Source: a virus
Taxonomy: Duplodnaviria; Caudoviricetes
Reading direction: 5' to 3' (one strand)
Virus record (IMG/VR): IMGVR_UViG_3300037493_000871
Coordinates: 1,571 to 65,570 of that record
Length of the DNA stretch: 64,000 bases
Under the pieces are notes generated by a model. It did no database searches and had not been told where the DNA came from. It worked only from the letters and a program-made list of their open reading frames with translations. The position numbers were made by a program, and so were the translations under genes. This document shows, piece by piece, positions 1-64,000 of the stretch. Positions within the stretch are counted from its first letter, which is position 1. Each line of letters opens with the position of its first letter.

Positions 1-10
1 CAGAATCCGC

Positions 11-235
11 ATGAAATCCCTTGAATTGCTGGGCAAAATCTCGGATGTGGGGCTGTTTACGGACAAAACCGAGATCACGATGCGCCATAAGCCTACAGAA
101 GAGCTGGAGCAACTCCTGCGCGAGCGCCTGACCCGGGTAATCGAGGGAGAAACCTCCACAGCTCCCCCTGCAAGGGTGCGGCCCAACATTTCGCCGGGCG
201 AAAGACTCGACATGTCGGGGATAACGGATGTCTAA
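11..235 (+). CDS. terminase small subunit, probably the 3' part of a gene starting before the window
   Basis: Overlaps the start of TerL; the frame is open to the window edge; positional inference. Confidence 0.55.
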   Translation: MKSLELLGKISDVGLFTDKTEITMRHKPTEELEQLLRERLTRVIEGETSTAPPARVRPNISPGERLDMSGITDV

Positions 236-1748
236 CCTGACTCCTGCCATCGTTGAGCGCATTATTAAGGGGATGCCCCCCGAAGAAGCTGCTGAATTGC
301 TGGCCATGTTCGACTTGATCGAAGACCGCAAGCGGATTGAAGCTGCCCGCAGCGATTTTCTGGCGTTTATTGCCGCCATTGACAAGAATTACAAGTTCGG
401 AACCCACCTGCGCCGGCTTGGCCACCTCCTAATGGACGTGGAAGAGAACACAAAGAACCGAATTGCCGTGTCTATGGCCCCTCGGATGGGTAAATCCCAG
501 ATGATTTCCATCTATTACCCGGCTTGGTACCTCGGATTGCACCCCGAACACAAAGTAATTGTCGCCTCCCACACGTCTGATCTGGCCGTCGTAATGGCCC
601 GAAAGGTGCGAAATCTGATCGCATCTGCAGAATACAAGGCCATATTTCCCGGTACAAGTATTGCGTCCGACGCCAAGGCGGCGGGCCAATGGAACACTAC
701 CAAGGGCGGCGAGTATTTTGCGATCGGTGTGGGGGGCGCACTTGCGGGCCGCGGGGCCCACTTGATTATTGCGGACGATCCGCTGTCCGAGCAGGACATC
801 AAGGCGGGGAACACGAACTCACTGGACACTGCCTACGAATGGTTCAGTGCCGGCCTGCGTACCCGGTTGATGCCCGAGGGGAAAATCTGCGTGCTGCATA
901 CGCGCTGGCACCAGCGGGACTTGATTGGCCGGCTGATTAAGGACTCTGCCAGCAACGAGGGCGGAGACAAGTACGAGACGTTTGAGTTCCCTGCCATTCT
1001 GAACGAGGGCACCGACAACGAAAAGTCGATCTGGCCAGAGCAGTGGAGCGTCGAGAGTCTGCAGCAAACCCGGGCGTCCATGCACCACATCATGTGGCAG
1101 TGGTATGCGCAGTACCAGCAAAACCCCACGGCAGCCGAGGCTGCGATCATCAAGCGCGATTGGATTAGGTGGTGGAAAGAGGAGCGGCCCCCGACTATTG
1201 ACTTCATCGTGCAGGCGTTTGATACGGCGCTCACCACCAAGAACCGGTCCGACTATTCGGTCTGCCACACATGGGGTGTATTTACGAACGAGCAGGACAG
1301 CAGCTCCAACGTCATCTTGCTCAACAAGGTCAAGGGCAAATACGAGTTTCCCGAGCTCAAGGCCATGGCGCACGAGCAGTACCAAGAGTGGGACCCAGAC
1401 AGTGTGATCGTGGAGGCCAAGGCCAGCGGGCAGCCGCTGATTGACGAGATGCGCCGCTCCGGCATATTCGTGCAGGACTTCAGCCCGGGTAAGGGTCAGG
1501 ACAAGATCGCCCGGCTCAACGCCGTTGCTGACATGTTTGCATCGGGGCACGTATGGTTTCCCGAGACGTCTTGGGCGGCGGCCACCGTGGAGGAGATTTT
1601 GGCGTTTCCTGCCGGCGAGCACGACGACGAGGTTGACACAATGACGCTGGCACTGCAGCGAATTCGCAAGGGCGGCCTGTTGCGCCTTTCCACAGACAAA
1701 GACGATAATACGCCATATATGCCGCGGCGCGGCGCATCGTATTACTAA
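228..1748 (+). CDS. terL: terminase large subunit
   Basis: Walker A-like APRMGKS, Walker B IIADD, RNase H-like C-terminal DTA...HDDEVD motifs. Confidence 0.95.
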   Translation: MSNLTPAIVERIIKGMPPEEAAELLAMFDLIEDRKRIEAARSDFLAFIAAIDKNYKFGTHLRRLGHLLMDVEENTKNRIAVSMAPRMGKSQMISIYYPAWYLGLHPEHKVIVASHTSDLAVVMARKVRNLIASAEYKAIFPGTSIASDAKAAGQWNTTKGGEYFAIGVGGALAGRGAHLIIADDPLSEQDIKAGNTNSLDTAYEWFSAGLRTRLMPEGKICVLHTRWHQRDLIGRLIKDSASNEGGDKYETFEFPAILNEGTDNEKSIWPEQWSVESLQQTRASMHHIMWQWYAQYQQNPTAAEAAIIKRDWIRWWKEERPPTIDFIVQAFDTALTTKNRSDYSVCHTWGVFTNEQDSSSNVILLNKVKGKYEFPELKAMAHEQYQEWDPDSVIVEAKASGQPLIDEMRRSGIFVQDFSPGKGQDKIARLNAVADMFASGHVWFPETSWAAATVEEILAFPAGEHDDEVDTMTLALQRIRKGGLLRLSTDKDDNTPYMPRRGASYY

Positions 1749-1756
1749 GGACTCTC

Positions 1757-4318
1757 ATGGCTACAAACATGTTCCCCTCCCTGTCGCAAGCCCCACTAGG
1801 TTTGGACGCGCTGACCCCAGAACCCCAAGACTTTGAAGATGGGCCCGGCGTTGAGATTGTGATCGAGGACCCCGAGGGCGTGCATATTGGCATGGACGGC
1901 TTGCAGATTGATATGGAGCCGGGCGAAGGCACGGACGAAGATTTTGATGCCAACCTTGCAGAGTTCATGGACGAGTCCGAGCTGCAGAAAGTAGCGGGCG
2001 ATATTATTGCGTTGGTCGATGCCGACATCAACTCGCGCAAAGACTGGGTAGAAGATTACGTCAAGGGCCTTGATGTGCTGGGCATGAAGTACGAAGAGCG
2101 TACGGAGCCGTGGCTGGGTTCTTGTGGAGTGTTCTCCACCGTGCTGACTGAAGCGGCCATCCGCTTCCAGAGCGAGACAATCATTGAGACGTTCCCGGCT
2201 GCCGGCCCAGTGAAGACCGAGATCGTGGGTGCGATCGACAAGCTCAAAGAAGAAGCCGCCGAGCGCGTCAGAGAAGACATGAACTACCAGCTCACCGAGG
2301 TGATGACTGAGTACCGGCCCGAGCATGAGAAGATGCTGTACAGCTTGGGGTTGGCCGGCAGCGCGTTCAAGAAGGTGTATTTTGACCCGTCAATGGACCG
2401 CCAAACATCGACGTTTGTGCCATCCGAAGACATCATTATTCCGTACGGCTCCTCGGACGCCAGCACTGCAGAGCGTGTCGCGCACATCATGCGCAAGACC
2501 AAGAACGACATCCGCAAGCTGCAGGTAGCAGGGTTCTACCGCGACATCGAGCTGGGCGAGCCCACCCAAATCCACACCGATGTGGAGAAGAAAAAGGCTG
2601 AAGACCAAGGGTATTCCCTTACGGACGATGAGCGCTATCAGACGCTGGAGATTCATATCGACTACGATATGCCCGGCTACGAAGATGAGGACGAGATTGC
2701 ATTGCCCTACGTGGTGACGATCGACCGCGCAACGACCAAGGTTCTGGCCATCTACCGTAACTGGGAAGAGGGCGACAAGACCAAGGCGAAACGCCAACAC
2801 TTCGTACAGTACACGTACATTCCCGGCTTTGGCCCCTATGGCATGGGCCTGATTAACCTGATCGGTGGCTATGCCCGCGCAGGCACAAGTATCATTCGCC
2901 AGTTGGTTGATGCCGGCACACTGAGCAACTTGCCCGGCGGCCTCAAGACCCGCGGCTTGCGTACCAAGGGAGATGACACCCCGATCGCTCCGGGTGAGTT
3001 CCGTGACGTGGACGTGCCAAGCGGCTCCATCCGCGACAACATCATGGCCCTGCCATACAAGGAGCCAAGCCAAGTCCTGCTGGCCCTGCTGAACCAGATC
3101 ACCGACGAAGCTCGCCGGCTGGGTTCGATCGCGGACATGAACATCAGCGACATGAGCGCGAACTCGCCCGTGGGCACAACCCTCGCGCTGCTGGAGCGCC
3201 AGCTCAAGACCATGAGCGCGGTGCAGGCCCGGGTCCACTACAGCATGAAGCAAGAGTTCCAGCTCTTGCGCGACATCATCCGGGACAACACCCCCAAAGA
3301 GTACAGCTTCGACCCCTCCAGCGGCACCCGCAAAGCCAAGCAGGAAGACTACGACATGGTGTCGGTCATTCCAGTCAGCGACCCCAACAGCTCGACCATG
3401 GCCCAGCGAATCATGCAGTACCAAGCTGTGATTCAGTTGTCGCAAAGCGCCCCACAGATTTATGACCTGCCCCAGTTGCACCGCCAGATGATTGAAGTGC
3501 TGGGCATCAAGAACGCAGACAAGCTGGTGCCGTTGGAAGACGACATGAAGCCCCGCGACCCGGTGTCCGAGAACATGGCCTTCCTGAACGGCAAGCCAAC
3601 CAAGGCGTTCATCTACCAAGACCATGAAGCGCACATCGCTGTTCACACCAGCATGATGCAGGACCCACTGCTCATGGCCCAGATTGGCCAGAACCCACAA
3701 GCGCAGAAGATGCAGGCCGAGATTCAAGCGCACATGTCTGAACACTTGGCGTTCGCGTACCGCAAGAAAGTCGAAGAGCAGTTGGGCGTGCCCCTGCCAC
3801 CACCCGACGAGCAAATGCCAGAAGAAGCCGAAGTCATGCTGTCGCAACTGGTCGCCCAAGGTGCCAAGCAACTGCTGGCGCAGAGCAAGAGCCAAGCTGC
3901 CCAACAGCAAGCGCAGCAACAAGCCCAAGACCCGCTCATCCAAATGCAGCAAGAAGAGCTGAAGATCAAGGCGCAGGACGCCAAGACCAAAGAACTCAAG
4001 GTCCGCGGCGACTTGCAGATCAAGGCCGAGGAGCTGGCGCTCAAAGCACGCGAGAGCGCGTCCAAGGTTGGCGAAGACCCGAACATGGCCGCCATGCGCA
4101 CGCAGCAAGAACTCATGCAAGCCCAAGAGTTGCACGCGCTAGAGGTCGCCAATCAGCAGCAAGCACAGCAGGCGCAGGGGCAGCAGGCCGCTATGGCCAT
4201 GGGCCAGCAGGCTCAGGCTCACGCTCAGAAGATGGCCCACGGCGGGGAAGTGCATAACCAGAAACTGCGCCACGCCGAGATGGCGGCCAACCAACCCACA
4301 GAAACAGGTAACGAATGA
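1757..4318 (+). CDS. portal protein with Gln-rich C-terminal extension
   Basis: 853 aa directly after TerL; GSAFKKVYFD and GFGPYGMG podoviral portal-like motifs. Confidence 0.88.
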   Translation: MATNMFPSLSQAPLGLDALTPEPQDFEDGPGVEIVIEDPEGVHIGMDGLQIDMEPGEGTDEDFDANLAEFMDESELQKVAGDIIALVDADINSRKDWVEDYVKGLDVLGMKYEERTEPWLGSCGVFSTVLTEAAIRFQSETIIETFPAAGPVKTEIVGAIDKLKEEAAERVREDMNYQLTEVMTEYRPEHEKMLYSLGLAGSAFKKVYFDPSMDRQTSTFVPSEDIIIPYGSSDASTAERVAHIMRKTKNDIRKLQVAGFYRDIELGEPTQIHTDVEKKKAEDQGYSLTDDERYQTLEIHIDYDMPGYEDEDEIALPYVVTIDRATTKVLAIYRNWEEGDKTKAKRQHFVQYTYIPGFGPYGMGLINLIGGYARAGTSIIRQLVDAGTLSNLPGGLKTRGLRTKGDDTPIAPGEFRDVDVPSGSIRDNIMALPYKEPSQVLLALLNQITDEARRLGSIADMNISDMSANSPVGTTLALLERQLKTMSAVQARVHYSMKQEFQLLRDIIRDNTPKEYSFDPSSGTRKAKQEDYDMVSVIPVSDPNSSTMAQRIMQYQAVIQLSQSAPQIYDLPQLHRQMIEVLGIKNADKLVPLEDDMKPRDPVSENMAFLNGKPTKAFIYQDHEAHIAVHTSMMQDPLLMAQIGQNPQAQKMQAEIQAHMSEHLAFAYRKKVEEQLGVPLPPPDEQMPEEAEVMLSQLVAQGAKQLLAQSKSQAAQQQAQQQAQDPLIQMQQEELKIKAQDAKTKELKVRGDLQIKAEELALKARESASKVGEDPNMAAMRTQQELMQAQELHALEVANQQQAQQAQGQQAAMAMGQQAQAHAQKMAHGGEVHNQKLRHAEMAANQPTETGNE

Positions 4319-4515
4319 TGGACGAACGTGTTCTGGACATTTTGAATAAGAAGCTTGAAGTCCAAGTCGAGGGCTTCAAGTCGATTTTGTGTGATGGAGG
4401 TGCGAAATCCTTCGATCACTACAAAGAACTGAGCGGGACCATCCGGGGTCTCCAACTCGCTCAGTTAGAACTTGGGGACCTCGTGCGTAAACTGAAAGAT
4501 ATTGACGATGAATAA
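4315..4515 (+). CDS. small hypothetical protein
   Basis: ATGA overlap with portal stop; 66 aa helical protein. Confidence 0.7.
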   Translation: MMDERVLDILNKKLEVQVEGFKSILCDGGAKSFDHYKELSGTIRGLQLAQLELGDLVRKLKDIDDE

Positions 4516-4906
4516 ATTCGACGTCCAAGCGGTCGATTTGTCGGGCCTACTCAACAAGCCTGTTGAGGATAAAGCCAAGCAGATTCCTGACCCAGTGACC
4601 TACCACCTTCTGTGCATGCTCCCAGAAGCCAAAGAGGAATACGAAGGCGGTATCCTCAAGTCAGCCCAAGCCATGATGCATGAAGAGCTCCTGTCTCCCG
4701 TGCTGTTCGTGGCGAAGATTGGCCCAGATGCCTTCAAAGACACCGCACGGTTCCCGTCCGGCCCGTCTTGCGCTGTTGGCGACTTCATTTTGGTTCGGCC
4801 AAACACCGGCACCCGAATGAAAATCCACGGTACTGAATGGCGGCTCATCAATGACGACTCGGTGCAGGCGGTCATCCAAGACCCCCGTGGCATCCAGCGT
4901 CCATAA
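4508..4906 (+). CDS. GroES-like co-chaperonin
   Basis: Cpn10 pattern: EGGIL mobile loop, V..IGP, VGD.ILV, R(L)INDDSV.AVI. Confidence 0.85.
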   Translation: MNKFDVQAVDLSGLLNKPVEDKAKQIPDPVTYHLLCMLPEAKEEYEGGILKSAQAMMHEELLSPVLFVAKIGPDAFKDTARFPSGPSCAVGDFILVRPNTGTRMKIHGTEWRLINDDSVQAVIQDPRGIQRP

Positions 4907-4915
4907 GGAGTAATC

Positions 4916-5875
4916 ATGGCTGGTTTTGAAAAAACAGAATTTGAGTTCCCCGATATGGTGGAAGAAAAAGCCTCTCGTGCCGGCAGCAAGGTTGTAGAGC
5001 CTGAGTCCGACCAACCGGAAATCGAAGTCGTTGACGACACCCCGGAACAGGACCGCAATCGCAAGCCGATGGCGGAAGCCCCCAAGGATGTGACCGACGA
5101 CGAGCTGTCCAAGTACGATGAGGGCGTCCAAAAACGCATCAAGCACTTTACGAAGGGCTACCACGAAGAGCGCCGCGCCAAAGAGTCCGCGGAACGTGAG
5201 CGCGAGGAAGCCTTGAAGTTTGCGCAAACCATGGCCGAAGAGAACAAAAAGCTCAAGGGCTCTTTGCACCAAGGCCAGAACGCTTTGCTGGAGCAGGCCA
5301 AGAAAGTCGTGGCCAATGAGCTCACTGACGCCAAGCGCAAATACAAGGAAGCCTACGAAGCCGGCGACTCGGACGCCCTCGTAAACGCCCAAGAAGAACT
5401 CACCAATGTGAAGATGAAAGCCGACCGGGTAAATAATTTCCGGCCTGCCCCTTTACAGGAAGAAGAAAATACAGTACAACCTGTACCACAGCCCCGACAG
5501 GCTGCGCCTCTTGATAACAAACTACTTGCTTGGACTGACAAAAATCAGTGGTTTGGTACCAATAAGCGCATGTCAGCATATGCCTTGGCATTGCATGACG
5601 AACTTGAAGGGGAAGGCATCCCGGCAGGAAGCGACGAATACTACCGACGTATCGACGCAGAAATGCAGGAGCGCTTTTCGGACCAATTTGGAACCGATGA
5701 GCCCGCTGAAGCGACAAAATCTCAGCGTACCAAATCCAATGTTGTTGCACCTGCAACCAGAAGCACTGCGCCCCGCAAGGTCGTGCTAACTCAGACACAG
5801 GTGAATCTCGCCAAGCGGCTCGGCGTTCCTTTGGAACTCTATGCTCGTAAGGTTGCGGAAGAAATGAGGAAATGA
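4916..5875 (+). CDS. scaffolding-like coiled-coil protein
   Basis: Acidic/coiled-coil 319 aa between portal and capsid; C-terminal AKRLGVPLELYA; SD AGGAG. Confidence 0.65.
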   Translation: MAGFEKTEFEFPDMVEEKASRAGSKVVEPESDQPEIEVVDDTPEQDRNRKPMAEAPKDVTDDELSKYDEGVQKRIKHFTKGYHEERRAKESAEREREEALKFAQTMAEENKKLKGSLHQGQNALLEQAKKVVANELTDAKRKYKEAYEAGDSDALVNAQEELTNVKMKADRVNNFRPAPLQEEENTVQPVPQPRQAAPLDNKLLAWTDKNQWFGTNKRMSAYALALHDELEGEGIPAGSDEYYRRIDAEMQERFSDQFGTDEPAEATKSQRTKSNVVAPATRSTAPRKVVLTQTQVNLAKRLGVPLELYARKVAEEMRK

Positions 5876-6330
5876 AAATGGAAAAATCAGCTCGCCCAAG
5901 TCGTGATCTTGAAACCCGTGAAATCAAGGAGCGCCCAAAACAGTGGCTGCCTCCCCAATTGTTGCCCGACCCTAACCCGGAACCCGGCTACGCATTTCGT
6001 TGGATTCGAGTGAGCACATTGAACAAAGCCGACGCCACTAACGTTTCGTCAAAACTCCGCGAAGGTTGGGAACCTGTAAGGGCTTCGGACCATCCTGAAA
6101 TCCGCCTGTTTGGCTCGACCAATGGTCAGTTCCCAGATAGCGTGGAAGTCGGTGGCCTGTTACTTTGCAAGACCCCGGTGGAATTTACTGAACAGCGTGA
6201 CGCGTACTACCGCCAACAAGCGGATGCGCAAATGCAGTCAGTGGACAACACCTTCATGCGCGAAAATGACCCGCGGATGCCTATGTTCAAAGAACGTAGC
6301 TCTAAAGTCACTTTCGGAAAAGGTATTTAA
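5872..6330 (+). CDS. conserved head-module hypothetical protein
   Basis: Coupled ORF; PGYAFRWIR...REGWEPV pattern. Confidence 0.7.
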   Translation: MKMEKSARPSRDLETREIKERPKQWLPPQLLPDPNPEPGYAFRWIRVSTLNKADATNVSSKLREGWEPVRASDHPEIRLFGSTNGQFPDSVEVGGLLLCKTPVEFTEQRDAYYRQQADAQMQSVDNTFMRENDPRMPMFKERSSKVTFGKGI

Positions 6331-6347
6331 TTTTTTGGAGTATTCAC

Positions 6348-6926
6348 ATGGCTTATCCTACAGTCAGCGCTCCGTATGGTTTGAAAGCCGTCAATTCCCT
6401 TGACGGCAAGCCCTACGCAGGCGCAATCCGCCAGATTCCTATGGCATCTGGCTACACTGCCACCTTTTTTGGTGACACAGTGCTCATCGTTGACGGCTAC
6501 CTGAATAAGGACACCGGCACCACAGCAGCTACCCCTTGCGGCGTATTTGTTGGCGGTTCCTACGTGAACTCAATGGGTCAAACCGTTTACGCCCAGAACC
6601 TGCCAGCCGGCGCTACTAGCCCTATCGGCTACGTGGTTGACGACCAGCAAGCTCTGTTTAAAGTGGCCGTTGTGTCGGGTACTACCGTGATTGCTGGCGT
6701 GAGCCGCAGCGTGGTCGGTTCCAACATGGCCTTGGTGCAGAACGCAGGTAACACCACAACTGGTGACTCCGGCATCGCAGTGTTGTCCACCAGCACAAAC
6801 ACCACCGCCACTTTGCCAGTCCGTGTCATCGACGTTGTGCCTGACACAGCCACCGGTTCGGATTCGTATGTGGAACTGTTGGTGAAAATCAACACCCACC
6901 AATACAACAACACCACTGGTGTTTAA
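6348..6926 (+). CDS. head decoration / minor capsid protein
   Basis: Beta-rich 192 aa immediately upstream of capsid gene; SD GGAG. Confidence 0.6.
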   Translation: MAYPTVSAPYGLKAVNSLDGKPYAGAIRQIPMASGYTATFFGDTVLIVDGYLNKDTGTTAATPCGVFVGGSYVNSMGQTVYAQNLPAGATSPIGYVVDDQQALFKVAVVSGTTVIAGVSRSVVGSNMALVQNAGNTTTGDSGIAVLSTSTNTTATLPVRVIDVVPDTATGSDSYVELLVKINTHQYNNTTGV

Positions 6927-6937
6927 GGAGCTAAATC

Positions 6938-7849
6938 ATGGCAATTTCACGCGCACAACTGCTCAAAGAACTGCTCCCGGGCCTGAACGCATTGTTCGGT
7001 CTGGAGTACGCTAAGTACGGCGAAGAGCACAAGGAAATCTACGAAACCGAATCGTCGGAGCGTAGCTTTGAAGAAGAGACCAAGCTGTCGGGCTTCTCTG
7101 CTGCACCTGTCAAGAACGAAGGCTCTGCCCTGAGTTATGACAACGCACAGGAAGCATGGACTGCTCGTTACACCCACGAGACCATCGCAATGGGCTTCTC
7201 CATCACTGAAGAAGCTGTGGAAGATAACCTGTATGACAGTTTGTCTAGCCGCTACACCAAAGCTCTGGCTCGCGGTATGGCGTACACCAAACAAGTTAAA
7301 GGCGCTTATGTGCTGAACAACGCGTTTACTGGTGGCCCTACCTACGGTGACGGTGTGGTTCTGTGCTCTACAGCACACCCATTGATCTCCGGTGGCACTA
7401 ACAGCAACCGTCCTTCGACCGGCGCTGACTTGAACGAAACTTCGTTGGAAAACGCAGTTATTCAAATCGCAGGTTGGACCGATGAACGTGGTCTGTTGAT
7501 CGCTGCCAAGCCCAAGAAATTGGTCGTTCCTCCAAGCCTGATGTTCGTGGCTACCCGCCTGCTCGAAACCGAGTTGCGCGTTGGTACAACCGACAACGAC
7601 ATCAACGCCTTGAAGAACAACGGCTCGATTCCTGAAGGCTACACCGTTAACCACTATCTGACAGACACCAACGCTTGGTTCTTGATGACTGATGTGCCAA
7701 ACGGCTTGAAGCATTTTGTTCGTACCTCGCTGCAAAACTCAATGGATGGAGATTTTGATACGGGTAACGTTCGCTATAAGGCTCGCGAGCGTTACAGCTT
7801 CGGCGTTTCGGACCCATTGGGCATCTTTGGATCGCCCGGTTCGTCCTAA
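6938..7849 (+). CDS. major capsid protein
   Basis: MAISRAQLLKELLPGLNALFG start, KKLVVPP, YKARERYSFG; strong SD; followed by terminator. Confidence 0.9.
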   Translation: MAISRAQLLKELLPGLNALFGLEYAKYGEEHKEIYETESSERSFEEETKLSGFSAAPVKNEGSALSYDNAQEAWTARYTHETIAMGFSITEEAVEDNLYDSLSSRYTKALARGMAYTKQVKGAYVLNNAFTGGPTYGDGVVLCSTAHPLISGGTNSNRPSTGADLNETSLENAVIQIAGWTDERGLLIAAKPKKLVVPPSLMFVATRLLETELRVGTTDNDINALKNNGSIPEGYTVNHYLTDTNAWFLMTDVPNGLKHFVRTSLQNSMDGDFDTGNVRYKARERYSFGVSDPLGIFGSPGSS

Positions 7850-7874
7850 TAATTGGGTCAAAAGACTTAATATG

Positions 7875-7896
7875 GAGGCCCTTCGGGGCCTCTTTT
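7875..7896 (+). terminator. intrinsic terminator after capsid gene
   Basis: GAGGCCC-TTCG-GGGCCTC-TTTT. Confidence 0.85.
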
Positions 7897-7948
7897 CATT
7901 TCTGAATCCTTGTGGTACATTACCTGTTACTAAGTCACAGGAGCCAAC

Positions 7949-8551
7949 ATGGACACCACAACCCTACCTAAAACCCGTGCTGAAGCCAAAGCTGCCGGTG
8001 CTACGCACTACTTTACCGGGGAGCCGTGTAAGCACGGGCATATTGCCCCGCGCAAAACCAAAGGTGCCTGCATTGAATGCCTCAAAGTAGAGTGGCAGCA
8101 AGCTGCTGAAACCCGCGCCGATTACTTCCGGGAGTACAACAAACGCGAAGACATCAAAGAGCGCAAGCATGAATGGTATGCAGAGAATCACGAGCAGGTT
8201 AAACAAGCCGCAGCTACTCGTCCCTTGCACGTAAAACGGGAGTATCAGAAGACGTGGAAGGAAAAGAATGTCGTTTGGGTTCGGGCAGATACAAAAGCCC
8301 GCCGCCGCAAACATAGAGACGCCACCCCACCATGGCTTTCTCGGCAACAAAAAACCGACATCCGCCAGCTCTACCAAATCGCTATTACGATGACCAAGAC
8401 GACCGGGGAACAGTACGTGGTAGACCACATTGTTCCATTGCGCGGGGAGTCCGTGTGCGGGCTGCATGTGCCATGGAACCTCCGCGTGATTACGCAGGAA
8501 GAAAATTTGGCCAAGTCAAACAAACTTCTTGCAACCCCCACCGACAACTGA
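7949..8551 (+). CDS. HNH endonuclease (free-standing, homing-type)
   Basis: VDHIVPL...CGLHVPWNL...EN..KSN; N-terminal C-x2-GH...CxxC. Confidence 0.85.
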   Translation: MDTTTLPKTRAEAKAAGATHYFTGEPCKHGHIAPRKTKGACIECLKVEWQQAAETRADYFREYNKREDIKERKHEWYAENHEQVKQAAATRPLHVKREYQKTWKEKNVVWVRADTKARRRKHRDATPPWLSRQQKTDIRQLYQIAITMTKTTGEQYVVDHIVPLRGESVCGLHVPWNLRVITQEENLAKSNKLLATPTDN

Positions 8552-8557
8552 TATATT
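8529..8557 (+). promoter_or_regulatory. sigma70-like promoter
   Basis: TTGCAA-17 nt-TATATT. Confidence 0.5.
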
Positions 8558-8564
8558 GGCTCAT

Positions 8565-8634
8565 CCGGGTCTTCCGGTGCGTCAAACTGTCCCGGCAGAC
8601 TTACATGCAAGATTGACGCACCTAAAACTGCATG
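8565..8634 (+). ncRNA. candidate double-pseudoknot 5' leader RNA
   Basis: Three interlocking complementary pairs of 5, 10 and 6 bp upstream of the SD of the gene at 8646. Confidence 0.45.
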
Positions 8635-8645
8635 AAGGAAATATC

Positions 8646-9110
8646 ATGGGATTCGCAACTCACCTCGGCCCTTGGCTGCTCGGCACTGTTAAAAACACAA
8701 CCGGCACCACTGCTGCCGCCACTCGCAATACAGGCTGCACCGTTGTTTCGCAAAGCGCAAACGTCGTGTTCGGCACCCTGACCGGCAACGCCATCGCAGT
8801 CCCTGCCGGCTCGCAAATCACCAGCGTCACCGTGGTAACTACCACTGTTTTTAGCGCAGCAACAACCGTGGCTTTGAGCATTGGCGGCACCGCGTTTACC
8901 ACCACAGGCACAATCACTGACGTGGGAGGTATCGTGTTGAGTGCAAACGCCACGACTCCCGGCGGTTGGTTGAATGTTGGTTCCACCGATACTTTTATTA
9001 CGTACACAATGGCCGGTACAGCACTGACCACTGGCGCGGCCACAATCATCATCAACTACTCCGTTCGTAACTCGGATGGTGCTCAGGCTCAAGCGGCCCA
9101 GCAACAGTAA
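8646..9110 (+). CDS. Thr/Ala-rich virion structural protein
   Basis: ATG at 8646 with SD AAGGA; beta-rich composition. Confidence 0.7.
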   Translation: MGFATHLGPWLLGTVKNTTGTTAAATRNTGCTVVSQSANVVFGTLTGNAIAVPAGSQITSVTVVTTTVFSAATTVALSIGGTAFTTTGTITDVGGIVLSANATTPGGWLNVGSTDTFITYTMAGTALTTGAATIIINYSVRNSDGAQAQAAQQQ

Positions 9111-9118
9111 TTGACTCC

Positions 9119-9139
9119 GGGGGCTTCGGCCCCCTTGTT
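9119..9139 (+). terminator. intrinsic terminator-like hairpin
   Basis: GGGGGC-TTCG-GCCCCC-TTGTT. Confidence 0.7.
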
Positions 9140-9155
9140 CTAAAGGAGATTGATT

Positions 9156-9908
9156 ATGGCAAATTTAAGCGTAATGAGTTCGATCACCCGCATGGGCACG
9201 ATTGAGCCATTTGATTTGCAAGTAGCTCGGGGTCAGATTACCGGCCATGAGCCGCTAAACGTGTTTGGCTACTCCACAGCCACCCCCAATTCCGCGTTTA
9301 TCGCCGCATGGGAAAACAATACGGCTTATGCGTTTCCAACAGTGGCCTCGACCATGCTGGTCACCAGCAGCTCTGCTTCTGACACTGCCGTTACCATTTT
9401 GATTACTGGCTTGGACTCTGGCTACAACGTCATTTCTGAGTCGGTAACTTTGGCCGGAACTGACGCAGTTACGACCACAAATGTGTTTTGGCGAATTAAC
9501 GGCGTAACGACCACCGCAGGCAATGCCGTGGGCACCATATACGTCAAGAACGCTGGTGGCACCACCTATGCGCAAATTGCAATTGGTAGCGGCAAAACCA
9601 ATATGTCAATTTACACGGTTCCCGCTGGATACACTGCGTACTTGACTCAGTTTGATGCGTTCTCGTCCACCTCGGTTACGTCTGGCGTGTACGCAACATT
9701 CCGCGCATTACGCACATCGGTTACTGGCGTGAACACCATTGTTCTTCAAGTTCCGTTTTTGAACGATTACTCAATCACACGCCAATATCCGCTTGTGTTG
9801 CCAGAAAAAACAGACTCGCAATGGCAGTGCAAATCCAGCGGCGCTGGGCTTGGCATCGGTATTGTGGTGCTTGGCGTGTTGATTAAAAACTTCAACACGG
9901 CTCCATAA
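9156..9908 (+). CDS. virion structural protein, putative
   Basis: SD AAGGAG; beta-rich ~250 aa. Confidence 0.7.
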   Translation: MANLSVMSSITRMGTIEPFDLQVARGQITGHEPLNVFGYSTATPNSAFIAAWENNTAYAFPTVASTMLVTSSSASDTAVTILITGLDSGYNVISESVTLAGTDAVTTTNVFWRINGVTTTAGNAVGTIYVKNAGGTTYAQIAIGSGKTNMSIYTVPAGYTAYLTQFDAFSSTSVTSGVYATFRALRTSVTGVNTIVLQVPFLNDYSITRQYPLVLPEKTDSQWQCKSSGAGLGIGIVVLGVLIKNFNTAP

Positions 9909-10171
9909 TGGCAACCGCAAAGAAAAAAGGTCCGTCCTTGGCCGTTGGTCGAGGCGAGAAGTTGTCTGTGTCTAAGGGCGCAGGGCTGACCGCCAAAGGC
10001 CGTGCCAAGTACAACGCTGCCACTGGCAGTAACCTCAAGGCCCCACAGCCCCAAGGTGGCCCCCGTAAAGATTCGTTCTGCGCTCGGATGTCCGGTATGC
10101 CCGGCCCGATGAAAGACGAAAAAGGCAAGCCTACCCGCAAGGCGGCGTCACTCGCAAGATGGAAGTGCTGA
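9908..10171 (+). CDS. small basic protein
   Basis: TAATG coupling; RKDSFCARM...SLARWKC. Confidence 0.75.
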   Translation: MATAKKKGPSLAVGRGEKLSVSKGAGLTAKGRAKYNAATGSNLKAPQPQGGPRKDSFCARMSGMPGPMKDEKGKPTRKAASLARWKC

Positions 10172-10172
10172 T

Positions 10173-10364
10173 ATGACCGAACACAGTGAAACAACAAAAC
10201 ATGTGGTGGACGCTCTATCGTTCATTACTGTACTAGGGACTTTGGCAGACATGCTTCCTTCAATCGCAGCACTATTCACGATTGTGTGGACCAGCATCCG
10301 CATTTGGGAAACCCCAACAGTACAAGGTTGGCTTGGCCGAACCGGGGGCAGCGATGCCGAGTAG
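10173..10364 (+). CDS. small membrane protein (holin-like?)
   Basis: 63 aa with hydrophobic segment. Confidence 0.55.
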   Translation: MTEHSETTKHVVDALSFITVLGTLADMLPSIAALFTIVWTSIRIWETPTVQGWLGRTGGSDAE

Positions 10365-10704
10365 TTCCAAAAAACAACACAACTTCATGCAAGCGATCGC
10401 GCACTCGCCTTCGTTTGCCAAGAAGGTAGGCATCCCACAGTCCGTGGGCAAAGACTTTTCAACTGCGGACAAGGGCCGCAAATTCTCCAAAGGTGGCGAT
10501 ATGAAACATGAAGACGTGAAGATGGACAAAGCCATGATGCAAAAGGCTGTGAACAAACACGAAGGCCGTTTGCATAAAGGTGAGCCCATGACTAAGCTGG
10601 CTAAGGGCGGCTTTACTCGCGCTGCTGATGGCATTGCCAGCAAAGGCAAAACCAAAGCCAAGCAAATCGTCATGTGCGGTGGCGGCATGGCCAAACGTAA
10701 ATAA
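10354..10704 (+). CDS. small basic protein
   Basis: MPSSSKKQHNFM start; Lys-rich; xGG motifs and ADGIA..GKT motif. Confidence 0.75.
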   Translation: MPSSSKKQHNFMQAIAHSPSFAKKVGIPQSVGKDFSTADKGRKFSKGGDMKHEDVKMDKAMMQKAVNKHEGRLHKGEPMTKLAKGGFTRAADGIASKGKTKAKQIVMCGGGMAKRK

Positions 10705-10714
10705 GGAGAATATT

Positions 10715-10930
10715 ATGGCTGAAAAACAAATGAGTCCCGCTGAGCAAGAAGCCCGAGGCATGATTGCCGACATGAAGCTGCAAAAAGCGTCTGAAAAAGC
10801 TTATGACAAGGCTGACAAAACGCCCGCAGCGCCGGCCCCCAAAAAAGCATTTGCTAAAGGAGGTTCTGTGTTCCGGGCTTCGGCCAATGGTATCGCTCAG
10901 CGCGGCAAGACTCGTGGGAAAATGTGCTGA
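10715..10930 (+). CDS. small basic protein
   Basis: SD AAGGAG; FAKGG and ANGIAQRGKTRGK motifs. Confidence 0.75.
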   Translation: MAEKQMSPAEQEARGMIADMKLQKASEKAYDKADKTPAAPAPKKAFAKGGSVFRASANGIAQRGKTRGKMC

Positions 10931-10931
10931 T

Positions 10932-11165
10932 ATGATGGCCAGCCGCGGCATGGGAGACATCGCCGCCTCCAAGATGCCCAAAGGCGTCAAGAAAGCGCGT
11001 CGGGACGACACGGACTTTACTCAGTACGCTGAAGGCGGAAAAGTGGGCCTGTACGCAAATATCAACGCAAAGCGTGCCAAAGGTGCGAAAATGCGTAAGC
11101 CCGGCCAAAAAGGTGCCCCCACCGCTCAGGCTTTTATTGACTCTGCAAAGACGGCTAAATCATGA
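10932..11165 (+). CDS. small basic protein
   Basis: MASRGMG...YAEGGKVGLYANINAKR. Confidence 0.7.
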   Translation: MMASRGMGDIAASKMPKGVKKARRDDTDFTQYAEGGKVGLYANINAKRAKGAKMRKPGQKGAPTAQAFIDSAKTAKS

Positions 11166-12088
11166 CCACTACCGGCTCGACTCTCTTCAACATGGATTTC
11201 ACGGAGATTGCCGAGGAAGCATGGGAGCGTGCGGGCCGGGAGATGCGTTCGGGCTACGACTTGCGCACGGCGCGTCGTTCCATGAACCTGATGACGATTG
11301 AGTGGCAGTCCAAGGGCATCAACATGTGGACAATGGAGCAGGGAATCATCAACCTGACTCCGGGTTTGGCTACCTACGCATTGCCCACGGACACTATTGA
11401 CCTGCTGGAGCATGTGGTTCGCACGGGCTCCAATACGGCTTCCACTCAGGCAGACTTGACCATCAGCCGTATTAGTGTTTCTACCTATGCCACAATCCCA
11501 AACAAGCTGCAGCAAGCCCGGCCCATCCAAGTGTGGGTTCAACGCCTGTCCGGTGAAGTCAACCCTACAAGCTCTACGCTGTCTGTGGGCATCAACGCAA
11601 CCGACACCACGATCACGCTTAACACGGTGGTTGGCCTAGCCAACGCGGGCTTCATTCGTTTGGATGCAGAAGACATTTACTACACCTACGTCACTGGCAA
11701 CGTGCTTGGCGGGGTGTTCCGTGGCCAGAACAATACGGTGGCTGCCTCGCATATTGCGACGACTGCTGTGTTCGTTCCGCAGCTTCCTGCTGTAACTGTG
11801 TGGCCTACCCCGGACAACTCGACACCCTACCAGTTCGTGTACTGGAGACTTCGCCGCGTCCAAGACGCCGGGGCTGGTGCTGAGACTGCTGATATGAACT
11901 TCCGCTTCCTGCCGGCGCTGGCCGCCGGCTTGGCGTACCACATTGCTGTGAAGGTTCCTGAGCTGATGGAGCGCGTGCCCATGCTCAAGCAGATGTACGA
12001 CGAGACGTTTGAGATCGCTGCCGGCGAAGACCGCGAGAAGGCCGCCATCAGATTCGTCCCACGCCAGATGTATATCGGGGGCTCATAA
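11162..12088 (+). CDS. head-tail adaptor-like protein
   Basis: Helical termini (EEAWERAG...AGLAYHIA) flanking beta core with VWPTPD; position. Confidence 0.6.
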   Translation: MTTTGSTLFNMDFTEIAEEAWERAGREMRSGYDLRTARRSMNLMTIEWQSKGINMWTMEQGIINLTPGLATYALPTDTIDLLEHVVRTGSNTASTQADLTISRISVSTYATIPNKLQQARPIQVWVQRLSGEVNPTSSTLSVGINATDTTITLNTVVGLANAGFIRLDAEDIYYTYVTGNVLGGVFRGQNNTVAASHIATTAVFVPQLPAVTVWPTPDNSTPYQFVYWRLRRVQDAGAGAETADMNFRFLPALAAGLAYHIAVKVPELMERVPMLKQMYDETFEIAAGEDREKAAIRFVPRQMYIGGS

Positions 12089-12477
12089 TGGGTAACCGCT
12101 TCGCGTCTGGCAAGAAAGCGATTGCGGAGTGTGATCGGTGCGGCCAACAGTTCAAGCTGAAGAAGCTCAAAACCGAGATCATCAAGCAGCGCAAATATGA
12201 GCTGCTGGTGTGTCCGGAATGCTGGGACCCCGATCAGCCGCAGTTGATGCTTGGCACGTTTCCGGTAGATGACCCGCAGGCACTGCGCAACCCCCGGCGA
12301 GACACGACATACGTGACGTCCGGGACTAACGCAGCAGGCAATCTGTCCGGTGGCTCGCGGGATATTCAGTGGGGCTGGAGTCCGGTTGGCGGGTCCAGTA
12401 ATTTTGATGCGTCGTTGACCCCCAACTACTTGGTGGGAACGACATTTGTTGGTACAGTTACAGTATCCGTTTCTTAG
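12088..12477 (+). CDS. Zn-ribbon hypothetical protein
   Basis: CDRCG...CPECWD. Confidence 0.7.
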   Translation: MGNRFASGKKAIAECDRCGQQFKLKKLKTEIIKQRKYELLVCPECWDPDQPQLMLGTFPVDDPQALRNPRRDTTYVTSGTNAAGNLSGGSRDIQWGWSPVGGSSNFDASLTPNYLVGTTFVGTVTVSVS

Positions 12478-12486
12478 GAGAAAATC

Positions 12487-12675
12487 ATGGCATTCACACG
12501 ATCTGCAGACGGCATTGCTAAGCAAGGCAAAACCAAAGGCAAAAACTTGGGCGATAGCGGCCCGGCAGTTGGCCTCATGGCCGGCGGCAAAGGCAAAGGC
12601 GGCGGCAAGACTAACGCCAACATGAAGGCTATGGGTCGTAATCTGGCCAAAGTCGCAGCGCAAAAGCGAGGCTAA
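12487..12675 (+). CDS. small basic protein
   Basis: SD AGGAG; RSADGIAKQGKTKGK. Confidence 0.7.
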   Translation: MAFTRSADGIAKQGKTKGKNLGDSGPAVGLMAGGKGKGGGKTNANMKAMGRNLAKVAAQKRG

Positions 12676-12677
12676 TC

Positions 12678-12944
12678 ATGGCTACATTTAGCAAAAAACT
12701 GATGGGCAAAGAAGTTGGCTCCGCCAGCACTTACGCCAAACCGCACACCATGAGTGGCAAAGCTGTTGCTATGGAAACCAATCCCGGCAAAGCACCCAAT
12801 CGCAGCAAGCTCGATGAGTATGATGTGAGCCTCGGCGCTATCAGCAAGTCTGCCGGCGATGAGCAAGTCAAGACCAGTGGCATCAAGGTTCGTGGAACTG
12901 GCGCGGCCACAAAAGGTTTGATGGCCCGAGGCCCGATGGCGTAA
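12678..12944 (+). CDS. small basic protein
   Basis: SD GAGG; RGTGAATKG. Confidence 0.7.
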   Translation: MATFSKKLMGKEVGSASTYAKPHTMSGKAVAMETNPGKAPNRSKLDEYDVSLGAISKSAGDEQVKTSGIKVRGTGAATKGLMARGPMA

Positions 12945-12947
12945 GAC

Positions 12948-13601
12948 ATGACCTACACCGAACTCGTCACTCAAGTCTCCAATTACTTGGAGAACACGTT
13001 CGACACTGATGTCATGGATACCATGATTCGTCAGGCAGAGCAGCGTATTTACAACACGGTTCAATTGGCGAACCTGCGTAAAAACGTGACGGGTACCATC
13101 AGCGCGAACAACCAGTACTTGGCATGCCCTGACGACTTTCTGTCAACATACTCACTGGCGGTATTCCCTGAAGGCGGTGGAGACTACCTGTACTTGCTGA
13201 ACAAGGACGTGAACTTCATGCGGGAAGCGTACCCAAACCCGGCAACTACGGGCAAGCCCAAGCACTACGCAATCTTTGGGCCACAAAGTGCCAACGTCAA
13301 TGAGTTGGCGTTTTTGGTGGGCCCCACCCCAAGTATCACGTACAGCGCAGAGCTGCACTACTACTATTTCCCCGAGTCAATCGTGACTGCAGGAACTACG
13401 TGGCTAGGCGACAACTTTGATTCTGCGCTGCTGTACGGCACGATGTGCGAGGCAATCACCTACATCAAGGGTGAGGCCGATATGGTCAAGCTGTATCAAG
13501 ATCGCTATGTGCAGGCTATTGCGCTGCTCAAGAACTTGGGTGACGGCAAGCAACGCGCCGATGCCTACCGTGACGGGCAAGCTAGGATTCAGGTCTCATG
13601 A
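12948..13601 (+). CDS. second adaptor / tail tubular-like protein
   Basis: MTYTEL...QAEQRI, GPTP, ALLYG..EA patterns. Confidence 0.6.
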   Translation: MTYTELVTQVSNYLENTFDTDVMDTMIRQAEQRIYNTVQLANLRKNVTGTISANNQYLACPDDFLSTYSLAVFPEGGGDYLYLLNKDVNFMREAYPNPATTGKPKHYAIFGPQSANVNELAFLVGPTPSITYSAELHYYYFPESIVTAGTTWLGDNFDSALLYGTMCEAITYIKGEADMVKLYQDRYVQAIALLKNLGDGKQRADAYRDGQARIQVS

Positions 13602-14017
13602 GCTCGATTGCCCAAACGCAAACCACCAGCTTCAAAAAAGAGCTGTATCAGGGCATCCATGACCTGTCTACCGACACGATCTACATCGCCCTATACACTG
13701 CTGCCGCTGACCTGAACCAAGCCACTACCATATACAGCGCAACCAATGAGGTTGCGGCCTCTGGCTACACGGCGGGCGGGCAGGTTATGACTGGTGTGTC
13801 GATCAGCTCCGATGGCTATACAGCCTATGTCAACTGGGACAATGTGAGCTGGACAACAGCGGTTACAGCCCGGTGCGCGTTGATCTACAACGTCACGCAA
13901 GGCAACAAGTCGGTGGCAGTGCTGGACTTTGGTTCAGACAAGACATCGACAACCACGTTCCTCATCACCATGCCCGCCAATACGGCAACGGCAGCCCTTA
14001 TCAGGAGTTCAAATTGA
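13598..14017 (+). CDS. tail-associated structural protein
   Basis: SFK.EL..G.H...ALYT...YSATNEV...GYTAGG; paralog of 14218-14694. Confidence 0.7.
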   Translation: MSSIAQTQTTSFKKELYQGIHDLSTDTIYIALYTAAADLNQATTIYSATNEVAASGYTAGGQVMTGVSISSDGYTAYVNWDNVSWTTAVTARCALIYNVTQGNKSVAVLDFGSDKTSTTTFLITMPANTATAALIRSSN

Positions 14018-14208
14018 TCGTTACCACCACCAAAGGCGACATGGACGACTCCTTACTTGAGCGTAAGGATGGGGCCGTAGACAACGACAATGAGCACACC
14101 ACTTGGGTGGAGTATTGGCTGGATGGCGAATTGGTTCACCGTTCGGTGCATGTGACTTTAAAGAAAACACCCACTTTTGCTGTTGCTGAAGCAGCGGCTA
14201 TCGCATAA
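14014..14208 (+). CDS. small hypothetical protein
   Basis: TTG start with SD AGGAG; WVEYWLDGELVHRS. Confidence 0.6.
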   Translation: MIVTTTKGDMDDSLLERKDGAVDNDNEHTTWVEYWLDGELVHRSVHVTLKKTPTFAVAEAAAIA

Positions 14209-14217
14209 GGAGCCACC

Positions 14218-14694
14218 ATGGCAAACACGCAAAGCATGACAACCAGTTTCATGGGCGAGCTAATGACAGCTACCCACAATTTTGGCGTTGCCCCAATCCG
14301 CGCAGCGACCACCGCTGACACCTTTAAGGCGGCGCTGTACTTGACCAGTGCCACAGTCAACGCGGCTACTACTGCGTACTCGGCAACCAACGAAGTCTCC
14401 GGCGCGGGCTATACGGCTGGCGGCGTTGCGGTAACCAACGCAACTCCTCCTACGGCGACCAACAGCTCGGCCACTGCAGGCGTAGCATATTGGACCCCTT
14501 CTGCTTCGATCACGTACACCTCGGTGACCTTGACGACCGCCTTTGATGCAGTCCTGATATACAACAGCACGCAGTCCAACAAAGCAGTGTCAGTGCATAC
14601 GTTTGGTTCACAGACCATCACCGCGGGCACGTTTGTATTGACCATGCCAGCCAACACCACTTCAACCGCATTGTTGCGCTTGTCTACAACCTGA
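14218..14694 (+). CDS. tail-associated structural protein (paralog of 13598-14017)
   Basis: Shared YSATNEV..GYTAGG, LIYN.TQ.NK.V, TMPANT. Confidence 0.72.
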   Translation: MANTQSMTTSFMGELMTATHNFGVAPIRAATTADTFKAALYLTSATVNAATTAYSATNEVSGAGYTAGGVAVTNATPPTATNSSATAGVAYWTPSASITYTSVTLTTAFDAVLIYNSTQSNKAVSVHTFGSQTITAGTFVLTMPANTTSTALLRLSTT

Positions 14695-14704
14695 TAGGTG
14701 AGCC

Positions 14705-15592
14705 ATGTCTCTCGGCTGGGGTGACGGCGCGTGGGGAAGTAATGGCTGGGGCGGTACTCTTGACGCTACTGGCGTTGCGGCTACCGGCGCAGTCTCTTCA
14801 GTCACGCCTGTCATTTCGATTGCGCTCACGGGCGTGGGCGGGGACGGCGCAGTAGGGACTGTTGAAGAGTCGATCCGCGTTCCCGAACTTGGCGATTCCG
14901 CGGTAGGGACGGTGGGGGTTGTTGGCCCGATCATCTCTGTGGCTATAACAGGTGTTGGAGCCTCCGGCGCTGTAGGCTCTGTCGTCAAGAGTCAGTCCGT
15001 GGCGCTAACAAGTGCATGGGCCACAGGCGCAGTCAACTCCGTCATACACTCGGCCACGGTAGCTTTGGCAGGCGTGCCCAGCGCGGGCTTGGTCGGCACG
15101 GTCAGCCCGGATAAAAGCATTGGGCTCACAGGAGTTGGCGCAGACGGCGCAGTTGGCACCGTAACGCAATCCGCTACTGTTGAGCTGTTGGGTGTTTCCG
15201 GTATTGGCACCGCGGGGCAGGTCATTGTCCCGCTACTTCCTGTTATAGCCGCAGGCGACATTGGCTCGGTGGGGCCGGTTATTTCGATCGAACTGACTGG
15301 CGTAGGCGGTAGCGGCGAGCTAGGGGCTATAGAAATGGCTCCGCGTAGTTTTGCACTGACAGGCGTCTTTGCGCAGGGTGCAGTGGGTGATGTGATCGCC
15401 GTATACTGGAAGCCAATACCGGACGACCAAAACCCTGATTGGCAAAATATCAATAATGCGCAGACTTCCGGTTGGGCATTAATAGGTGACACGCAGACTC
15501 CAAGCTGGCAAAATGTGAGTAATTCGCAAACGCCCGCTTGGGGCGGTGTTGAAACAGTACAGACCCCCGAATGGGAAGACGTCGTAACTTGA
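14705..15592 (+). CDS. Gly/Val-rich repetitive tail fibre-like protein
   Basis: Repeated LTGVxxxGAVGxV units; Trp-spaced C-terminal repeats. Confidence 0.65.
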   Translation: MSLGWGDGAWGSNGWGGTLDATGVAATGAVSSVTPVISIALTGVGGDGAVGTVEESIRVPELGDSAVGTVGVVGPIISVAITGVGASGAVGSVVKSQSVALTSAWATGAVNSVIHSATVALAGVPSAGLVGTVSPDKSIGLTGVGADGAVGTVTQSATVELLGVSGIGTAGQVIVPLLPVIAAGDIGSVGPVISIELTGVGGSGELGAIEMAPRSFALTGVFAQGAVGDVIAVYWKPIPDDQNPDWQNINNAQTSGWALIGDTQTPSWQNVSNSQTPAWGGVETVQTPEWEDVVT

Positions 15593-15602
15593 GGTTTACA
15601 TA

Positions 15603-18185
15603 ATGACTACAGCATACTCACCACTCTTGGGCTTGGCCCTGCCGGTCACGGGCGAACTCAGCGGCACATGGGGCGATATCGTAAACAACTCGATTACGTC
15701 CCTGCTGGACTCCGCGGTGGCGGGCACTACGACCCTGAGCACTGACTTAGACGTTACGTTGAGCACCACTACAGGCGCATCCAACACGGCGCGTGAGGCT
15801 ATTCTGTTGTTCTCTGGCGCACGCACTGCATTGCGCACCATCACTGCCCCGGCTCAGTCCAAGATTTACACCGTCATCAACGCAACCACTGGCGGGTTTG
15901 GCGTGAACGTTGTTGGCGCTGGCCCGACTACCGGCGTGACCATTGCTGCGGGCGAATCCGCCGTCATTGCATGGAACGGCTCCGACTTCATCAAGATCAG
16001 CAACACTTCGGGCGCAGGCGTCTTTACGTCCCTCACCAACACCAGCTTGACCTCTGGCCGGGTGGTCTACAGCACCACCGGTGGCCTTGAGACTGATTCC
16101 GCAAACTTGGCTTTCACCGGCACCCAGTTGGTCATTGGCGGCGGTTCTGCGGTCACCAAGCTGACCGTTGCCGGAGCTTTAAGCTCAAGCGCTTCCGAGG
16201 CGGTGACCTACACAACATCGGGTAGCACCGCCACAGCCAATACAAGCCTGTTCATTACGTCCCCAGTGACGTTGGGTACAAACGTATCGTATGGTTCGCT
16301 GGTCAACCAAACAATTACTGGGACATCTTCGTCTGGGTACAACTCTACTGGCTATAGCACAGTTCAAAAATTGGGGGCGGTAACCGGCGCTTCGCCACAG
16401 GCTTATGGTTTTGGGGCCACTATATCTCGCGGGGATGCCTCAGATACTGCAACAGGGGCTACCCTGCGTGGTGGGTCTTTCTCGGTATTCACGGAGCCAA
16501 CCTTAAATAGTGCGGCTACAGTTAACGTGCTAATGGGGCTTAACACGCAATCAACTGTGGACAGTCCCGGTTTAATTACACTCTTAGGGGGGGTAAACGC
16601 GCCTGTTTCTCTTAGTTCGCCCACTGCCACAACCAATACAAATGCAACCTCCGTTACTGGGGTTTCAAGTTTTATCAATGTCGGAATTAACACAGGCACA
16701 GCAGGGCTAACACATACAGTTGGGACAATTTCCGGGGTCTCCTTGGGGGGGAATATCGGGTCGGGCACAGTCGCATCTACAACAAACGTAACCACCGTTT
16801 ACCGTTTCAATTCTGGGGTATCAACTATTGGTAGTGCCACCGCCACTGCAACAGTGACAAACTGGTATGGGCTAAACATTGGGGCCATGACTTTAGGAGC
16901 CCTTGGCACAATCACAAACCGCTATGGCATCTATGTGGCTGACACTGTTGCCAAGAACTACTTCGGTGGCTTTGTGGGCATCGGCAACACGGCTCCCGCA
17001 TTTAACCTTGATGTGACCGGCACGGCCAACATTACAGGCGCTGTGACGCTTGCTGGAGGCACTGCCAATGGTGTCGCCTACCTGAACGGCTCCAAGGTGC
17101 TCACAACGGGCGCTACGCTGGTCACTGACGGCACAAACTTGCTGGTCAATACCGCAACTGCGGTTACCAAACTGACGGTCAACGGGGCTCTTAGCTCGGG
17201 TGCTTCTGAGGCTGTAACGTACACCACATCGGCAGGCACGGCCACCGCTAATACCAGCCAGTTCATTAACTCGCCCGTTACGTTGGGCACAAACATTTCA
17301 ATTGGCTCGTTGGTCAACCAAGCGATTACTGGGACATCTTCGTCTGGGTACAACTCTACTGGCTATAGCGCAGTTCAGAACATCGGCGCTATTACAGGTA
17401 CTGGGTCATTGACTTATGGTTTTAGCTCCATTATTTCTCGTGGGAATGCCTCAGATACTACAACTAATGGACAAATTTATGGGTTTTTCTCACAACCTCA
17501 AACTTTATCAACATTGCCTAGTTCTGCCACCACTAATTTGATTGCTGGGTATATTACGAGTCCAGCTATCAATGGCGGGGGATTAGTAAGCGGCATGAAC
17601 GGTTTACGCGCAACAATGAATCAGGCCACAAACCCTGCGGCTAATACTTCATCGACAACTGTTTGTGTGGCTCAAGGAGGAATTAACTTTGCCATATCTA
17701 CGGGAGTTGCTACAACGCACACTACAACAACGGCAGCACACTATCTTGCCATTATGAATTTCGGAAGTGGAAGTTCCGGCAGCACGTCTACGGCAACGAC
17801 CTATTTCCTTGTTGGAAATCTATCATCGCCTACCATTGGCAGCGCTACTGACACTGCAACAATCACGAATTGGTACGGGGTGAACTTGCTGGCTCCAACC
17901 GTAGGAGCCCTTGGCACAATCACGAACCGCTGGGGTATCTACTCATCTGACACAGTGGCTAAAAACTACTTCGGCGGCACTGTGGCCGTAGGAACAACAA
18001 CGCCTTCTGCTTCGGCTATTTTGGACGCGCAAAGCACCACAAAAGGTGTGCGCATGCCCAACATGACCACCACCCAGAAGAACGCCATTGCAAGCCCCGC
18101 AGCGGGCCTGATGGTGTTTGATACCACCCTCGCAAAACTCTGCGTTTATTCTGGCGCTGCTTGGCAGACCATCACTTCAATCTAA
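15603..18185 (+). CDS. tail fibre / receptor-binding protein with internal duplication
   Basis: N-terminal L.LP.TGE.SGTWG anchor; Thr/Gly/Ser-rich; C-terminal STTKG..MP.MTTTQKNAI..PA.GL.VFDT. Confidence 0.8.
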   Translation: MTTAYSPLLGLALPVTGELSGTWGDIVNNSITSLLDSAVAGTTTLSTDLDVTLSTTTGASNTAREAILLFSGARTALRTITAPAQSKIYTVINATTGGFGVNVVGAGPTTGVTIAAGESAVIAWNGSDFIKISNTSGAGVFTSLTNTSLTSGRVVYSTTGGLETDSANLAFTGTQLVIGGGSAVTKLTVAGALSSSASEAVTYTTSGSTATANTSLFITSPVTLGTNVSYGSLVNQTITGTSSSGYNSTGYSTVQKLGAVTGASPQAYGFGATISRGDASDTATGATLRGGSFSVFTEPTLNSAATVNVLMGLNTQSTVDSPGLITLLGGVNAPVSLSSPTATTNTNATSVTGVSSFINVGINTGTAGLTHTVGTISGVSLGGNIGSGTVASTTNVTTVYRFNSGVSTIGSATATATVTNWYGLNIGAMTLGALGTITNRYGIYVADTVAKNYFGGFVGIGNTAPAFNLDVTGTANITGAVTLAGGTANGVAYLNGSKVLTTGATLVTDGTNLLVNTATAVTKLTVNGALSSGASEAVTYTTSAGTATANTSQFINSPVTLGTNISIGSLVNQAITGTSSSGYNSTGYSAVQNIGAITGTGSLTYGFSSIISRGNASDTTTNGQIYGFFSQPQTLSTLPSSATTNLIAGYITSPAINGGGLVSGMNGLRATMNQATNPAANTSSTTVCVAQGGINFAISTGVATTHTTTTAAHYLAIMNFGSGSSGSTSTATTYFLVGNLSSPTIGSATDTATITNWYGVNLLAPTVGALGTITNRWGIYSSDTVAKNYFGGTVAVGTTTPSASAILDAQSTTKGVRMPNMTTTQKNAIASPAAGLMVFDTTLAKLCVYSGAAWQTITSI

Positions 18186-18193
18186 GGACACCC

Positions 18194-18580
18194 ATGACTA
18201 CTTACACTTGGAAAATCAACCAACTCGAATGCACCCCAGCCGTGGGTGACAAGACAAACGTGGTCGCTTGCGTCCACTGGACTTGCGAGGGCACTGACGG
18301 CGTTGTGACCGGCCACCACCATGGCGTTACAGGCTTCATGTACAAGGAAGGCGGCAGCTTCACGCCGTTTGCCAGCCTGACCCAAGATCAGGTGTTGCAG
18401 TGGGTGTTTGGCGCTCTGGAAAAAGAAGCCGACGACGCTTTTGAATCCTTGGACGAAGAAGAGAAAAAGAGCCAGACCCGCATGGGCGGCGTGGAGCGCG
18501 TGCAGGGCTTTGTTGCCGATCACATTCGCCACATTGCGCGTCCGGTTAAATCGGCTGTGCAGTCGCCTTGGGTGGCATAA
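18194..18580 (+). CDS. fibre-associated hypothetical protein
   Basis: MTTYTWKI...FTPFASLTQDQVLQWV...PW; SD AAGGA. Confidence 0.7.
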   Translation: MTTYTWKINQLECTPAVGDKTNVVACVHWTCEGTDGVVTGHHHGVTGFMYKEGGSFTPFASLTQDQVLQWVFGALEKEADDAFESLDEEEKKSQTRMGGVERVQGFVADHIRHIARPVKSAVQSPWVA

Positions 18581-18632
18581 TCGCCCCGGGGTTACACGGC
18601 TTCCCCATTTAAGCCGCTGCTGGAGTTGATAC

Positions 18633-18815
18633 ATGAACGAAGAACTGAACACGCCTATCGAATTGAAACTGCCTTTGGGCGCTGTCAATATCGTGCTGGC
18701 TGCGTTGGCTAAAGCCCCTTATGAGCAAGTTGCTGATTTGGTGCAAACCATCCGTGAACAGGCAATCCCGCAAGTCCCTAAGCCTGCCGCCGCGCCGGCT
18801 GCAGCCGAAGACTAA
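18633..18815 (+). CDS. small helical hypothetical protein
   Basis: SD GGAG; followed by terminator. Confidence 0.7.
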   Translation: MNEELNTPIELKLPLGAVNIVLAALAKAPYEQVADLVQTIREQAIPQVPKPAAAPAAAED

Positions 18816-18818
18816 ATT

Positions 18819-18839
18819 AACGGCCTTCGGGCCGTTTTT
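18819..18839 (+). terminator. intrinsic terminator
   Basis: AACGGCC-TTCG-GGCCGTT-TTT. Confidence 0.85.
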
Positions 18840-18854
18840 CACATAGGAGTTCCC

Positions 18855-19022
18855 ATGAAAACTTATCTGCTTGAACGCGCAAAAGAGCCCTCTACTTGGC
18901 GTGGGGCTGTGCTGCTGTTGACCGCTATCGGGGTTCCAATTGCGCCCGCAATGGTTGAGTCCATCGTCTCCGTTGGCCTGTCTTTGGCCGGCCTGATTGG
19001 TATCTTCGCTGCCGACAAATGA
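18855..19022 (+). CDS. putative holin (55 aa, below ORF-track cutoff)
   Basis: SD AGGAG; MKTYLLERAKEPSTWRGAVLLLTAIGV...GLIGIFAADK with two hydrophobic segments; ATGA overlap with endolysin. Confidence 0.7.
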   Translation: MKTYLLERAKEPSTWRGAVLLLTAIGVPIAPAMVESIVSVGLSLAGLIGIFAADK

Positions 19023-19531
19023 GACAGAACTTTGCCCAAGCCCTGCAAGCCGTCCTGAAACACGAAGGCGGGTTTGTCAACAACCCCAAAGACCCGGGCG
19101 GCATGACCAATCTTGGTTGCACCAAAGCCGTTTGGGAAGAGCACTGCGGCCACCCGGTCGAAGAGAAAGCCATGCGGGCGTTGACACCTGCTGATGTTGC
19201 GCCGCTGTACAAGCGCAAGTACTGGGATAAGGTCCAAGGCGACGAGCTGCCAAATGGCGTGGACTATGTTGTTTTTGATTGCGCTATCAATAGCGGCCCC
19301 GGGCGTGCGGCGAAGATGCTGCAAGCTTGCGTTGGAGTTGAACCTGATGGCGGCATCGGGCCAAAAACGCTTGCGGCAGTAAGGGCTGCGGACCCCCAGC
19401 AGCTCGTAAAAGACTATGCGAAACGTCGGTTATCCTTTATGATGGACTTACCTACTTGGGGTACGTTTGGCAAGGGCTGGACTCGCCGGGTAAACGAAGT
19501 AGAGGCAGTCGGCCTCACCATGACAAAGTGA
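19019..19531 (+). CDS. endolysin, glycoside hydrolase family 108-like
   Basis: HEGGFVNNPKDPGGMTNLG, FD.AINSG, DG.IGPKT, FGKGW.RR. Confidence 0.92.
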   Translation: MRQNFAQALQAVLKHEGGFVNNPKDPGGMTNLGCTKAVWEEHCGHPVEEKAMRALTPADVAPLYKRKYWDKVQGDELPNGVDYVVFDCAINSGPGRAAKMLQACVGVEPDGGIGPKTLAAVRAADPQQLVKDYAKRRLSFMMDLPTWGTFGKGWTRRVNEVEAVGLTMTK

Positions 19532-19539
19532 GGTAGCCA

Positions 19540-21441
19540 GTGCTCAAGAAAATTTTGTTCAGACCCGGCGTTAACCGGGAGAACACCCGATATGCTTCTG
19601 AAGCTCTGGGTTCTGTGCAGGGCGCTGCGCAGTCAGTTGGCGGTTGGTACGAATCAAACAATGTGCGTTTTCGCCAAGGCACGCCCGAGAAACTCGGTGG
19701 CTGGGTCCGGCTGTCTTCTTCGTTTTTTCTTGGCGTGTGCCGCACATTGTGGAACTGGATAACCCTTACAGGGCAAAACCTGTTGGGGGTAGGCACAAAT
19801 TTGAAGTTCTATATTGAGAACGGCGGGGCCTACATCGACATCACTCCGATTCGTGCAACAATAACGCTGGGTACCGACCCCTTTAGCACCGTATCAGGGT
19901 CCACTACGGTTACCGTAACCGACGCCACGGGCGGTTGGGTTAGCGGCGATTTTGTCACGTTCAGCGGCGCTACCGCCGTGGGCGGGTTGGTGATAGTTGG
20001 GGAGTATCAGCTCTCCATCATTGGCACAAGCGTCACGCAATACACAATTCAAGCGGACAGCGCCGCATCCTCGACAGCTACGGGCGGCGGGGCTGCCGTC
20101 GAAGCGCAATACCAAGTTAACGTAGGGCCGGCGTTCGCGGTTCCGGTGGTCGGCTGGGGCGCGGGCGCTTGGGGCTCGGGCGAGTGGGGTATTGGCACAA
20201 CTACAACGTACCCTATGCGGTTGTGGAACCAAGATAACTTTGGCCAAAACCTTATCTTCGGCCCTCGCGGGGGCCCGATGTACTACTGGGAAGCCGTGAC
20301 CCCGATCAACACTCGCGGGGTGTTGATCTCTAGTTTGATGGGGGCCGACGCTGATGTGCCGTTGGTGCAGAACTACTTGCTGATATCGGATACCTCGCGG
20401 TTCGTGTTCGCCTTTGGGTGCAACGATTACTCCGATACCGTCCAGAACCCCATGCTAATTCGGTGGTCGGACCAAGAGTCGGTCATTACGTGGACCCCAG
20501 CGCCCACAAACCAAGCGGGTAGTTTGCTGCTCTCTCACGGCTCTCAGATCATTACGGCACTGCAAGGCCGCCAAGAAATTTTGGTGTGGACAGATTCGAC
20601 CCTTTACTCCCTGCAGTATTCAGGCCCGCCAGCCGTTTGGGGGTCTCAGTTGGTGGGGGACAACATTTCCATTGTGGGCCAGAACGCTATGGCTCTAGCT
20701 TCGGGCGTTGTATATTGGATGGGCGTGGATAAGTTTTACAAATACGACGGCACCGTAAAAACGTTGCGTTGCGATTTGCGCCAGTATGTGTACAGCGACA
20801 TTAACCTGTTGCAGAAGGCCCAGTTCTTTGCGAGCACCAATGAAGGATTCAACGAAATCTGGTTCTTTTATTGCAGTGCCGACTCAGTTCTGATCGACAA
20901 GTACGTGGTGTACAACTACGCGGAAGATATCTGGTACTACGGCCTCATGGGGCGCACGGCATGGTTGGACTCTGGCCTGCGGGATACCCCGATTGCAGCT
21001 ACTTACGCAAACAACCTTGTCAACCATGAAAGCGGGGTCGATGACAATACGCTGGCTACCCCGCAGCCAATCACGGCGCTAATTGCGTCGTCGGAGTTTG
21101 ATATCGACGATGGCCACAACTATGGGTTTGTTCGGCGTATCCTGCCTGACTTGACCTTCCGTGGGTCTGCCAACAACATCACTCCGCAAGTGACGATGAC
21201 CTTGATCCCCTTGGCGAGCTCTGGCTCTGGGTACACGACTCCGGCTTCCGAGGGCGGAACTAACATTGCAACTGTTCAGCGTATTACGACTGCGCCTGTG
21301 GAAGAGTTTACGGGGCAAGTTTTTATTCGTGTGCGGGGCCGGCAGATGGTGTTTCGCATAGACTCAAACCAGCTCGGTTGCGCTTTTCAAATCGGGGCTC
21401 CGCGAATTGATTTGCAGCCGGATGGCCGCCGGGGGAGGTAA
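19540..21441 (+). CDS. tail nozzle / stabilisation protein, putative
   Basis: 633 aa beta-propeller-like, IRWSDQE motif; position before internal proteins. Confidence 0.65.
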   Translation: MLKKILFRPGVNRENTRYASEALGSVQGAAQSVGGWYESNNVRFRQGTPEKLGGWVRLSSSFFLGVCRTLWNWITLTGQNLLGVGTNLKFYIENGGAYIDITPIRATITLGTDPFSTVSGSTTVTVTDATGGWVSGDFVTFSGATAVGGLVIVGEYQLSIIGTSVTQYTIQADSAASSTATGGGAAVEAQYQVNVGPAFAVPVVGWGAGAWGSGEWGIGTTTTYPMRLWNQDNFGQNLIFGPRGGPMYYWEAVTPINTRGVLISSLMGADADVPLVQNYLLISDTSRFVFAFGCNDYSDTVQNPMLIRWSDQESVITWTPAPTNQAGSLLLSHGSQIITALQGRQEILVWTDSTLYSLQYSGPPAVWGSQLVGDNISIVGQNAMALASGVVYWMGVDKFYKYDGTVKTLRCDLRQYVYSDINLLQKAQFFASTNEGFNEIWFFYCSADSVLIDKYVVYNYAEDIWYYGLMGRTAWLDSGLRDTPIAATYANNLVNHESGVDDNTLATPQPITALIASSEFDIDDGHNYGFVRRILPDLTFRGSANNITPQVTMTLIPLASSGSGYTTPASEGGTNIATVQRITTAPVEEFTGQVFIRVRGRQMVFRIDSNQLGCAFQIGAPRIDLQPDGRRGR

Positions 21442-21442
21442 C

Positions 21443-21703
21443 ATGACAATTACAGCCAAGGTGAACGTAGCCCCACCAAATCTTCCGCTTGCGCCCCTGC
21501 AGTATGACCGCGAGTATTTTGACCAACTTACCAAGATTTTGCGGTTGTACTTTAACCGCATCAGCGTTCCGCAGGACTACGCTATGAGAACCTTTAGCGT
21601 GGACGTAGAGCGCATGCCCACCGAAGCCGACGTGGCTAACCTGCGTGTTGGCGATGTGTACAGAGATACCACTGCGGACAACGCACTGAAAGTGAAGGTT
21701 TGA
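21443..21703 (+). CDS. hypothetical virion protein
   Basis: SD GGAGG; PNLPLAP..YD...LRLYF. Confidence 0.65.
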   Translation: MTITAKVNVAPPNLPLAPLQYDREYFDQLTKILRLYFNRISVPQDYAMRTFSVDVERMPTEADVANLRVGDVYRDTTADNALKVKV

Positions 21704-21704
21704 A

Positions 21705-24700
21705 ATGGCAACCTCTTTTGTTGATTCCTTAAAAAGTGCGGCGCAAGCGGCTCAAGAAAGATTGCAAGCCAGAAACGATGCTGTAACCATATTAGCCAAC
21801 AACATCGTTGCTCAAAACACGATGGACAAGTGGTCCACCGGCTCTGGATTGAGCAAGGAAGCCGCCGCCCGAATGATGGCGGAGAAGATGTATGACCAAG
21901 CCGGCATCACGCGCTTGGAAGACTTTGGCAAAGTTCCGGTCAAAGAGACGTTGGACGTCGCCAACCAAAACGGCGTTTCCGGCTACTGGACTCAGCAAGG
22001 CCAACAGGTCGAAATGGGCGATGGGTTTGGCACTGTTTATTCTGACGTATTTGTCCCCCTAACTCCAGCCGAACAATCGCAAGTCAAAGACGGCAAGCTG
22101 GTGCGTGACACCGGCCAGACCACCTACGGCAACAAGGTAACCGGCCAAACCATTCCAATGGAGTACGACCGCGCAAAACCCAATGACTGGGGCGGTACGT
22201 TTGCTGGTGATAGTAGCTCAGGCTTTGGTGTGCAGTTCAATGAACTTGGCATGCCCATGTTCTATACGCACTACGACGTGGACAACGGCCCGTGGGGAGC
22301 TATCCTTTCTATTGCTTCGTTGGTTCCGGGCCCGCAACAGCCGTTTTTGATGGCTGCAAATGCTGCGCTGCAGTACGAACAGGGCAACACCACCGGGGCT
22401 TTACTGAGCGCTCTTGGAGCGGCTGCCGGGTTTGGCAGTCAGGCTTTGAATACAGCCGCGCAAGCGGATGCTGCGGCAACCGCCGCACAACTTGGAATGA
22501 CCGCCGAGCAAGCGCAGGCCATGGGCCTTGTGGCATCTTCTTCGTCCACGATGTCCGCCGCACAGTTTCTGTCTACCGTGCAAACAGCCCAGCAGGGGGT
22601 TGCAGTGCTCAACGCACTGAACAGCAAAAACTTTGCGGGTTTGATTGGGTCCTTGACAAACCTTGCGCCCCAACTTGGGGTCACAATCCCCGAGGATTTA
22701 GTGAAGCCGATTCAAGTTGCTGCTATTGGCGCGGCGGCCAGTCGGGGGGACTGGGCTGCTATGGCGAACGCCGCAGGAACGCTCACAAAAAGCTCTGACT
22801 TGGCGCTCGCCAGCAAGGGCATCAGTTTGGTAAATGCGGTTAAATCCGGCAATCCCGCCGCCATGATGGCCGCTGCTGTAGGCTTTGGGAAGCAAGCCGG
22901 GCTAGATAGCTCCGTTGCTAAAGCCACCCTTAAAAGTGCCGGCGTTGCCGCAAACGATGCGCAAGTTGCGGCCATTACAAATGCCGCGGACCCTACGAAA
23001 GCCGTGCAGTCCGTCATTGATGAAAACGAAGTTCTCAAGAAGTTATACAAAGAAGAGACCGGCTCAGAAATTTCATTTGACACGTTAACGGCTGCAGTAA
23101 ATACGACAGACCCAACCAAAGCCGTTGATGCTTTAACCGCTACAAAGGACGAAGCCGCTGCAGAGTTCAAGTCTGTGTTTGGCCGTGAAGGTACGGCTGC
23201 GGAAATTGCAAAGTATGTGGGGCAGCCTGAAGATACATCGTTTGCGGCGATCCAAGGGGATAATACAGCTATTGACAGCGGGTTCAAAGACTCGCAAGAC
23301 ATGCAAGCCGCTACAACGGCGGGTTTTACCGATGCAAAAGATTGGACGCAATATCAAGGGTTGTCCGCGGGCGCAAAACAAAACTACGCGGACCTTGTAC
23401 AGATGGGCACTGATACCGGGAACGCCATGGCCATGGCGGGCGCGTTTGATACCAATTACTCCCAGTGGTCTGAGGGGGACCAGTACGCGGCGCTGTCTAA
23501 ATCCAATGATGCGGCGATGACCGCTTTAAAACCCGGCACCGCCGGGTTTACGAAAAAATTCAATGCTATTCTTGAAAACGAAATTGCATTGGGTAGCAAG
23601 GGGTACATGCAGCCCATTGGGAACGGCACGTATTTGAATGCCGACATATTGTGGTCAAAAGACGCTAAAGGAAATTGGAAGAGCCAAGTGCTAACCCCTG
23701 CGCAAGTTGGGGAGTACACCACCAATGCAATTTTGAACAGCGTCGCAACGCCTACTACGCCGGATACTTCTGCTCCTCCCGCAGAACCTAACTTCCTTGA
23801 AAAGTACGGCGCGATATTTGGTATGGGTACTTCAGACCCTACGGCCCAAAAAGCTGCTATGTTTGGCGGCGGGGCTTCCTTCAACAATGGCACTTCGGAC
23901 GGGTTCTCACTTTTTGCTACCGATGGCGAAAAGAAAGAAACCATTGTTTGGTACGAAACCAAACTTGCCGATTTACAAAAAGACCCAACCGTGCCTGCAG
24001 CCGACGTGGCCAAAGCCAAAGATATCTTGAAGACCATGGAAGATACGCCCGTGGTTCCGCCGGAGAAAGCCGTGGAAGTCGCTAAGACGGTCGTAGCAGA
24101 AGATACGAAAACGGTAGAAACTGCCAAGACAGTCGCGGACAAATCCGCCGCGGCGGCAATAGAAGCGGCTCAGGACCCCAAATCGTCGCCTACGCAAATA
24201 GCTGATGCGCAAGTACAAGCCATCATTGACGCTCAAGCTTACCAAACTGCGCAGGATAAGGCCCAAAAATCTACTGCCAATGTGCAAGTAGCTACCAACG
24301 CCGCTGCCGCCGCACAAGCTGCTGCGGACGCTAAGGCCGCTGCCGACGCTAAGGCCGCTGCCGACGCTAAGACTGCTGCGGATGCTAAAGCCGCCGCTAA
24401 CGTTAAGGCCGCTGCTGACGCTAAGGCTGCTGCCGACGCACAAGCCGCTAAGGCTGCTGCTGACGCCAAGACTGCTGCCGCCGCACAAGCCGCTGCCGCT
24501 AAGGCCGCTACGGATGCCAAGACTGCCGCTGACGCTAAGGCCGCTGCCGACGCTAAGACTGCTGCTGATGCACAAGCCGCTAAGGCCGCTGCCGACGCTA
24601 AGACTGCTGCTGATGCACAAGCTGCTGCTACTGCCGCCGCAAAAGCTGCTGCGGATGCTAAGGCTGTGCAAGACTCCAAAGATTTGCAGGATTTAAAAAA

Positions 24701-26459
24701 TTCTACGCAGACCGGGTTTGAAGGGGTGCGCAATGAATTAGCTACCGCCATCAAGGCCGCGACGGACATGGGCCTGAAGGGTGATGCTGCGCTGCAAGCA
24801 GCGATCGACTCCGTAGCCGCTACGCAAAAGACCAGCTCTGCTGATTTGCTGGCCAAGCTGGGAACCACGACCGCTGACTTGAAGAGCCAGTTCTCCGCCG
24901 ATTTAGCCAAGTCGCAAACCGCTACGCAAGCGAGCATAGAGGACGTAAAAATAAGCTTGTCGGCTGCCATCAAAGCCGCTACGGACGCCGGACTGACCGG
25001 GGACGCAGCTCTGCAGAAGGCCATAGATTCCGTAGCCGCTACGCAAAAGACCAGTTCTGCTGATTTGCTGGCCAAGCTGGGAACCACGACCGCTGACTTG
25101 AAGAGCCAGTTCTCCGCCGATTTGGCTGGTGTCAAGACCACCGTAGCGAACATGCAAGCCCAACTGTCGGATGCCATCAAGGCCGCGACGGACATGGGCC
25201 TGAAGGGTGATGCTGCGCTGCAAGCAGCGATCGACTCCGTAGCCGCTACGCAAAAGACCAGTTCTGCTGATTTGCTGGCCAAGCTGGGAACCACGACCGC
25301 TGACTTGAAGAGCCAGTTTGCTACGGATTTGGCCGGGGTTCAGACGGGGCTGGAAACAAGCATAGCGGGCACGCGCACAGCCCTTGAGACTGCAATCAAG
25401 GCCGCTACGGACGCTGGACTGAAGGGTGATGCTGCGCTGCAAGCAGCGATCGACTCCGTGGCTGCCACTCAAAAGACCAGCTCTGCCGAGTTGCTGGCCA
25501 AGCTGGGGACCACAGCCGCTGACTTGAAGACCCAGTTTGCTACCGGTTTGGCCGGCGTATCTGCAGACGTTCAGGCAAAGTACGACACGCTGACCGCCGC
25601 GCAAAAAGCCACTGCGGACGCTTTGGTAAAACAAGGGGCGGACCTCGCCACGGCAATTGCTACCGCGCAAACTCAAACCACGCAACAGATCGCAAACCTT
25701 GGCACTGGCCTGAACGCACGGATTGACGAGTTGGTAAAGCAAGGTCAGACTCAGCAGGCCGCTACGCAACAAGCATTTGCCGAACTGAATGCGCAAAACC
25801 AGACTTTGACGGGCCAGATCGGAACTCAAGGCCGCACTGCTACGCAAGCCGATATCGACGCTTTGACCGGCATGGTAAGCGGCCAGACTGCGCCAAATCT
25901 GTCCTACGATGTCAACGGCGACAAGCAAATCACGCAAGCCGATATTGACTTTTTGTCGGGCGTGGTGTCTGGCAAGACAACAAATTGGCGGCCAACAACC
26001 GGGTCCCCATGGGCAGCAACCGGACTGTACGGCCAAATTCAAACCGGCCAGTGGGGCCAAGAAGACGCCGCCGCTGCCGCTGCGGGGGAAGCCGCCAAAC
26101 AAGCTGCTGCTCAACGAGCCTCCGCCGCTGCCGCTGCCCAACAAGCCGCTGCAAATGCACGGCAAGCTCAAGGCACTGCGCTCAAAGGTCAAGCCCAGCA
26201 AGGCACGCAAAACGTCATGCAGCAACTGCAGGCAATGCAAACCGCTGGGTCCGCGGCAGCGCCCGCTGTGCCTTTGGTGGAGGCCGGCCCCGGGTTCAAC
26301 GTAGAAGACGAGCTGAATACCAACTTTTTCAGTGACTTCTTTGCTAAAAAACCCCAGCAAACTTCTACGCAGACGACTAAAATCGCTTCTGGCGGGTACC
26401 TTGACGACTTGCTGGCGGGGACTTCATCGGCAGACGACCTGCTGAATCTCTTACGCTAA
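21705..26459 (+). CDS. large Ala-rich repetitive protein (internal virion/ejection protein, putative)
   Basis: 1584 aa; AAADAK repeats and four ~70-aa repeats. Confidence 0.7.
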   Translation: MATSFVDSLKSAAQAAQERLQARNDAVTILANNIVAQNTMDKWSTGSGLSKEAAARMMAEKMYDQAGITRLEDFGKVPVKETLDVANQNGVSGYWTQQGQQVEMGDGFGTVYSDVFVPLTPAEQSQVKDGKLVRDTGQTTYGNKVTGQTIPMEYDRAKPNDWGGTFAGDSSSGFGVQFNELGMPMFYTHYDVDNGPWGAILSIASLVPGPQQPFLMAANAALQYEQGNTTGALLSALGAAAGFGSQALNTAAQADAAATAAQLGMTAEQAQAMGLVASSSSTMSAAQFLSTVQTAQQGVAVLNALNSKNFAGLIGSLTNLAPQLGVTIPEDLVKPIQVAAIGAAASRGDWAAMANAAGTLTKSSDLALASKGISLVNAVKSGNPAAMMAAAVGFGKQAGLDSSVAKATLKSAGVAANDAQVAAITNAADPTKAVQSVIDENEVLKKLYKEETGSEISFDTLTAAVNTTDPTKAVDALTATKDEAAAEFKSVFGREGTAAEIAKYVGQPEDTSFAAIQGDNTAIDSGFKDSQDMQAATTAGFTDAKDWTQYQGLSAGAKQNYADLVQMGTDTGNAMAMAGAFDTNYSQWSEGDQYAALSKSNDAAMTALKPGTAGFTKKFNAILENEIALGSKGYMQPIGNGTYLNADILWSKDAKGNWKSQVLTPAQVGEYTTNAILNSVATPTTPDTSAPPAEPNFLEKYGAIFGMGTSDPTAQKAAMFGGGASFNNGTSDGFSLFATDGEKKETIVWYETKLADLQKDPTVPAADVAKAKDILKTMEDTPVVPPEKAVEVAKTVVAEDTKTVETAKTVADKSAAAAIEAAQDPKSSPTQIADAQVQAIIDAQAYQTAQDKAQKSTANVQVATNAAAAAQAAADAKAAADAKAAADAKTAADAKAAANVKAAADAKAAADAQAAKAAADAKTAAAAQAAAAKAATDAKTAADAKAAADAKTAADAQAAKAAADAKTAADAQAAATAAAKAAADAKAVQDSKDLQDLKNSTQTGFEGVRNELATAIKAATDMGLKGDAALQAAIDSVAATQKTSSADLLAKLGTTTADLKSQFSADLAKSQTATQASIEDVKISLSAAIKAATDAGLTGDAALQKAIDSVAATQKTSSADLLAKLGTTTADLKSQFSADLAGVKTTVANMQAQLSDAIKAATDMGLKGDAALQAAIDSVAATQKTSSADLLAKLGTTTADLKSQFATDLAGVQTGLETSIAGTRTALETAIKAATDAGLKGDAALQAAIDSVAATQKTSSAELLAKLGTTAADLKTQFATGLAGVSADVQAKYDTLTAAQKATADALVKQGADLATAIATAQTQTTQQIANLGTGLNARIDELVKQGQTQQAATQQAFAELNAQNQTLTGQIGTQGRTATQADIDALTGMVSGQTAPNLSYDVNGDKQITQADIDFLSGVVSGKTTNWRPTTGSPWAATGLYGQIQTGQWGQEDAAAAAAGEAAKQAAAQRASAAAAAQQAAANARQAQGTALKGQAQQGTQNVMQQLQAMQTAGSAAAPAVPLVEAGPGFNVEDELNTNFFSDFFAKKPQQTSTQTTKIASGGYLDDLLAGTSSADDLLNLLR
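24300..24665 (+). repeat. degenerate coding tandem repeat (AAADAK)
   Basis: Many GCTGCCGACGCTAAG-like units. Confidence 0.85.
24747..25545 (+). repeat. four coding repeats spaced 219/207/219 bp
   Basis: AIKAATD.GL.GDAALQ.AIDSVAATQKTSSA.LLAKLGTT at 24747, 24966, 25173, 25392. Confidence 0.9.
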
Positions 26460-26469
26460 AGGAATTACT

Positions 26470-28425
26470 ATGAGCGGCTATTACGACGAATACTCGGGAG
26501 ACTGGGTTGACCTTGGCGATGAGTTTGCAGGGTTTGAGCAACTGGACAATACGTCTGGTACACAAACAATCGACAACCTTGGGCAAACTACGTACACCTA
26601 CGACGACGGCTCTACACTGATTGTTGACGATAGCGGGAACCCCATTAGCAGTACCGAAAGTACGGACTCTACGGGAAGTTCAATTGCTGCTAACAGCGCC
26701 CTTGCTTGGATCAATAAGAACTTAGGGTCAACCGCTGCCTCTGCCTTCACCAAAATGATGGCGTCCCCCGGAGCTACTCTGGGTACTGCTTTGGCGGCTG
26801 CCAAAATGCTCAGTGGCGGCAACGCCGTTCAAACGGGTGGGTACAGCAAAGCCATTCCTAAGATGGAGCAAGTGCGCCAGCAGGTGCAATACAACGACCC
26901 TAACCGGGTGCCCGGTTCTGCAGGCCGCCAGTATTTTACAGATGCCCAATACATCCCTCAGGGCGACGAAGCCGCCAAGACCGCGGCTATGGCAACGGCC
27001 AACACGCAAGCTCAAGGCATACTGGCTGCTCGTCCTGCTGCGGCTGCGCCTGCGGCTAACCCCTATGCGGGCAAAATGAACCGCGGTTTTGCGGCTGCTC
27101 CTGTTGCTGCGCCTGCCCCTGCCGGCCTGCCGGCATCCAGCGTTATCCAGACAAACCCTATCCCCCCAGCACAAGGAACAAAAATGGCACATGGAGGCAT
27201 CGCGGGCTTTGCGCATGGTGGCCGGTATCTGCAAGGCAATACCGATGGTATGGCTGATGAGCTGCCCACTTCGATCGACGGTAAACAACCTGCGGCGCTG
27301 AGCCATGGTGAGTTTGTAATTCCTGCGGACGTAGTGTCTCATTTAGGCAACGGTAACTCCGACGCTGGCGCAGAGAAGCTGTACGACATGATGTCGCGCA
27401 TCCGCAAAGCCCGCACGGGTAACGAGAAGCAAGGCAAAGAAATCAACCCGGACAAGTTTATGCCCGGTGGTTTGGCTGCAGCTTACGCCGCTGGCGGCTC
27501 CGTTCGTGGTTTTGCTACTGGCGATTTGGTCCCCGGCGCTACGTCTCCTACCGCAACTCCTGCCGCTTCGGTCCCCAGTTATGGCAGCTCCACATCGTCT
27601 AGCCTGTCTCCATGGGCCGGTGATTACGTGACCAACATGCTGGGCCAAGGCCAAGCGGCTGCGGCTGCGCCGTACCAAGCCTACACAGGTCAATTGACCG
27701 CGGGCCCATCCAACTTGCAGCAGCAAGCGTTTACCGGCGCAAGCGAGAACGTCCAAGGCGGGTACAACCCGACGACCTTTACTGGTGGGGCATTCAATGC
27801 GCAAGCCGCGCAGCAGTACATGAACCCGTACTTGCAAGCATCCCTTGACCCGCAGTTGAAAGAGCTGCAGCGCCAAGCTCAGATCGGCAACATGACTGAC
27901 GCAGCCAAGCTGACTCAAGGCGGGGCCTACGGCGGCGGACGCCAAGCCGTTTTGATGGGTGAGCAAAACCGCAACCTTCTGGACAAATCCAGCGGCCTGT
28001 TGAGCAGCGGGTACAACACTGCGTTTACCAACGCGCAGCAGCAATTCAATGCCGATCAAGCTCGCAACCTGCAGACCCAACAAGCCAGTGAAGCATCTCG
28101 TCAGTACGGCGCGGATTACGGCCTTAAGGCGTTGGACCAGTTGTCCGGCATGGGCGCTACGCAACGCGACATCACCCAGCAAGGGCTCACCGCAGATCAG
28201 AAGCAGTTTGAAGAGCAGCGCGATTACGCACTCAAGATGCCGCAGTACCAGAAAGACTTGCTCACGGGCTTGCCTATTACGACAAATGCAACGACGTCAA
28301 ACACCACGCAGTTGGGGCAGATCGGGTCCTCGATCAGCAACTTGCAATCTTTGTACGACCAACTTGCTAAGCTTGGCGTGACCCCTGAAGCGGCTACTCC
28401 GACTACAACTACACCTGCGAAGTAA
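26470..28425 (+). CDS. internal virion/ejection protein, putative
   Basis: YMNPYLQ, GAYGG.RQA patterns; D.LP...LSHGEFVIPA domain. Confidence 0.65.
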   Translation: MSGYYDEYSGDWVDLGDEFAGFEQLDNTSGTQTIDNLGQTTYTYDDGSTLIVDDSGNPISSTESTDSTGSSIAANSALAWINKNLGSTAASAFTKMMASPGATLGTALAAAKMLSGGNAVQTGGYSKAIPKMEQVRQQVQYNDPNRVPGSAGRQYFTDAQYIPQGDEAAKTAAMATANTQAQGILAARPAAAAPAANPYAGKMNRGFAAAPVAAPAPAGLPASSVIQTNPIPPAQGTKMAHGGIAGFAHGGRYLQGNTDGMADELPTSIDGKQPAALSHGEFVIPADVVSHLGNGNSDAGAEKLYDMMSRIRKARTGNEKQGKEINPDKFMPGGLAAAYAAGGSVRGFATGDLVPGATSPTATPAASVPSYGSSTSSSLSPWAGDYVTNMLGQGQAAAAAPYQAYTGQLTAGPSNLQQQAFTGASENVQGGYNPTTFTGGAFNAQAAQQYMNPYLQASLDPQLKELQRQAQIGNMTDAAKLTQGGAYGGGRQAVLMGEQNRNLLDKSSGLLSSGYNTAFTNAQQQFNADQARNLQTQQASEASRQYGADYGLKALDQLSGMGATQRDITQQGLTADQKQFEEQRDYALKMPQYQKDLLTGLPITTNATTSNTTQLGQIGSSISNLQSLYDQLAKLGVTPEAATPTTTTPAK

Positions 28426-28433
28426 GGACCCCT

Positions 28434-30149
28434 ATGAATCTCGTCAAAGCACAAGAGCTGCTCAAGGGCATGCCCATTCCAGAACTGCAGAAGTACGCCA
28501 ACGGCTTCAGCCCCGAGATGATTCCACCATGGCTGGCCATGGGCGAGATGAACGCCAAGATGGAGCAGCAAAAGAAAATGGCCGCCATGCAAGGCGCAGC
28601 CAGCGGCCCACAGCCTAGCGTCAAAGAACAGATCGAGCAAAAGGCCGGTCTGATGGCGTACCAAGCGCAGCAGCAAGCTCAAGCGCAGCAGCAGATGACG
28701 CAGCAAGCCCAGAATGCCCCCATGCCAGCACCCGCAGGTGTCCCGCAACCGCAAGGACAACCGCAAGCACAAGCTCAACCGGAACAGCCCGCTATGATGG
28801 CTTCCGGCGGTCTGGCTGGGGCCCCCATCCGCTTCAACTTTGACGGTGGCGGTATCGTTGCGTTTGCTGATGGTGGAAAAACCCAGTACACATTGCAGCA
28901 GCAAGGCGCTGATTGGGAGGCTAGACGCCAAGCAGCTAGAGACGCAAAAGCTGCGACGCCTGAATCGGTATCAAGTGTTGCCGACGAATTGAAGTCCTTG
29001 CAAGAAGCCCGTGAACGCTATATTCGCGCCGGCTCCGACACTTCCGCAATCGACCAAGCTATTGCTAAGCTGTCGGCACAAATGCGGCCCGTTATGCAGG
29101 ATGACCCGCGTCTGCAGCCTCCACCCCCAGTTGCTTCGGGTACACCTAACTTGCCCGTGACTCCTAGTGCTCCCCCTGCGGGACTACCCGCTGCCGTGGC
29201 CGGCGCAACCCCACCTCCTGCAGCTCCACCCGGGGCTCCACCCGGGGCTCCACCCGGGGCCCCACAGCCACGCCCACCCGGTCTTCCCGGCGCAATGGCA
29301 CCACGGCCCCCAGCAGCTCCAACCGCGCCACCCGGCCCAGCTCAAGGTAGCGCAGAACAAATGGCCTTGCAGGCTGTGAAAGAGCAGCGCACCGCGATGA
29401 CCCCTGAAGCTGCTATGGGTCAAGAGAAGCAGTTTGCGGCCAACTACGGGCTGGACAAACCCCAAGACACCGAGCAGCGCGGCTTGCTGGCTGCAATGAA
29501 GCAGCGCAATGAGCAGTACATGGCTGGCCGCCCGATGGCGGAGTTGGGCGCAACACTGCGCGGGTTTAGTGAAGGCCACGGCGGCGCAGGCGCAGCAAGT
29601 GCTCGCGCACAGCAGGAAACTTACAACACTGACATGGCCAACCAACGGGAGCAGTTGAACGCCATTGATGCGTTGAGCAAGCGCAACCAAGAACTCAACA
29701 AGAACCGGTACACCTCTGCCGGAAGCTTGTTTGGCGAAGACAAAAAGTCCGCGGACGCCTTTAACAAAGATCGCATGCAGACTCTGGGCACTATGTCCAA
29801 TGCGGCGACGCAAGAGCGCAGTAATAAATACAGCGCTGACATGCACTACAAAGCTGCATTAGCGCAAATTAGCGCTGCCGCAGCACGAAACAATATGGAC
29901 TTGACGCAAAACCAAAAAGCCCAGCTTGCCGACAAAGCTATGGACAACGTAACCGCGCAAATTAAAGCCAATATGAAGCTGCAAATGGATGTGGCCAAGA
30001 ACCCGGCAATTCTGCAAGAGATGGTTCGCAAAGAAACTGACCGCTTGATGTCGGCTGCCGGCGGCACTACAATGGCCCCAGCCCCCGGCGCAGCAAGCCC
30101 CGGCGGAACCAGTACCTCCGGTTGGGGAAAAGCCTCAGTCGTTAAATAG
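28434..30149 (+). CDS. Gln/Pro-rich internal virion protein, putative
   Basis: 571 aa; SD AAGGA; position. Confidence 0.6.
   Translation: MNLVKAQELLKGMPIPELQKYANGFSPEMIPPWLAMGEMNAKMEQQKKMAAMQGAASGPQPSVKEQIEQKAGLMAYQAQQQAQAQQQMTQQAQNAPMPAPAGVPQPQGQPQAQAQPEQPAMMASGGLAGAPIRFNFDGGGIVAFADGGKTQYTLQQQGADWEARRQAARDAKAATPESVSSVADELKSLQEARERYIRAGSDTSAIDQAIAKLSAQMRPVMQDDPRLQPPPPVASGTPNLPVTPSAPPAGLPAAVAGATPPPAAPPGAPPGAPPGAPQPRPPGLPGAMAPRPPAAPTAPPGPAQGSAEQMALQAVKEQRTAMTPEAAMGQEKQFAANYGLDKPQDTEQRGLLAAMKQRNEQYMAGRPMAELGATLRGFSEGHGGAGAASARAQQETYNTDMANQREQLNAIDALSKRNQELNKNRYTSAGSLFGEDKKSADAFNKDRMQTLGTMSNAATQERSNKYSADMHYKAALAQISAAAARNNMDLTQNQKAQLADKAMDNVTAQIKANMKLQMDVAKNPAILQEMVRKETDRLMSAAGGTTMAPAPGAASPGGTSTSGWGKASVVK
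29223..29258 (+). repeat. 12-bp tandem repeat x3 (APPG)
   Basis: GCTCCACCCGGG x3. Confidence 0.85.
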
Positions 30150-30158
30150 AGACGCATC

Positions 30159-33100
30159 ATGCCACTTTATCGCATCACAGCACCCAACGGACAAACCTAC
30201 CAAATAGAAGGCCCAGAGGGGGCAAGTGATGCGGATGTGGCCAATGCGGTCATGGCACAGCACCCCGGCGCAGGGGCTGCGGCCCCCAAACAAGCTCCGT
30301 TCTCCCTCAAAGATACCGCAGTTGCGGCAGGGCAAAGCGCTCTTGGTGCAACCAAATCTATTGCTGAAGCGTTTGGTGCGGGCAACGCCCCCGCTGAGTA
30401 CCTTGAGAATCTCCAGAAAGGTTTGGGCACATATCTTTCCCCAGAAAGGCAAGCTGAGCAGCAGCGCCGCGCTGAAATGGAAAAAGCCGCTGCCAAATCG
30501 GGCTCCGCGCTCAACGAAGTTGGTACCTATCTGGGCGGCGTAAAAGAAGCCCCAATTCAAACCGTTGCGCAAGGCGTGGGGTCTATGGCCCCAACAGTTC
30601 TATTGGGCATGGGCGCTGCCGCTGCCGGTGCTGCATTGGGTGCCCCAGCCCTTCTGGCCGGCGGAGTTGGGCTTGGGGTCAAATGGTTGGCGGGTGCCCT
30701 ACAGGGGGCGGGCGAAATCAAAGGTTCTGTGTACGACGCGGTTCGAGAAGGGCTGGAACAGCAGGGCATGTCTTCTGCGCAGGCAAAGACTCGGGCCCGC
30801 GAAGCTCAAAATTACATCGGTGAAAACTGGGGGACGATCGCTGCGGGCGCGGGCCTTGGCGGTGTTGCTGCAGGTACCGGAGCTGAACAAGCGCTGCTTA
30901 GCAAGTTTTCCAAACCCGTGGCTGCCAAAGTCGCTGCCCAGATGGGCGAGGAAGCCGCGCTCAAAGAAGCCGGCAAGGGCACAATTCGCAAGTACGGTGA
31001 AGCCGCGCTCAAGGAAGCAATTCCAGAAGGTGCGCAAGGCGGGCAAGGGCAATACGCCGAGAACGTAGCGATGACTCGTGCGGGTATGGCTACTCCGGCA
31101 ATGCAAGGCGTGTTGGGGGCTACTGCGCGTGACGCCGCCATGGGGTCCTTGGCCGGCGCTGCTGTTCGTCCGTTTACGGGGCCTGATTCTTTTGATGCAA
31201 TGGGTAATCTAACAGCAGCAAAACCGCCTACACCGGAAATACAGCCCGGCCCACAACTCACTCCCGAAACTCCTGCAGGTACGCAGGGTGCGTTGTTCAC
31301 GCCCGAAGAGATGGGCCCCGCAGTCAAAGCCCCCGCGGTTACGCCTGAACCGGCTCCACAAACCAAAGCACTGCCCGGCCAGCAAGACCTCGGCCTAGAC
31401 TTTGCCCGCACAGCGGAAGATGCCACACTGGAGCGCGAACGCCTCAAGCAGCAGCCGCAAACCCCAGAGGTCAAGGCCCGCATTGACGATCTCAACGCTC
31501 AGTTGTTGCTGTCTACTCAAAGCGAAGTGGAAGCAATCCGCGCCGATAAAGAGCGTACGGCTGCCGATGCCGAACAAGAAGCCAAGGCCCGCAAGAAGTT
31601 CCCCGGGTTGGCCAACGCACCTGATTTGATGGCCGCCCCTGATGTGGTCAAAGCTCGCACGCAAGGTGAGTTGTTTCCCGCCGAAGAATTGGGCGGCGAG
31701 TTTGCGGGCCCACAAATTCCTGCTGACGCAAAGATTCCAGAGCCGACGCTCAAAGAGAAGAAGCCCCTGCAGTACAAGATGCCGCTGCGCACTGTGCAGG
31801 AAGGCCGCACTCCGAACCGCGACTTGACCATCCCGGCCCGCCCCGGTGAAATTACTTTGCAGAATTTGCAGGACACTGGCGTGCCTATGCGCACCTCAAA
31901 GACTTGGCTGGAGCAGAATGTTATTGGCAAAACCGTGCCAGAAATTCAACGTCTTGTTGACAAAGACCCCACCCTTACTGTGGGCCCGGGCCAACGCGCC
32001 AAGATGCTGCGAGAATTGCTCGCCCCACAACCTACAACTTTTAAGGAGCCCCCAAGTGTCACGACCCCTACCGCGCCGCCTGCAGTTGAGCAAGGAAATC
32101 AGCCCCGAGCAGGTGAGCCAAGCTTGGGAGTTCCTAGTGAGCCTGCAGCCCCCGTCGTCGCTGAACCCGTACCCGGAACACCCGGACCCACCGGAGAGCC
32201 TGTCGCACCTGTCGGAAGCGGATTGGTACCTGCTGGACGGCCTGCTGGCGAGGGAAATGCTCCTCAAGGAAGCCAGCCGGCTGCAGTAAAACTTTTCGAC
32301 CGCATTGGTCTCCCCGAAGGGCCGGCACAAGCTAATGCGGCTAACCAGCCGCTTGATGTGGATGATGCTGTATTACTGAAAAAAATGATTGTCAAAACCG
32401 TGGAAGATGGTTTGGCATCAGGAAAAACACGCCAACAAATTGCGCAGCAGTTGGAATCGTTGACTAAAGGCGGGATTAAGCCGTCGGACTTCAACCGTAT
32501 CCATGATTACTTAACTGAGCAGGGAGTTACAGAAACTCCGCAGAAGCCGGCGGCCTCAACTGCACCGGATGTTGACTCGATCAAATCGTTCCCTGCCGGC
32601 CCATCCCGCATTACCCCCACGGTCATCGCCCGGGACAAACCAACGTACACGGAAACCAACGCTGCGGGGTTGGAAGACTTGGCTCGCTACGACAAACAGT
32701 TTGAATACTCTGGCGCATTTGTTTCGGACAACCCAGACCTTGCCTTAGGTCAAGGGGACAACACTGGGGTGTTCATTGAGTTCCGCCCCAATTCAATCAG
32801 CGGCCAAGTTCATGCCAAGCTAGGTACGTCTCCTGCTACGGGGCAAGAGTACAAATCCGATGTGGTCGCTCCGAAAGCAATTAATGTAGTGACAATCAAA
32901 GACCCCGCAGGATTTAAACCGGGGCCTATGGCCACTCGCCTTCTACGGGCCGAATTTGATAAAGCTACATTACCAGATGGGTCGGTGCAGTACACCCGCA
33001 AAGGCGTCACCGCAACCAAAGCACTGCCAATTACACAAGCCCCTACCGCTGAAGACCTCCATACACAAGTACGTGCGTTAGAAACTGAGCAACAAGCTTT

Positions 33101-36100
33101 GCTTACCAAGGCAGGGCGTGTACCTGCGGTAAATTCCAAAGCCCGTGATAAATGGGATGCGCTTGGCGAACAAATCGTACAGAAAAAAGCAGAGCGTGAT
33201 GCGCTCGATAGAATTGAACGTACTGCAAAGAAAACCAATGCACCTAAAACCACACCACCAACGCAAGCTCGTAAGCCTGCTCCTGCACCTGCCGCTCCCG
33301 CAGCGCCTCAAACACCATCTTCTGCTGTCGCTGCTGAAACTGTAGCCGAAGAGGCCGCACGCAAAGCCGAAGCTGACGATTTCAAGCGCCGTCTGGAAGC
33401 CGTGGAGCGCAAGCAGAAAGAAACGCCGCCTGCACCTAAAGCAGAAGCGCCCAAGGCCGAGAAGGCTACGCCCAAAGAAATCCCTGAGAAATTGCGGGAG
33501 CCTATTGGCACGTCTGAGTTTGGCATGGAAGAAGGCCAGAAGGAAATCTTGCGCGGCCCACAAGGCATGCTGTTCCCGATGTCCAAGCGTGAAGAGATTG
33601 AATACGCTGAGCGGAAACAACCAGAGGAACCCAAGGAAAAACCCAGCGCGGCTATGCCTGCAAGACAACTGGAGTTGGACTTTACAAAAGCCCCGGAAAA
33701 GGCGGACCGACTTGCCGTAGAGGCAACATGGTCTGATAAACACCAAGGGGGCACTCGCCAGATCGTGTACGAAGATAACGAAGTTGCGTTGTTGCGGGCG
33801 CTGAATATGCTTCAGGAACCGGTTTATGTTGCAGTCAGTCGAGCCGGACAAGTAGCGTCACGTTCGCTCGGTTCTAAGTTGTCCATGCAACCTACGTGGT
33901 TGACTTCTGAGCAAGAAAAACGGTTGCTTGCCGCTAGGGACGTTGCAATTGCAAAAGAAGCTGAACTGGCGAACACCTATGTCAATGGGCCCTTTACTGC
34001 CGAAAAGCTTGTTGTGGCCACAGATACCGTGGGCCCCAAAATGGAAGGGTACGCCAAAAACATCATGCAGTCTTTGGGCTTAGGGCACATTCGGTTGTTT
34101 ATTTACAACGCGCCAAAAGCAGATGACGCCGGGTACGTAGACCGCTACAAGCTGTACGGCCCGCTGGCTCGCCTTATCAAAACTCAAAAGGAACGCTTAA
34201 ATGGGTCTGCCGCGCCAATCGGCAAAGATACTTACGCGGTCTATATTAACCCTAAGCTGAGTGAGTCCCGGGCAATAGAAATTTTGGCACACGAGTTGGG
34301 GCACATTGTGGAACTGACGGCGTACGACAACGCCGATGCCGCAACCCGCAAAGCCATCCAAGATGAATATTTGGCATGGCGAAAGCAAGCGAAGCTGGCT
34401 ACCAACAGCGAGTTGATGCACATGCTGCGTAACCGCGAAGACGCTGAAGACAACGCCCGAGTTGCTGCGATCAACAAAGAGGAAGATTTGCTGGCGGCGC
34501 AAACATTGAAAAATTTTGACACCTACTGGACGTCCTTCAGTGAATGGTTTGCGGATAACGTGTCGCGTTGGGCTACCACCAACGAAAAGCCGTTGAGCAT
34601 TGCAGACAAGTTCTTCTCCAAAGTAGCGCAAATGATGCGGGACTTGGTGGCTATCACCACGGGCCGCAAGTACCCCCCTGCTAAATCCGTTGCCGATTTC
34701 TTGAACACAATAGGCCCCGCTAACTTCGCCCCACAAGCAAGCATGGGGGTACCCCTCAATGCGCCCGTAAAAGAACAGTTTTCCGTGTCTGCCGGCACCG
34801 AGTCCCTCGTGGACTCCATGGGCCCACTGGATGCCCAAGACAAGTCTGGGTTGAGCAAATTGATTACGGGCGTGAAGGCCAACCCAGATGTGGATTACGT
34901 CACCAAGTTCCGCACGCAGACTGCCGACATTGCCGCAACGATTGAACAGCGCTTACGCAACAAGTTTGACGGCGCTGTGCGCGACTCACTGGGCAACATC
35001 AACCCCATGGGCTTGTACCGTCAAGCGCAGGATTACTCCAAGATGCTGCTGGAATACTTCCAGACCGGCACGTTGTCCAAAGACCCCACAACTGGTTTGT
35101 GGAAGTCCGGCATGGGCAAGGGCGTGCGCCCACCATCAGAGGTCTACGCGCTGATCGACAAGTGGGCTGAGAAGAACGGCTACACCCGCGAACGCGCAAC
35201 GCAGATCGCAAGTCGTGTCCTCGAAGGTGTTCGTCTAGATGGCATGCGGACTTCCAACAAGACCGGCGCTACGAACTTCAAGCTGCATTTGAACGACGCC
35301 GAGATCGACCAGTTGTTGCGAGAATACAACGCAGACCCGGACCTGAAGGAAATGAGCAAGCTCATGGACGAGGCCCGTATTGCAATGGTGGACAACTTGG
35401 TCAAGGTGGGCCGGCTTACCAAAGAACAAGGCGCTGAGTGGAAATCCGTCGTAGGCTACGTGCCGTTCGATCGTATTGAAGACTTTGCTACCAAGTACAG
35501 TTCCGCTAAGAAGATCAGCACCAAGGGCTTGTCCCAGCTCGGCAAGTTGCCCGAGTTGATTGGCTCCGATGTGCGCCCTGTTGGCAACGTGTTTGACAAC
35601 TACATCAACACCCTTGGCTGGATGGTCGGCCAGACCTTGAAGACCGATGCCACTGTGCAGACCCTGCGGGCGCTGGAAGACATTGGCCAAGCCAAATACT
35701 TGGGTCGTAGTTCACAAACAAAACCCAACACGGTCGGTGCCTACATTGACGGGGAGATGATGTACTGGGAGCTGCCAAGCAAGTACGACTTGATGGCGTT
35801 CAAAGACCTGACGGCACCAAAAGCCGGCTGGATTCGCGCCATGGGTGAGTTCTCCAATGTGTTGCGTAAGAGCGTCACTGTGCTGCCTCCCTTTGCCTTG
35901 AAGCAGGTCACTGATGACGTGCAGCGAGCCATCCTGACTTCCGGTGTGAAGAACCCCGGCGCGTTGATTCGCATGTCGCTGACCAACTTTGGCGGTATGG
36001 CATGGGCTGAGCTGCGGGGCATCCAGCACCCATCGGTCAAAGAGTTTGGTGCCTTGGGCCTGACTGGTGAGTATGACTTCCAAGCAGGCAAGCCTGCCGC

Positions 36101-37397
36101 CTCATTGCTCAAGGACTTGGGCTACAAGAAGCGCGGCAAGTTTGAAGCTATTCTGCACCGGCTTGACGGCATCACACGCGCCTCGGACTTGGCAGTGCGC
36201 AAGGCCATCTACGACCAGACCCTCAAGGAAGGCGGCGACACGCTGTTGGCGCAGACCCGGGCCCGAGAGTTTATCAACTTCCGCCGCCGCGGTGCCAACC
36301 AGTTTATTGGCGATATGGTCACGACCATTCCGTTCTTTAACGCCTACATACAAGGTATGGATGTGCTGTACCGTGCAGCCTCCGGCAAAGACTCTAGCTC
36401 GTCGGTCGATCGGGCCCAAGCCCGCCGTATGTTCTGGAGCCGCGCCAGCACAGCGTTCATGCTGAGTTCCCTGTATGCGTTGGGTAAGGATGACGACGAC
36501 GAAGACTACAAAGAGATGGACCTGCGCACACGCGATAGCAACTGGATTCTTCCGGGCGGCTACAAGATTCCTGTGCCGGGCGAACTGGGCGCAGTCTTCA
36601 AGGTCATCCCCGAACGCATCGTGGAATACATGCGCCGCCAAGGCACGCCAGAAGAGCAGACTGCATTTGAAGCCGTGCGCACCACACTGAGCTACATGTT
36701 TGAACAGTACCTTGGCCGTGTGGTGCCTGTGCCGCAAGCCATCAAACCTGTAATAGAAGCGTGGGCAAACAAGTCGTTCCTGACTGGCCGGGCATTGGAA
36801 GGTTTCCACCATCAAGCCATGGACCCCAGCATGCGGGTAACGGAGCAGACTTCGGAATTGGCCAAAGCCATTGCAACTTTCAGCCGCGATACGATCGGAG
36901 TGGAGACTTCCCCCATCATGATTGACAATGCATTGCGCGGGTACTTTGGCTCTTCGGCTGCCATGGCCACGATGGTCACGGATAGCTTGCTCAACCCAAC
37001 GCGAGTCGATCGCCCACTGCATAAATACGCACTGCTCAGCAACTACTTGTACGACCCAGTGGGCACACGCCGCATGACGGAGTTCTACGAAGAACGCGAG
37101 AAAGTTGGCAAGGCAAACACCACGCTGAATGACTTGATGAAAACTGACTTGCCCCGTGCCGAGCAGTATGCCAACGACCACCAAGACGAGTTGATGCTGG
37201 AGAGCTCAATCAACTCCACGCTGAATTACTTGGAAGGGACCCGGGCGTACCGCAAGTTCTTGAACAGCCCAGAGGGAGCCAAAGAAATGGACGCTGACGA
37301 ACGCGAAGCCGCACTTAAAGAAGTCAAGTCCATGGAAGTGGAATACGTCAAGTGGGTGCGTGAAGCCAAGGCTGAACTGGCCAAAGCCCAGCGTTAA
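30159..37397 (+). CDS. large polyvalent-type internal protein with zincin motif and LPD38-like C-terminus
   Basis: 2412 aa; AHELGH plus downstream EWFAD; C-terminal INF.RRG...IPFFNAYIQG...KIPVP.ELG..FK pattern. Confidence 0.7.
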   Translation: MPLYRITAPNGQTYQIEGPEGASDADVANAVMAQHPGAGAAAPKQAPFSLKDTAVAAGQSALGATKSIAEAFGAGNAPAEYLENLQKGLGTYLSPERQAEQQRRAEMEKAAAKSGSALNEVGTYLGGVKEAPIQTVAQGVGSMAPTVLLGMGAAAAGAALGAPALLAGGVGLGVKWLAGALQGAGEIKGSVYDAVREGLEQQGMSSAQAKTRAREAQNYIGENWGTIAAGAGLGGVAAGTGAEQALLSKFSKPVAAKVAAQMGEEAALKEAGKGTIRKYGEAALKEAIPEGAQGGQGQYAENVAMTRAGMATPAMQGVLGATARDAAMGSLAGAAVRPFTGPDSFDAMGNLTAAKPPTPEIQPGPQLTPETPAGTQGALFTPEEMGPAVKAPAVTPEPAPQTKALPGQQDLGLDFARTAEDATLERERLKQQPQTPEVKARIDDLNAQLLLSTQSEVEAIRADKERTAADAEQEAKARKKFPGLANAPDLMAAPDVVKARTQGELFPAEELGGEFAGPQIPADAKIPEPTLKEKKPLQYKMPLRTVQEGRTPNRDLTIPARPGEITLQNLQDTGVPMRTSKTWLEQNVIGKTVPEIQRLVDKDPTLTVGPGQRAKMLRELLAPQPTTFKEPPSVTTPTAPPAVEQGNQPRAGEPSLGVPSEPAAPVVAEPVPGTPGPTGEPVAPVGSGLVPAGRPAGEGNAPQGSQPAAVKLFDRIGLPEGPAQANAANQPLDVDDAVLLKKMIVKTVEDGLASGKTRQQIAQQLESLTKGGIKPSDFNRIHDYLTEQGVTETPQKPAASTAPDVDSIKSFPAGPSRITPTVIARDKPTYTETNAAGLEDLARYDKQFEYSGAFVSDNPDLALGQGDNTGVFIEFRPNSISGQVHAKLGTSPATGQEYKSDVVAPKAINVVTIKDPAGFKPGPMATRLLRAEFDKATLPDGSVQYTRKGVTATKALPITQAPTAEDLHTQVRALETEQQALLTKAGRVPAVNSKARDKWDALGEQIVQKKAERDALDRIERTAKKTNAPKTTPPTQARKPAPAPAAPAAPQTPSSAVAAETVAEEAARKAEADDFKRRLEAVERKQKETPPAPKAEAPKAEKATPKEIPEKLREPIGTSEFGMEEGQKEILRGPQGMLFPMSKREEIEYAERKQPEEPKEKPSAAMPARQLELDFTKAPEKADRLAVEATWSDKHQGGTRQIVYEDNEVALLRALNMLQEPVYVAVSRAGQVASRSLGSKLSMQPTWLTSEQEKRLLAARDVAIAKEAELANTYVNGPFTAEKLVVATDTVGPKMEGYAKNIMQSLGLGHIRLFIYNAPKADDAGYVDRYKLYGPLARLIKTQKERLNGSAAPIGKDTYAVYINPKLSESRAIEILAHELGHIVELTAYDNADAATRKAIQDEYLAWRKQAKLATNSELMHMLRNREDAEDNARVAAINKEEDLLAAQTLKNFDTYWTSFSEWFADNVSRWATTNEKPLSIADKFFSKVAQMMRDLVAITTGRKYPPAKSVADFLNTIGPANFAPQASMGVPLNAPVKEQFSVSAGTESLVDSMGPLDAQDKSGLSKLITGVKANPDVDYVTKFRTQTADIAATIEQRLRNKFDGAVRDSLGNINPMGLYRQAQDYSKMLLEYFQTGTLSKDPTTGLWKSGMGKGVRPPSEVYALIDKWAEKNGYTRERATQIASRVLEGVRLDGMRTSNKTGATNFKLHLNDAEIDQLLREYNADPDLKEMSKLMDEARIAMVDNLVKVGRLTKEQGAEWKSVVGYVPFDRIEDFATKYSSAKKISTKGLSQLGKLPELIGSDVRPVGNVFDNYINTLGWMVGQTLKTDATVQTLRALEDIGQAKYLGRSSQTKPNTVGAYIDGEMMYWELPSKYDLMAFKDLTAPKAGWIRAMGEFSNVLRKSVTVLPPFALKQVTDDVQRAILTSGVKNPGALIRMSLTNFGGMAWAELRGIQHPSVKEFGALGLTGEYDFQAGKPAASLLKDLGYKKRGKFEAILHRLDGITRASDLAVRKAIYDQTLKEGGDTLLAQTRAREFINFRRRGANQFIGDMVTTIPFFNAYIQGMDVLYRAASGKDSSSSVDRAQARRMFWSRASTAFMLSSLYALGKDDDDEDYKEMDLRTRDSNWILPGGYKIPVPGELGAVFKVIPERIVEYMRRQGTPEEQTAFEAVRTTLSYMFEQYLGRVVPVPQAIKPVIEAWANKSFLTGRALEGFHHQAMDPSMRVTEQTSELAKAIATFSRDTIGVETSPIMIDNALRGYFGSSAAMATMVTDSLLNPTRVDRPLHKYALLSNYLYDPVGTRRMTEFYEEREKVGKANTTLNDLMKTDLPRAEQYANDHQDELMLESSINSTLNYLEGTRAYRKFLNSPEGAKEMDADEREAALKEVKSMEVEYVKWVREAKAELAKAQR

Positions 37398-37690
37398 TAG
37401 AGCCGCCACACCCTGACACCATACCGCCCGTACTCGCAACGGGCGTGTATCTCTGTCTTAAAGCCTAACTGCTCGAAGGTGTATGCCAGCACCTCCTTGA
37501 CCTGCGAAGGCGTGGCTGTGGTGGGAATAAAGAACGAGTAGCCGTACCCCACTCTGCGCCAGTCAATGTAGTACTCGACGCCGTGTATCTCAAATACACG
37601 GATATCGTTACGGTGTCGGTGCCGAGAAGGCGGTTTGGTCGATTCCAATTGCTTCCCCATCAAAGATGTAGCAGCGCACTGCAAGACCAC
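37394..37690 (-). CDS. hypothetical protein (start uncertain)
   Basis: IDW...G.SFFIP...YGVRVWR; last gene of the - strand arm. Confidence 0.55.
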   Translation of the reverse strand: MVLQCAATSLMGKQLESTKPPSRHRHRNDIRVFEIHGVEYYIDWRRVGYGYSFFIPTTATPSQVKEVLAYTFEQLGFKTEIHARCEYGRYGVRVWRLY

Positions 37691-40451
37691 TCAAGCTACC
37701 TATGGCACCTGCGCCAATACGAACAGTGACGGACTTGCCATCATGCTTGACAATACCGGCCCGGGCCATCCGTGCCAGACTTTCTTTCACGTCCACCTGA
37801 CGCGCAGAGAAGTGCTTGCGGAACTCGGCAACAGTTACCATCAACTCCTTGGTATCAGGCTCGTAGCGCATCTTGAGCTGGCCCTTGGGGGACTGGATAG
37901 GAGCTGAAGGAATAGCGCCGCCACCTTTGACCGGCTGGTTGATGACCAGTGCATTGTTGACGTTCTCGTTGATGAACGAAGCCAGTGTTTCCTGTGCAAC
38001 CAGCAGCAAGTCACCAACCTCATTGCGGGTAGCCAGACGCGCTTGCTGTGTGAACTCAACGGCAGCGCGGTACACACGGTTGATGTCAATGTCATGCAGT
38101 CCTAAGGACTGTGCAATCTTAGCGCCCACAAACGCACAGGTCAGCAAGCATGAGTAGTAGCGATCGGTTTGATCGAACCCCAGCTCCTTGTCGATCTTGG
38201 CTTGCATGGTGTACAAGGCATCCTGCACCGCAGGTAAATTCTCCATGACGTACTGGATGAAGATAGGCCCCGCCAAACCGTAGTTGTCGTTGAGCTTGGC
38301 AAACACCACATCAATCTCAGCCTTGGAGTGACCCGTATAGACTTGCAAAGAGATTTCAAGTAGCCGGCGCAGCTCCCCATCTGCGGTGCTTTTGAGTTGT
38401 TGCAAAGCATCAACGACTGAGGCATTACCGGAGGTGATTGTGAAGTTGCACCATGAGGTAGAGTTTGAACGCAGCTTGTTTGTCTGCGACTCCATGCGGT
38501 GCTTGCCGCGGCCAGATGTAAACCCATATGCGTAGTCGGACAGAACCTCGGGCTTGTCGTTTGTAATCTCGTCCACCGTAAACACAAGGCTGTTCATCAT
38601 GCCAAGCATGTGCATCTTGGATGCGTACGTGTCTTCCTTCTTCATCAGCAGATCATCGGGGTGTCCGAAGATCGAGTTGGCTACCATCTGCGCAGTGGAC
38701 TTGCCAGAGCCGGACCCGTTGTGCTTCAAGTGAACCTGCGCCCCCTTGACTGCCTTGCCGCCAATGAACTTCAACAGGGGTGAGCCGAACGCAACAAACA
38801 GTGAAAAGGCATGTGCCTCCAGCCCGGGGTTGTTGTAGAAGTTGGCCACCTGCTTCCACTCTTCCAAAGAACCAGTGGGCTTAAACGCCGAGGCCAGTTG
38901 ACGTGTGCCGCTTGCAGGGGGAGCCAGCTTCGCGCCATTGACGGTGTACTCCAGCTCACCAACCACAAAGCCAAGCGTGTCGGGGGTCCAGCCCATCTGA
39001 CTGCGGGTGCGGTTAGCGGAGAACTGGGTCTGAAGTTTTCTGATCGTAGATGCAAAGTAAGCCATAAGAGCGTCCAATTGTTTGCCGTAAGCGACAACTC
39101 CGTGTTTGATAAGGAGGTCGCGCATTTTGTCCTTCGTGAACAACGTAGTAATCGGCGCGTAGAAACGGCGTACGCCGTCCTTCCTCATATGCAGGTTGAT
39201 GCCAACCATCTCGCCGTCACCCTCCCCGTCCATTGAGAAGTCGTAGAACCGTTCGGTTAGATACAGGTCATACGGGTAGATTTCAATGTCAATCTCTTGC
39301 TCCCCATCCGCTGCTTTCTCCTTGCGGTACACGCCGCCATTTGCGCCACGGAAGTACGGGTATGGGTACGCCGGAATGGTCATCGTCAGCGCCGGAGCTT
39401 CTTCGTCTGCCGGGGTTTCAATGATGTACTGGTCATCATGTACCGGCGCAGCAGGCACGATGCGGCCAAGCAACAATGGCGAGCTGACACTGTGCGGGCA
39501 TTCGGCACATTGCGCTGGGTTATTGTCTTTGTACCAATTGCAGGTGTACGGGCCTTTGGTCTCCGCGGCCTTAGCCTCCGTAGTTTCAGCGGTGTATCCG
39601 GGATGCGAAGACGACACACGGTGGATAGCCTTGGCCCCATCTTCACACCGAACAGCAATGGACAAGATACCGCGCCACAGCGGCTCTTCCAAAGTATGCG
39701 CGTTCTGCATAGCATGCTTGATCTGCCCGCAGCCCTTATCCGCAAGGGAGAGTTTCACGATCTTCGTGAAGTTGCACGTAGGGTACTCCCCACCTGCCAA
39801 GTCCCGGCTGGCCTCGTCCATACCAAACTGTTTTGCAGCAGACAGATCAATAGGCGGTGGGGGCAGGAGCTTGGTGAACTCCTCAAGCGAGACTGGTAAG
39901 CCAGTCGCAATAATTTGTACGGGGCGGCTTGTGTTGTTCTTAAAGTTGTGAGTGCCGGGGACGCGCAGGATACGTGCTGCGTCTGCAGTTACCGCTGGGT
40001 CTGCGTAAAGGTTGTTCTGAGCGCACAGGCGCTTCAAAGACTTGGCATACGGCTGCCAAACGGCCACAGGGACGTCTTCGGTCAATGGCCAGTACACATG
40101 CAGCCCACCACCGGAATTGACCAGTGTAGGGCTTGGGAGCCCGGTTGCTTGCAGGAATGCAGCTACCGCTTGCGCAGCAGCAGGTTGATCGACGTAGGGC
40201 TTGCCAGTGCCGCAGTCAAGGTCAAGAAAAAAGGAGCGGAGGAATGCAGCGTTATCCACTGTCCGCGCTGACTTGTCGTTAAACGTAGCCAAAGCGAAAT
40301 ACGCATCCACTCCCTGCGAATCGAGCGCAGTGCTTACAGCATCTACGTCATCAACCGACCCATGAAACGTCTGCCGAACGGTACCTGCGCGAATACCGAC
40401 TGTGCAATACGTCCCTTGAGTGGGCAGTACAGAGTTGAGAAAATCAGTCAC
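37608..40451 (-). CDS. primase-helicase (N-terminal primase, DUF927-like region, P-loop)
   Basis: FLDLD and SGGGLHVYW primase motifs, RILRVPGT, GSGSGKST Walker A, VDE; GTG start with SD GAGG. Confidence 0.85.
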   Translation of the reverse strand: MTDFLNSVLPTQGTYCTVGIRAGTVRQTFHGSVDDVDAVSTALDSQGVDAYFALATFNDKSARTVDNAAFLRSFFLDLDCGTGKPYVDQPAAAQAVAAFLQATGLPSPTLVNSGGGLHVYWPLTEDVPVAVWQPYAKSLKRLCAQNNLYADPAVTADAARILRVPGTHNFKNNTSRPVQIIATGLPVSLEEFTKLLPPPPIDLSAAKQFGMDEASRDLAGGEYPTCNFTKIVKLSLADKGCGQIKHAMQNAHTLEEPLWRGILSIAVRCEDGAKAIHRVSSSHPGYTAETTEAKAAETKGPYTCNWYKDNNPAQCAECPHSVSSPLLLGRIVPAAPVHDDQYIIETPADEEAPALTMTIPAYPYPYFRGANGGVYRKEKAADGEQEIDIEIYPYDLYLTERFYDFSMDGEGDGEMVGINLHMRKDGVRRFYAPITTLFTKDKMRDLLIKHGVVAYGKQLDALMAYFASTIRKLQTQFSANRTRSQMGWTPDTLGFVVGELEYTVNGAKLAPPASGTRQLASAFKPTGSLEEWKQVANFYNNPGLEAHAFSLFVAFGSPLLKFIGGKAVKGAQVHLKHNGSGSGKSTAQMVANSIFGHPDDLLMKKEDTYASKMHMLGMMNSLVFTVDEITNDKPEVLSDYAYGFTSGRGKHRMESQTNKLRSNSTSWCNFTITSGNASVVDALQQLKSTADGELRRLLEISLQVYTGHSKAEIDVVFAKLNDNYGLAGPIFIQYVMENLPAVQDALYTMQAKIDKELGFDQTDRYYSCLLTCAFVGAKIAQSLGLHDIDINRVYRAAVEFTQQARLATRNEVGDLLLVAQETLASFINENVNNALVINQPVKGGGAIPSAPIQSPKGQLKMRYEPDTKELMVTVAEFRKHFSARQVDVKESLARMARAGIVKHDGKSVTVRIGAGAIGSLSGLAVRCYIFDGEAIGIDQTAFSAPTP

Positions 40452-40473
40452 ATAGCCTCGTAGGGTAACTGGG

Positions 40474-40510
40474 AAAGAAAAAGGGACGACGGCCTTAAAC
40501 CATCGTCCCC
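40474..40510 (-). terminator. intrinsic terminator upstream of primase-helicase
   Basis: GGGACGATGG...CCGTCGTCCC-TTTTTCTTT on - strand. Confidence 0.7.
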
Positions 40511-40518
40511 CGAGGCGA

Positions 40519-40767
40519 TTACTTGCGCTTAGAAAGACGCGAAACAATCTTGGGCATAGCTGCCCGATGACGAGGGTGCGGCACCGTTCTTCCCGTCATC
40601 CAGTTGTACACCGTAGCGCGGGTCACACCAAAGAAACGTGCAACTTCCGTCATCGGAATACCTTTGTTGATGCAAACATCAGCCAGCAGCATAACTACCG
40701 GCGTCTGGTCTGCATCTTCAACTTTCTGAAGGAAGAGGGAGTCGTACCCCCTTTGCCTATTAAGCAT
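40519..40767 (-). CDS. Cro/XRE-like HTH protein
   Basis: MTEVARFFGVTRATVYNWMTG. Confidence 0.8.
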   Translation of the reverse strand: MLNRQRGYDSLFLQKVEDADQTPVVMLLADVCINKGIPMTEVARFFGVTRATVYNWMTGRTVPHPRHRAAMPKIVSRLSKRK

Positions 40768-41662
40768 CGTCGGCCGTTGCCCAGTCGCTCAGAATGTCGG
40801 CCACGTTTTTAGGCGCGGCAGTCTCAGCCTTTGATTTCACAACACGCTTGGTCGGCTCTGGCACATCTTCGGCTTGCACCTTTTCTGCGGCTACAACAGG
40901 TGTGTCCTTGAAGGATTGAGGCAACGCGGCTTGCGTCTCGTTGCTGGCCTTGCTTGGAACCATCTTGAACTCGACTGCGTTCTTGGCATCTTCCGACTGG
41001 CTTTGCAGTTTGGCTTCTTCCCACTCGCTACGCTCCAAAGGACGCACTGCACGAAACTTCAACACTGGCACAGCTTCGCTGGTATCGAAACGAGCTTCGG
41101 TCACGATGCCGGTGATTGGGATGCCGTGGCCCGACAGGAATTTGCCGAACGCTTGCAGAGGCATCTTCTCGCCGTCAGCTTTACCAAAGTACGACTTGGC
41201 AGGAACCGACAGGCGGTACACGTTGCCACCGATATCATCGGCCAAAGCCACAGCGATACGCTTGCTATAACGGCATGCGCGGGACTTGCCTTCGCCAGAG
41301 CCTTCGATGTTTTGTGCGCAGGTTGCGCACGTCTTGCTTTGCGGCTCGGTGACTTCTGCATTGGGCACAACGCCTTCGGCAGACCAGCATGCTGGCTTGA
41401 TGTCTTTGCCTTCTTCGTACTTCTCAGTATAGAAGGTGCGGCTCACGCCTTTGCCAGTTGCAATGACCACGAAGTTCATTGCGCGTTCTTCGTTCTTAGC
41501 GACTTCCTCACCGCCAACGACCATGCGCCATACGCCGCCCTTGATAGAGATTTGCTTGCCGCCGGAGCTGCCTGCAATTTCTTTAGTAGCGTCGTCTTGC
41601 ACACCGCGCAGGTAGTCAGGAATAACGGAAGAGCCAGATTTGAAAAGGGATAAATTACTCAC
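40760..41662 (-). CDS. putative ssDNA-binding/replication protein
   Basis: ISIKGG.WR, P.CWS, CxxC..N..GS...RAC, acidic-Trp tail; replication-module position. Confidence 0.55.
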   Translation of the reverse strand: MSNLSLFKSGSSVIPDYLRGVQDDATKEIAGSSGGKQISIKGGVWRMVVGGEEVAKNEERAMNFVVIATGKGVSRTFYTEKYEEGKDIKPACWSAEGVVPNAEVTEPQSKTCATCAQNIEGSGEGKSRACRYSKRIAVALADDIGGNVYRLSVPAKSYFGKADGEKMPLQAFGKFLSGHGIPITGIVTEARFDTSEAVPVLKFRAVRPLERSEWEEAKLQSQSEDAKNAVEFKMVPSKASNETQAALPQSFKDTPVVAAEKVQAEDVPEPTKRVVKSKAETAAPKNVADILSDWATADDA

Positions 41663-41683
41663 TTTGATTTCCTTGATTGGAGT

Positions 41684-42076
41684 TTACTTGGATGAACGGC
41701 GAACCGTGATCGAGTACTTAGACTCGATGTTTACACCTGCGGGCATGGCGTCTGGATTCTCCTTGATGAACTGCGAGAAGTTACTCTGCGCAATCCGGCG
41801 TTCAAGGAGGTCCGGGGCGTCATGCTCACGGATGAACTTGTACATACTGTCCCAGTCGGAGGTCCAGTATCGTGTCTTGACGGAACGTGTGAACGAACCG
41901 AATGTAGTCTTGCCACCGTCTTGCCCGGTGGTCTTGCATAGCTCCAGCAGCTCTTGCTCGACTGCATCAAGCTGAACTTCCAGCTCGGCAATCTCAGCCT
42001 CCATCTGCTTCTTCTTGATATCCTTGGCGTCTCTGATCTTGATGTAGACCTGCACCAATTGCGTAGCGTCACTCAT
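41684..42076 (-). CDS. conserved phage coiled-coil protein
   Basis: YIKIRD...DWDSMYKFI...LLERRI; SD AAGGA. Confidence 0.75.
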   Translation of the reverse strand: MSDATQLVQVYIKIRDAKDIKKKQMEAEIAELEVQLDAVEQELLELCKTTGQDGGKTTFGSFTRSVKTRYWTSDWDSMYKFIREHDAPDLLERRIAQSNFSQFIKENPDAMPAGVNIESKYSITVRRSSK

Positions 42077-42099
42077 GGTTGTTTCCTTATGGTTGTGGT

Positions 42100-42160
42100 G
42101 AGGGTACTCGCTACGCTGGTACTGTCGAGAAACCGTCTTCTCAGCCTTCGCTTTCCCCTC
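42100..42160 (-). ncRNA. candidate structured 5' leader with loop E-like motif
   Basis: GAGGG-GAA...AGTA-CCCTC with internal GCTG/CAGC and GAGAA/TTCTC stems. Confidence 0.4.
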
Positions 42161-42167
42161 GGTTTAA

Positions 42168-42195
42168 ATTATACACTGTAAAATTTAGCTGTCAA
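42168..42195 (-). promoter_or_regulatory. consensus sigma70 promoter
   Basis: TTGACA-16 nt-TATAAT on - strand. Confidence 0.85.
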
Positions 42196-43774
42196 TGACT
42201 TGTTTGTAGAGCTCCACCAAATCCATGTGCAAGTCGATCTTGTTCTGGAGCATGGTGTATAGCCGCCGCTCAACGGGGCTGCCCTGCAAGTGTGTGATGG
42301 TGACCTTGTTGGTCTGCCCTGCGCGGTGAGCGCGTGAGTTCGCTTGCAGGTAAATCTCCGTAGATGATACAGGCCCCCACCAGACAACTTGGTTCGCTCT
42401 TGTCAGGGTAATCCCGTGCGCAGTAGCTTGTGGAATGAGCAGTAGTACCCGTGTGGTGTCCTCAGTCTGGAACCGCTTGATGATTTCTGCACGTTGCGTA
42501 GCTGCAACACCGCCATGAATACACTCCACATCGTACCCACTGCCATCTTCCGACAAGCCGATCAGTTTTGGTAGGCGCTTGGCCAGTTCCGTGCGCAGCA
42601 TCTCCATAGTGTGCCGATACGGCACAAACACCAGCACCTTGTGCCGGGACTCTTCGATCACGCTCATAAGTTCTTCAAGCCGGTTGGTCACATCGAACTC
42701 AACCACGTCTCCATCGTCCGTATAGACTGCGCCCTGCGATACCTGCAAGAGCTTGTTCAGCATAGCGGCTGCATTGACCGCGGTAATTTCGGAGCCGGCG
42801 GCCACGGTAATCATTTGCTTGCGCAGCGCCTCGTAGTACTTGGTCTGCTGCGGCGTAAGCGGCACCTCGCGGGTTGCGTACAGCATGTCGGGCAAGTCAA
42901 GGCACTCTTCCTTAGTGAACCGTATCGCGGGCTGCAGCACCTGATGCACGATGCTCTGAGCCTCTTGCCGTGGGGCCCACTTGTACTGAGTCAGCTTGAG
43001 CATCACACGGTCACGGAACGCGCCAAAGAAGCGCGGCACGGCATCAGGGTTCACGAGCTTGGCCAAGCCGTACGCATCAAGCGGAGACTGCGAAGCAGGT
43101 GTGCCCGTCATCATCCACAAGCGTGTCGTTGGTTTAATCAGCGTAGCGAGGGCTTTCCACCTGTCTGTCGTCACGCTCTTGACGGCATTGGCTTCGTCCA
43201 CAATCACAAGATCAAACCCGCCAGCTTCCAGCTCTTCGCGCACTACCTTGACGCCATCGAAGTTGATGACAATAAAGTCATAGTTGCCCTTGATGATGTT
43301 CTGCCGTTGTGTGCGTGAGCCCTGCGCAATGGCTACTGTGCGGTGCATGACCGTCTTGAACAAGTCCGAGCGCCATGCAGTCTCCATGATAGACACGGGG
43401 CAGATGATGAGCACCCGCTTGACCTTGCCTTGCTGCATTAGATAGTCAGCGGCCCATGCTGCGGCACTGGTCTTGCCTGTGCCGGCCTCGTTAAACACAA
43501 AGCAGCGGGGGTTCAGTGTGAGGAAGTCTGCAGTGGTGCGCTGGTGGTCAAACGGGGTGAACATGCCCGGCCATTTGTACCTGCCCACGATGGGGCTTGG
43601 CACGTCCTTGATACCCAGATTGCGAAGCAGTTGCACTTCATCAAACCCCCAGTTTACGAGGACTTGATCGACGTCATCTTTGCTCGCAAGTATTTTGCTT
43701 TTTGGGATAAGGGCAGTGATCTGCCCCGCCTTACGTGTGTTGAACATAAGGGCTTTGGAGTCAACGATTTGCAT
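42185..43774 (-). CDS. SNF2-like superfamily 2 helicase
   Basis: GTGKT, VDEA, TGTP, HGITLT, QANSRAHRAGQ. Confidence 0.92.
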   Translation of the reverse strand: MQIVDSKALMFNTRKAGQITALIPKSKILASKDDVDQVLVNWGFDEVQLLRNLGIKDVPSPIVGRYKWPGMFTPFDHQRTTADFLTLNPRCFVFNEAGTGKTSAAAWAADYLMQQGKVKRVLIICPVSIMETAWRSDLFKTVMHRTVAIAQGSRTQRQNIIKGNYDFIVINFDGVKVVREELEAGGFDLVIVDEANAVKSVTTDRWKALATLIKPTTRLWMMTGTPASQSPLDAYGLAKLVNPDAVPRFFGAFRDRVMLKLTQYKWAPRQEAQSIVHQVLQPAIRFTKEECLDLPDMLYATREVPLTPQQTKYYEALRKQMITVAAGSEITAVNAAAMLNKLLQVSQGAVYTDDGDVVEFDVTNRLEELMSVIEESRHKVLVFVPYRHTMEMLRTELAKRLPKLIGLSEDGSGYDVECIHGGVAATQRAEIIKRFQTEDTTRVLLLIPQATAHGITLTRANQVVWWGPVSSTEIYLQANSRAHRAGQTNKVTITHLQGSPVERRLYTMLQNKIDLHMDLVELYKQVIDS

Positions 43775-43793
43775 ATAAATTTGAATAGAGGCG

Positions 43794-43825
43794 ACAAAAA
43801 TAGCCGGGTAGCACTGCTACCCGGC
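43794..43825 (-). terminator. intrinsic terminator upstream of helicase
   Basis: GCCGGGTAGC-3 nt-GCTACCCGGC then TATTTTTG on - strand. Confidence 0.75.
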
Positions 43826-43885
43826 AAAGAAAGACAACCATGAAACGACCCAACGAATACCCTCGCTAGGTGTTCAAATCTTACA

Positions 43886-44170
43886 TCACTTTTTACGTTC
43901 GCGCTTAGAAATTTGCGACTTCATTGCGCCCGTCTTGGTGCGTGAGAAACTTGTGTTTTCAGATTGCGGCGCGGCTCTAAGATTAGCCAGTGTGGATGTG
44001 CCGCCCTTGGACATTGCCTTCTTGTGGTCAACGTCAACAGTTGCAGGCAGATCGCCGTGGGCTTTCTCATAGGCCCGCCGCGCCTTATGGCGCTCAGACT
44101 GAGCAGCCAGTTGTTTTGGGGTGCCTTGGTACCGCTCGTATTCCATTTTGAAATTGCGTGGTTTAGCCAT
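43886..44170 (-). CDS. small HNH-like protein
   Basis: DVDHKKAMSKGG...NLR......N; ATG at 44170. Confidence 0.7.
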   Translation of the reverse strand: MAKPRNFKMEYERYQGTPKQLAAQSERHKARRAYEKAHGDLPATVDVDHKKAMSKGGTSTLANLRAAPQSENTSFSRTKTGAMKSQISKRERKK

Positions 44171-44825
44171 GATGGTGATCGCAAGAAAATACAGGACAAA
44201 ATTTACAGAGGGCTGACGACCGAGGGTTCCATACCCCCACGTCAACGGCTGCTTCGATAGCCCCGGCTCTGCCTGCCCATTTCGACAGAATCTCGGGAAG
44301 TTGTGTGCGCTTGAACTGAGCCTTGATGATGTCCCCAACCACCACAAAAAGCAAGACCCCTTTGACGGTATCTACTGATGGGTGGTGCAGCATAATCATT
44401 GCGGCCATAAGTTCGAGCTGTGCGGTGTCAGCGAACCGGCTTGACTTGCCGGTCTTGTAGTCTGCTACGCGAGCTGTCTTGCCGTCTGGGCTGATGACGA
44501 GGTAGTCAGGTATCCCGCGCATCCATACGTCTTTGTCAAAAAATCCACACGGGCTAAAGTCAGCTCGGATGGCCATGCGCTCTTCGCATCGGATGTCTCC
44601 TGCCGCGGCAGCGAGAGGTTCCACGAATGGGCGGTACGCCGCAAAAGTTGCAGGTAGGTCGGCTCCATCTTTGATAAAGTCTTCAAACGCTTTGTGTACT
44701 GCGGTGCCATAGAGAGTTGCATCGGTGTCTTTTGATTTAAATTTTTTGAGAATACGAACTTCGTGGTAGCGCCGTGGGCACCCCTCGTAATCTTTGATGG
44801 ACGAATAAGAATGAGCGAGTGCCAT
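44163..44825 (-). CDS. PD-(D/E)xK Cas4/RecB-like exonuclease
   Basis: SYS....CP, GTAVH, RGIPD, DYKTG, QL, C-terminal CxxCP...C. Confidence 0.88.
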   Translation of the reverse strand: MALAHSYSSIKDYEGCPRRYHEVRILKKFKSKDTDATLYGTAVHKAFEDFIKDGADLPATFAAYRPFVEPLAAAAGDIRCEERMAIRADFSPCGFFDKDVWMRGIPDYLVISPDGKTARVADYKTGKSSRFADTAQLELMAAMIMLHHPSVDTVKGVLLFVVVGDIIKAQFKRTQLPEILSKWAGRAGAIEAAVDVGVWNPRSSALCKFCPVFSCDHHHG

Positions 44826-44857
44826 AGGAATGAACTAGGTTTGTTGGGGCCCCTAGT

Positions 44858-47596
44858 TTAACAGTCCCCGTACGATTCGCCCATCCCTGATTCACAGGCC
44901 AAAGGCAAGCCTGTCGCCCACTTGGGGTTCCAGCTCATGCACTCCTCCAGATAGGCTTGCGCCTCCTTGGCTTCTTCCTTCTTGGCGATGATGGCGATCG
45001 CATCATGCACAGTCAGCACCACCTTGTACCGCTTGGCTACGCGCAGCATCTGTTCGGCCACCACCTGCCTAGCTACCGCTTGGCATACGTTCTCCACGCA
45101 GTTATGAACTACAAAGGGTTCCGAATGACCTCGGACCATGAAGCGCGTTCTGGGTCCGGCGTTGAGGAGGTCATAGACAGGTTCCGGTGCCAGCGAAACG
45201 CGAGAGTCGATCTCGAAATACCCGTTACCGCATGTGCTTTCCGCAAGTCCACCGGCAGTGACCCCCTGCGGTTGGTCGCTTGTACCGCCATCGACACCCA
45301 TCGGCAGTTTTCCGGGGTATACGACCCGTTGTTGTCCCGTCGATCCAACGTCAACCCCGAAGCGTAAGTTGGCCCCATGTCGGCCCAGAACGCCTCGAAA
45401 GACTGTTGCCATGCTGCGCATACAGTAACCCCACGCGCCCCGTAGTTGTGCCATGCCTGATGTGAGGGCAGTCGGCATCGGTCGCGCATCGACCTCCACA
45501 CCCAATATGCGGGATGTTTGGACATTGCGTGCGTCTGGATTTTTGCCCCCACCATGCACCCGCACGAGGGGTGTCCCCCACGCTTGGCGTACTTCTCCGT
45601 GTCGATCGCTGCCCGTGTTACGCAACCCCCGCACTGGCATTGGAACTTCCACAGCGACCTGCGACCGTCCGACCCCATGTAGTGCAGGGCCGTCAGGTAT
45701 CCGAACTTCTGCCCGGTGTAATCCTTCGCACGCTGATGCATCGCGCCAACCTTTCTCTGTAAGTACTTTGTGGTCCGGCGTCATCCGAACACCGTCTACC
45801 ACGATGGTATGCTTTTCGCCTTGGTATGTCAACCCGCCATGTTGCACCCATTCAACCCCGTCCCAAACTTGATCGTCTTGTCGCACCGATCCGATAGGAA
45901 TCCACCCCCGATGCGTTAGGACTTGAGTATCTCCTGCCAAACATTTGCCTCCATAGATACGCACAGGCAGCCCCTTGGATGTGTACACAAGCTCGCGCTT
46001 GCCCTCGTCGCCAATGTGAGCCCGTAGGCCCGGGTACTGGATGTGCAACCCATTGGGTAGGGTCAAGCCCGCGCCGGGTATTGCGTTCACAATGCCTATT
46101 GCATCGACCTGAATAGACTGGCCCTGCATCAACGCCGTAAGGCCGTTGCCGGCCCGTTGCCAGAACGCTGCGATGTGCCCTGCACTAGACCTGTATGCGT
46201 CAATAATGCGCTTGGCTTCTTCCAGAGTAACTTCAACCCCTGCCTGTGTCTTTAAGAACGCCTTGAGCTTAACGTGCCCAACGCCATAGCCTGCGCCCAG
46301 CACAACCGTCTTGCCCACCTGCCGCTGGCTACCTGCTCCGGTGGTCACCTGCTCCACGGGGATGCCGTAAATCTTGGATGCCATCAGGCTGTACACGTCC
46401 TGCTTGTCCCTGAATGCTTGCAGCAAGTCCTCCTGCCCGGCCAGCCAAGCCAGCACACGGGCCTCAATCTGCGCGGAGTCACAGTCAATCACCACGTAAC
46501 CTTCTGGGGCCCTGATGGCCTTCTTGATCTTGCCAGCGTCTGCGCCGCGTGACGGCAGGTTCTGCAGGTTTACAGAGTCTTGGCCAGACCAGCGACCAGA
46601 ATGGGCCCCGTAGTAACGCAGAGGTACAGGAAACTTACCTCGACCAGACATGCCAATAAAGCGTTGCGTACGAGTCTCTTCAAGTGTTGTCTTGTTTCCA
46701 AGGCGGGCGGCGACAAGCATTTGGACTCGTACATCAGGGTGCTCCATCAACTCTTTGAATGCATCATCGGTTTTGGCAAATGCATAGGCCAGCTTCTTGG
46801 TAGTGGCGCTGATCTTCGTGGGCGGCACAACGCCGTAGTTCTCCAGCACCAAGGCAAACTTGGGGTTTGACATGAGCAGCTTCTTGATGCCATCCATGCC
46901 CTCGCTGAAGATCGTATGCACGTACTCGGGCTCGGCGTCTTTCAGCATGAAGTCCCGCACACTCTCCATCAAGGCTTCCTTGCGGTCTTTGACTTCTTCC
47001 AGATGCGCAACCAGCATGGGTTTGTCTAATATTAGAACGGGGTCGATGAACATGCGCAGCGTCAGGTCAATCAGCTTGAGCTCGGACTTGGGGAACCCAA
47101 GGTTCATGTACTGCATGAACAAGTCGTAAGTCAGGTTCACGTCATTGCAGCAGTACTCACCGTAGCGTTCCAACTCATGCCATGTGAAGTCAGCGTAGTG
47201 CTTGCCCTTGGCGTTGTCCACCTCGTTGCCCTTCACACCAGCCACCATGCGTTCAGCTTGCGCTTTGAGACTGTGCGACCTCTCATGCGGGTACAGCGCA
47301 CGAGACATACCCATAATGTCTACCCACGCCATCGGGTCAACGCCGTAGTGCCACTTCAGCACAGCACCATCGAACGCAGTGTTCTGGCACACCACGATCT
47401 TGTCCGACCAATCAATGCTGGCCAGCACGCGCTCTACGTCAGGCTTAGGCACCCATACGGTTGGGCCGTTGTCGATCTTGTATGCGAACCCAATGGTTTC
47501 CCACTGGGGCCCACGCACGTACTCTTCGGTCGTCAGCTTGGAGAAGCCAAAGTCCTGTGAGTAGTAAGTTTCTAGGTCGATTGTTAGGATGCTCAT
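44858..47596 (-). CDS. family A DNA polymerase interrupted by an intein
   Basis: Exo I DLETY, SGRWS..NLQNLP, motif A DSAQIEAR, motif B R..GK...LG..YG, motif C TVHD. Confidence 0.92.
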   Translation of the reverse strand: MSILTIDLETYYSQDFGFSKLTTEEYVRGPQWETIGFAYKIDNGPTVWVPKPDVERVLASIDWSDKIVVCQNTAFDGAVLKWHYGVDPMAWVDIMGMSRALYPHERSHSLKAQAERMVAGVKGNEVDNAKGKHYADFTWHELERYGEYCCNDVNLTYDLFMQYMNLGFPKSELKLIDLTLRMFIDPVLILDKPMLVAHLEEVKDRKEALMESVRDFMLKDAEPEYVHTIFSEGMDGIKKLLMSNPKFALVLENYGVVPPTKISATTKKLAYAFAKTDDAFKELMEHPDVRVQMLVAARLGNKTTLEETRTQRFIGMSGRGKFPVPLRYYGAHSGRWSGQDSVNLQNLPSRGADAGKIKKAIRAPEGYVVIDCDSAQIEARVLAWLAGQEDLLQAFRDKQDVYSLMASKIYGIPVEQVTTGAGSQRQVGKTVVLGAGYGVGHVKLKAFLKTQAGVEVTLEEAKRIIDAYRSSAGHIAAFWQRAGNGLTALMQGQSIQVDAIGIVNAIPGAGLTLPNGLHIQYPGLRAHIGDEGKRELVYTSKGLPVRIYGGKCLAGDTQVLTHRGWIPIGSVRQDDQVWDGVEWVQHGGLTYQGEKHTIVVDGVRMTPDHKVLTEKGWRDASACEGLHRAEVRIPDGPALHGVGRSQVAVEVPMPVRGLRNTGSDRHGEVRQAWGTPLVRVHGGGKNPDARNVQTSRILGVEVDARPMPTALTSGMAQLRGAWGYCMRSMATVFRGVLGRHGANLRFGVDVGSTGQQRVVYPGKLPMGVDGGTSDQPQGVTAGGLAESTCGNGYFEIDSRVSLAPEPVYDLLNAGPRTRFMVRGHSEPFVVHNCVENVCQAVARQVVAEQMLRVAKRYKVVLTVHDAIAIIAKKEEAKEAQAYLEECMSWNPKWATGLPLACESGMGESYGDC
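45101..45943 (-). mobile_element. intein (281 aa) in DNA polymerase
   Basis: GGK|CLAGDTQV block A, TPDH block B, VYDL block F, VVHN|C block G. Confidence 0.92.
45109..45741 (-). CDS. HNH homing endonuclease overprinted in an alternative frame inside the intein
   Basis: G.KFG.LT, C.CG, SCGC, W.SMR.RC, YGARG..VC..W, TLDR.DNNGSY.PENCRW......N; SD-like AGAAAGG upstream. Confidence 0.85.
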   Translation of the reverse strand: MHQRAKDYTGQKFGYLTALHYMGSDGRRSLWKFQCQCGGCVTRAAIDTEKYAKRGGHPSCGCMVGAKIQTHAMSKHPAYWVWRSMRDRCRLPSHQAWHNYGARGVTVCAAWQQSFEAFWADMGPTYASGLTLDRRDNNGSYTPENCRWVSMAVQATNRRGSLPVDLRKAHAVTGISRSTLAFRWHRNLSMTSSTPDPERASWSEVIRNPL

Positions 47597-48066
47597 TTAT
47601 AGAGATCCCGCGGATTGATGTTGGTAATGCCTGTGCCCGTGACGAAAGAAGCCTGTATCGCAGCGGTCATGGCCTGTTGGGTACCCACCATACTGTTCGC
47701 TATGCTTTTCCCATAATGCCGACTTTGCGTGCTGTATCGCAGTGTCTGCTCTTCCTTCTCGTCATTCGGGCGCATCATGTTGTACACGGTCGTTGCAGTG
47801 AACCGCTCTCGCTTCGCTGCGGTAAACGCTTGCTGCAGTGCCTCGCGCTCGTAAGGGGTAAGAAACCAAAACTCTACGGATTCGTCGGCTACCCGTACTG
47901 CGTTCTCGTCATCTCTGCGCGGCGCAAAATCACGGTCCATCATGCGTTCAAGATACCGAAGCCGTGGGCTGTCGTAGACTTGCGGCGTTTGCCCACTAAT
48001 TGGCCCGAAGAAGTCATCGGGTCTTGTTTCGAGGGCCTCAATAATCATTTCAATTGCTGGGTTCAT
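47593..48066 (-). CDS. hypothetical protein
   Basis: ATGA-coupled on both sides. Confidence 0.7.
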   Translation of the reverse strand: MNPAIEMIIEALETRPDDFFGPISGQTPQVYDSPRLRYLERMMDRDFAPRRDDENAVRVADESVEFWFLTPYEREALQQAFTAAKRERFTATTVYNMMRPNDEKEEQTLRYSTQSRHYGKSIANSMVGTQQAMTAAIQASFVTGTGITNINPRDLYK

Positions 48067-48368
48067 GGTGCTACGTTCTCCGCCATTTTGATGTGAATAA
48101 GGATGTCATTTAGGTTGGCCTCGTTGACGACTAGGGAGACCCCGCCAGCCTTTTTAATGTCTTCAAGGTGTTTGTCTTGCAGTGCAGTTGTCTTGCCCTT
48201 GCCCGCCTTGGCCTCGATCGCAATGAAGTATCCCTTGACGCAGCACAGGAAGTCCGGCACGCCACTGTTGCCAAATGCTGAGCCAATAGGCATAGCGAAG
48301 TACACGCCATGCTCCTTCAAGATCGCCTTGATCTTGGCTTTGACTTTTGCTTCAGGCGTTTGTGCCAT
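48063..48368 (-). CDS. VRR-NUC domain nuclease
   Basis: TPEAKVK, GVPD, IEAKA, T.LQ, AGG. Confidence 0.88.
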   Translation of the reverse strand: MAQTPEAKVKAKIKAILKEHGVYFAMPIGSAFGNSGVPDFLCCVKGYFIAIEAKAGKGKTTALQDKHLEDIKKAGGVSLVVNEANLNDILIHIKMAENVAP

Positions 48369-48609
48369 ATTTGGTTTCCATTTCGATCAGCAGGTCAACT
48401 TCATGCTTGATCTTTTGCAGGTCTTCAAAGCGTTTGCTTGCCGGTTTGTTGCGCCAGCGTGTGATGCGCTTGACGATGCAGCCCTCAAGAAAATTCAAGT
48501 TGTTCGCGGAGATGTACTCCACAGGCTGAATAGGTTTGTCCTTGTAGTGGTTGCCCGCAACCTGCACATCCAGTGCGCTTGCTGAACCTGTGTCTGCTCG
48601 TTCAATCAT
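48352..48609 (-). CDS. DUF3310 / T7 gp1.7-like protein
   Basis: QVAGNHY...IQPVEYI...EGCIVK...EDLQK. Confidence 0.8.
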   Translation of the reverse strand: MIERADTGSASALDVQVAGNHYKDKPIQPVEYISANNLNFLEGCIVKRITRWRNKPASKRFEDLQKIKHEVDLLIEMETKYGTNA

Positions 48610-48902
48610 CGTGTTACCTTTGGGTTAGGGAGGTGAATAATGGACCCTGCATGGATGTTTGCAAGGGGGAGGAGGGAGGTGTGGCCCGTACCGAACTGCT
48701 TGTACTTGAGCCCCTCATCGTCGTCGAGTAGCCCTGCCTTGTGTCGGCTCTTGAAGTGCGGGTCCGTGGCAAAGATGCTAGGGCGGGGGTCTTCTTTCCA
48801 CCGAAACGGTGACAGGGGCGGAGTGGGTTTATCTGAGCGCATCACAAAGCATCCTTTAGAGGGGTCGTATTTAATCATATCCATGACTTGAATGGTTGTC
48901 AT
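48606..48902 (-). CDS. hypothetical protein
   Basis: Coupled ORF. Confidence 0.6.
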   Translation of the reverse strand: MTTIQVMDMIKYDPSKGCFVMRSDKPTPPLSPFRWKEDPRPSIFATDPHFKSRHKAGLLDDDEGLKYKQFGTGHTSLLPLANIHAGSIIHLPNPKVTR

Positions 48903-49111
48903 TGTTGCCTCGCTTCCAACATGGCGTCTGCCATTTCATAAGCAAATACGGACGTGACGCAGGCTTCGTGTGATGTAAGGTCAAGATTTTTATTGCGCTC
49001 CACAAGGCCCTGCATCGCCTTGGCTGCAAAGTAGTCGCGCAGGGTCATGCCAAGGTACATGGGGTCATTGGGAGTCGGGAAGGCCGCACCTCCGACGTTG
49101 TCTTTGCTCAT
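48899..49111 (-). CDS. conserved small phage protein
   Basis: GG.AFP...GMTLRDYFAAKAMQG...AY.MADAML. Confidence 0.8.
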   Translation of the reverse strand: MSKDNVGGAAFPTPNDPMYLGMTLRDYFAAKAMQGLVERNKNLDLTSHEACVTSVFAYEMADAMLEARQQ

Positions 49112-49446
49112 TTCTTCTCCTTCTTTGGTCGTGGTCGTAAGATGGGCGGGGTCTCGACAAGCCACAGTGAGTAGGACTTGGTGCGATGGTCTTTGTACTG
49201 GCGCACAGCATGCAGCTTGGTCAAGCCTTTGTTCTGCATGAAGCGATGCAACGCCTTGCGCACGGCTTGGAACTCGTCGTTGGGTATCTGGAGCGCTTGA
49301 TTGAACTCAAGCAGCTTCTCGAACTTATCGTCATGCGCAGTCTTGCCCTTGATTGACCTGCCGCACACCACCGGGATGGGCACCAGCTTGACAACATCTT
49401 CGCCAGTGAAGGGGTTCACTCGCCCCACAAATTTAGTTACGTTCAT
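49108..49446 (-). CDS. hypothetical protein
   Basis: Coupled ORF. Confidence 0.65.
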   Translation of the reverse strand: MNVTKFVGRVNPFTGEDVVKLVPIPVVCGRSIKGKTAHDDKFEKLLEFNQALQIPNDEFQAVRKALHRFMQNKGLTKLHAVRQYKDHRTKSYSLWLVETPPILRPRPKKEKK

Positions 49447-49754
49447 TTGAACCCCTCCGCCTTGGCGATCGCGTCCCGGGCCAAGTCAAACGCTTTTACG
49501 ATCTCGTCATTTCTGTCGGGGTCATAGCAATGGTTCATCATGAGGTACAGCGCGGTAAGCAGCTCGGGAGCAGCGGCCATCAAGCACGCGTTTGCCTTGG
49601 CGTTTTTGAGCGTAGAACGCTTGTCGCCCTTGACTCTGGCCAATGGTGCGAACCCGCCAGACTCGCAAGTGATTGTGAACTCTCCGTTTATACCTTCACG
49701 GTAATGCCACGGTCCCGGTGTGTAAAGTCCAATGTTTTCAAATGCTTCGTTCAT
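49443..49754 (-). CDS. conserved small phage protein
   Basis: TPGPW...ANA.L.AAAPELL.AL. Confidence 0.8.
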   Translation of the reverse strand: MNEAFENIGLYTPGPWHYREGINGEFTITCESGGFAPLARVKGDKRSTLKNAKANACLMAAAPELLTALYLMMNHCYDPDRNDEIVKAFDLARDAIAKAEGFK

Positions 49755-49990
49755 TTCTCGCTCCTTGGGTGTGGTGCATCTTCGGGAGTGTCGATGCACA
49801 TATAAACGGCAGTGAACTGGCCGCGCTTGGGCGCGTTCCAGCGGTCGATGTAAACACCAAACACCTTTGGCATCTGTGTGTACAGGTTAGGCACGTTGAC
49901 CTTGAGCGCCGTAGCGATCTCTTCGATCGTCATGCCGTCCTCTGAGGCTTGCAGCAGCTCACGTATGGCTTGCTGTCGGTTAACGGTCAT
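49751..49990 (-). CDS. winged-HTH-like protein
   Basis: DGMTIEEIATAL...YIDRW. Confidence 0.65.
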   Translation of the reverse strand: MTVNRQQAIRELLQASEDGMTIEEIATALKVNVPNLYTQMPKVFGVYIDRWNAPKRGQFTAVYMCIDTPEDAPHPRSEK

Positions 49991-50450
49991 TCTTTTCTTT
50001 CAACTTGGCTTCGATGTTCTCCCAAAACTTAGCACAGTCAGCATACATTGCAAGTCCGGGCCAGCATTCAAGTGCTTCCTCATCCGTCAGTGCAATCCAT
50101 GTGCGCTCTTTCTTAGGCCATGTCCTTGCCATGTCACCACACAGCGGACAAACAATGTCTTGCATCGTCAAGGATGCCCCTTGCTGCGGCTGTGCCACCA
50201 ACGCATTCAAGCGTTCAATCTCTCGTTCTGCTTTATCAAGTGCATCGCGGTCATGCACATCGCTTCCGCAAACAGGGCACCCGTCTTGCTCATGTGGCTG
50301 TGCTGGCTGTGCAAAGGCGGCTTTACCAACTTCGTCACACACCGTACGATTTAAGTCTTTTAGGCTTTGCATGGTTGCATCTGGCAGGTCATATTGACGA
50401 CTGACGTAGACCATCTTGTCGGGGTCGGTAGGGTGTGGTTTAAGTGGCAT
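49980..50450 (-). CDS. hypothetical protein (LTDEE...IEAKLKEKN family)
   Basis: Two CxxCG; shares C-terminus with neighbours. Confidence 0.7.
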   Translation of the reverse strand: MPLKPHPTDPDKMVYVSRQYDLPDATMQSLKDLNRTVCDEVGKAAFAQPAQPHEQDGCPVCGSDVHDRDALDKAEREIERLNALVAQPQQGASLTMQDIVCPLCGDMARTWPKKERTWIALTDEEALECWPGLAMYADCAKFWENIEAKLKEKNDR

Positions 50451-50763
50451 TGTTCTTCTCCTTTAACTTGGCTTCGACTGCTTTCACAAGATCAGCAGTT
50501 GGGTTCATTGGGTACACCACAAGATCGGCAACATCCTTTGGTGTGAGCCCAACCCAAGGTCGCTGCGGTGGGGATGTGTAAAGCTTTGTTCCAACAGGCA
50601 AGTCTTTAATGTCAGTCTCATAAAAATCAATTTCTTTATGTTGATGTGCGTATTGAACAACCCACGCCACAGGCTCTTGCTGCGGCTGTGCTTGCACCGG
50701 AATACATCCGTGACTTGAGCAATACGCTACGGTTTCGCATTCTTTGCAAATAGTGTGTGTCAT
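50440..50763 (-). CDS. hypothetical protein (QEPVA family)
   Basis: QEPVAW...LYTSPPQR. Confidence 0.7.
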   Translation of the reverse strand: MTHTICKECETVAYCSSHGCIPVQAQPQQEPVAWVVQYAHQHKEIDFYETDIKDLPVGTKLYTSPPQRPWVGLTPKDVADLVVYPMNPTADLVKAVEAKLKEKNNAT

Positions 50764-50766
50764 GTG

Positions 50767-51108
50767 TTACTCCTTAATGCCGTGGGCGGCTTCAATGGCT
50801 CGGGCAAAGTCAAGATCAGACCATGCTTCATTTTTGGACTTCAGTTCTCGCCATACTTCAGTGATCTCATCATCCGTCAGCGGCTTGCGCTGTGGTGGGG
50901 ATGTGTAGAGTGGGTCTTTCCAGTCCATCCCTTTTTCGTAAACAAGGTGCTTTCTCTTCACCTCATCCAAATCCTGAACACACGCCACAGGCTCTTGCTG
51001 CGTAGCAACGGGTGGCGTGGGTGCTTGCATTGAGTATTGACACCTACACCCCTGCATCACGCTTGAGTGGGAACCCGCAATTTTTCCGCACTTTAGGCAT
51101 CGGCTCAT
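50767..51108 (-). CDS. hypothetical protein (QEPVA family)
   Basis: QEPVAC...LYTSPPQRKPLTDDEI...FARAIEAAHGIKE. Confidence 0.7.
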   Translation of the reverse strand: MSRCLKCGKIAGSHSSVMQGCRCQYSMQAPTPPVATQQEPVACVQDLDEVKRKHLVYEKGMDWKDPLYTSPPQRKPLTDDEITEVWRELKSKNEAWSDLDFARAIEAAHGIKE

Positions 51109-51251
51109 GTGTTCTCCTTAATGCCGTGGGCGGCTTCGATGCGACACTTTCCCGGCCCTTTGATGCAGACGTGGTAGTCAATCATGCCCAAGCCACCGGC
51201 AATGAAGCAGAGACTGTGAAAGGCTCCGAACATAAAAGTTATGGTTTTCAT
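51105..51251 (-). CDS. 48-aa hypothetical protein
   Basis: MKTITFMFG...IEAAHGIKENT; ATGA-coupled both sides. Confidence 0.55.
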   Translation of the reverse strand: MKTITFMFGAFHSLCFIAGGLGMIDYHVCIKGPGKCRIEAAHGIKENT

Positions 51252-51523
51252 GTGTTACTCCTAATCGCTTTTGGTATCGCTACCGGAAACATCATGTAGC
51301 CTTCGCGTTCGTACCACTTTGCAATGCGCTCACGCTCTATTGCCACCATCTTTTCACACATCAGCGTCCACGATGCATTGGCTTTTGCGTTGGTTTCAGC
51401 GATAGCGTCTTCACGCACCAGCGCGGCAAAGGCTTCAATCTCTTTGATACCCACCAGTGCGCAAGTTAATAGAGTGCCTGTTGCACATGTGGCTTTTTGC
51501 ATCATTTCTTGTATTGTTTTCAT
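51248..51523 (-). CDS. hypothetical protein
   Basis: Coupled ORF with SD. Confidence 0.65.
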   Translation of the reverse strand: MKTIQEMMQKATCATGTLLTCALVGIKEIEAFAALVREDAIAETNAKANASWTLMCEKMVAIERERIAKWYEREGYMMFPVAIPKAIRSNT

Positions 51524-51726
51524 TTCTTACTCCTCGCCTCGCGGCACAGTTGTTTTATCTCTGCTGAATAATCGGGACTAAACTCGATCAGCGAACAGTC
51601 CATCTTCTTGGCTTCGTGCATCGGTGGGTACATCCAAGCGCATAGGAACAGCACACCGAGGAACATCACCACCATGCACACCACCAAGATGCCATCAATC
51701 AGGCACATCCAAAAAATACTTTTCAT
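51520..51726 (-). CDS. small membrane protein
   Basis: N-terminal hydrophobic helix; DCS..EFSPD. Confidence 0.65.
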   Translation of the reverse strand: MKSIFWMCLIDGILVVCMVVMFLGVLFLCAWMYPPMHEAKKMDCSLIEFSPDYSAEIKQLCREARSKK

Positions 51727-52196
51727 CCCTTCTCTCCTTTAGGCCATCCCAGCTTGCTCAAACCCGCGACCACGTTGGCCAGCGCAGGTAGGTTCTTGGT
51801 GGGCGCTTCGACTGTGGGGAAATACTTCTTGAACTCAGGCAAGCGTGTCTCTAGCATCTTGAGTGTGGTGCAGGCATTGACTGCGTTGTTCAGGTTGTAC
51901 TCGGCGCTGATGCGTGCGTCTTCTTCGTCTTTGAACGGCTTGGTGATTTCCTTGATGGTGTCGTCGGACACATCACCGACGATAAGCTCGCGGTGCCCGT
52001 AGTCATTGATGAAGCTGCCGAAGTACTGTGTGCGCAACGCCAGCGGGGTCTTGTTGTACACCTTGCGCACCTCTGGGCTCATGGCCTTGATGATGGCGGC
52101 TTGTATCGCGTCCTTGCGTTTGATCTTGTCAGGTTTTGGCACATCCTGCATGATGGCGCGAACGATGGCTTGGCGGTCGTATTTAGTAAGTTTCAT
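51723..52196 (-). CDS. hypothetical protein
   Basis: TTLK.L...LPEF.KY.P C-terminal pattern. Confidence 0.7.
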   Translation of the reverse strand: MKLTKYDRQAIVRAIMQDVPKPDKIKRKDAIQAAIIKAMSPEVRKVYNKTPLALRTQYFGSFINDYGHRELIVGDVSDDTIKEITKPFKDEEDARISAEYNLNNAVNACTTLKMLETRLPEFKKYFPTVEAPTKNLPALANVVAGLSKLGWPKGEKG

Positions 52197-52198
52197 GG

Positions 52199-52735
52199 TT
52201 AGGCTCCGAACATTTCTTTGAGCTCGCGGTACAGATCATGGGCTTGATACACGGACAAGTCTTCCAGCATTTTCTCAGGGCTGAAGTCTGACTTGCGAAT
52301 GATGAACTTGGACTTGGCCGGGGCTTCTTCCGTGGGCCGGCGCTGCTGCTCAAGCAAAGTACGCACATCTGGCAAGTTCTTGGCACTGAACGTAGGCTTG
52401 GGCTTGTACTCAATCTTTTTCTTGGTCGGGTCCGGCATTGCAACGTACTCGGGCACAACTGCGTACAGCTGGAACCCATCTCTGCGGGTAAGACCTTTGC
52501 GGCAGAACTGCGAGATCAGGGAGGTGGTAGATGCGACCTTGAATCCCTTGAGTTTTAAGTCTTGGATGACCCCGTTGATGGGCTTGCCCGGATGTTCTTT
52601 GATGTAGTCGAACAAAACACGCGACACATTGTTGGTTACGCGCTTGTCGGTCTTGGTTGGGGTTTGCGTCATAGTAGCCTCTGGCTTATTCCATTCGTTG
52701 AGAAGTTTGGTCATTTCGGTTTTGATGTCAGGCAT
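52199..52735 (-). CDS. winged-HTH-like protein (start uncertain)
   Basis: FDYIKEHPG...TSLISQ..RKGL. Confidence 0.6.
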   Translation of the reverse strand: MPDIKTEMTKLLNEWNKPEATMTQTPTKTDKRVTNNVSRVLFDYIKEHPGKPINGVIQDLKLKGFKVASTTSLISQFCRKGLTRRDGFQLYAVVPEYVAMPDPTKKKIEYKPKPTFSAKNLPDVRTLLEQQRRPTEEAPAKSKFIIRKSDFSPEKMLEDLSVYQAHDLYRELKEMFGA

Positions 52736-52910
52736 GGTCATCTCCAAATAAATCTTGCTGTCTAATATTAGATGGCTCAGGCATGGTGTGAGCCAAGTCC
52801 TCTACCTCGCGGATACGCATTTCAAGGCGCTCGCTTAGGGCTCGGATAAGCCCCGACTGCCCATCGGCATGTCGCAGTAGTTCTTCATCCGTCAGGTGGT
52901 CATACGTCAT
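52728..52910 (-). CDS. small hypothetical protein
   Basis: Y.HLTDEELLR; contains palindrome read as SNIR. Confidence 0.65.
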   Translation of the reverse strand: MTYDHLTDEELLRHADGQSGLIRALSERLEMRIREVEDLAHTMPEPSNIRQQDLFGDDHA

Positions 52911-53221
52911 TGTTTGCTCATTTCTTTAAAGGACTCAAGGTTGTTGTTGGCATCGGTTTCAAACCATACGATGCACTCAGGTGGGGGCTGTTTGATGATG
53001 GACATATGCCCACCGATCTTGGCCATGTTGATGATGCTTACTAACCATTCAGGCCGATTGGATATATGGCCAACCCAAGAAGTCTCGCGCCCCTCCCGCC
53101 AGCAACGCAGGTTGTACTCGTCGCCCCGCTCTTCGTACCGATACTCTCGGTGGTCCTCGGGTAGGTCATCTTGGTAGCCGAAGCTACGCTCCATCGTTCT
53201 AAGCGCGTCTCGTTTATTCAT
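52907..53221 (-). CDS. hypothetical protein
   Basis: Coupled ORF. Confidence 0.6.
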   Translation of the reverse strand: MNKRDALRTMERSFGYQDDLPEDHREYRYEERGDEYNLRCWREGRETSWVGHISNRPEWLVSIINMAKIGGHMSIIKQPPPECIVWFETDANNNLESFKEMSKQ

Positions 53222-54128
53222 CAATTCCCCAATCAAATGCAGACAGAATCTCATCGACCTTCTGCTTGGTTAATACACGGGTGCTGTCTTCTTCTCGCAA
53301 CTCTTTAGGAGTTACCCCAGACAATACATCCTCAAGCTTACGCCTAGCTTTCTCAAGCGCCGGGTCTTTCGTTACGTTCATCACAGTGAGCAGATCACAC
53401 AACTCCAATGCGCCCGTCACCATCGTGTCGTGGAACACACGCTTCTTGATCTTGCCGTCCTCGGTCTCCTCAACAGTCAAGCGATCGCTCAAGCGGGACA
53501 GGGCATCATGCAAGCGAGTCCACGAATCTTGGTTGGCCGCGGCCAGTTGGGCCTCGATGCGCTGCTCGTACTGTGCGATCAGTTCGCGCTGTACTGTGCT
53601 CTCAATGTCAAGTCGGAAGTCGCCCGCCGTAGGCAGTGGTGTGAAGGAAGTCTCCATGCGGAAACGCTTAGCCACAAGGTGCCGGCTAGGGTACTCAGCG
53701 CGATCAAACAACGTACCCAACTGGAATGCAGCAGCCGCTACCAGCGTGTCGTACTTGTCAAGGAACTCACCCACCAGCCGATCAAATTCAATCTTGTGGC
53801 GGCCCATGATCTTCTGGTACTCCAGCAGTGCAGCAGTAGGCAGCAAGCGGGTTCCTTGGTCGCTCCAAGGCAGTGTGAGGCGGTAGTGCTCGGCACGGGC
53901 ACGGGCTTGGAACTTAGTCACTGCGTCCAGCTCTTTGCATTCGGCAAACAGGTTCTTGTACACCGATGCAGCCTTCTTGGAGTTAGACCCCTTGGCCGTT
54001 GTGACCTCGGCTTGTGTGCCCCGGTCTTGCTTGCGCCCCGAGTAGATTGCGATGTTTAGGTCTACCATCATAGCGGCGCGAGCCACACCAGCGATAGGGG
54101 AGGGGTTAGTTGTTGTCATGTAGTTCAT
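53214..54128 (-). CDS. DUF3150-like helical protein
   Basis: L.I.IYSGRK.D...TLPW...G.RLLP...G.LF...EYP pattern; near AAA/VWA genes. Confidence 0.6.
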   Translation of the reverse strand: MNYMTTTNPSPIAGVARAAMMVDLNIAIYSGRKQDRGTQAEVTTAKGSNSKKAASVYKNLFAECKELDAVTKFQARARAEHYRLTLPWSDQGTRLLPTAALLEYQKIMGRHKIEFDRLVGEFLDKYDTLVAAAAFQLGTLFDRAEYPSRHLVAKRFRMETSFTPLPTAGDFRLDIESTVQRELIAQYEQRIEAQLAAANQDSWTRLHDALSRLSDRLTVEETEDGKIKKRVFHDTMVTGALELCDLLTVMNVTKDPALEKARRKLEDVLSGVTPKELREEDSTRVLTKQKVDEILSAFDWGIDE

Positions 54129-54147
54129 GATGTTCTTTCGTCTAATA

Positions 54148-54390
54148 TTAGATTGGTGTATGGGTTGGTTTCTTGTGCATCTCAAGCATGAGTGCCATGA
54201 AATGTGGGGGGAACACATCGTCGTCGATGTATATCTTGTCGGTGTCCGGGGACGGATTAAGGTGGATGATACGTACGAACCAGCCCTCCTTCTTGGCGCG
54301 TCGGGCGTAGGCCACCAGCTTGTCGCCTTCAAACATGTCCCACATGGGGCCGTGTTGCTTGGTCATTGAGAATTTCCATGTGCGGGTCAT
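54148..54390 (-). CDS. hypothetical protein
   Basis: Stop codon lies inside a palindrome copy. Confidence 0.6.
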   Translation of the reverse strand: MTRTWKFSMTKQHGPMWDMFEGDKLVAYARRAKKEGWFVRIIHLNPSPDTDKIYIDDDVFPPHFMALMLEMHKKPTHTPI

Positions 54391-54641
54391 GACTGCTCCG
54401 CCTGTAGTTTCTCAGCCAGCTTGAGGGTGTCGATGTAGTCTTCGTGAACCATGTTCGTGCGAAACCAGTCATGTAGCTGCATGGGCGCAATAAAGGGTTG
54501 GTAGGACGCCGTGGTTGTACTCGTGCTGCCTATGTACCTCTGCTGGAGTAACTCAGCGTCTGCAATGGCGTCAACAATCCGTGCAAGTTGTTCCGATGTG
54601 AGCAGGGCCTTTTGCCCCGAGATTTCAAGTAGGTGTTTCAT
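54387..54641 (-). CDS. hypothetical protein
   Basis: MKHLLEISG; SD GAGG. Confidence 0.6.
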   Translation of the reverse strand: MKHLLEISGQKALLTSEQLARIVDAIADAELLQQRYIGSTSTTTASYQPFIAPMQLHDWFRTNMVHEDYIDTLKLAEKLQAEQS

Positions 54642-55248
54642 GTTCGGTTTCCTCAATTTCAAATGTGATTTCATTGCATTCGCAAGACTCAATAAAAGAT
54701 TCCTCACTCGTGAGGTGCTCATACTCATTTTGCAAATCCCTATACAACTTGTTGCACTTCTCGTCCACGTAGGACTGCATCTCACCCTCAAGGCCAGCGG
54801 CGCTATGCTGCTCGTCAACAAGATCGTTCCATGCGTCCTCGTCAAGCATGCTGAACACTCCCTCAGGGTTGGTGTTACCAATGCAGTTAGCGTCCCAACT
54901 CACACGGCCACTATTCCTTCTGTGGTAGCTGTCACCTACGTCAGCCCTATCGCCATACTCTTTCACTGCCAAGTACAGCGCAGGGTACTCAACGTCATAC
55001 CCTTTGAGCTCCATGAACTCTGCCACTCGGATTTGCCCCTCGAACGCTGCGTAGTCGCTCTGGCAATACCCAAGTGAGAAGGCGATTCGATGTACGTGAA
55101 CACCCTCGGCGTCCATGTCTTCCTTGAAGCCCTCTTCCATGTAGTCCCACCACTCATCGAATGGGCCTTCTTGCGCCCACTTTGAATACTCCTTCTGGAA
55201 CCTTGTTGGGTCGCACTGCTGTAGTTCTTTTACCGTAATGTTTTTCAT
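54625..55248 (-). CDS. acidic hypothetical protein
   Basis: FS...Q.D.A.F, L..EYE.LTS.E..IE....NE..F; D/E-rich. Confidence 0.7.
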   Translation of the reverse strand: MKNITVKELQQCDPTRFQKEYSKWAQEGPFDEWWDYMEEGFKEDMDAEGVHVHRIAFSLGYCQSDYAAFEGQIRVAEFMELKGYDVEYPALYLAVKEYGDRADVGDSYHRRNSGRVSWDANCIGNTNPEGVFSMLDEDAWNDLVDEQHSAAGLEGEMQSYVDEKCNKLYRDLQNEYEHLTSEESFIESCECNEITFEIEETEHETPT

Positions 55249-55471
55249 TTGGTATATCCCTAATGTATTGAGCCGCCCTGATAGCGGCGATTGCTTTTGC
55301 TGCGTCGAACGACTCGACGTGTTGTAGGTATTCAGAGGGCTTATCACCTGCAATGGCAATATGCCACCCCTCGTAATTCCAGATTTGGGCAACGGCAAGC
55401 TCATACTTTTTGTGCATGAGGTACCACTTGTCAAACCCATACTCGGCCCACTCGAAGTCATCGGCGGTCAT
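55154..55471 (-). CDS. hypothetical protein
   Basis: SD AAGGA; C-terminal DAAKAIA helix. Confidence 0.55.
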   Translation of the reverse strand: MTADDFEWAEYGFDKWYLMHKKYELAVAQIWNYEGWHIAIAGDKPSEYLQHVESFDAAKAIAAIRAAQYIRDIPNEKHYGKRTTAVRPNKVPEGVFKVGARRPIR

Positions 55472-55474
55472 AGG

Positions 55475-55792
55475 TCAATTCCTTTGTTGCATTCTTTGCA
55501 GTTCAGTGGCCGCCAATATCCGGCCTACTGCCTTTGCTGCTTTGAGCTTGTTGAAGTAGGAAATCTCGTCCCAATCGTTCTCGACGTCATCCCATACCTC
55601 CAACTTGAACGGCCCGTTGTCTTTGTCAAACGATTCGACGCACGCTATGTAGATGCCTCCATCAGCGAAGCTATCCGTAGGCGGGTCTGCGGGAATCGTA
55701 TTCAAGAACCAGCGATATATCTTCTTCTTGCTTGGTGATACGAACACCAGTGATTCCTCAACGGGGCTCCATCGTTTTCTTAGTTCAGCCAT
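55475..55792 (-). CDS. hypothetical protein
   Basis: SD AAGGAGG just after a palindrome copy. Confidence 0.65.
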   Translation of the reverse strand: MAELRKRWSPVEESLVFVSPSKKKIYRWFLNTIPADPPTDSFADGGIYIACVESFDKDNGPFKLEVWDDVENDWDEISYFNKLKAAKAVGRILAATELQRMQQRN

Positions 55793-55812
55793 GCTGACCT
55801 CCTTGTCTAATA

Positions 55813-56982
55813 TTAGACGTCGATGTGAATTGTTGTGCCGAACGGCGCGGACATACCTGCGGTTGTAACTGCCCACATGGTTGGGATATCCGTGTTACCC
55901 CATGAGCCTACATAGCCATCGGTGAACTGCACGATCGCATCGGGCTTGATATTGTTTTTGCGCAAGTGATCGAACAACACCGAACCATCAGTGCCCCCGC
56001 CGCCCTTGATCTTGAGGTCTTGCACAGCGAACTGGCCGTCCTCGAATACCTGCTCACCCGTTACCTCGGTATCCCAATAGATCACACGGCACTTGCTTGG
56101 CTTGATCTGCTCGATGATGGTCGCAATCTCAGAGACGAACCGAGTCATCTCGTCACCACCAAAGATTGAACCTGACGTGTCAAACCCGATCACCAGCTCC
56201 GTCATAGTTGTGCCTACCATTGAGGGCATATAGACGTCATCAGCAAGGAACCTGCGGTTGGGCTTGCGCCATGAGGATTCGTCACGACCTGCACACGTCT
56301 CAGTAATGAAGTCACGCAGCACCTTACGCCAGTCAACCTTAGGCGCAAGCAAGTCACCGAACACACCGTCCTCACCGCCAGAGCCCTTGCCTTGCATCTT
56401 CTTACGCATGATCTCACCCTGACGGATGGCGCGTTGAATCTCGTTGGCTTGTGCTTGTTCTTGAGCAGGGTCACCATTGGCCTCGTTGCCCTCCCAGTCA
56501 TGCTCGTCCATGCCATCGCCATCGCCCTGACCTTGGCCATCTTTTTGCTGCTGCTTGATGTCGTCAAAGATTTGCTTGACCGACCAGCCACGGTACTTAG
56601 GCTCGGGCTTGATACCCACATCAGGCATCTTGATGAACCCCTCACCATCATCGGTGTCATGCAGCGTACCGTTGACAAAGTAGTCCGCAGCTACGTTGGC
56701 CATCATGGCATTCTCTTCGTGCAGTGCTTTCCATACATTCATGTGACGATAGGCTTTGTGCGTTGCCTCATGCAAGACAAGGAAGCGAAGCTGCTGGTCA
56801 GTCTTCATATGCTCTTCAATGAACTTGGGGTTGTATCGCACGTCCCATCCATCGGTCGCAGCCGTTGGTACTGAGTCATCCACGATCACCTTGCCGCAAG
56901 CAAGCACCCCTGAGTAGGCGCAGAACTTCTTGTGCTGCATGATGGCGATGTGTGCCTTCTTGATTCGATCTTGTACGTTCAT
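55813..56982 (-). CDS. metallopeptidase-VWA protein (DUF2201-like)
   Basis: PTAATDG, HEATH, MIDAS DTSGS, GGGGTD, FTDGY. Confidence 0.88.
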   Translation of the reverse strand: MNVQDRIKKAHIAIMQHKKFCAYSGVLACGKVIVDDSVPTAATDGWDVRYNPKFIEEHMKTDQQLRFLVLHEATHKAYRHMNVWKALHEENAMMANVAADYFVNGTLHDTDDGEGFIKMPDVGIKPEPKYRGWSVKQIFDDIKQQQKDGQGQGDGDGMDEHDWEGNEANGDPAQEQAQANEIQRAIRQGEIMRKKMQGKGSGGEDGVFGDLLAPKVDWRKVLRDFITETCAGRDESSWRKPNRRFLADDVYMPSMVGTTMTELVIGFDTSGSIFGGDEMTRFVSEIATIIEQIKPSKCRVIYWDTEVTGEQVFEDGQFAVQDLKIKGGGGTDGSVLFDHLRKNNIKPDAIVQFTDGYVGSWGNTDIPTMWAVTTAGMSAPFGTTIHIDV

Positions 56983-57008
56983 GGTTTTTCCTTAGGTTGT
57001 ATCTAATA

Positions 57009-57287
57009 TTAGAGGAAGGTGTCGCTGTGGCCGTACTGGGCTCTTGGCTTGGGGTTCACGCGGTAGATCAAAAACGCCTCCGCTGCTGTGCGGTCGATCA
57101 TCTTGCGTATTGCTTTCTTGATGCACCTACGCTCCCACCACGTAAGCTCAATGGGGGCCTCGCGTATCTGTGTATCGTCGGTGTCAATCCGCAGTCTTGA
57201 CTTGATGTGCCGTACCTCGCGGCTGCCGAGCATTTCCCATTCGTCCTCGGCCAGTGCCTGTATCACATGCTTGGCGAAATCTCTCAT
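57009..57287 (-). CDS. hypothetical protein
   Basis: Stop codon inside a palindrome copy. Confidence 0.6.
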   Translation of the reverse strand: MRDFAKHVIQALAEDEWEMLGSREVRHIKSRLRIDTDDTQIREAPIELTWWERRCIKKAIRKMIDRTAAEAFLIYRVNPKPRAQYGHSDTFL

Positions 57288-57454
57288 GATTGTTTCCTTG
57301 CGTAGTTGAGTAGCCCTGTTTGAAGGCGAATTGAACTGTCCGTCATGTAGTTCTTCAGCGGGGGTTGGTACCCCTTGCTGATACGGTTCGGATGCCAGTC
57401 TTTATGCAAGCGCACGATGGTGCGCCCGTTACTTGTTTTCTCTACGATTAGCAT
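57284..57454 (-). CDS. small hypothetical protein
   Basis: MLIVEKT; SD AAGGAG. Confidence 0.55.
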   Translation of the reverse strand: MLIVEKTSNGRTIVRLHKDWHPNRISKGYQPPLKNYMTDSSIRLQTGLLNYARKQS

Positions 57455-57455
57455 G

Positions 57456-57638
57456 TCAGCTCCTTTGGTTAAAAGAAGCCATCCACGCAAACAGCGCGAC
57501 CTTTGCTTCAGCTTTACTCATGTCAAAGCGGGCTTCAAGATAGGGAACAGCTCCCCACATATTGACCTCGCTCGAATCACGCAAGTCAATTAGATAGTCG
57601 TGTATTTCTTGTGTTGTTGGTTTCATTTCATTTCCCAA
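57456..57638 (-). CDS. small hypothetical protein
   Basis: YL..LR.S..NM.GA.PYL...F pattern. Confidence 0.7.
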   Translation of the reverse strand: MGNEMKPTTQEIHDYLIDLRDSSEVNMWGAVPYLEARFDMSKAEAKVALFAWMASFNQRS

Positions 57639-57855
57639 TGTTGATTACGCCCATGATCTTCATGAGCCCAATGATTTCGGCGCGTCTAATATTAGATGCG
57701 ATGGTGGTGCTGTGCTCGTCTAAGTGGGGGGAGTTCAACACGGCGTCTAAATCCCACCGCCAAGGCTTGTACCAAATACGCTGAGGAATGAGCGCGTAGT
57801 ATTGATTGTCGAGGGGCATCATGTACATATCCCCCGATTGAAGTTTCCTTGCCAT
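57628..57855 (-). CDS. small hypothetical protein
   Basis: TAATG coupling to ATPase; contains palindrome read as SNIR. Confidence 0.6.
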   Translation of the reverse strand: MARKLQSGDMYMMPLDNQYYALIPQRIWYKPWRWDLDAVLNSPHLDEHSTTIASNIRRAEIIGLMKIMGVINIGK

Positions 57856-58916
57856 TAGAAGAACTTACCGAGCTTGGCGCAAGCCGCGGTGAACGGGCGA
57901 TGCTGACACGCCATGCTGACCTTGGACTTGTTGGATGCTACGGATGTGACGAACAGTGCATGGGCCTCGAAGGACTCACCACCCATACGATCGGCATACG
58001 CCATGACCTGAGGGATATTGGTTTCGTTGACACGACCGGCCAACATGAACGACATGATGAACATAGCGCCGGCACCCTTGGGCAGCTTAGCTTTCATGGG
58101 GTCTTTGACGATGCTATCGAACGATGGCAGTTGATCTGCCAGATTGACAAGCGCCTCCATGTCTCGGGCTGCCGCCTCGCCTACCGTACCGGACAATGCA
58201 GGGATAAGCGCAGCGCCTAGCACGTCACGCTGAGCGATGATGTTGGATGACTTGGCAAGCGAACGGGGTGAGCAGAACGCACGGGTATTGCCCGTCAGAG
58301 GGTTGAAGATGTAGGGGTTCTTCTCCTTCTTGTCCATGTCCACGTAGCAGTCGAACACCTGCGGATACTGTTTGGCAAAGGCCATCACCTCGGGGGCCAC
58401 GCCGTTGTTGGACGCCCAGTCGAGCCACTCGTCAGACGTAGGGTTCGCCACGTTGACCACAGTCATACGGTTAAACGCATGGGCAGGGATGTTGTCACCC
58501 ACGCCGTCAGTGTCAAGGTTGGTTGTACCGAACACGATCGAACCCGTAGGCAACTCAACGTCACCGATGCGGTGCTCAAGGATGACAGGCAGCAGCATAT
58601 TCAACACAGGGCGCGAGGCCTTGCCCAACTCGTCAAGCATCAGCACGACAGGGCGGTTTTGATTACGACCCACACCGAAGCGCACATTCGGCGCATAAGC
58701 AGTCGTCATAGTTTCTTTGTCGATCACGGGCATACCCAGATCACCAAGGTCAAGGTTAGCCACGTCGATGTAGCACACCTGATAGTCGGGCAGTTCACGC
58801 TTGAGGTCGGCCAAGATGGACGACTTGCCGATGCCGGGCTGACCACGCAGGAGCAGTGTGTTTGTGGAGCCGATGTTACGGATAAGGGTAGATGCTTGGG
58901 AGAGAGTTACGTTCAT
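57855..58916 (-). CDS. MoxR-like AAA+ ATPase
   Basis: GQPGIGKS, LMLDE, TTN, NR arginine finger, SPRS. Confidence 0.9.
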   Translation of the reverse strand: MNVTLSQASTLIRNIGSTNTLLLRGQPGIGKSSILADLKRELPDYQVCYIDVANLDLGDLGMPVIDKETMTTAYAPNVRFGVGRNQNRPVVLMLDELGKASRPVLNMLLPVILEHRIGDVELPTGSIVFGTTNLDTDGVGDNIPAHAFNRMTVVNVANPTSDEWLDWASNNGVAPEVMAFAKQYPQVFDCYVDMDKKEKNPYIFNPLTGNTRAFCSPRSLAKSSNIIAQRDVLGAALIPALSGTVGEAAARDMEALVNLADQLPSFDSIVKDPMKAKLPKGAGAMFIMSFMLAGRVNETNIPQVMAYADRMGGESFEAHALFVTSVASNKSKVSMACQHRPFTAACAKLGKFF

Positions 58917-58973
58917 GGTTTTTCCTAGGGTTGTTGTGTCTAATATTAGACGGGTGAGATTACTTGTTTAGAC

Positions 58974-59747
58974 TTACGGGTGGATTACGAGGACGTCGGT
59001 ACGAACTACCTCGGTCATGTCTTTGGCGCATTGAGCCATCAAGGACTTCCATGCATCGCGCCAGTCGTCATGCGCTTGAATTTTCATATGCCGGTTGGCA
59101 TAGGCTGGGTACTTCACAAGGCCGACTACGTCGGGCCACTGGTTCACATATACGTCATCACGTACAAGCTTCTCCATCGAAGCGTTGAGCCACGATACCT
59201 CGGGCACCCCGGCAGCTTGATACAGGATAGGGAATGCATCCTTGAAGCCTGACTCGGCTACGTCCCTACGGAACTCGGCGCGTTCATCTTTGTCTGCCCG
59301 CTTGCGCTCGAATGGCACGGGGGTGCCGCGTTGGTTGCCGTATGCGTCGAACATAATGCCGTCGAAGAACATGACCGTCCCGCTAGCTCTCGTGATAGTT
59401 TGTTGGCTCATGCCGAACACACGGCGGCCTCCGACCCACATGCGCGGCCCAGTGAAGAACGACCCGAGTGCTGTGTTCAAGTTCCTGAGCGTTGTGCTTG
59501 TCCACCACCCGCCAGTGCTCAGTCGGACTGTGCCATCCTCGTATGCCGTAAGGATATCTGTGCGGTGCATACGCACCACCATTGCATTGGTTGCCTCGGT
59601 GCCATGTCCGGCCCATGAAGGTCGAGCTACGACCCGGAAGTGTGTCTTGCTTCGCCGTGATGAGTCGGCAGGGGCCTCGCCCTTGTGCGCCCCGCGCTTG
59701 TACATATAGCGCTCCAAGTGCAGCTTGAGTTTGGTGTACGTGTTCAT
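58974..59747 (-). CDS. hypothetical protein
   Basis: H.TDI...DGTV.L.TGGW...TT...N; SD AAGGA. Confidence 0.75.
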   Translation of the reverse strand: MNTYTKLKLHLERYMYKRGAHKGEAPADSSRRSKTHFRVVARPSWAGHGTEATNAMVVRMHRTDILTAYEDGTVRLSTGGWWTSTTLRNLNTALGSFFTGPRMWVGGRRVFGMSQQTITRASGTVMFFDGIMFDAYGNQRGTPVPFERKRADKDERAEFRRDVAESGFKDAFPILYQAAGVPEVSWLNASMEKLVRDDVYVNQWPDVVGLVKYPAYANRHMKIQAHDDWRDAWKSLMAQCAKDMTEVVRTDVLVIHP

Positions 59748-59778
59748 GGTGTTGTTCCTTATGTCTAATATTAGACGG

Positions 59779-60000
59779 TTACGTTCGTTTTGGATTGAGT
59801 TGAGAGAGGGTTGCCCGATCGGTGACCAGCATATAGTTGGACTTGTTCAGGGGCACGGCGCAGTGCTTGACGGCACGCGCTTCGCTTTCACCACACGCTT
59901 GGCATGTGGGTCGTTGCATATGTCGGCGCTTAGGCTCGACTCGCACTGCATAGCAGCACATGCATATGGGTAGATATCGTTCGTTCATGGTCATGCCCAC
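59779..60000 (-). CDS. Zn-finger small protein
   Basis: CxxC...CxxCGE...PLNKSNY...LNPKRT. Confidence 0.75.
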   Translation of the reverse strand: MGMTMNERYLPICMCCYAVRVEPKRRHMQRPTCQACGESEARAVKHCAVPLNKSNYMLVTDRATLSQLNPKRT

Positions 60001-60269
60001 GGGTATCGGGCGAGGAACCCGCTGTGCTGTTGGGGGTACAGCTTGCGTAGTGATTCGCGCACTTCAAGGTAGCTGGCATACGTCCGTGCATAGCTTGCTT
60101 GGGCATCGAGCACCATCTCTTGCGGGGTCTCGGGGTGCCTCATTATTTCGAGCAGCGTGCCGCCCATCTCTTGCGTCTTGGCATAGAGCGCCTTGTAGTA
60201 GTCACGTACTTTGGGCAGCGCCATACGCAGCTTGAGCTGTCGTTCTTTGTCGGTCATTAGGGTCTCCAA
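59991..60269 (-). CDS. hypothetical protein
   Basis: Coupled helical ORF. Confidence 0.55.
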   Translation of the reverse strand: METLMTDKERQLKLRMALPKVRDYYKALYAKTQEMGGTLLEIMRHPETPQEMVLDAQASYARTYASYLEVRESLRKLYPQQHSGFLARYPWA

Positions 60270-60482
60270 TAAAGTAAGTCAAGTGCCACGACGATCAGGC
60301 ACAGGAGGAACACGGCTCGCTCTATGCGTTGCCAAGGGGTTTTGTTCATTTCGTCAGCCTCAGTTTTAGCATGTATGCAATGGTGTACAGCCGTGCCCAT
60401 TCTTCGATGTACTTGGTGTCCTCTACGTCAGCGCGTAGTTCTTCGAGTTCTTGCAGTCGCAGGTTCAGGGTTGTCATGTCGT

Positions 60483-60767
60483 TCATCGTTTGCTCCAGTT
60501 GGTTGTAATCATGATCTTGGCCACGGCCAAGGCGTCGTCTAATATTAGATTGTTGGGCAGCTCTGCGAACGTGCCCCCGTCATAGTTGTTGCCGGTGCTC
60601 ATGTTGATGACGTACTTGTCCCTGTTAAAGCTCAGGTCTTGCAAGTACCCCATATAGAACCCGCCGTACTTGGTGTCGTGGCCGGGGTCATCCTTGTCCA
60701 CGAGAAAGTACATCCCCTCGCGGTCGGTGTCGTCCATGTTGCTCTCTTGTACCCACTCTGGTGTCAT
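60483..60767 (-). CDS. small paralog-family protein 4
   Basis: C-terminal LPNNLILDDALAVAKIMI. Confidence 0.7.
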   Translation of the reverse strand: MTPEWVQESNMDDTDREGMYFLVDKDDPGHDTKYGGFYMGYLQDLSFNRDKYVINMSTGNNYDGGTFAELPNNLILDDALAVAKIMITTNWSKR

Positions 60768-60988
60768 GTCGTGCTCCTGTTTGCCATGATGATTACCTTG
60801 GCTATCTCTTTGGCCTCGGTTAGGGTTAGCTCGCTGGGCAGGATCGTGAAGGACTCGCTCTTACTTAGCCATACCTTGCCGGTGGCCGGGCTCATGCTGC
60901 CTAGTGGGCGAGCGCGAGCATCTTCCATCAAGTACCACAACGAGCCGCTGTACTGCCAGTACACATTGTTTGCATCCTCTGCGTTCAT
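60764..60988 (-). CDS. small paralog-family protein 3
   Basis: C-terminal LPSELTLTEAKEIAKVIIMANR. Confidence 0.7.
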   Translation of the reverse strand: MNAEDANNVYWQYSGSLWYLMEDARARPLGSMSPATGKVWLSKSESFTILPSELTLTEAKEIAKVIIMANRSTT

Positions 60989-60990
60989 TG

Positions 60991-61209
60991 CTATCTCCTA
61001 TGGGCTAGTATCAGCATCCGGGCGGCAGCCAGTGCCTCGTCTAATATTAGATCGTCAGGTAGGAAGGCAATCTCGTTCCCGTTGACTGTGTACACACACC
61101 GCGAGTTACTTCCGAACGCCCCGAAGAACGCATTGGGATGCAAGTCCGCAGGGTCAACGGGGTACAGGTAGTGCAGGTTGTTCCCGCTATCGTCCCAATA
61201 TGTTTCCAT
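60991..61209 (-). CDS. small paralog-family protein 2
   Basis: METYWD...LPDDLILDEALAAARMLILAHRR; SD AGGAG. Confidence 0.75.
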   Translation of the reverse strand: METYWDDSGNNLHYLYPVDPADLHPNAFFGAFGSNSRCVYTVNGNEIAFLPDDLILDEALAAARMLILAHRR

Positions 61210-61211
61210 TG

Positions 61212-61424
61212 CTATCTCCTGTTTGCCATGATGATTACCTTGGCCGCAGCCAGTGCCTCGTCTAATATTAGATCGTCCGGCAGGACTGCTACCGGCTTGC
61301 TGCCGCCGTCCCGCGTATACACTGCTCGGCGGTGGGAGTCGTATGCTCCTATGTAGAGGCTGCGCGGCCCCTTCTCCCACAGGAACAGCAAGCCCACGGT
61401 CGGGGTGTCCCAATATGTTTCCAT
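61212..61424 (-). CDS. small paralog-family protein 1
   Basis: METYWD...LPDDLILDEALAAAKVIIMANRR; SD AAGGAG. Confidence 0.75.
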   Translation of the reverse strand: METYWDTPTVGLLFLWEKGPRSLYIGAYDSHRRAVYTRDGGSKPVAVLPDDLILDEALAAAKVIIMANRR

Positions 61425-61495
61425 TGCTATCTCCTTACTGTGCATTACATAAGGCACGGATTACCCATGCCTTACAAGATAAACAGTTGTTGTTT

Positions 61496-61969
61496 TCACC
61501 CACATCGCTTTGTTTTTGCCGCAAGGTATGCAGCGTATGCCTCCTCTGCCGTATCAAACAGCCCGAGGTACTGCTGTACCCCATCGGCTTGGAAGTCCGC
61601 ACGCCATTGGTTCTTATGGGCGACCACCCCGCGAAACCCGGACTTGTTATCCGCACGGGGGCCATGCTTGTTGAGGTTGTTCTCTACGCGGTTGGACAAT
61701 CTAATATTAGATATGCGGTTGTCATCCCGAACCCCATTGATGTGGTCGAGTTCGCTCTCCGGCCAGTTACCGTACACATAGCACCACGCAAGCCTATGGG
61801 CAAAACATCTATGCCCCTCCACAGTGCAATAAATGTATCCGGCGGAATGCTTGGTGCCCACGGCTGACCCAACGGCGCGGCCTTTCACGCCAACTCGGCG
61901 CGTAAAGATACCCGTGGCTGGGGCGTAATTGAGTAGTTCCCGCAAGCGGGTAGAATCTGGTCTGCTCAT
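61496..61969 (-). CDS. HNH-AP2 homing endonuclease
   Basis: AHRLAW...DHING.RDDNR..N.R; AP2-like N.SG.RGV...W.A...YLG.F.T.EEA..AY. Confidence 0.92.
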   Translation of the reverse strand: MSRPDSTRLRELLNYAPATGIFTRRVGVKGRAVGSAVGTKHSAGYIYCTVEGHRCFAHRLAWCYVYGNWPESELDHINGVRDDNRISNIRLSNRVENNLNKHGPRADNKSGFRGVVAHKNQWRADFQADGVQQYLGLFDTAEEAYAAYLAAKTKRCG

Positions 61970-62038
61970 GTTGTCATGCCTTTACATGATGGTTTGGGAA
62001 GTGACCCCGTTAGCCTGCCAGCTTTCGGGGTTGCGTTT

Positions 62039-62067
62039 ATTTTACATGTTTGTATTTGAAAATGCAA
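62039..62067 (-). promoter_or_regulatory. sigma70-like promoter of HNH-AP2 gene
   Basis: TTGCAT-17 nt-TAAAAT on - strand. Confidence 0.6.
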
Positions 62068-62069
62068 GT

Positions 62070-62568
62070 CATAGCCCACGTAGTAGGCTACAAGCTGGAT
62101 TCTCCAGCCCAATGCCTAAGCATTGGTAGTGTGCGATAAGCGGTGTCAGTGCGGCATATCAGGGTTGGTTACCTTTCCGCAGCTCTAGGGTTCGTCACGG
62201 TTTCCCGGAGAGGAGCCCCGCTATTTAGGCACATAGCGTTCGCATTACATTGTGCTATCTCGTTCGGCATCTGGGGACTGGTGTGTCCCTATACGATGCA
62301 CTACTTGATACACCACACAATGTACCGACTGGATACGGTACGCCTATTCGCCAAAGGAAGTGATCGCATATCTAAGTCGGGGGTGTGTCCCACGGTCTAG
62401 CCTAATTCCTACTAGTGGCTTCTGCATTGATGCAGCGGCGGTTTGTCTGCACGTCAGGCCATCTAATATTAGACAAAGACCTAACGTAACATCCGGGTAT
62501 GTTGTTAAAGAACGTGAGCCGCACAATGGTAAGGCTGGCTATCGAGTCAGAACGATTTCCAACTCGAT
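62070..62568 (-). ncRNA. candidate ~500-nt structured non-coding RNA or leader
   Basis: No convincing ORF; several stem-loops; directly downstream of a strong promoter. Confidence 0.4.
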
Positions 62569-62574
62569 ATAATA

Positions 62575-62603
62575 ATTGTACCACAGATTGCGTTAACTGT
62601 CAA
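62575..62603 (-). promoter_or_regulatory. strong early sigma70 promoter
   Basis: TTGACA-17 nt-TACAAT with extended TG on - strand. Confidence 0.85.
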
Positions 62604-62611
62604 GTGTTTTG

Positions 62612-63412
62612 TCAAGCTTTTGGGGCTTCAAGTGCGGTGTAGAAGGCGGCTATTTTCCGCAGTTCTTCGGGGGTAGCATCATTCTTAATCCGATTTGCCC
62701 GCTGAGATACCATAACAATATTCCCGGGCACGTAGCCTTTGCTGGGGTCAATCCGGTCTAGCGCCATCGCATTATCCGCACCGCCGATAGTACCTGCGTA
62801 CATTAGGGGGATTCCAAGCACGGGGCATACGAGGGGCAACGGGTAAAAGTCGGATAGGGTTAAAGAGAACTCAATACCTTTGGCCAGCGCGTGGTTTCGT
62901 TTGCTGGTAATCCGTGCCCCTAAATATTTTCGCAGTTGGGGGTCAGCCTGTATTGCCCCGTAGTGGCCACCATGCAGCGTGCGAATGCGTTCTGTCATAG
63001 TTGCTGCCGCCGCAGTTTGGCGTATTGTTTGCGGATGCACCGCATGACCTTGCGCGGCTAGTTTATCGGCAATCTGTTTAACTCGCTGTCTACTCAGCCC
63101 ATACAATGCCCCGACCTCCGCAAGAGTCAGGCCCTCGGATAACTTACTGTGCATCGCCAACTCCCGAGGTTTCAGTGGGCGGATACTTTGCGTCTTGTAT
63201 AGCAGTGCTGGGTTGTTCGTCTTCAACGCGGTAATAAGTTTTCGCGGGTTGTACGTTTTGCCCTTGATTTGGAAGTGGGGCTTACCGTTTGAGGTTACTA
63301 CCGGAACCGGGGTGCCGATTGCGTGGCGCATATCGCGCCGGACTTTGCAGTACACAAGCACGCCGGATTCTATGGAAAGGATATCAAGAAGTTCTTTAGG
63401 GGTCAGGAACAT
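62612..63412 (-). CDS. HTH plus HNH-like endonuclease protein
   Basis: Sigma region 4-like TLAEVGALYGLSRQRVKQI; CPVLG...LDRIDPSKGYVPGN.......N..K. Confidence 0.8.
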   Translation of the reverse strand: MFLTPKELLDILSIESGVLVYCKVRRDMRHAIGTPVPVVTSNGKPHFQIKGKTYNPRKLITALKTNNPALLYKTQSIRPLKPRELAMHSKLSEGLTLAEVGALYGLSRQRVKQIADKLAAQGHAVHPQTIRQTAAAATMTERIRTLHGGHYGAIQADPQLRKYLGARITSKRNHALAKGIEFSLTLSDFYPLPLVCPVLGIPLMYAGTIGGADNAMALDRIDPSKGYVPGNIVMVSQRANRIKNDATPEELRKIAAFYTALEAPKA

Positions 63413-63484
63413 GGTAAATCCTTTACAAGTTAAGCGGCCAGTGTGCCACAAAGTCAAGGGGTTGTCTATCTAATATTAGACGGG

Positions 63485-64000
63485 TCAATCATCCGACCAC
63501 TCGCGCAGCAGTCTTTGGCGGACGACTTCCTGTTCTGCGGCCAGCTTGGTCTTTGCTTGGCGTTCGACTTGGGATGGGCGGTTGTTCGTGATGCCGTTGA
63601 TGGCAGCCAGCTGGCTTACCCGTGTGATGGATAGGTTGAAGGTGGCAGCGACTTGCGCATACCGTTTGCCGTCCCGCAGTTGGGCCACAATGGCTTGGTC
63701 GCGCTCCGCGTTGAGCTGTCGCTGTTGGAAACTAGGGCGCTGTTGGGTCAGGCTGTGTTCGGCGGCGATTTGGTTGATACGCACAATGGACAGATCAAAT
63801 TCCTTTGCTATATCAGCACGGCGTTTGCCATCTAATATTAGACGGACAATGGCAGCGTCCCTGTCCTTGTTTATGACTGGTCGGCCTCCGGTTAAGTATG
63901 CTTTTAGGGCGACCGCAGCGGCGGCTTCTAAACCTCCGGGATGTTTGGCAGAGAGGGCCTTGGCGAAGGCATCGGGGAGTTCAAGTACAAGTGTGGTCAT
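63485..64000 (-). CDS. tandem-HTH DNA-binding protein (start at window edge)
   Basis: Two repeats of RD.AIV....DGKR.A.(I/V)A..F.LSI.R..Q.AA. Confidence 0.8.
   Translation of the reverse strand: MTTLVLELPDAFAKALSAKHPGGLEAAAAVALKAYLTGGRPVINKDRDAAIVRLILDGKRRADIAKEFDLSIVRINQIAAEHSLTQQRPSFQQRQLNAERDQAIVAQLRDGKRYAQVAATFNLSITRVSQLAAINGITNNRPSQVERQAKTKLAAEQEVVRQRLLREWSDD

What the first reader, a model, noticed from the sequence alone, without database searches (positions are those of the whole stretch)
47025..63842. Fifteen perfect copies of the palindrome TCTAATATTAGA written into genes, stop codons and intergenic DNA of the early arm only
Seen: exact copies start at 47025, 52761, 54141, 55806, 57002, 57685, 58939, 59764, 60538, 61040, 61261, 61700, 62462, 63469 and 63831. 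Fourteen lie in the last ~11.3 kb and I saw none in the structural arm. The flanks are R...Y in 13 of 15. A given 12-mer is expected about 0.004 times in 64 kb at equal base frequencies. Eight copies are intragenic in two different frames: LILD in Pol A, three paralogs and the tandem-HTH gene, and SNIR in 52728, 57628 and HNH-AP2. They use AT-rich codons (CTA ATA TTA, AGA) unlike the GC-ending bias around them. Three copies supply the TAA stop of a gene (54148, 55813, 57009) just upstream of the next RBS. Inference: selection acts on the DNA site rather than the protein. It may be an arm-wide operator/roadblock array for a dimeric protein (analogous to mycobacteriophage L5 stoperators, which are asymmetric), a protective or decoy site on early DNA, or a recombination site for gene cassettes.
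Basis: partly seen in the sequence, partly recalled or inferred. Interest (0 to 1): 0.88.

Follow-up and report, generated by a model that had tools for sequence, protein, structure and literature searches.

The report
Palindromic operator array in phage early arm
An uncultured freshwater phage carries 15 identical copies of a 12-base palindrome across its early genes, and related phages keep their own versions at the same gene junctions, so it is most likely a set of docking sites for a phage-made regulatory protein.

Summary
All 15 exact TCTAATATTAGA copies are at the stated places, none was seen in 100 shuffles, and none lies outside the leftward early arm of the 65,570-bp record.

It is a family trait. 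Relatives carry 11-17 copies of TCTAA-N2-TTAGA, TCTAA-N3-TTAGA, TTTTAA-N2-TTAAAA, TCTTAA-N2-TTAAGA or TTATAA-N2-TTATAA, also only in the early arm and often at the same gene junctions. The shared core is TAA-NN-TTA, and the outer bases change symmetrically between lineages.

Selection acts on the DNA. Pol A orthologs read PVLELDK in common codons. This phage reads PVLILDK in rare codons, which creates the site.

Hairpin, recombinase and plain promoter readings fit poorly.

Best reading: operators for a symmetric phage-encoded DNA-binding dimer that damps or blocks early transcription. The most likely reader is the HTH protein 63485-64000; 7 of 7 distinct contigs encoding its close homologs carry the same 12-mer. 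Binding and effect are untested.

This scan already noted the same feature on sister genomes. The closest published analogues are the Cluster O dyad repeats and the Cluster A stoperators.

The parts
47025..47036 (.). Palindrome copy inside Pol A (codons 187-191, VLILD)
   Evidence: Orthologs read LELD/LVLD in common codons, so this site is a lineage-specific gain.
52761..52772 (.). Copy in the 3' end of gene 52728-52910 (SNIR), 25 nt upstream of the ATG at 52735
   Evidence: G001 and G005 carry their own motif at the 3' end of the homologous gene.
54141..54152 (.). Copy that supplies the TAA stop of 54148-54390, 12 nt upstream of the next ATG
55806..55817 (.). Copy that supplies the TAA stop of the VWA/DUF2201 gene; it abuts AAGGAGG, 13 nt before the ATG at 55792
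57002..57013 (.). Copy that supplies the TAA stop of 57009-57287, 19 nt upstream of the VWA/DUF2201 ATG
   Evidence: A site lies upstream of this ortholog in 9 of 16 sources.
57685..57696 (.). Copy inside small gene 57628-57822 (SNIR)
   Evidence: The G001 ortholog has TCTAAGGTTAGA at the same place.
58939..58950 (.). Intergenic copy 22 nt upstream of the MoxR-like AAA gene ATG
   Evidence: A site lies upstream of this ortholog in 10 of 16 sources.
59764..59775 (.). Intergenic copy 3 nt after a stop and 16 nt upstream of the ATG at 59747
   Evidence: A site lies upstream of this ortholog in 11 of 16 sources.
60538..60549 (.). Copy in paralog 60483-60767 (LILD)
   Evidence: Its flanks are shared with 61040 and 61261, so these three are not independent.
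61040..61051 (.). Copy in paralog 60991-61209 (LILD)
61261..61272 (.). Copy in paralog 61212-61424 (LILD)
61700..61711 (.). Copy inside the HNH-AP2 gene 61496-61969 (SNIR)
62462..62473 (.). Copy in the long non-coding leader, about 110 nt downstream of the promoter TTGACA-17-TACAAT
   Evidence: L110 has a copy at the same distance from its 12-of-12 promoter.
63469..63480 (.). Intergenic copy 4 nt after the stop of the HTH gene and 56 nt before the ATG at 63412
   Evidence: A weak promoter-like TTGACT-18-TTAACT follows, but the scan did not flag it.
63831..63842 (.). Copy inside the candidate reader gene (RLILDG)
43976..43987 (.). Two-mismatch copy TCTAAGATTAGC inside gene 43886-44347
   Evidence: G001 has an intact site at about residue 121 of the ortholog, the same place. 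It looks like a decayed or weak orthologous site.
63485..64000 (-). Candidate reader: 171-aa protein with two LuxR/KorA-like HTH repeats
62612..63412 (-). HTH plus HNH/EndoVII-like nuclease fusion, absent at this place in L110
   Evidence: Its HTH resembles the small HTH proteins that sit inside the arrays of G002-G004.
62575..62603 (-). Near-consensus sigma-70-type promoter TTGACA-17-TACAAT that reads into the array
   Evidence: 11 of 12 matches.

Best explanation
The 12-mers are operators: double-stranded DNA sites for a symmetric, phage-encoded DNA-binding dimer. The sites are spread along the early transcription unit, densest near its start. Half of them sit in the few bases between a stop codon and the next ribosome-binding site; the rest are written into coding sequence.

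The most likely reader is the second early gene product (63485-64000). It is a fast-evolving protein with LuxR/KorA-like helix-turn-helix domains, and its own gene contains one site and is followed by another.

The most likely effect is negative. The host polymerase starts at strong early promoters.

What is shown: the sites exist, are under selection as DNA, are conserved in position, and change in step within each lineage. What is inferred: that a protein binds them, which protein it is, and the sign of the effect.
For: 1. Real and confined to the arm. G000 has 15 copies against 0.00 expected, all in the early arm. The same holds in 5 of 5 complete relatives: 17, 11, 11 and 11 copies of TCTAA-N2/3-TTAGA and 13 of TTTAA-N2-TTAAA. 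The backwards-read control pattern found none, and no copy lies outside the arm.

2. Dimer-type symmetry. The core TAA-NN-TTA never varies. The outer bases differ between lineages but always symmetrically (TCTAA, TTTAA, CTTAA, TATAA; up to 20-bp palindromes). The centre is free in most relatives, and asymmetric centres occur in both orientations within one arm.

3. Not a hairpin. The one unconserved position inside the 20-bp palindromes is complementary in only 7 of 49 sites. RNA folds of the 15 sites are weak, -0.8 to -8.8 kcal/mol.

4. Sites stay put while their sequence class changes. A site lies upstream of the 243-aa gene in 11 of 16 sources, of MoxR in 10 of 16 and of the VWA gene in 9 of 16.

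5. Selection is on the DNA. This is shown by the Pol A site, by rare codons with P(CTA ATA TTA | LIL) = 2.8e-4, and by a site written into residues 89-91 of MoxR in 4 relatives (that this stretch, LLMLDE, is the Walker B box is my own reading).

6. Junction bias. Of 75 sites in six genomes, 38 have an RBS plus a start within 35 nt downstream, against about 11 for random positions in the same arms.

7. Reader. It is the only recognisable DNA-binding family near the arm start in this clade. Its Pfam matches are HTH_7 in 16 of 16 members, KORA in 10 of 16 and GerE in 10 of 16. It diverges to 25-39% identity where MoxR stays at 70-82%. All 7 distinct contigs that encode close homologs carry the exact 12-mer, 2-7 copies each. 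L108/L109, with MoxR only 69-70% identical, share both the RINQI helix and the TA-centred 12-mer.

8. Position relative to promoters. The strongest promoter has a site about 110 nt downstream in its leader, here and in L110.
Against: No binding, expression or phenotype data exist. The host is unknown and no RNA run was listed.

Covariation between reader and motif is only partial. L098 and L100 share CTTAA sites with readers only 41% identical. L098 and L107 have different sites with readers 55% identical. Nearly the same recognition helix, SEIR[VI]HQI, goes with CTTAA, TATAA and TTCTAA.

Another fast-evolving protein tracks the half-site class better: the roughly 200-aa first early gene product, which has no known family or fold. 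Within the CTTAA class it is 91-96% identical, and the TCTAA group forms a cluster. The copy in this genome, however, is an outlier at 23-38% to all others.

The strongest promoters are not overlapped by a site, so classical occlusion does not apply there.

The phage has no integrase, so a lysogeny-type silencing role like that of stoperators is unlikely.

Three of the 15 copies are in paralogs and are not independent.
Confidence: 0.6

Rival explanations
1. The motif is a phage-specific promoter element. Its core TAA-NN-T serves as a -10-like TANNNT box, read by host polymerase redirected by a phage factor, possibly the fast-evolving first early gene product. Most early genes would then have their own start.
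For: The core fits TANNNT on both strands. Half of the sites lie just upstream of genes. Some starts are only 2-5 nt after the motif, which would suit leaderless transcripts. The first early gene product tracks the half-site class. From a search listing and the start of its abstract only: intergenic repeats of halovirus HF2 carry promoters.
Against: Perfect dyad symmetry, with symmetric lineage changes, is not expected of a promoter. Asymmetric centres point both ways. In G002 and G005 the ribosome-binding site lies inside or abuts the motif, so those mRNAs must start upstream. Sites also lie deep inside Pol A and MoxR. No -35-like flank is conserved. The first gene product matches no sigma or other fold convincingly: best Foldseek E 2.0, best Z 6.4.
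Confidence: 0.12
2. The sites serve another DNA transaction of the early arm: initiator or organiser binding at an origin, site-specific nicking by one of the phage HNH nucleases, or binding of a host nucleoid protein.
For: Relatives have 3-4 copies at about 200-240-bp spacing in the non-coding arm start. This genome encodes an HTH-HNH fusion and an HNH-AP2 protein next to the array. The motif is AT-rich in a 55% GC genome.
Against: Sites spread over 11-17 kb at gene junctions do not look like an origin. Lineage-specific symmetric changes argue against a conserved host factor. The reads laid showed no pile-up of molecule ends, but they were contigs and cannot show nicks.
Confidence: 0.1
3. The sites are recombination junctions that shuffle early gene cassettes, in the manner of integron attC cores or T4 promoter-stem-loop cassettes.
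For: Three copies overlap stop codons and six precede the next gene, so genes look like cassettes. The CG-centred forms in relatives, GTCTAAC-GTTAGAC, fit the attC inverse-core and core patterns as I recall them. Of 294 BLAST segment ends, 60 fall within 15 nt of a site, against 14.3 at random. One metagenome contig replaces 57455-57855 with 26 bases that hold a motif.
Against: The genome has no tyrosine or serine recombinase (the positive controls worked). The excess of segment ends follows simply from sites lying at gene boundaries. The same junctions keep a site across motif classes. Centres differ within one genome. This genome's ATTAGAY does not fit GTTRRRY. The Cluster O authors also saw few or no rearrangements at their repeats.
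Confidence: 0.07
4. The element acts in the mRNA, as a small hairpin or sequence tag next to the ribosome-binding site that is read by a translational repressor or an endoribonuclease.
For: Sites lie 2-30 nt upstream of start codons and sometimes overlap the ribosome-binding site.
Against: The hairpins are 4-5 bp and weak. The internal unconserved position is not kept complementary, 7 of 49. Flanks are R...Y but complementary in only 4 of 15. Exact two-fold symmetry of a conserved sequence is what a DNA-binding dimer needs, not an RNA tag. No Rfam family matches; the one sub-threshold hit lies elsewhere.
Confidence: 0.06

Closest known systems
17-bp dyad repeats of Cluster O mycobacteriophages (TGTTCGG-N3-CCGAACA; PMC4351075, passages read)
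   Same: Both have invariant inverted half-sites with a variable centre, present tens of times. About a third lie inside genes and they are denser toward one end. Neither phage has an integrase. The Cluster O authors predict a dimeric DNA-binding protein, and the function is unknown.
   Different: The sequence, host and phage group are unrelated. The Cluster O repeats occur throughout the genome and are described as not closely linked to translation starts. Here the sites are confined to the early arm and half sit 12-25 nt before a start. Here the half-sites also change between sister lineages at the same junctions.
[quoted passage not shown]
   Same: Both have many copies of one short site, mostly in short intergenic gaps of long operons. 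In Cluster A the sites are proposed to stop elongating polymerase rather than block initiation.
   Different: Stoperators are asymmetric, 13-14 bp, in one orientation relative to transcription, spread over the whole genome, and bound by the immunity repressor of a temperate phage. Here the sites are palindromic with no fixed orientation, confined to the early arm, and the phage has no integrase.
KorA/KorB global operators of IncP plasmid RK2 (operator details recalled, from no call)
   Same: In both, several 12-13-bp palindromes are scattered over a mobile element and read by a small HTH dimer, some far from any promoter. The candidate reader family gives weak Pfam KORA matches: 10 of 16 members, best 4.1e-6, and 0.0029 for this genome's copy, which is below the curated cut-off.
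   Different: The half-site sequence differs. One is a plasmid, the other a lytic-type phage. The Pfam similarity is limited to the HTH.
Aca-type autoregulation of immediate-early or anti-defence genes (PMC11065993, abstract and section 6 read)
   Same: In both, a shared regulatory sequence precedes many small, fast-evolving early genes, and an early-made DNA-binding protein is thought to shut them off.
   Different: In those viruses the shared sequence is a whole promoter in front of single genes. Here it is a bare 12-bp palindrome, mostly without a promoter and inside a polycistronic arm.

Membership tests
Cluster A stoperators | Asymmetric 13-14-bp site | tested here: not met
   The site is a perfect 12-bp palindrome. 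Relatives have symmetric half-sites.
Cluster A stoperators | One orientation with respect to transcription | tested here: not met
   This genome's site has no orientation. In relatives, asymmetric centres occur both ways within one arm, for example GG and CC, or TC and GA, in G001.
Cluster A stoperators | Bound by the immunity repressor of a temperate phage | not testable with these tools
   No binding data exist. No integrase or resolvase is present in the genome.
Cluster O dyad repeats | Invariant inverted repeat, variable centre, many copies, partly intragenic | tested here: met
   This is a likeness of kind only. The sequence TGTTCGG-N3-CCGAACA is not shared, and the phages are unrelated (one search shows no close isolate).
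Integron attC sites | An integron-type tyrosine recombinase is encoded | tested here: not met
   PF00589 gave 0 matches in the genome, while the controls matched in 14 of 14.
Integron attC sites | Core GTTRRRY and inverse core RYYYAAC, separated by an imperfect palindrome of tens of bases (feature recalled) | tested here: not met
   This genome reads ATTAGAY and RTCTAAT, with the two halves directly abutting. Only the CG-centred relatives fit the core letters.
LuxR/GerE-type HTH (candidate reader) | Match to the family profile or fold | tested here: inconclusive
   Pfam GerE E 0.023 for this genome's protein, below the cut-off; 10 of 16 members match weakly. The PDB profile's best hit is EsrB at E 0.31. 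Foldseek gave no row at E <= 1e-3; the top rows are RcsB, EvgA, LiaR, GerE and NarL over about 38-94 columns.
KorA (TrfB) repressors (candidate reader) | Match to PF16509 above the curated cut-off | tested here: inconclusive
   This genome's protein scores 18.2 bits against a cut-off of 26.7. Ten of 16 homologs match, best E 4.1e-6.
Ribbon-helix-helix N-terminal domain (candidate reader) | Strand-helix-helix fold that dimerises | tested here: inconclusive
   The idea rests only on the sequence pattern and on helices 10-19 and 24-36 in a low-confidence part of the model. No RHH family appears in Pfam.

The most novel reading that the evidence does not exclude
Each lineage of these lytic-type freshwater phages has a private address code: 10-17 operators plus a fast-evolving reader, rewritten in step. 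That would create specificity groups which decide the outcome when related phages meet in one cell.

In this genome a second HTH of the type found in the CG-centred clade is fused to an HNH nuclease (62612-63412). It could be a weapon that cuts a rival's operator array while sparing the phage's own TA-centred sites.
Probability: 0.1. Interest if true: 0.85.

Novelty: new variant of a known kind. Interest (0 to 1): 0.55.

Why it matters
Multi-copy operators that silence or pace a whole phage arm are known from a few cultured actinobacteriophages.

Here the same logic appears in an abundant, uncultured freshwater phage group. It comes with a natural experiment. Sister phages keep the sites at the same junctions but have switched the half-site letters symmetrically, and have even changed Pol A and MoxR residues to host a site.

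That gives a ready-made system for studying how a regulator and a dozen or more of its sites change specificity together. It also gives a simple sequence mark for finding the early genes, likely host-takeover and anti-defence genes, in metagenomic phage contigs.

The function is still untested.

Tried and rejected
Close isolates. Megablast of 12 kb against phage records found nothing. The best tblastn hits for Pol A were 29-34% identical: APSE, KPP25 and Rhizobium phages.

Host. A genome-contig scan with MoxR found no relative. The scan with the SNF2 helicase found 19 MAG contigs from many phyla at 50-59% identity. They are probably mis-binned phage pieces, with no array in the parts fetched. 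No host can be named.

Expression. No RNA holder was listed. The four runs laid were contigs and showed no pile-up of ends; nothing decisive came of it.

Dimer test.

Folds. The first early gene product gave no Foldseek match and only generic helical rows, Z <= 6.4, in the wide search. Pfam and PHROGs gave nothing for it.

Rfam. Only a sub-threshold fluoride-riboswitch row at 56224-56279, 22.5 bits against a gathering score of 34.

Breakpoints. BLAST segment ends cluster at sites. I reject this as evidence for recombination because sites lie at gene boundaries. The Pol A ends there are an artefact of where I cut the query.

Reader covariation.

Literature. Searches for stoperator / palindromic / phage, for bacteriophage / inverted repeat / early genes / intergenic / ribbon-helix-helix, for stoperator / repressor / coevol, and for five motif strings (two unrelated primer hits) found no description of this array. 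Supplements were not opened. The phiC31 repeats, RK2 operator sequences, NarL 7-2-7 sites, T4 promoter-stem-loop cassettes and attC core letters are recalled and come from no call.

Full report
**Observation.** The 12-mer TCTAATATTAGA occurs 15 times at exactly the stated coordinates. One hundred dinucleotide-preserving shuffles gave none. There is no one-mismatch copy and a single two-mismatch copy at 43976. The window is bases 1571-65570 of a 65,570-base virus record, and the remaining 1,570 bases hold no copy. All copies lie in the arm whose genes run on the minus strand. Spacing grows with distance from the arm's start: 362, 1007, 762, 439, 221, 502, 774, 825, 1254, 683, 1196, 1665, 1380 and 5736 bases.

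- Six copies lie 12-25 nt upstream of an ATG, just before the ribosome-binding site: 52761, 54141, 55806, 57002, 58939 and 59764.
- Three of these supply the TAA stop of the preceding gene.
- Eight copies are inside genes, in two frames.
- The three in paralogous small genes share their flanks and count as one event.

**A family trait.** Pol A relatives at 62-82% identity lack the exact 12-mer within 10 kb. Five complete relatives do have arrays of their own:

| Record | Copies | Motif |
|---|---|---|
| G001 | 17 | TCTAA-N2-TTAGA |
| G002 | 11 | TCTAA-N2-TTAGA |
| G004 | 11 | TCTAA-N2-TTAGA |
| G003 | 11 | TCTAA-N3-TTAGA |
| G005 | 13 | TTTAA-N2-TTAAA |

All are confined to the same arm. Loci found through the MoxR-like gene add further classes:

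- TCTTAA-N2-TTAAGA
- TTATAA-N2-TTATAA
- TTCTAA-N2-TTAGAA
- L108/L109, two contigs with MoxR only 69-70% identical, which carry this genome's exact TA-centred 12-mer 9-11 times

The shared core is TAA-NN-TTA. The outer positions differ between lineages but always symmetrically, and in some classes the palindrome extends to 20 bp.

**Sites are old; their letters move.** The same junctions keep a site across motif classes. A site lies upstream of the 243-aa gene in 11 of 16 sources, upstream of MoxR in 10 of 16, and upstream of the VWA/DUF2201 gene in 9 of 16. Four relatives have a site at residues 89-91 inside MoxR. That stretch reads LLMLDE, and I take it for the Walker B box.

The site near the 3' end of gene 52728-52910 reads TCTAATATTAGA here. 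The homologous genes of G001 and G005 end with TCTAAGCTTAGA and TTTAAGGTTAAA (the stricter table did not score these two). The two-mismatch copy at 43976 sits where G001 has an intact site.

**Selection on DNA.** The motif's codons are rare in this genome: CTA 6.1% and TTA 5.1% of Leu, ATA 9.1% of Ile, AGA 4.8% of Arg. The chance of CTA-ATA-TTA given L-I-L is 2.8e-4. In Pol A, 9 of 10 aligned orthologs read LELD or LVLD and the tenth reads LELN, all in other codons, mostly CTG/GAG. This phage reads L-I-L-D as CTA ATA TTA GAC, which is an amino-acid change plus rare codons that together create the site. At the site shared with G001 in the small gene 57628-57822, the half-sites are kept while the centre changes (TA here, GG there), and with it the encoded residues.

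**What the form excludes.**

- Hairpins are weak, -0.8 to -8.8 kcal/mol.
- Inside the 20-bp palindromes of relatives, the one unconserved position is complementary in only 7 of 49 sites, while its neighbours are conserved. The duplex is therefore read, not a stem.
- Asymmetric centres occur in both orientations within one arm.
- The genome encodes no tyrosine or serine recombinase, and the control genomes matched.
- In G002 and G005 the ribosome-binding site lies within or abuts the motif, so those messages start upstream.
- No -35-like flank is conserved.

**Promoters.** The strongest sigma-70-type promoter of the arm is TTGACA-17-TACAAT at 62603-62575, with 11 of 12 matches. It has no overlapping site, but it has one about 110 nt downstream in a long non-coding leader. 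The relative L110 has the same arrangement behind a 12-of-12 promoter.

This record's two ends align to L110 on either side of 364 bases that hold three of those sites. The record is therefore cut there, and 15 is a lower bound.

**Who reads the sites.** The protein of 63485-64000 has two HTH repeats. Its Pfam matches are weak:

| Pfam family | Members matched |
|---|---|
| HTH_7 | 16 of 16 |
| HTH_28 | 15 of 16 |
| KORA | 10 of 16 |
| GerE | 10 of 16 |

The copy in this genome is below every cut-off. The AlphaFold model has mean pLDDT 74.5. Foldseek gives only weak LuxR/NarL/GerE rows.

Homologs with one or two HTH repeats exist. A divergent member sits near the arm start in nearly all clade members. 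It evolves far faster than its neighbours: 25-39% identity where MoxR is 70-82%. All 7 distinct contigs encoding close homologs carry the exact 12-mer. L108/L109 share both the helix R-I-N-Q-I and the TA centre.

Against this, reader similarity does not track motif class in the CTTAA, TATAA and TTCTAA group. The first early gene product, about 200 aa with no family or fold match, tracks the half-site class better, although this genome's copy is an outlier. I therefore hold the HTH protein as the likelier reader, at roughly even odds, and the first gene product as the alternative.

**Mechanism proposed.** Host polymerase starts at strong early promoters. Bound dimers then impede polymerase along the arm and at its own gene, turning early expression down.

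This is inferred from layout and from the published analogues. The Cluster A stoperators are proposed to terminate transcription. For the Cluster O dyad repeats, the authors predict a dimeric binder acting on something other than initiation. An activating or organising role is not excluded.

**Comparison and novelty.** The array works like a stoperator or Cluster O array, or like the KorA/KorB operator sets of IncP plasmids (recalled). It is not a member of any of these by sequence, and it fails the stoperator features of asymmetry and orientation.

I found no publication of it. The same scan had already noted it on sister genomes, one of them followed up with the same reading.

I rate it a new variant of a known kind. 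It is of moderate interest because of the in-place, symmetric recoding of a dozen or more sites between sister lineages.

Noticed in passing
window 44858-47596: Pol A is 912 aa here but about 630 aa in relatives; G001's ORF is 18867-20759. I did not test this.
   Followed up: no
window 62070-62603: A long non-coding stretch lies behind the near-consensus promoter. DNA similarity to G001 (964-1168) and G005 (39548-39856) covers it, including their own motif copies. No Rfam family matches. It may be a conserved leader or a small RNA.
   Followed up: partly
It looks like a mobile nuclease insertion that brought or created the copy at 63469.
   Followed up: partly
record ends (window 64000 and record base 1, outside the window): The record ends exactly at the ATG of the HTH gene and begins in an AT-rich stretch with a (CT)n run. 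Both ends align to L110 around a 364-base stretch that this record lacks. This is either an assembly break or true ends inside the arm-start region.
   Followed up: partly
L089:338-949 (record bases 338-949, minus strand, outside the window): The first early gene product is conserved in position in all relatives. It matches no Pfam, PHROG or known fold, evolves fast, and tracks the half-site class of the array better than the HTH protein does, except in this genome.
   Followed up: yes
G003 near 19960 and G004 near 44180 (L077/L083): The flank just upstream of the Pol A site reads like the 5' part of a tRNA gene on the opposite strand. I did not run the tRNA tool on it.
   Followed up: no
window 57455-57855: One metagenome contig (run X7) replaces these 400 bases, which hold two small genes, with 26 bases containing TCTAAGATTAGA (table 5c). 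This is a gene-content difference next to a motif copy in a relative.
   Followed up: no
window 51723-52196: A weak but above-cut-off Pfam match to Nmad5, a nucleotide-modification-associated domain (E 6.8e-8), hints at DNA modification genes in the early arm.
   Followed up: no
window 56224-56279: A sub-threshold Rfam row for the fluoride riboswitch lies inside the VWA gene (22.5 bits against 34, E 0.019). It is most likely chance.
   Followed up: no
window 30159-37397: A 2,412-aa structural-arm protein has an LPD38 domain, a large polyvalent-protein-associated domain (E 3.1e-29). No RNA polymerase domain was seen.
   Followed up: no

Follow-up and report, generated by a model that had tools for sequence, protein, structure and literature searches.

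A family A DNA polymerase gene on the minus strand of a Caudoviricetes genome fragment (44858..47596 of the window, by which we mean the whole 64,000-nt stretch analysed, from IMG/VR record IMGVR_UViG_3300037493_000871) raises the question of whether an intein can be served by a homing endonuclease gene written in a different reading frame of the same DNA. The gene encodes PolA, a 912-residue precursor whose Pfam profile match is DNA_pol_A (E 3e-36); whole-gene blastn against a phage collection returned a single match, to Shewanella phage SFCi1 (8%). Residues 552–832 (45101..45943, minus strand) form a class-1 intein of 281 aa between K551 and C833, which begins with CLAGDT and ends in VVHN, followed by Cys, and its removal would leave a polymerase of 631 aa. 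The class-1 catalytic set is present (Cys1, the TxxH of block B, the C-terminal His-Asn and Cys at the +1 position); C1, T55, H58, D258, H280 and N281 are invariant in 21 intein sequences, and the +1 residue is Cys in 27 of 27 alignment rows. The intein model, which is confident at residues 1–85 and 250–281 only, matched the Mtu RecA intein with Z 16.2 (rmsd 2.0, 123 residues aligned; VIA-align, 48,161 chains) and the NpuDnaB intein with Z 15.6 (VIA-align), and among the 30 chains at Z≥8 those listed are intein or Hint-type domains. In the intein frame there was no Pfam match, and NCBIfam gave a sub-threshold intein_Nterm only. Sequence and predicted structure confirm a class-1 intein with a Hint fold, with the boundaries given in the initial annotation.

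The predicted fold is confined to the two ends of the intein. The N-terminal splicing lobe, with blocks A and B (residues 1–85; 45689..45943, minus strand), is delimited by pLDDT, which is about 90 at residues 1–70, then 73, then 57 by residue 90, and by the substitution pattern described below. The C-terminal lobe, with blocks F and G (residues 250–281; 45101..45196, minus strand), has a pLDDT of 85–90. Residues 87–248 between them (45200..45685, minus strand) are an open linker predicted to be unstructured (pLDDT about 30), with a length of about 162 aa in place of the ∼190 aa given in the initial annotation. In the +1 frame relative to the polymerase, the DNA of this linker is part of a second open reading frame on the same strand, 210 codons in length (45109..45741, minus strand), with its own ATG at 45741 and a stop 8 nt before the end of the intein. 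All coordinates first reported for this ORF were reproduced, including its overlap with blocks F and G.

The nested ORF matches PHROG 374, ‘HNH endonuclease’, with E 3.7e-54 over residues 3–188, and also PHROGs 3377, 2081 and 953, all with the same label, which comes from annotation rather than from assay; neither Pfam nor NCBIfam had a match for the ORF. Its model (pLDDT 87.4) consists of a small β-barrel with a four-Cys site, a ββα-Me-like core and a helical tail. The top structural match is the HNH restriction enzyme PacI (PDB 3m7k; residues 70–159, 75 aligned, rmsd 2.7), with a Z of 6.3 that falls in the middling range, and Foldseek of the model against the PDB found nothing at E≤0.001. 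I-HmuI (PDB 1u3e) was matched only weakly (Foldseek E 0.88, rank 20; phmmer E 0.82). The motif GLxxD(H/R)xDxN...N(L/C)RW aligns with I-HmuI and places Arg134 opposite I-HmuI His75, which we take to be the general base; the canonical first His of the HNH motif is absent. Nearly all of 28 family members, among them the free-standing ones, have Arg at this position; a single locus (L024) has His. Because Arg replaces the general-base His across the family, cleavage activity is uncertain, and we describe the nested protein, from its sequence, as a member of an HNH-like family. We know of no biochemical characterization of the PHROG-374-type nested HNH family. The HNH protein tree, with 3 of 25 inner branches well supported, is too poorly resolved to bear on one origin of the intein-borne genes, and a single origin is possible.

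An ORF of this kind would also be seen if two compensating indels hid the in-frame HNH domain of a canonical intein. The switch of homology between frames does lie close to both domain borders, where such errors would have to be, and in two of 611 candidate database proteins (P0001 and P0002) a single frame runs through PolA-N, the N splicing lobe and HNH. A homologue search and a check for indels, both proposed in the initial annotation, speak against such errors. The two-frame layout was found in 26 of 47 viral loci recovered with the HNH protein, on independent contigs and down to 35% HNH identity, with the polymerase frame open for 308–1077 aa across the gene; at the other 21 loci the polymerase frame is not open across the HNH gene. 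Isolated phages share the layout, which is carried by the complete genomes of phage APSE-1 and Caulobacter phage GB2A, and the intein frame was matched by 830 database proteins. No compensating indel was found in assembled contigs of four runs: a Logan contig from run X1, possibly the source sample itself, matched all 1201 nt without a difference or a gap, and short contigs from three other studies covered 45621–45877 with 0 gaps; stretches left uncovered in X2–X4 carry no weight. P0001 and P0002 end in the HNH frame with no return to blocks F/G or the C-extein, and their sequences suggest variants or errors with one indel, not canonical inteins; a metagenome scan for the P0001 contig found only two distant loci (L072 and L073). 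We consider the chance of a double error negligible. The two-frame arrangement is real and widespread, and is not an assembly artefact.

The polymerase frame is open across the HNH DNA beyond chance. When the HNH codons were resampled synonymously according to the codon usage of the window, 7.75 polymerase-frame stops were expected, with a probability of 1e-4 of none; permuting the ORF's own synonymous codons gave 4.1 expected stops and P(0) = 0.0067. None of 33 stop-risk sites is preceded by T. No stop interrupts the polymerase frame in any of the 23 distinct intein copies, for which permutation means were 2.5–8.4 and P(0) ranged from 0 to 0.051, so many stops being expected of an unread frame that this too argues against compensating errors. 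The third frame has 4–16 stops in the same 23 copies, and free-standing HNH relatives have 7–38 in the frame corresponding to that of the polymerase (14 of 14 tested). These stop-laden relatives are consistent with a gene that entered the intein, after which stops were purged, a direction of history that we infer.

Substitutions among 11 close sequences (55 pairs) assign the constraint to different frames in different parts of the intein. For the polymerase frame, pN/pS is 0.30 over the N lobe (first 66 codons) and 1.56 over the HNH core (148 codons); for the HNH frame the values are 1.29 and 0.30, respectively. Changes in the core occur at HNH codon position 3 at 0.51 versus 0.24 and 0.21 at the other positions. 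The initial annotation had anticipated just this combination of purifying selection in the HNH frame with mainly stop avoidance in the intein frame. It is hard to reconcile with the +1 ORF being dead, that is, with a vertically inherited mini-intein that carries a junk linker and makes no nuclease. Such a relic would fit the missing catalytic His and a weak Shine-Dalgarno match (below), and expression of the ORF is a prediction; the sole run on record as RNA had 0.05 of sampled words present. Yet all 23 distinct copies have the ORF intact and with a start codon, the HNH model is confident, and the intein occurs only sporadically in closely related polymerase alleles. Arg134 is common to free-standing genes and is therefore a family trait that gives no sign of decay. 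We judge a silent relic improbable and favour an HNH-like protein that is made and kept by selection.

That protein would be initiated independently at ATG 45741. The aligned start column holds ATG in 10 copies, GTG in 10 and TTG in 1, and the other 2 of the 23 copies have ATG 4–5 codons upstream; every copy has an HNH-frame stop 7–14 codons ahead of the start, and free-standing HNH relatives start at the same residues as the nested ORF. The same strand and the adjacent frame would also suit programmed +1 frameshifting, in which a PolA-N/splicing-lobe/HNH fusion replaces separate initiation, and P0001 is such a fusion existing as an ORF. However, the shift would be confined to the 7–14 codons after the HNH-frame stop, where inspection found no stop-codon-type +1 shift site, and both the retention of a start codon at or just ahead of one column in all 23 copies and the shared first residues of the free-standing proteins point to a true start. 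Frameshifting is accordingly given very little weight beside initiation at the ORF's own codon.

Signals for such initiation are modest. The purine-rich AGAAAGG (45750..45756, minus strand) lies 8 nt upstream of the ATG and is the Shine-Dalgarno-like site of the initial annotation; the match is weak, since it has only AAGG in common with the TAAGGAG-type sites before many genes of the same phage, and its bases double as the code for E-K-G in a conserved part of the intein. Most relatives have a GGNTGG or GAAAGG-like stretch ahead of the HNH start. Further upstream, a consensus scan picked out a candidate internal promoter (TTGACA, 17 nt, TACCAT; 45804..45832, minus strand; 10 of 12 matches), and the scan of the region for promoters and terminators was not above chance (2 promoter-like sites versus 1.4 expected). 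Among the 11 close relatives, only 4 of the N lobe's 62 free third positions never vary, and each of these falls in codons 37–45 (45835–45809), over the promoter-like site; one of them is T in all 11 despite 8 different amino acids. The site is kept among the 11 close relatives and is not conserved in 10 distant ones. Because of the synonymous-site conservation over 45804..45832, we retain the TTGACA site as a lead to a possible promoter of the HNH gene.

At both ends the nuclease gene overlaps splicing blocks, and the DNA there appears to be truly double coding. In the first overlap (45689..45741, minus strand) the end of the N lobe (GWRDASACEGLHRAEVRIPDG) and the N-terminus of the HNH protein (MHQRAKDYTGQKFGYLTA) are encoded together; both frames are conserved in the alignments and per-site differences are 0.10–0.26. 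In the second (45109–45196, minus strand) the tail of the HNH protein and its stop lie within the C lobe. The C-lobe region has the lowest divergence of all regions (0.07–0.13 per site), and its pN/pS is 0.50 for the polymerase frame and 0.66 for the HNH frame.

The distribution of the intein bears on what the nested protein does. There is no intein at this site in 19 of 23 PolA relatives, including the closest (84% identity), and the intein-free alleles are seamless, reading YGGK-(V/C)(V/T)EN (for example YGGK-VVEN) or GG-LCVEN, where the hyphen marks the junction. In the extein tree (39 rows), the sampling of which is biased by the way the loci were found, intein alleles stand in at least three places within a well-supported clade of 23 rows, and well-supported branches force at least three changes between presence and absence. 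Another contig from run X1 jumps over 994 nt and has 151 letters in between, which in size fits a relative that has no intein. Since it is sporadic and absent from close PolA relatives, the intein looks mobile. In all 36 pairs compared, the intein DNA shows greater similarity than the N-extein DNA, and in 34 of 36 it shows greater similarity than the C-extein DNA; we rejected this likeness as proof of recent transfer because the constraint of double coding may also slow change.

A +1 protein that is expressed and selected need not be a homing nuclease: it might bind or nick DNA in some other phage function while the intein spreads by ordinary recombination. The Arg at the general-base position, the lack of a match to a curated HNH model and the middling structural similarity to an HNH enzyme all leave room for this. 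The contexts in which the module occurs are, on the other hand, those expected of a homing-endonuclease gene. The HNH gene accompanies the intein at three adjacent PolA sites (within four codons), the same intein is also found in an SNF2 helicase protein (where just the intein frame was observed), and a related PolA, 67% identical to that of the window (locus L071), has a fractured layout with an HNH-family ORF between split intein halves; the N half is 42%, the C half 56% and the ORF 34% identical to the counterparts in the window. The PHROG families matched are, by annotation, HNH endonucleases as well. On balance we consider a role other than homing unlikely, although less so than the other alternatives. 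Another locus, L068, resembles the fractured L071.

We therefore propose, with high though not complete confidence, that the phage PolA gene harbours a mobile class-1 intein whose homing-endonuclease gene is a separate, HNH-like gene overprinted in the +1 frame between, and into, both splicing lobes. In the precursor, the two lobes would fold around the ∼160-aa disordered loop and splice to give the 631-aa polymerase; splicing across a disordered insert of 160 aa is an assumption of the model. The HNH protein, initiated at ATG 45741 (at GTG in many relatives), would be translated from the polymerase mRNA or from its own transcript starting at the candidate promoter. It would then cut or nick the intein-free YGGK-(V/C)VEN alleles of co-infecting phages, and repair would copy the intein in. 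The arrangement would have originated when a free-standing HNH gene entered an intein, with stops in the host frame purged thereafter.

An out-of-frame intein endonuclease is, as a kind, already in print, and the PolA/HNH intein is a new, large member family. Actinobacteriophage inteins carry an out-of-frame, same-strand endonuclease VII-like enzyme, for which descent from a free-standing phage nuclease gene is proposed (Gosselin, Arsenault and Gogarten, bioRxiv 10.1101/2025.01.02.630785). They share with the present case the nuclease between splicing blocks in another frame, an in-frame centre without recognizable structure, and intein-free alleles in close relatives. They differ in the nuclease (endonuclease VII-like in ‘frame 3’, here PHROG-374 HNH-like in the +1 frame) and in the host gene, the only polymerase named in the accessible text being DNA polymerase III alpha, whereas ours is of family A. 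The cyanobacterial dnaX intein has a LAGLIDADG endonuclease in a +2 ORF (Phillips, DeSimone and Gogarten, bioRxiv 10.64898/2026.09.14.751524, which credits Gorbalenya 1998 for the out-of-frame intein endonuclease). In both cases the centre of the intein is disordered when read in frame and folds confidently when read in the other frame, purifying selection is frame-specific, a Shine-Dalgarno-like site precedes the ORF, and the intein is distributed sporadically alongside intein-free alleles; the dnaX case differs in its LAGLIDADG enzyme, its cellular gene and its frame offset, against an HNH-like protein in a phage polymerase here.

Two further systems share parts of the arrangement. In fractured genes, split inteins have a free-standing endonuclease gene between their halves (Dassa et al. 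2009, PMC2677866). As in those, a free-standing type of nuclease gene lies within the intein; unlike in those, the host frame of the window is unbroken, and because one 912-aa ORF spans the intein, cis- rather than trans-splicing would be expected. ShiLan-type elements are hidden, out-of-frame HNH genes inside a phage methylase (Arsenault, Gosselin and Gogarten 2025, PMC11855218). As in our case, the HNH gene lies in a host ORF that is open, often starts with GTG, and stops a few bases short of the insert's end, but the ShiLan-type elements are without splicing domains, whereas here both intein lobes are intact.

One annotated counterpart is a homologue. In Hamiltonella phage APSE-1 (NC_000935.1 / AF157835) the intein matches over 100% of the query with 33.7% identity, and P46, ‘HNH endonuclease’ in RefSeq, is nested in polymerase P45 on the same strand, 2254 nt after the P45 start, in the +1 frame. 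That frame reads VHHRAKDITG..., like the HNH ORF of the window, and the insertion lies one codon further on (YGGKS-CEN). The nested ORF of the PolA/HNH family is thus already annotated in GenBank AF157835, as P46. A literature search found no paper on the PolA/HNH case itself; supplementary tables of the 2025 preprint may list relatives, and the 1999 APSE-1 paper lay outside the scope of the search.

Taken together, the 26 verified loci, 830 proteins and isolated phages are strong comparative evidence for the route in which a free-standing nuclease invades an intein. A broader reading, which we offer tentatively and hold to be somewhat doubtful, would have one intein/HNH module exist in several states within related phage replication genes (overprinted at three PolA points within four codons, present in an SNF2 helicase, and split in a fractured PolA at a second site), possibly with its own promoter in synonymous sites of the splicing domain and an Arg-based nuclease. 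If true, the states would be a living series for the acquisition of nucleases by inteins and the origin of split inteins, and Arg at the position of the general-base His would be a new catalytic variant. This reading is directly testable because the family includes phages of Caulobacter CB15, a standard laboratory host, in which splicing around a disordered loop, internal initiation and homing can all be tested. There are consequences for annotation as well: the ‘missing’ endonuclease of a domain-less intein may be in another frame. Most metagenomic members of the family are without a name, and APSE-1 P46, annotated with 141 aa from an internal ATG, is ∼76 residues too short, a GTG further upstream being the likely start of the full-length homologue.

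The family A DNA polymerase gene of the window (PolA, 912 amino acids; 44858-47596, minus strand; Pfam DNA_pol_A, E 3e-36) contains an intein at residues 552-832 (45943-45101, minus strand) that starts with CLAGDT, includes the motifs TPDH and VYDL, and ends in VVHN followed by Cys. Within it, on the same strand and one base downstream of the PolA frame (+1), lies an open reading frame of 210 amino acids with an ATG start (45741-45109, minus strand; the HNH ORF), whose TAG stop is 8 nt short of the intein end at 45101. Residues 3-188 of its product match PHROG 374, annotated as 'HNH endonuclease' (E 3.7e-54), and four more PHROGs annotated as HNH or endonuclease were matched; scans of the HNH ORF with Pfam and NCBIfam gave no match. 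The initial annotation had placed the intein and the HNH ORF at these positions, and its coordinates were all correct.

The polymerase frame is open through the HNH ORF, which could reflect chance or sequencing error. When the HNH protein was held fixed, synonymous codons were redrawn and polymerase-frame stops were counted, 7.75 stops were expected from the codon usage of the window (P(0) = 1e-4) and 4.1 when the ORF's own codons were permuted (P(0) = 0.0067); T precedes none of the 33 codons able to complete such a stop. Searching viral contigs with the HNH protein gave 47 loci. The frame one base upstream of the HNH frame is open for 308-1077 amino acids across the HNH in 26 of these (35-88% identity) and for just 3-66 in the other 21, as expected for free-standing genes. 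Removal of duplicates left 23 distinct intein copies, all devoid of polymerase-frame stops and with 4-16 stops in the third frame; permutation gave 2.5-8.4 expected stops per copy, with P(0) from 0 to 0.051. All 14 free-standing HNH relatives tested have stops in the corresponding frame (7-38). The remaining explanation, in which two compensating indel errors displaced an HNH domain that is really in frame, had been singled out for checking by the initial annotation. An independent assembly contig from X1, a sequencing run that is perhaps from the source sample of the window, matches the whole 1201-nt stretch with no differences and no gaps, short contigs from three other studies span the HNH start region (45621-45877) gap-free, and no indels are listed in the contigs of any run compared. 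Since the independent contigs are gap-free and no run shows an indel, a compensating-indel artefact is excluded for practical purposes, with the layout of the loci and the stop counts pointing the same way.

Selection in the two frames was compared by Nei-Gojobori counts for 11 close sequences (55 pairs). As this method was not designed for overlapping genes, it is the contrast between frames that counts, rather than the absolute values, in the following pN/pS ratios. They are 0.30 in the polymerase frame versus 1.29 in the HNH frame over the first 66 intein codons, 1.56 versus 0.30 over the 148-codon HNH core, and 0.50 versus 0.66 in the C-terminal overlap. The purifying selection predicted for the HNH frame was thus found in the core, where differences fall mostly at the third HNH codon position (0.51 versus 0.24 and 0.21 at the others). 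The C-terminal overlap is the least divergent region at all three codon positions (0.07-0.13), and low divergence at both overlaps with the splicing lobes is as expected for true double coding.

The intein was modelled with AlphaFold from an alignment of 21 polymerase-frame inteins, giving a pLDDT of ∼90 over residues 1-70, 85-90 over residues 250-281 and ∼30 over residues 87-248. The confident parts superimpose on the Mtu RecA intein (Z 16.2, rmsd 2.0, 123 residues aligned); 30 chains reach Z≥8 and, among the matches listed, all are intein or Hint-type domains. No variation is seen at C1, T55, H58, D258, H280 and N281, and Cys invariably occupies the +1 position. A model of the +1-frame protein built with 28 relatives has a pLDDT of 87.4. 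In it, residues 3-57 make up a small beta-barrel that has a C35/C37/C60/C62 cluster, invariant or nearly so, and residues 70-159 have the HNH restriction enzyme PacI as top structural match, at a middling score (Z 6.3, rmsd 2.7, 75 aligned). Foldseek gave no significant match to the HNH model, with I-HmuI at rank 20. The segment GLTLDRRDNNG..NCRW aligns weakly with the HNH motif of I-HmuI (phmmer, E 0.82), such that Arg134 is aligned with His75, which we take to be the general base of that enzyme. Because Arg134 is nearly invariant across this family, free-standing genes included, the arginine is a family trait and not a sign of decay. Given this residue at the canonical histidine position, the nuclease activity of the +1-frame protein is considered putative.

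The start column corresponding to the window ATG contains ATG in 10, GTG in 10 and TTG in one of the 23 distinct copies, and in the remaining two an ATG lies 4-5 codons before it. All 23 have an HNH-frame stop 7-14 codons upstream of the start, and the free-standing relatives start at the same point as the intein-borne HNH. The retained start codons, upstream stops and shared start favour independent initiation over frameshifting as the probable route of expression. The sequence AGAAAGG (45756-45750) resembles the TAAGGAG-type sites found before many genes of the window phage only weakly (AAGG), and its bases double as coding for the conserved E-K-G-W of the intein. A consensus scan also located a candidate promoter, TTGACA-17-TACCAT (45832-45804, minus strand), 63 nt before the ATG and inside the N lobe of the intein; by the same scan, promoter-type sites in the region are no more numerous than expected by chance. 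The N lobe has 62 third codon positions at which variation is possible, and only four of these are identical in 11 of 11 close relatives. All four coincide with this site, in codons 37-45 (45835-45809), and one is a T that all 11 retain despite eight different encoded amino acids. The motif is not common to ten more distant relatives. A promoter of the HNH gene embedded here is a lead worth testing, for which the chances seem about evenly balanced.

A scan with the N-extein identified 23 PolA relatives, of which 19 have no insert at the intein site of the window; the closest, L049 (84% identity), reads RIYGGK↓VVENVCQA (arrows mark insertion points). Two of the other four are contigs known to carry the intein and two have a different intein elsewhere. 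An N-extein tree was built from 39 rows (22 with and 17 without the intein), leaving out three intein loci with N-exteins of <250 amino acids and six scanned relatives (duplicates, short sequences or those with the other intein). Alleles with the intein are found at a minimum of three distinct positions within a well-supported 23-row clade, a distribution that is biased by how the loci were collected, and the sister of the window lacks the intein. Across nine sequences, all 36 pairs have intein DNA that is more alike than their N-extein DNA, and in 34 of the 36 it is more alike than C-extein DNA (85, 70 and 67%, respectively, for the window and L002, a related viral locus), of which double coding may be part of the cause. 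In a low-depth X1 contig of a relative, 994 nt are skipped and 151 letters stand in between. The skipped length is the sum of the 843-nt intein and 151 nt of diverged flank, so the sample seems to contain a relative free of the intein. The same intein/HNH module occupies, in the window and related loci (L002-L028), three insertion points in a four-codon stretch of PolA YGGK-x-x-EN-x-x-QA, namely GGK↓C-VEN, GGKL↓C-ENVTQ and VEN↓C-(V/T)QA; HNH genes from the first and third are together in one well-supported clade.

The polymerase-frame intein query retrieved 830 proteins at E≤1e-5, a number that refers to matches to the intein frame only, the +1 ORF having been verified in 26 viral loci. The best 120 of the 830 all cover 98-100% of the intein, and 116 of these have a PolA Pfam domain. 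One of the proteins, P0097, is an SNF2-family helicase (799 amino acids) with a homologous intein (41% identity, 100% coverage, unstructured centre included), which suggests that the module may have switched host gene between PolA and SNF2 helicase. No intein interrupts the SNF2 helicase of the window itself (42185-43774). At a coverage of at least 80%, the intein is matched by 16 records of the phage collection, in every case under a polymerase gene: eleven from APSE, four from Caulobacter phages and one from Shewanella phage SFCi1. Two of the 16 were checked for the hidden ORF. In APSE-1, the +1 frame of polymerase P45 harbours P46 ('HNH endonuclease' in RefSeq), whose annotation starts at an internal ATG (141 amino acids; L074:2931-3353); the homologous sequence extends ∼76 codons further upstream, to a GTG. 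In Caulobacter phage GB2A, the hidden ORF is complete and starts with ATG but carries no annotation.

A related locus, L071, carries a 'fractured gene' PolA (2501-5406) that is 67% identical to that of the window, and L068 looks alike. Its ORF1, ending at 3835, comprises PolA-N and the N intein half; ORF2 (3705-4475) is an HNH-family gene overlapping the end of ORF1; and ORF3 (4456-5406) begins with the C intein half (VYDILNCGPRHRF..VHN) and then PolA-C. The split is at YYGAHTGRFSG↓, a site other than that of the window's intein, and the halves and HNH are related to those of the window (E 4e-12, 4e-6 and 2e-11). In two further database proteins, P0001 and P0002, one frame joins PolA-N to the N splicing lobe and HNH, and both proteins end in the HNH frame. 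P0001 switches frame inside the double-coded stretch, as from a one-base deletion, and the N-terminal domain of HNH is missing from P0002. Possible explanations are decay of the alleles, a transition to an in-frame endonuclease, or errors.

An endonuclease lying out of frame within an intein is also described for cyanobacterial dnaX, in a 2026 preprint that credits Gorbalenya 1998 (bioRxiv 10.64898/2026.09.14.751524), and a 2025 paper reports a methylase with a hidden out-of-frame HNH and no splicing domains (PMC11855218). A 2020 APSE study mentions intein loss only, and a full-text literature search found no paper on the PolA/HNH family. The intein/HNH finding is real, and the view of the initial annotation, that a separate HNH gene is overprinted on the intein, is borne out by stops, selection, contigs and layout in every part testable by sequence. 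Because such inteins have already been described, PolA/HNH is a new, large and well-conserved family of a known kind. It goes beyond the accessible portions of the published cases in its nuclease family, its overlap with both splicing lobes and the Arg that replaces the canonical His. The published picture is further extended by the trio of neighbouring insertion points, the copy in a helicase, the fractured PolA of a relative and the possible embedded promoter.

A small ORF (43886-44347, minus strand) is located downstream of PolA and of a 220-amino-acid ORF (44163-44825). Read by eye, it contains a canonical-looking short HNH motif (DVDHKK...NLRAAPQSEN), and a small 'endonuclease' is annotated near the polymerase gene in APSE-1 and GB2A too.
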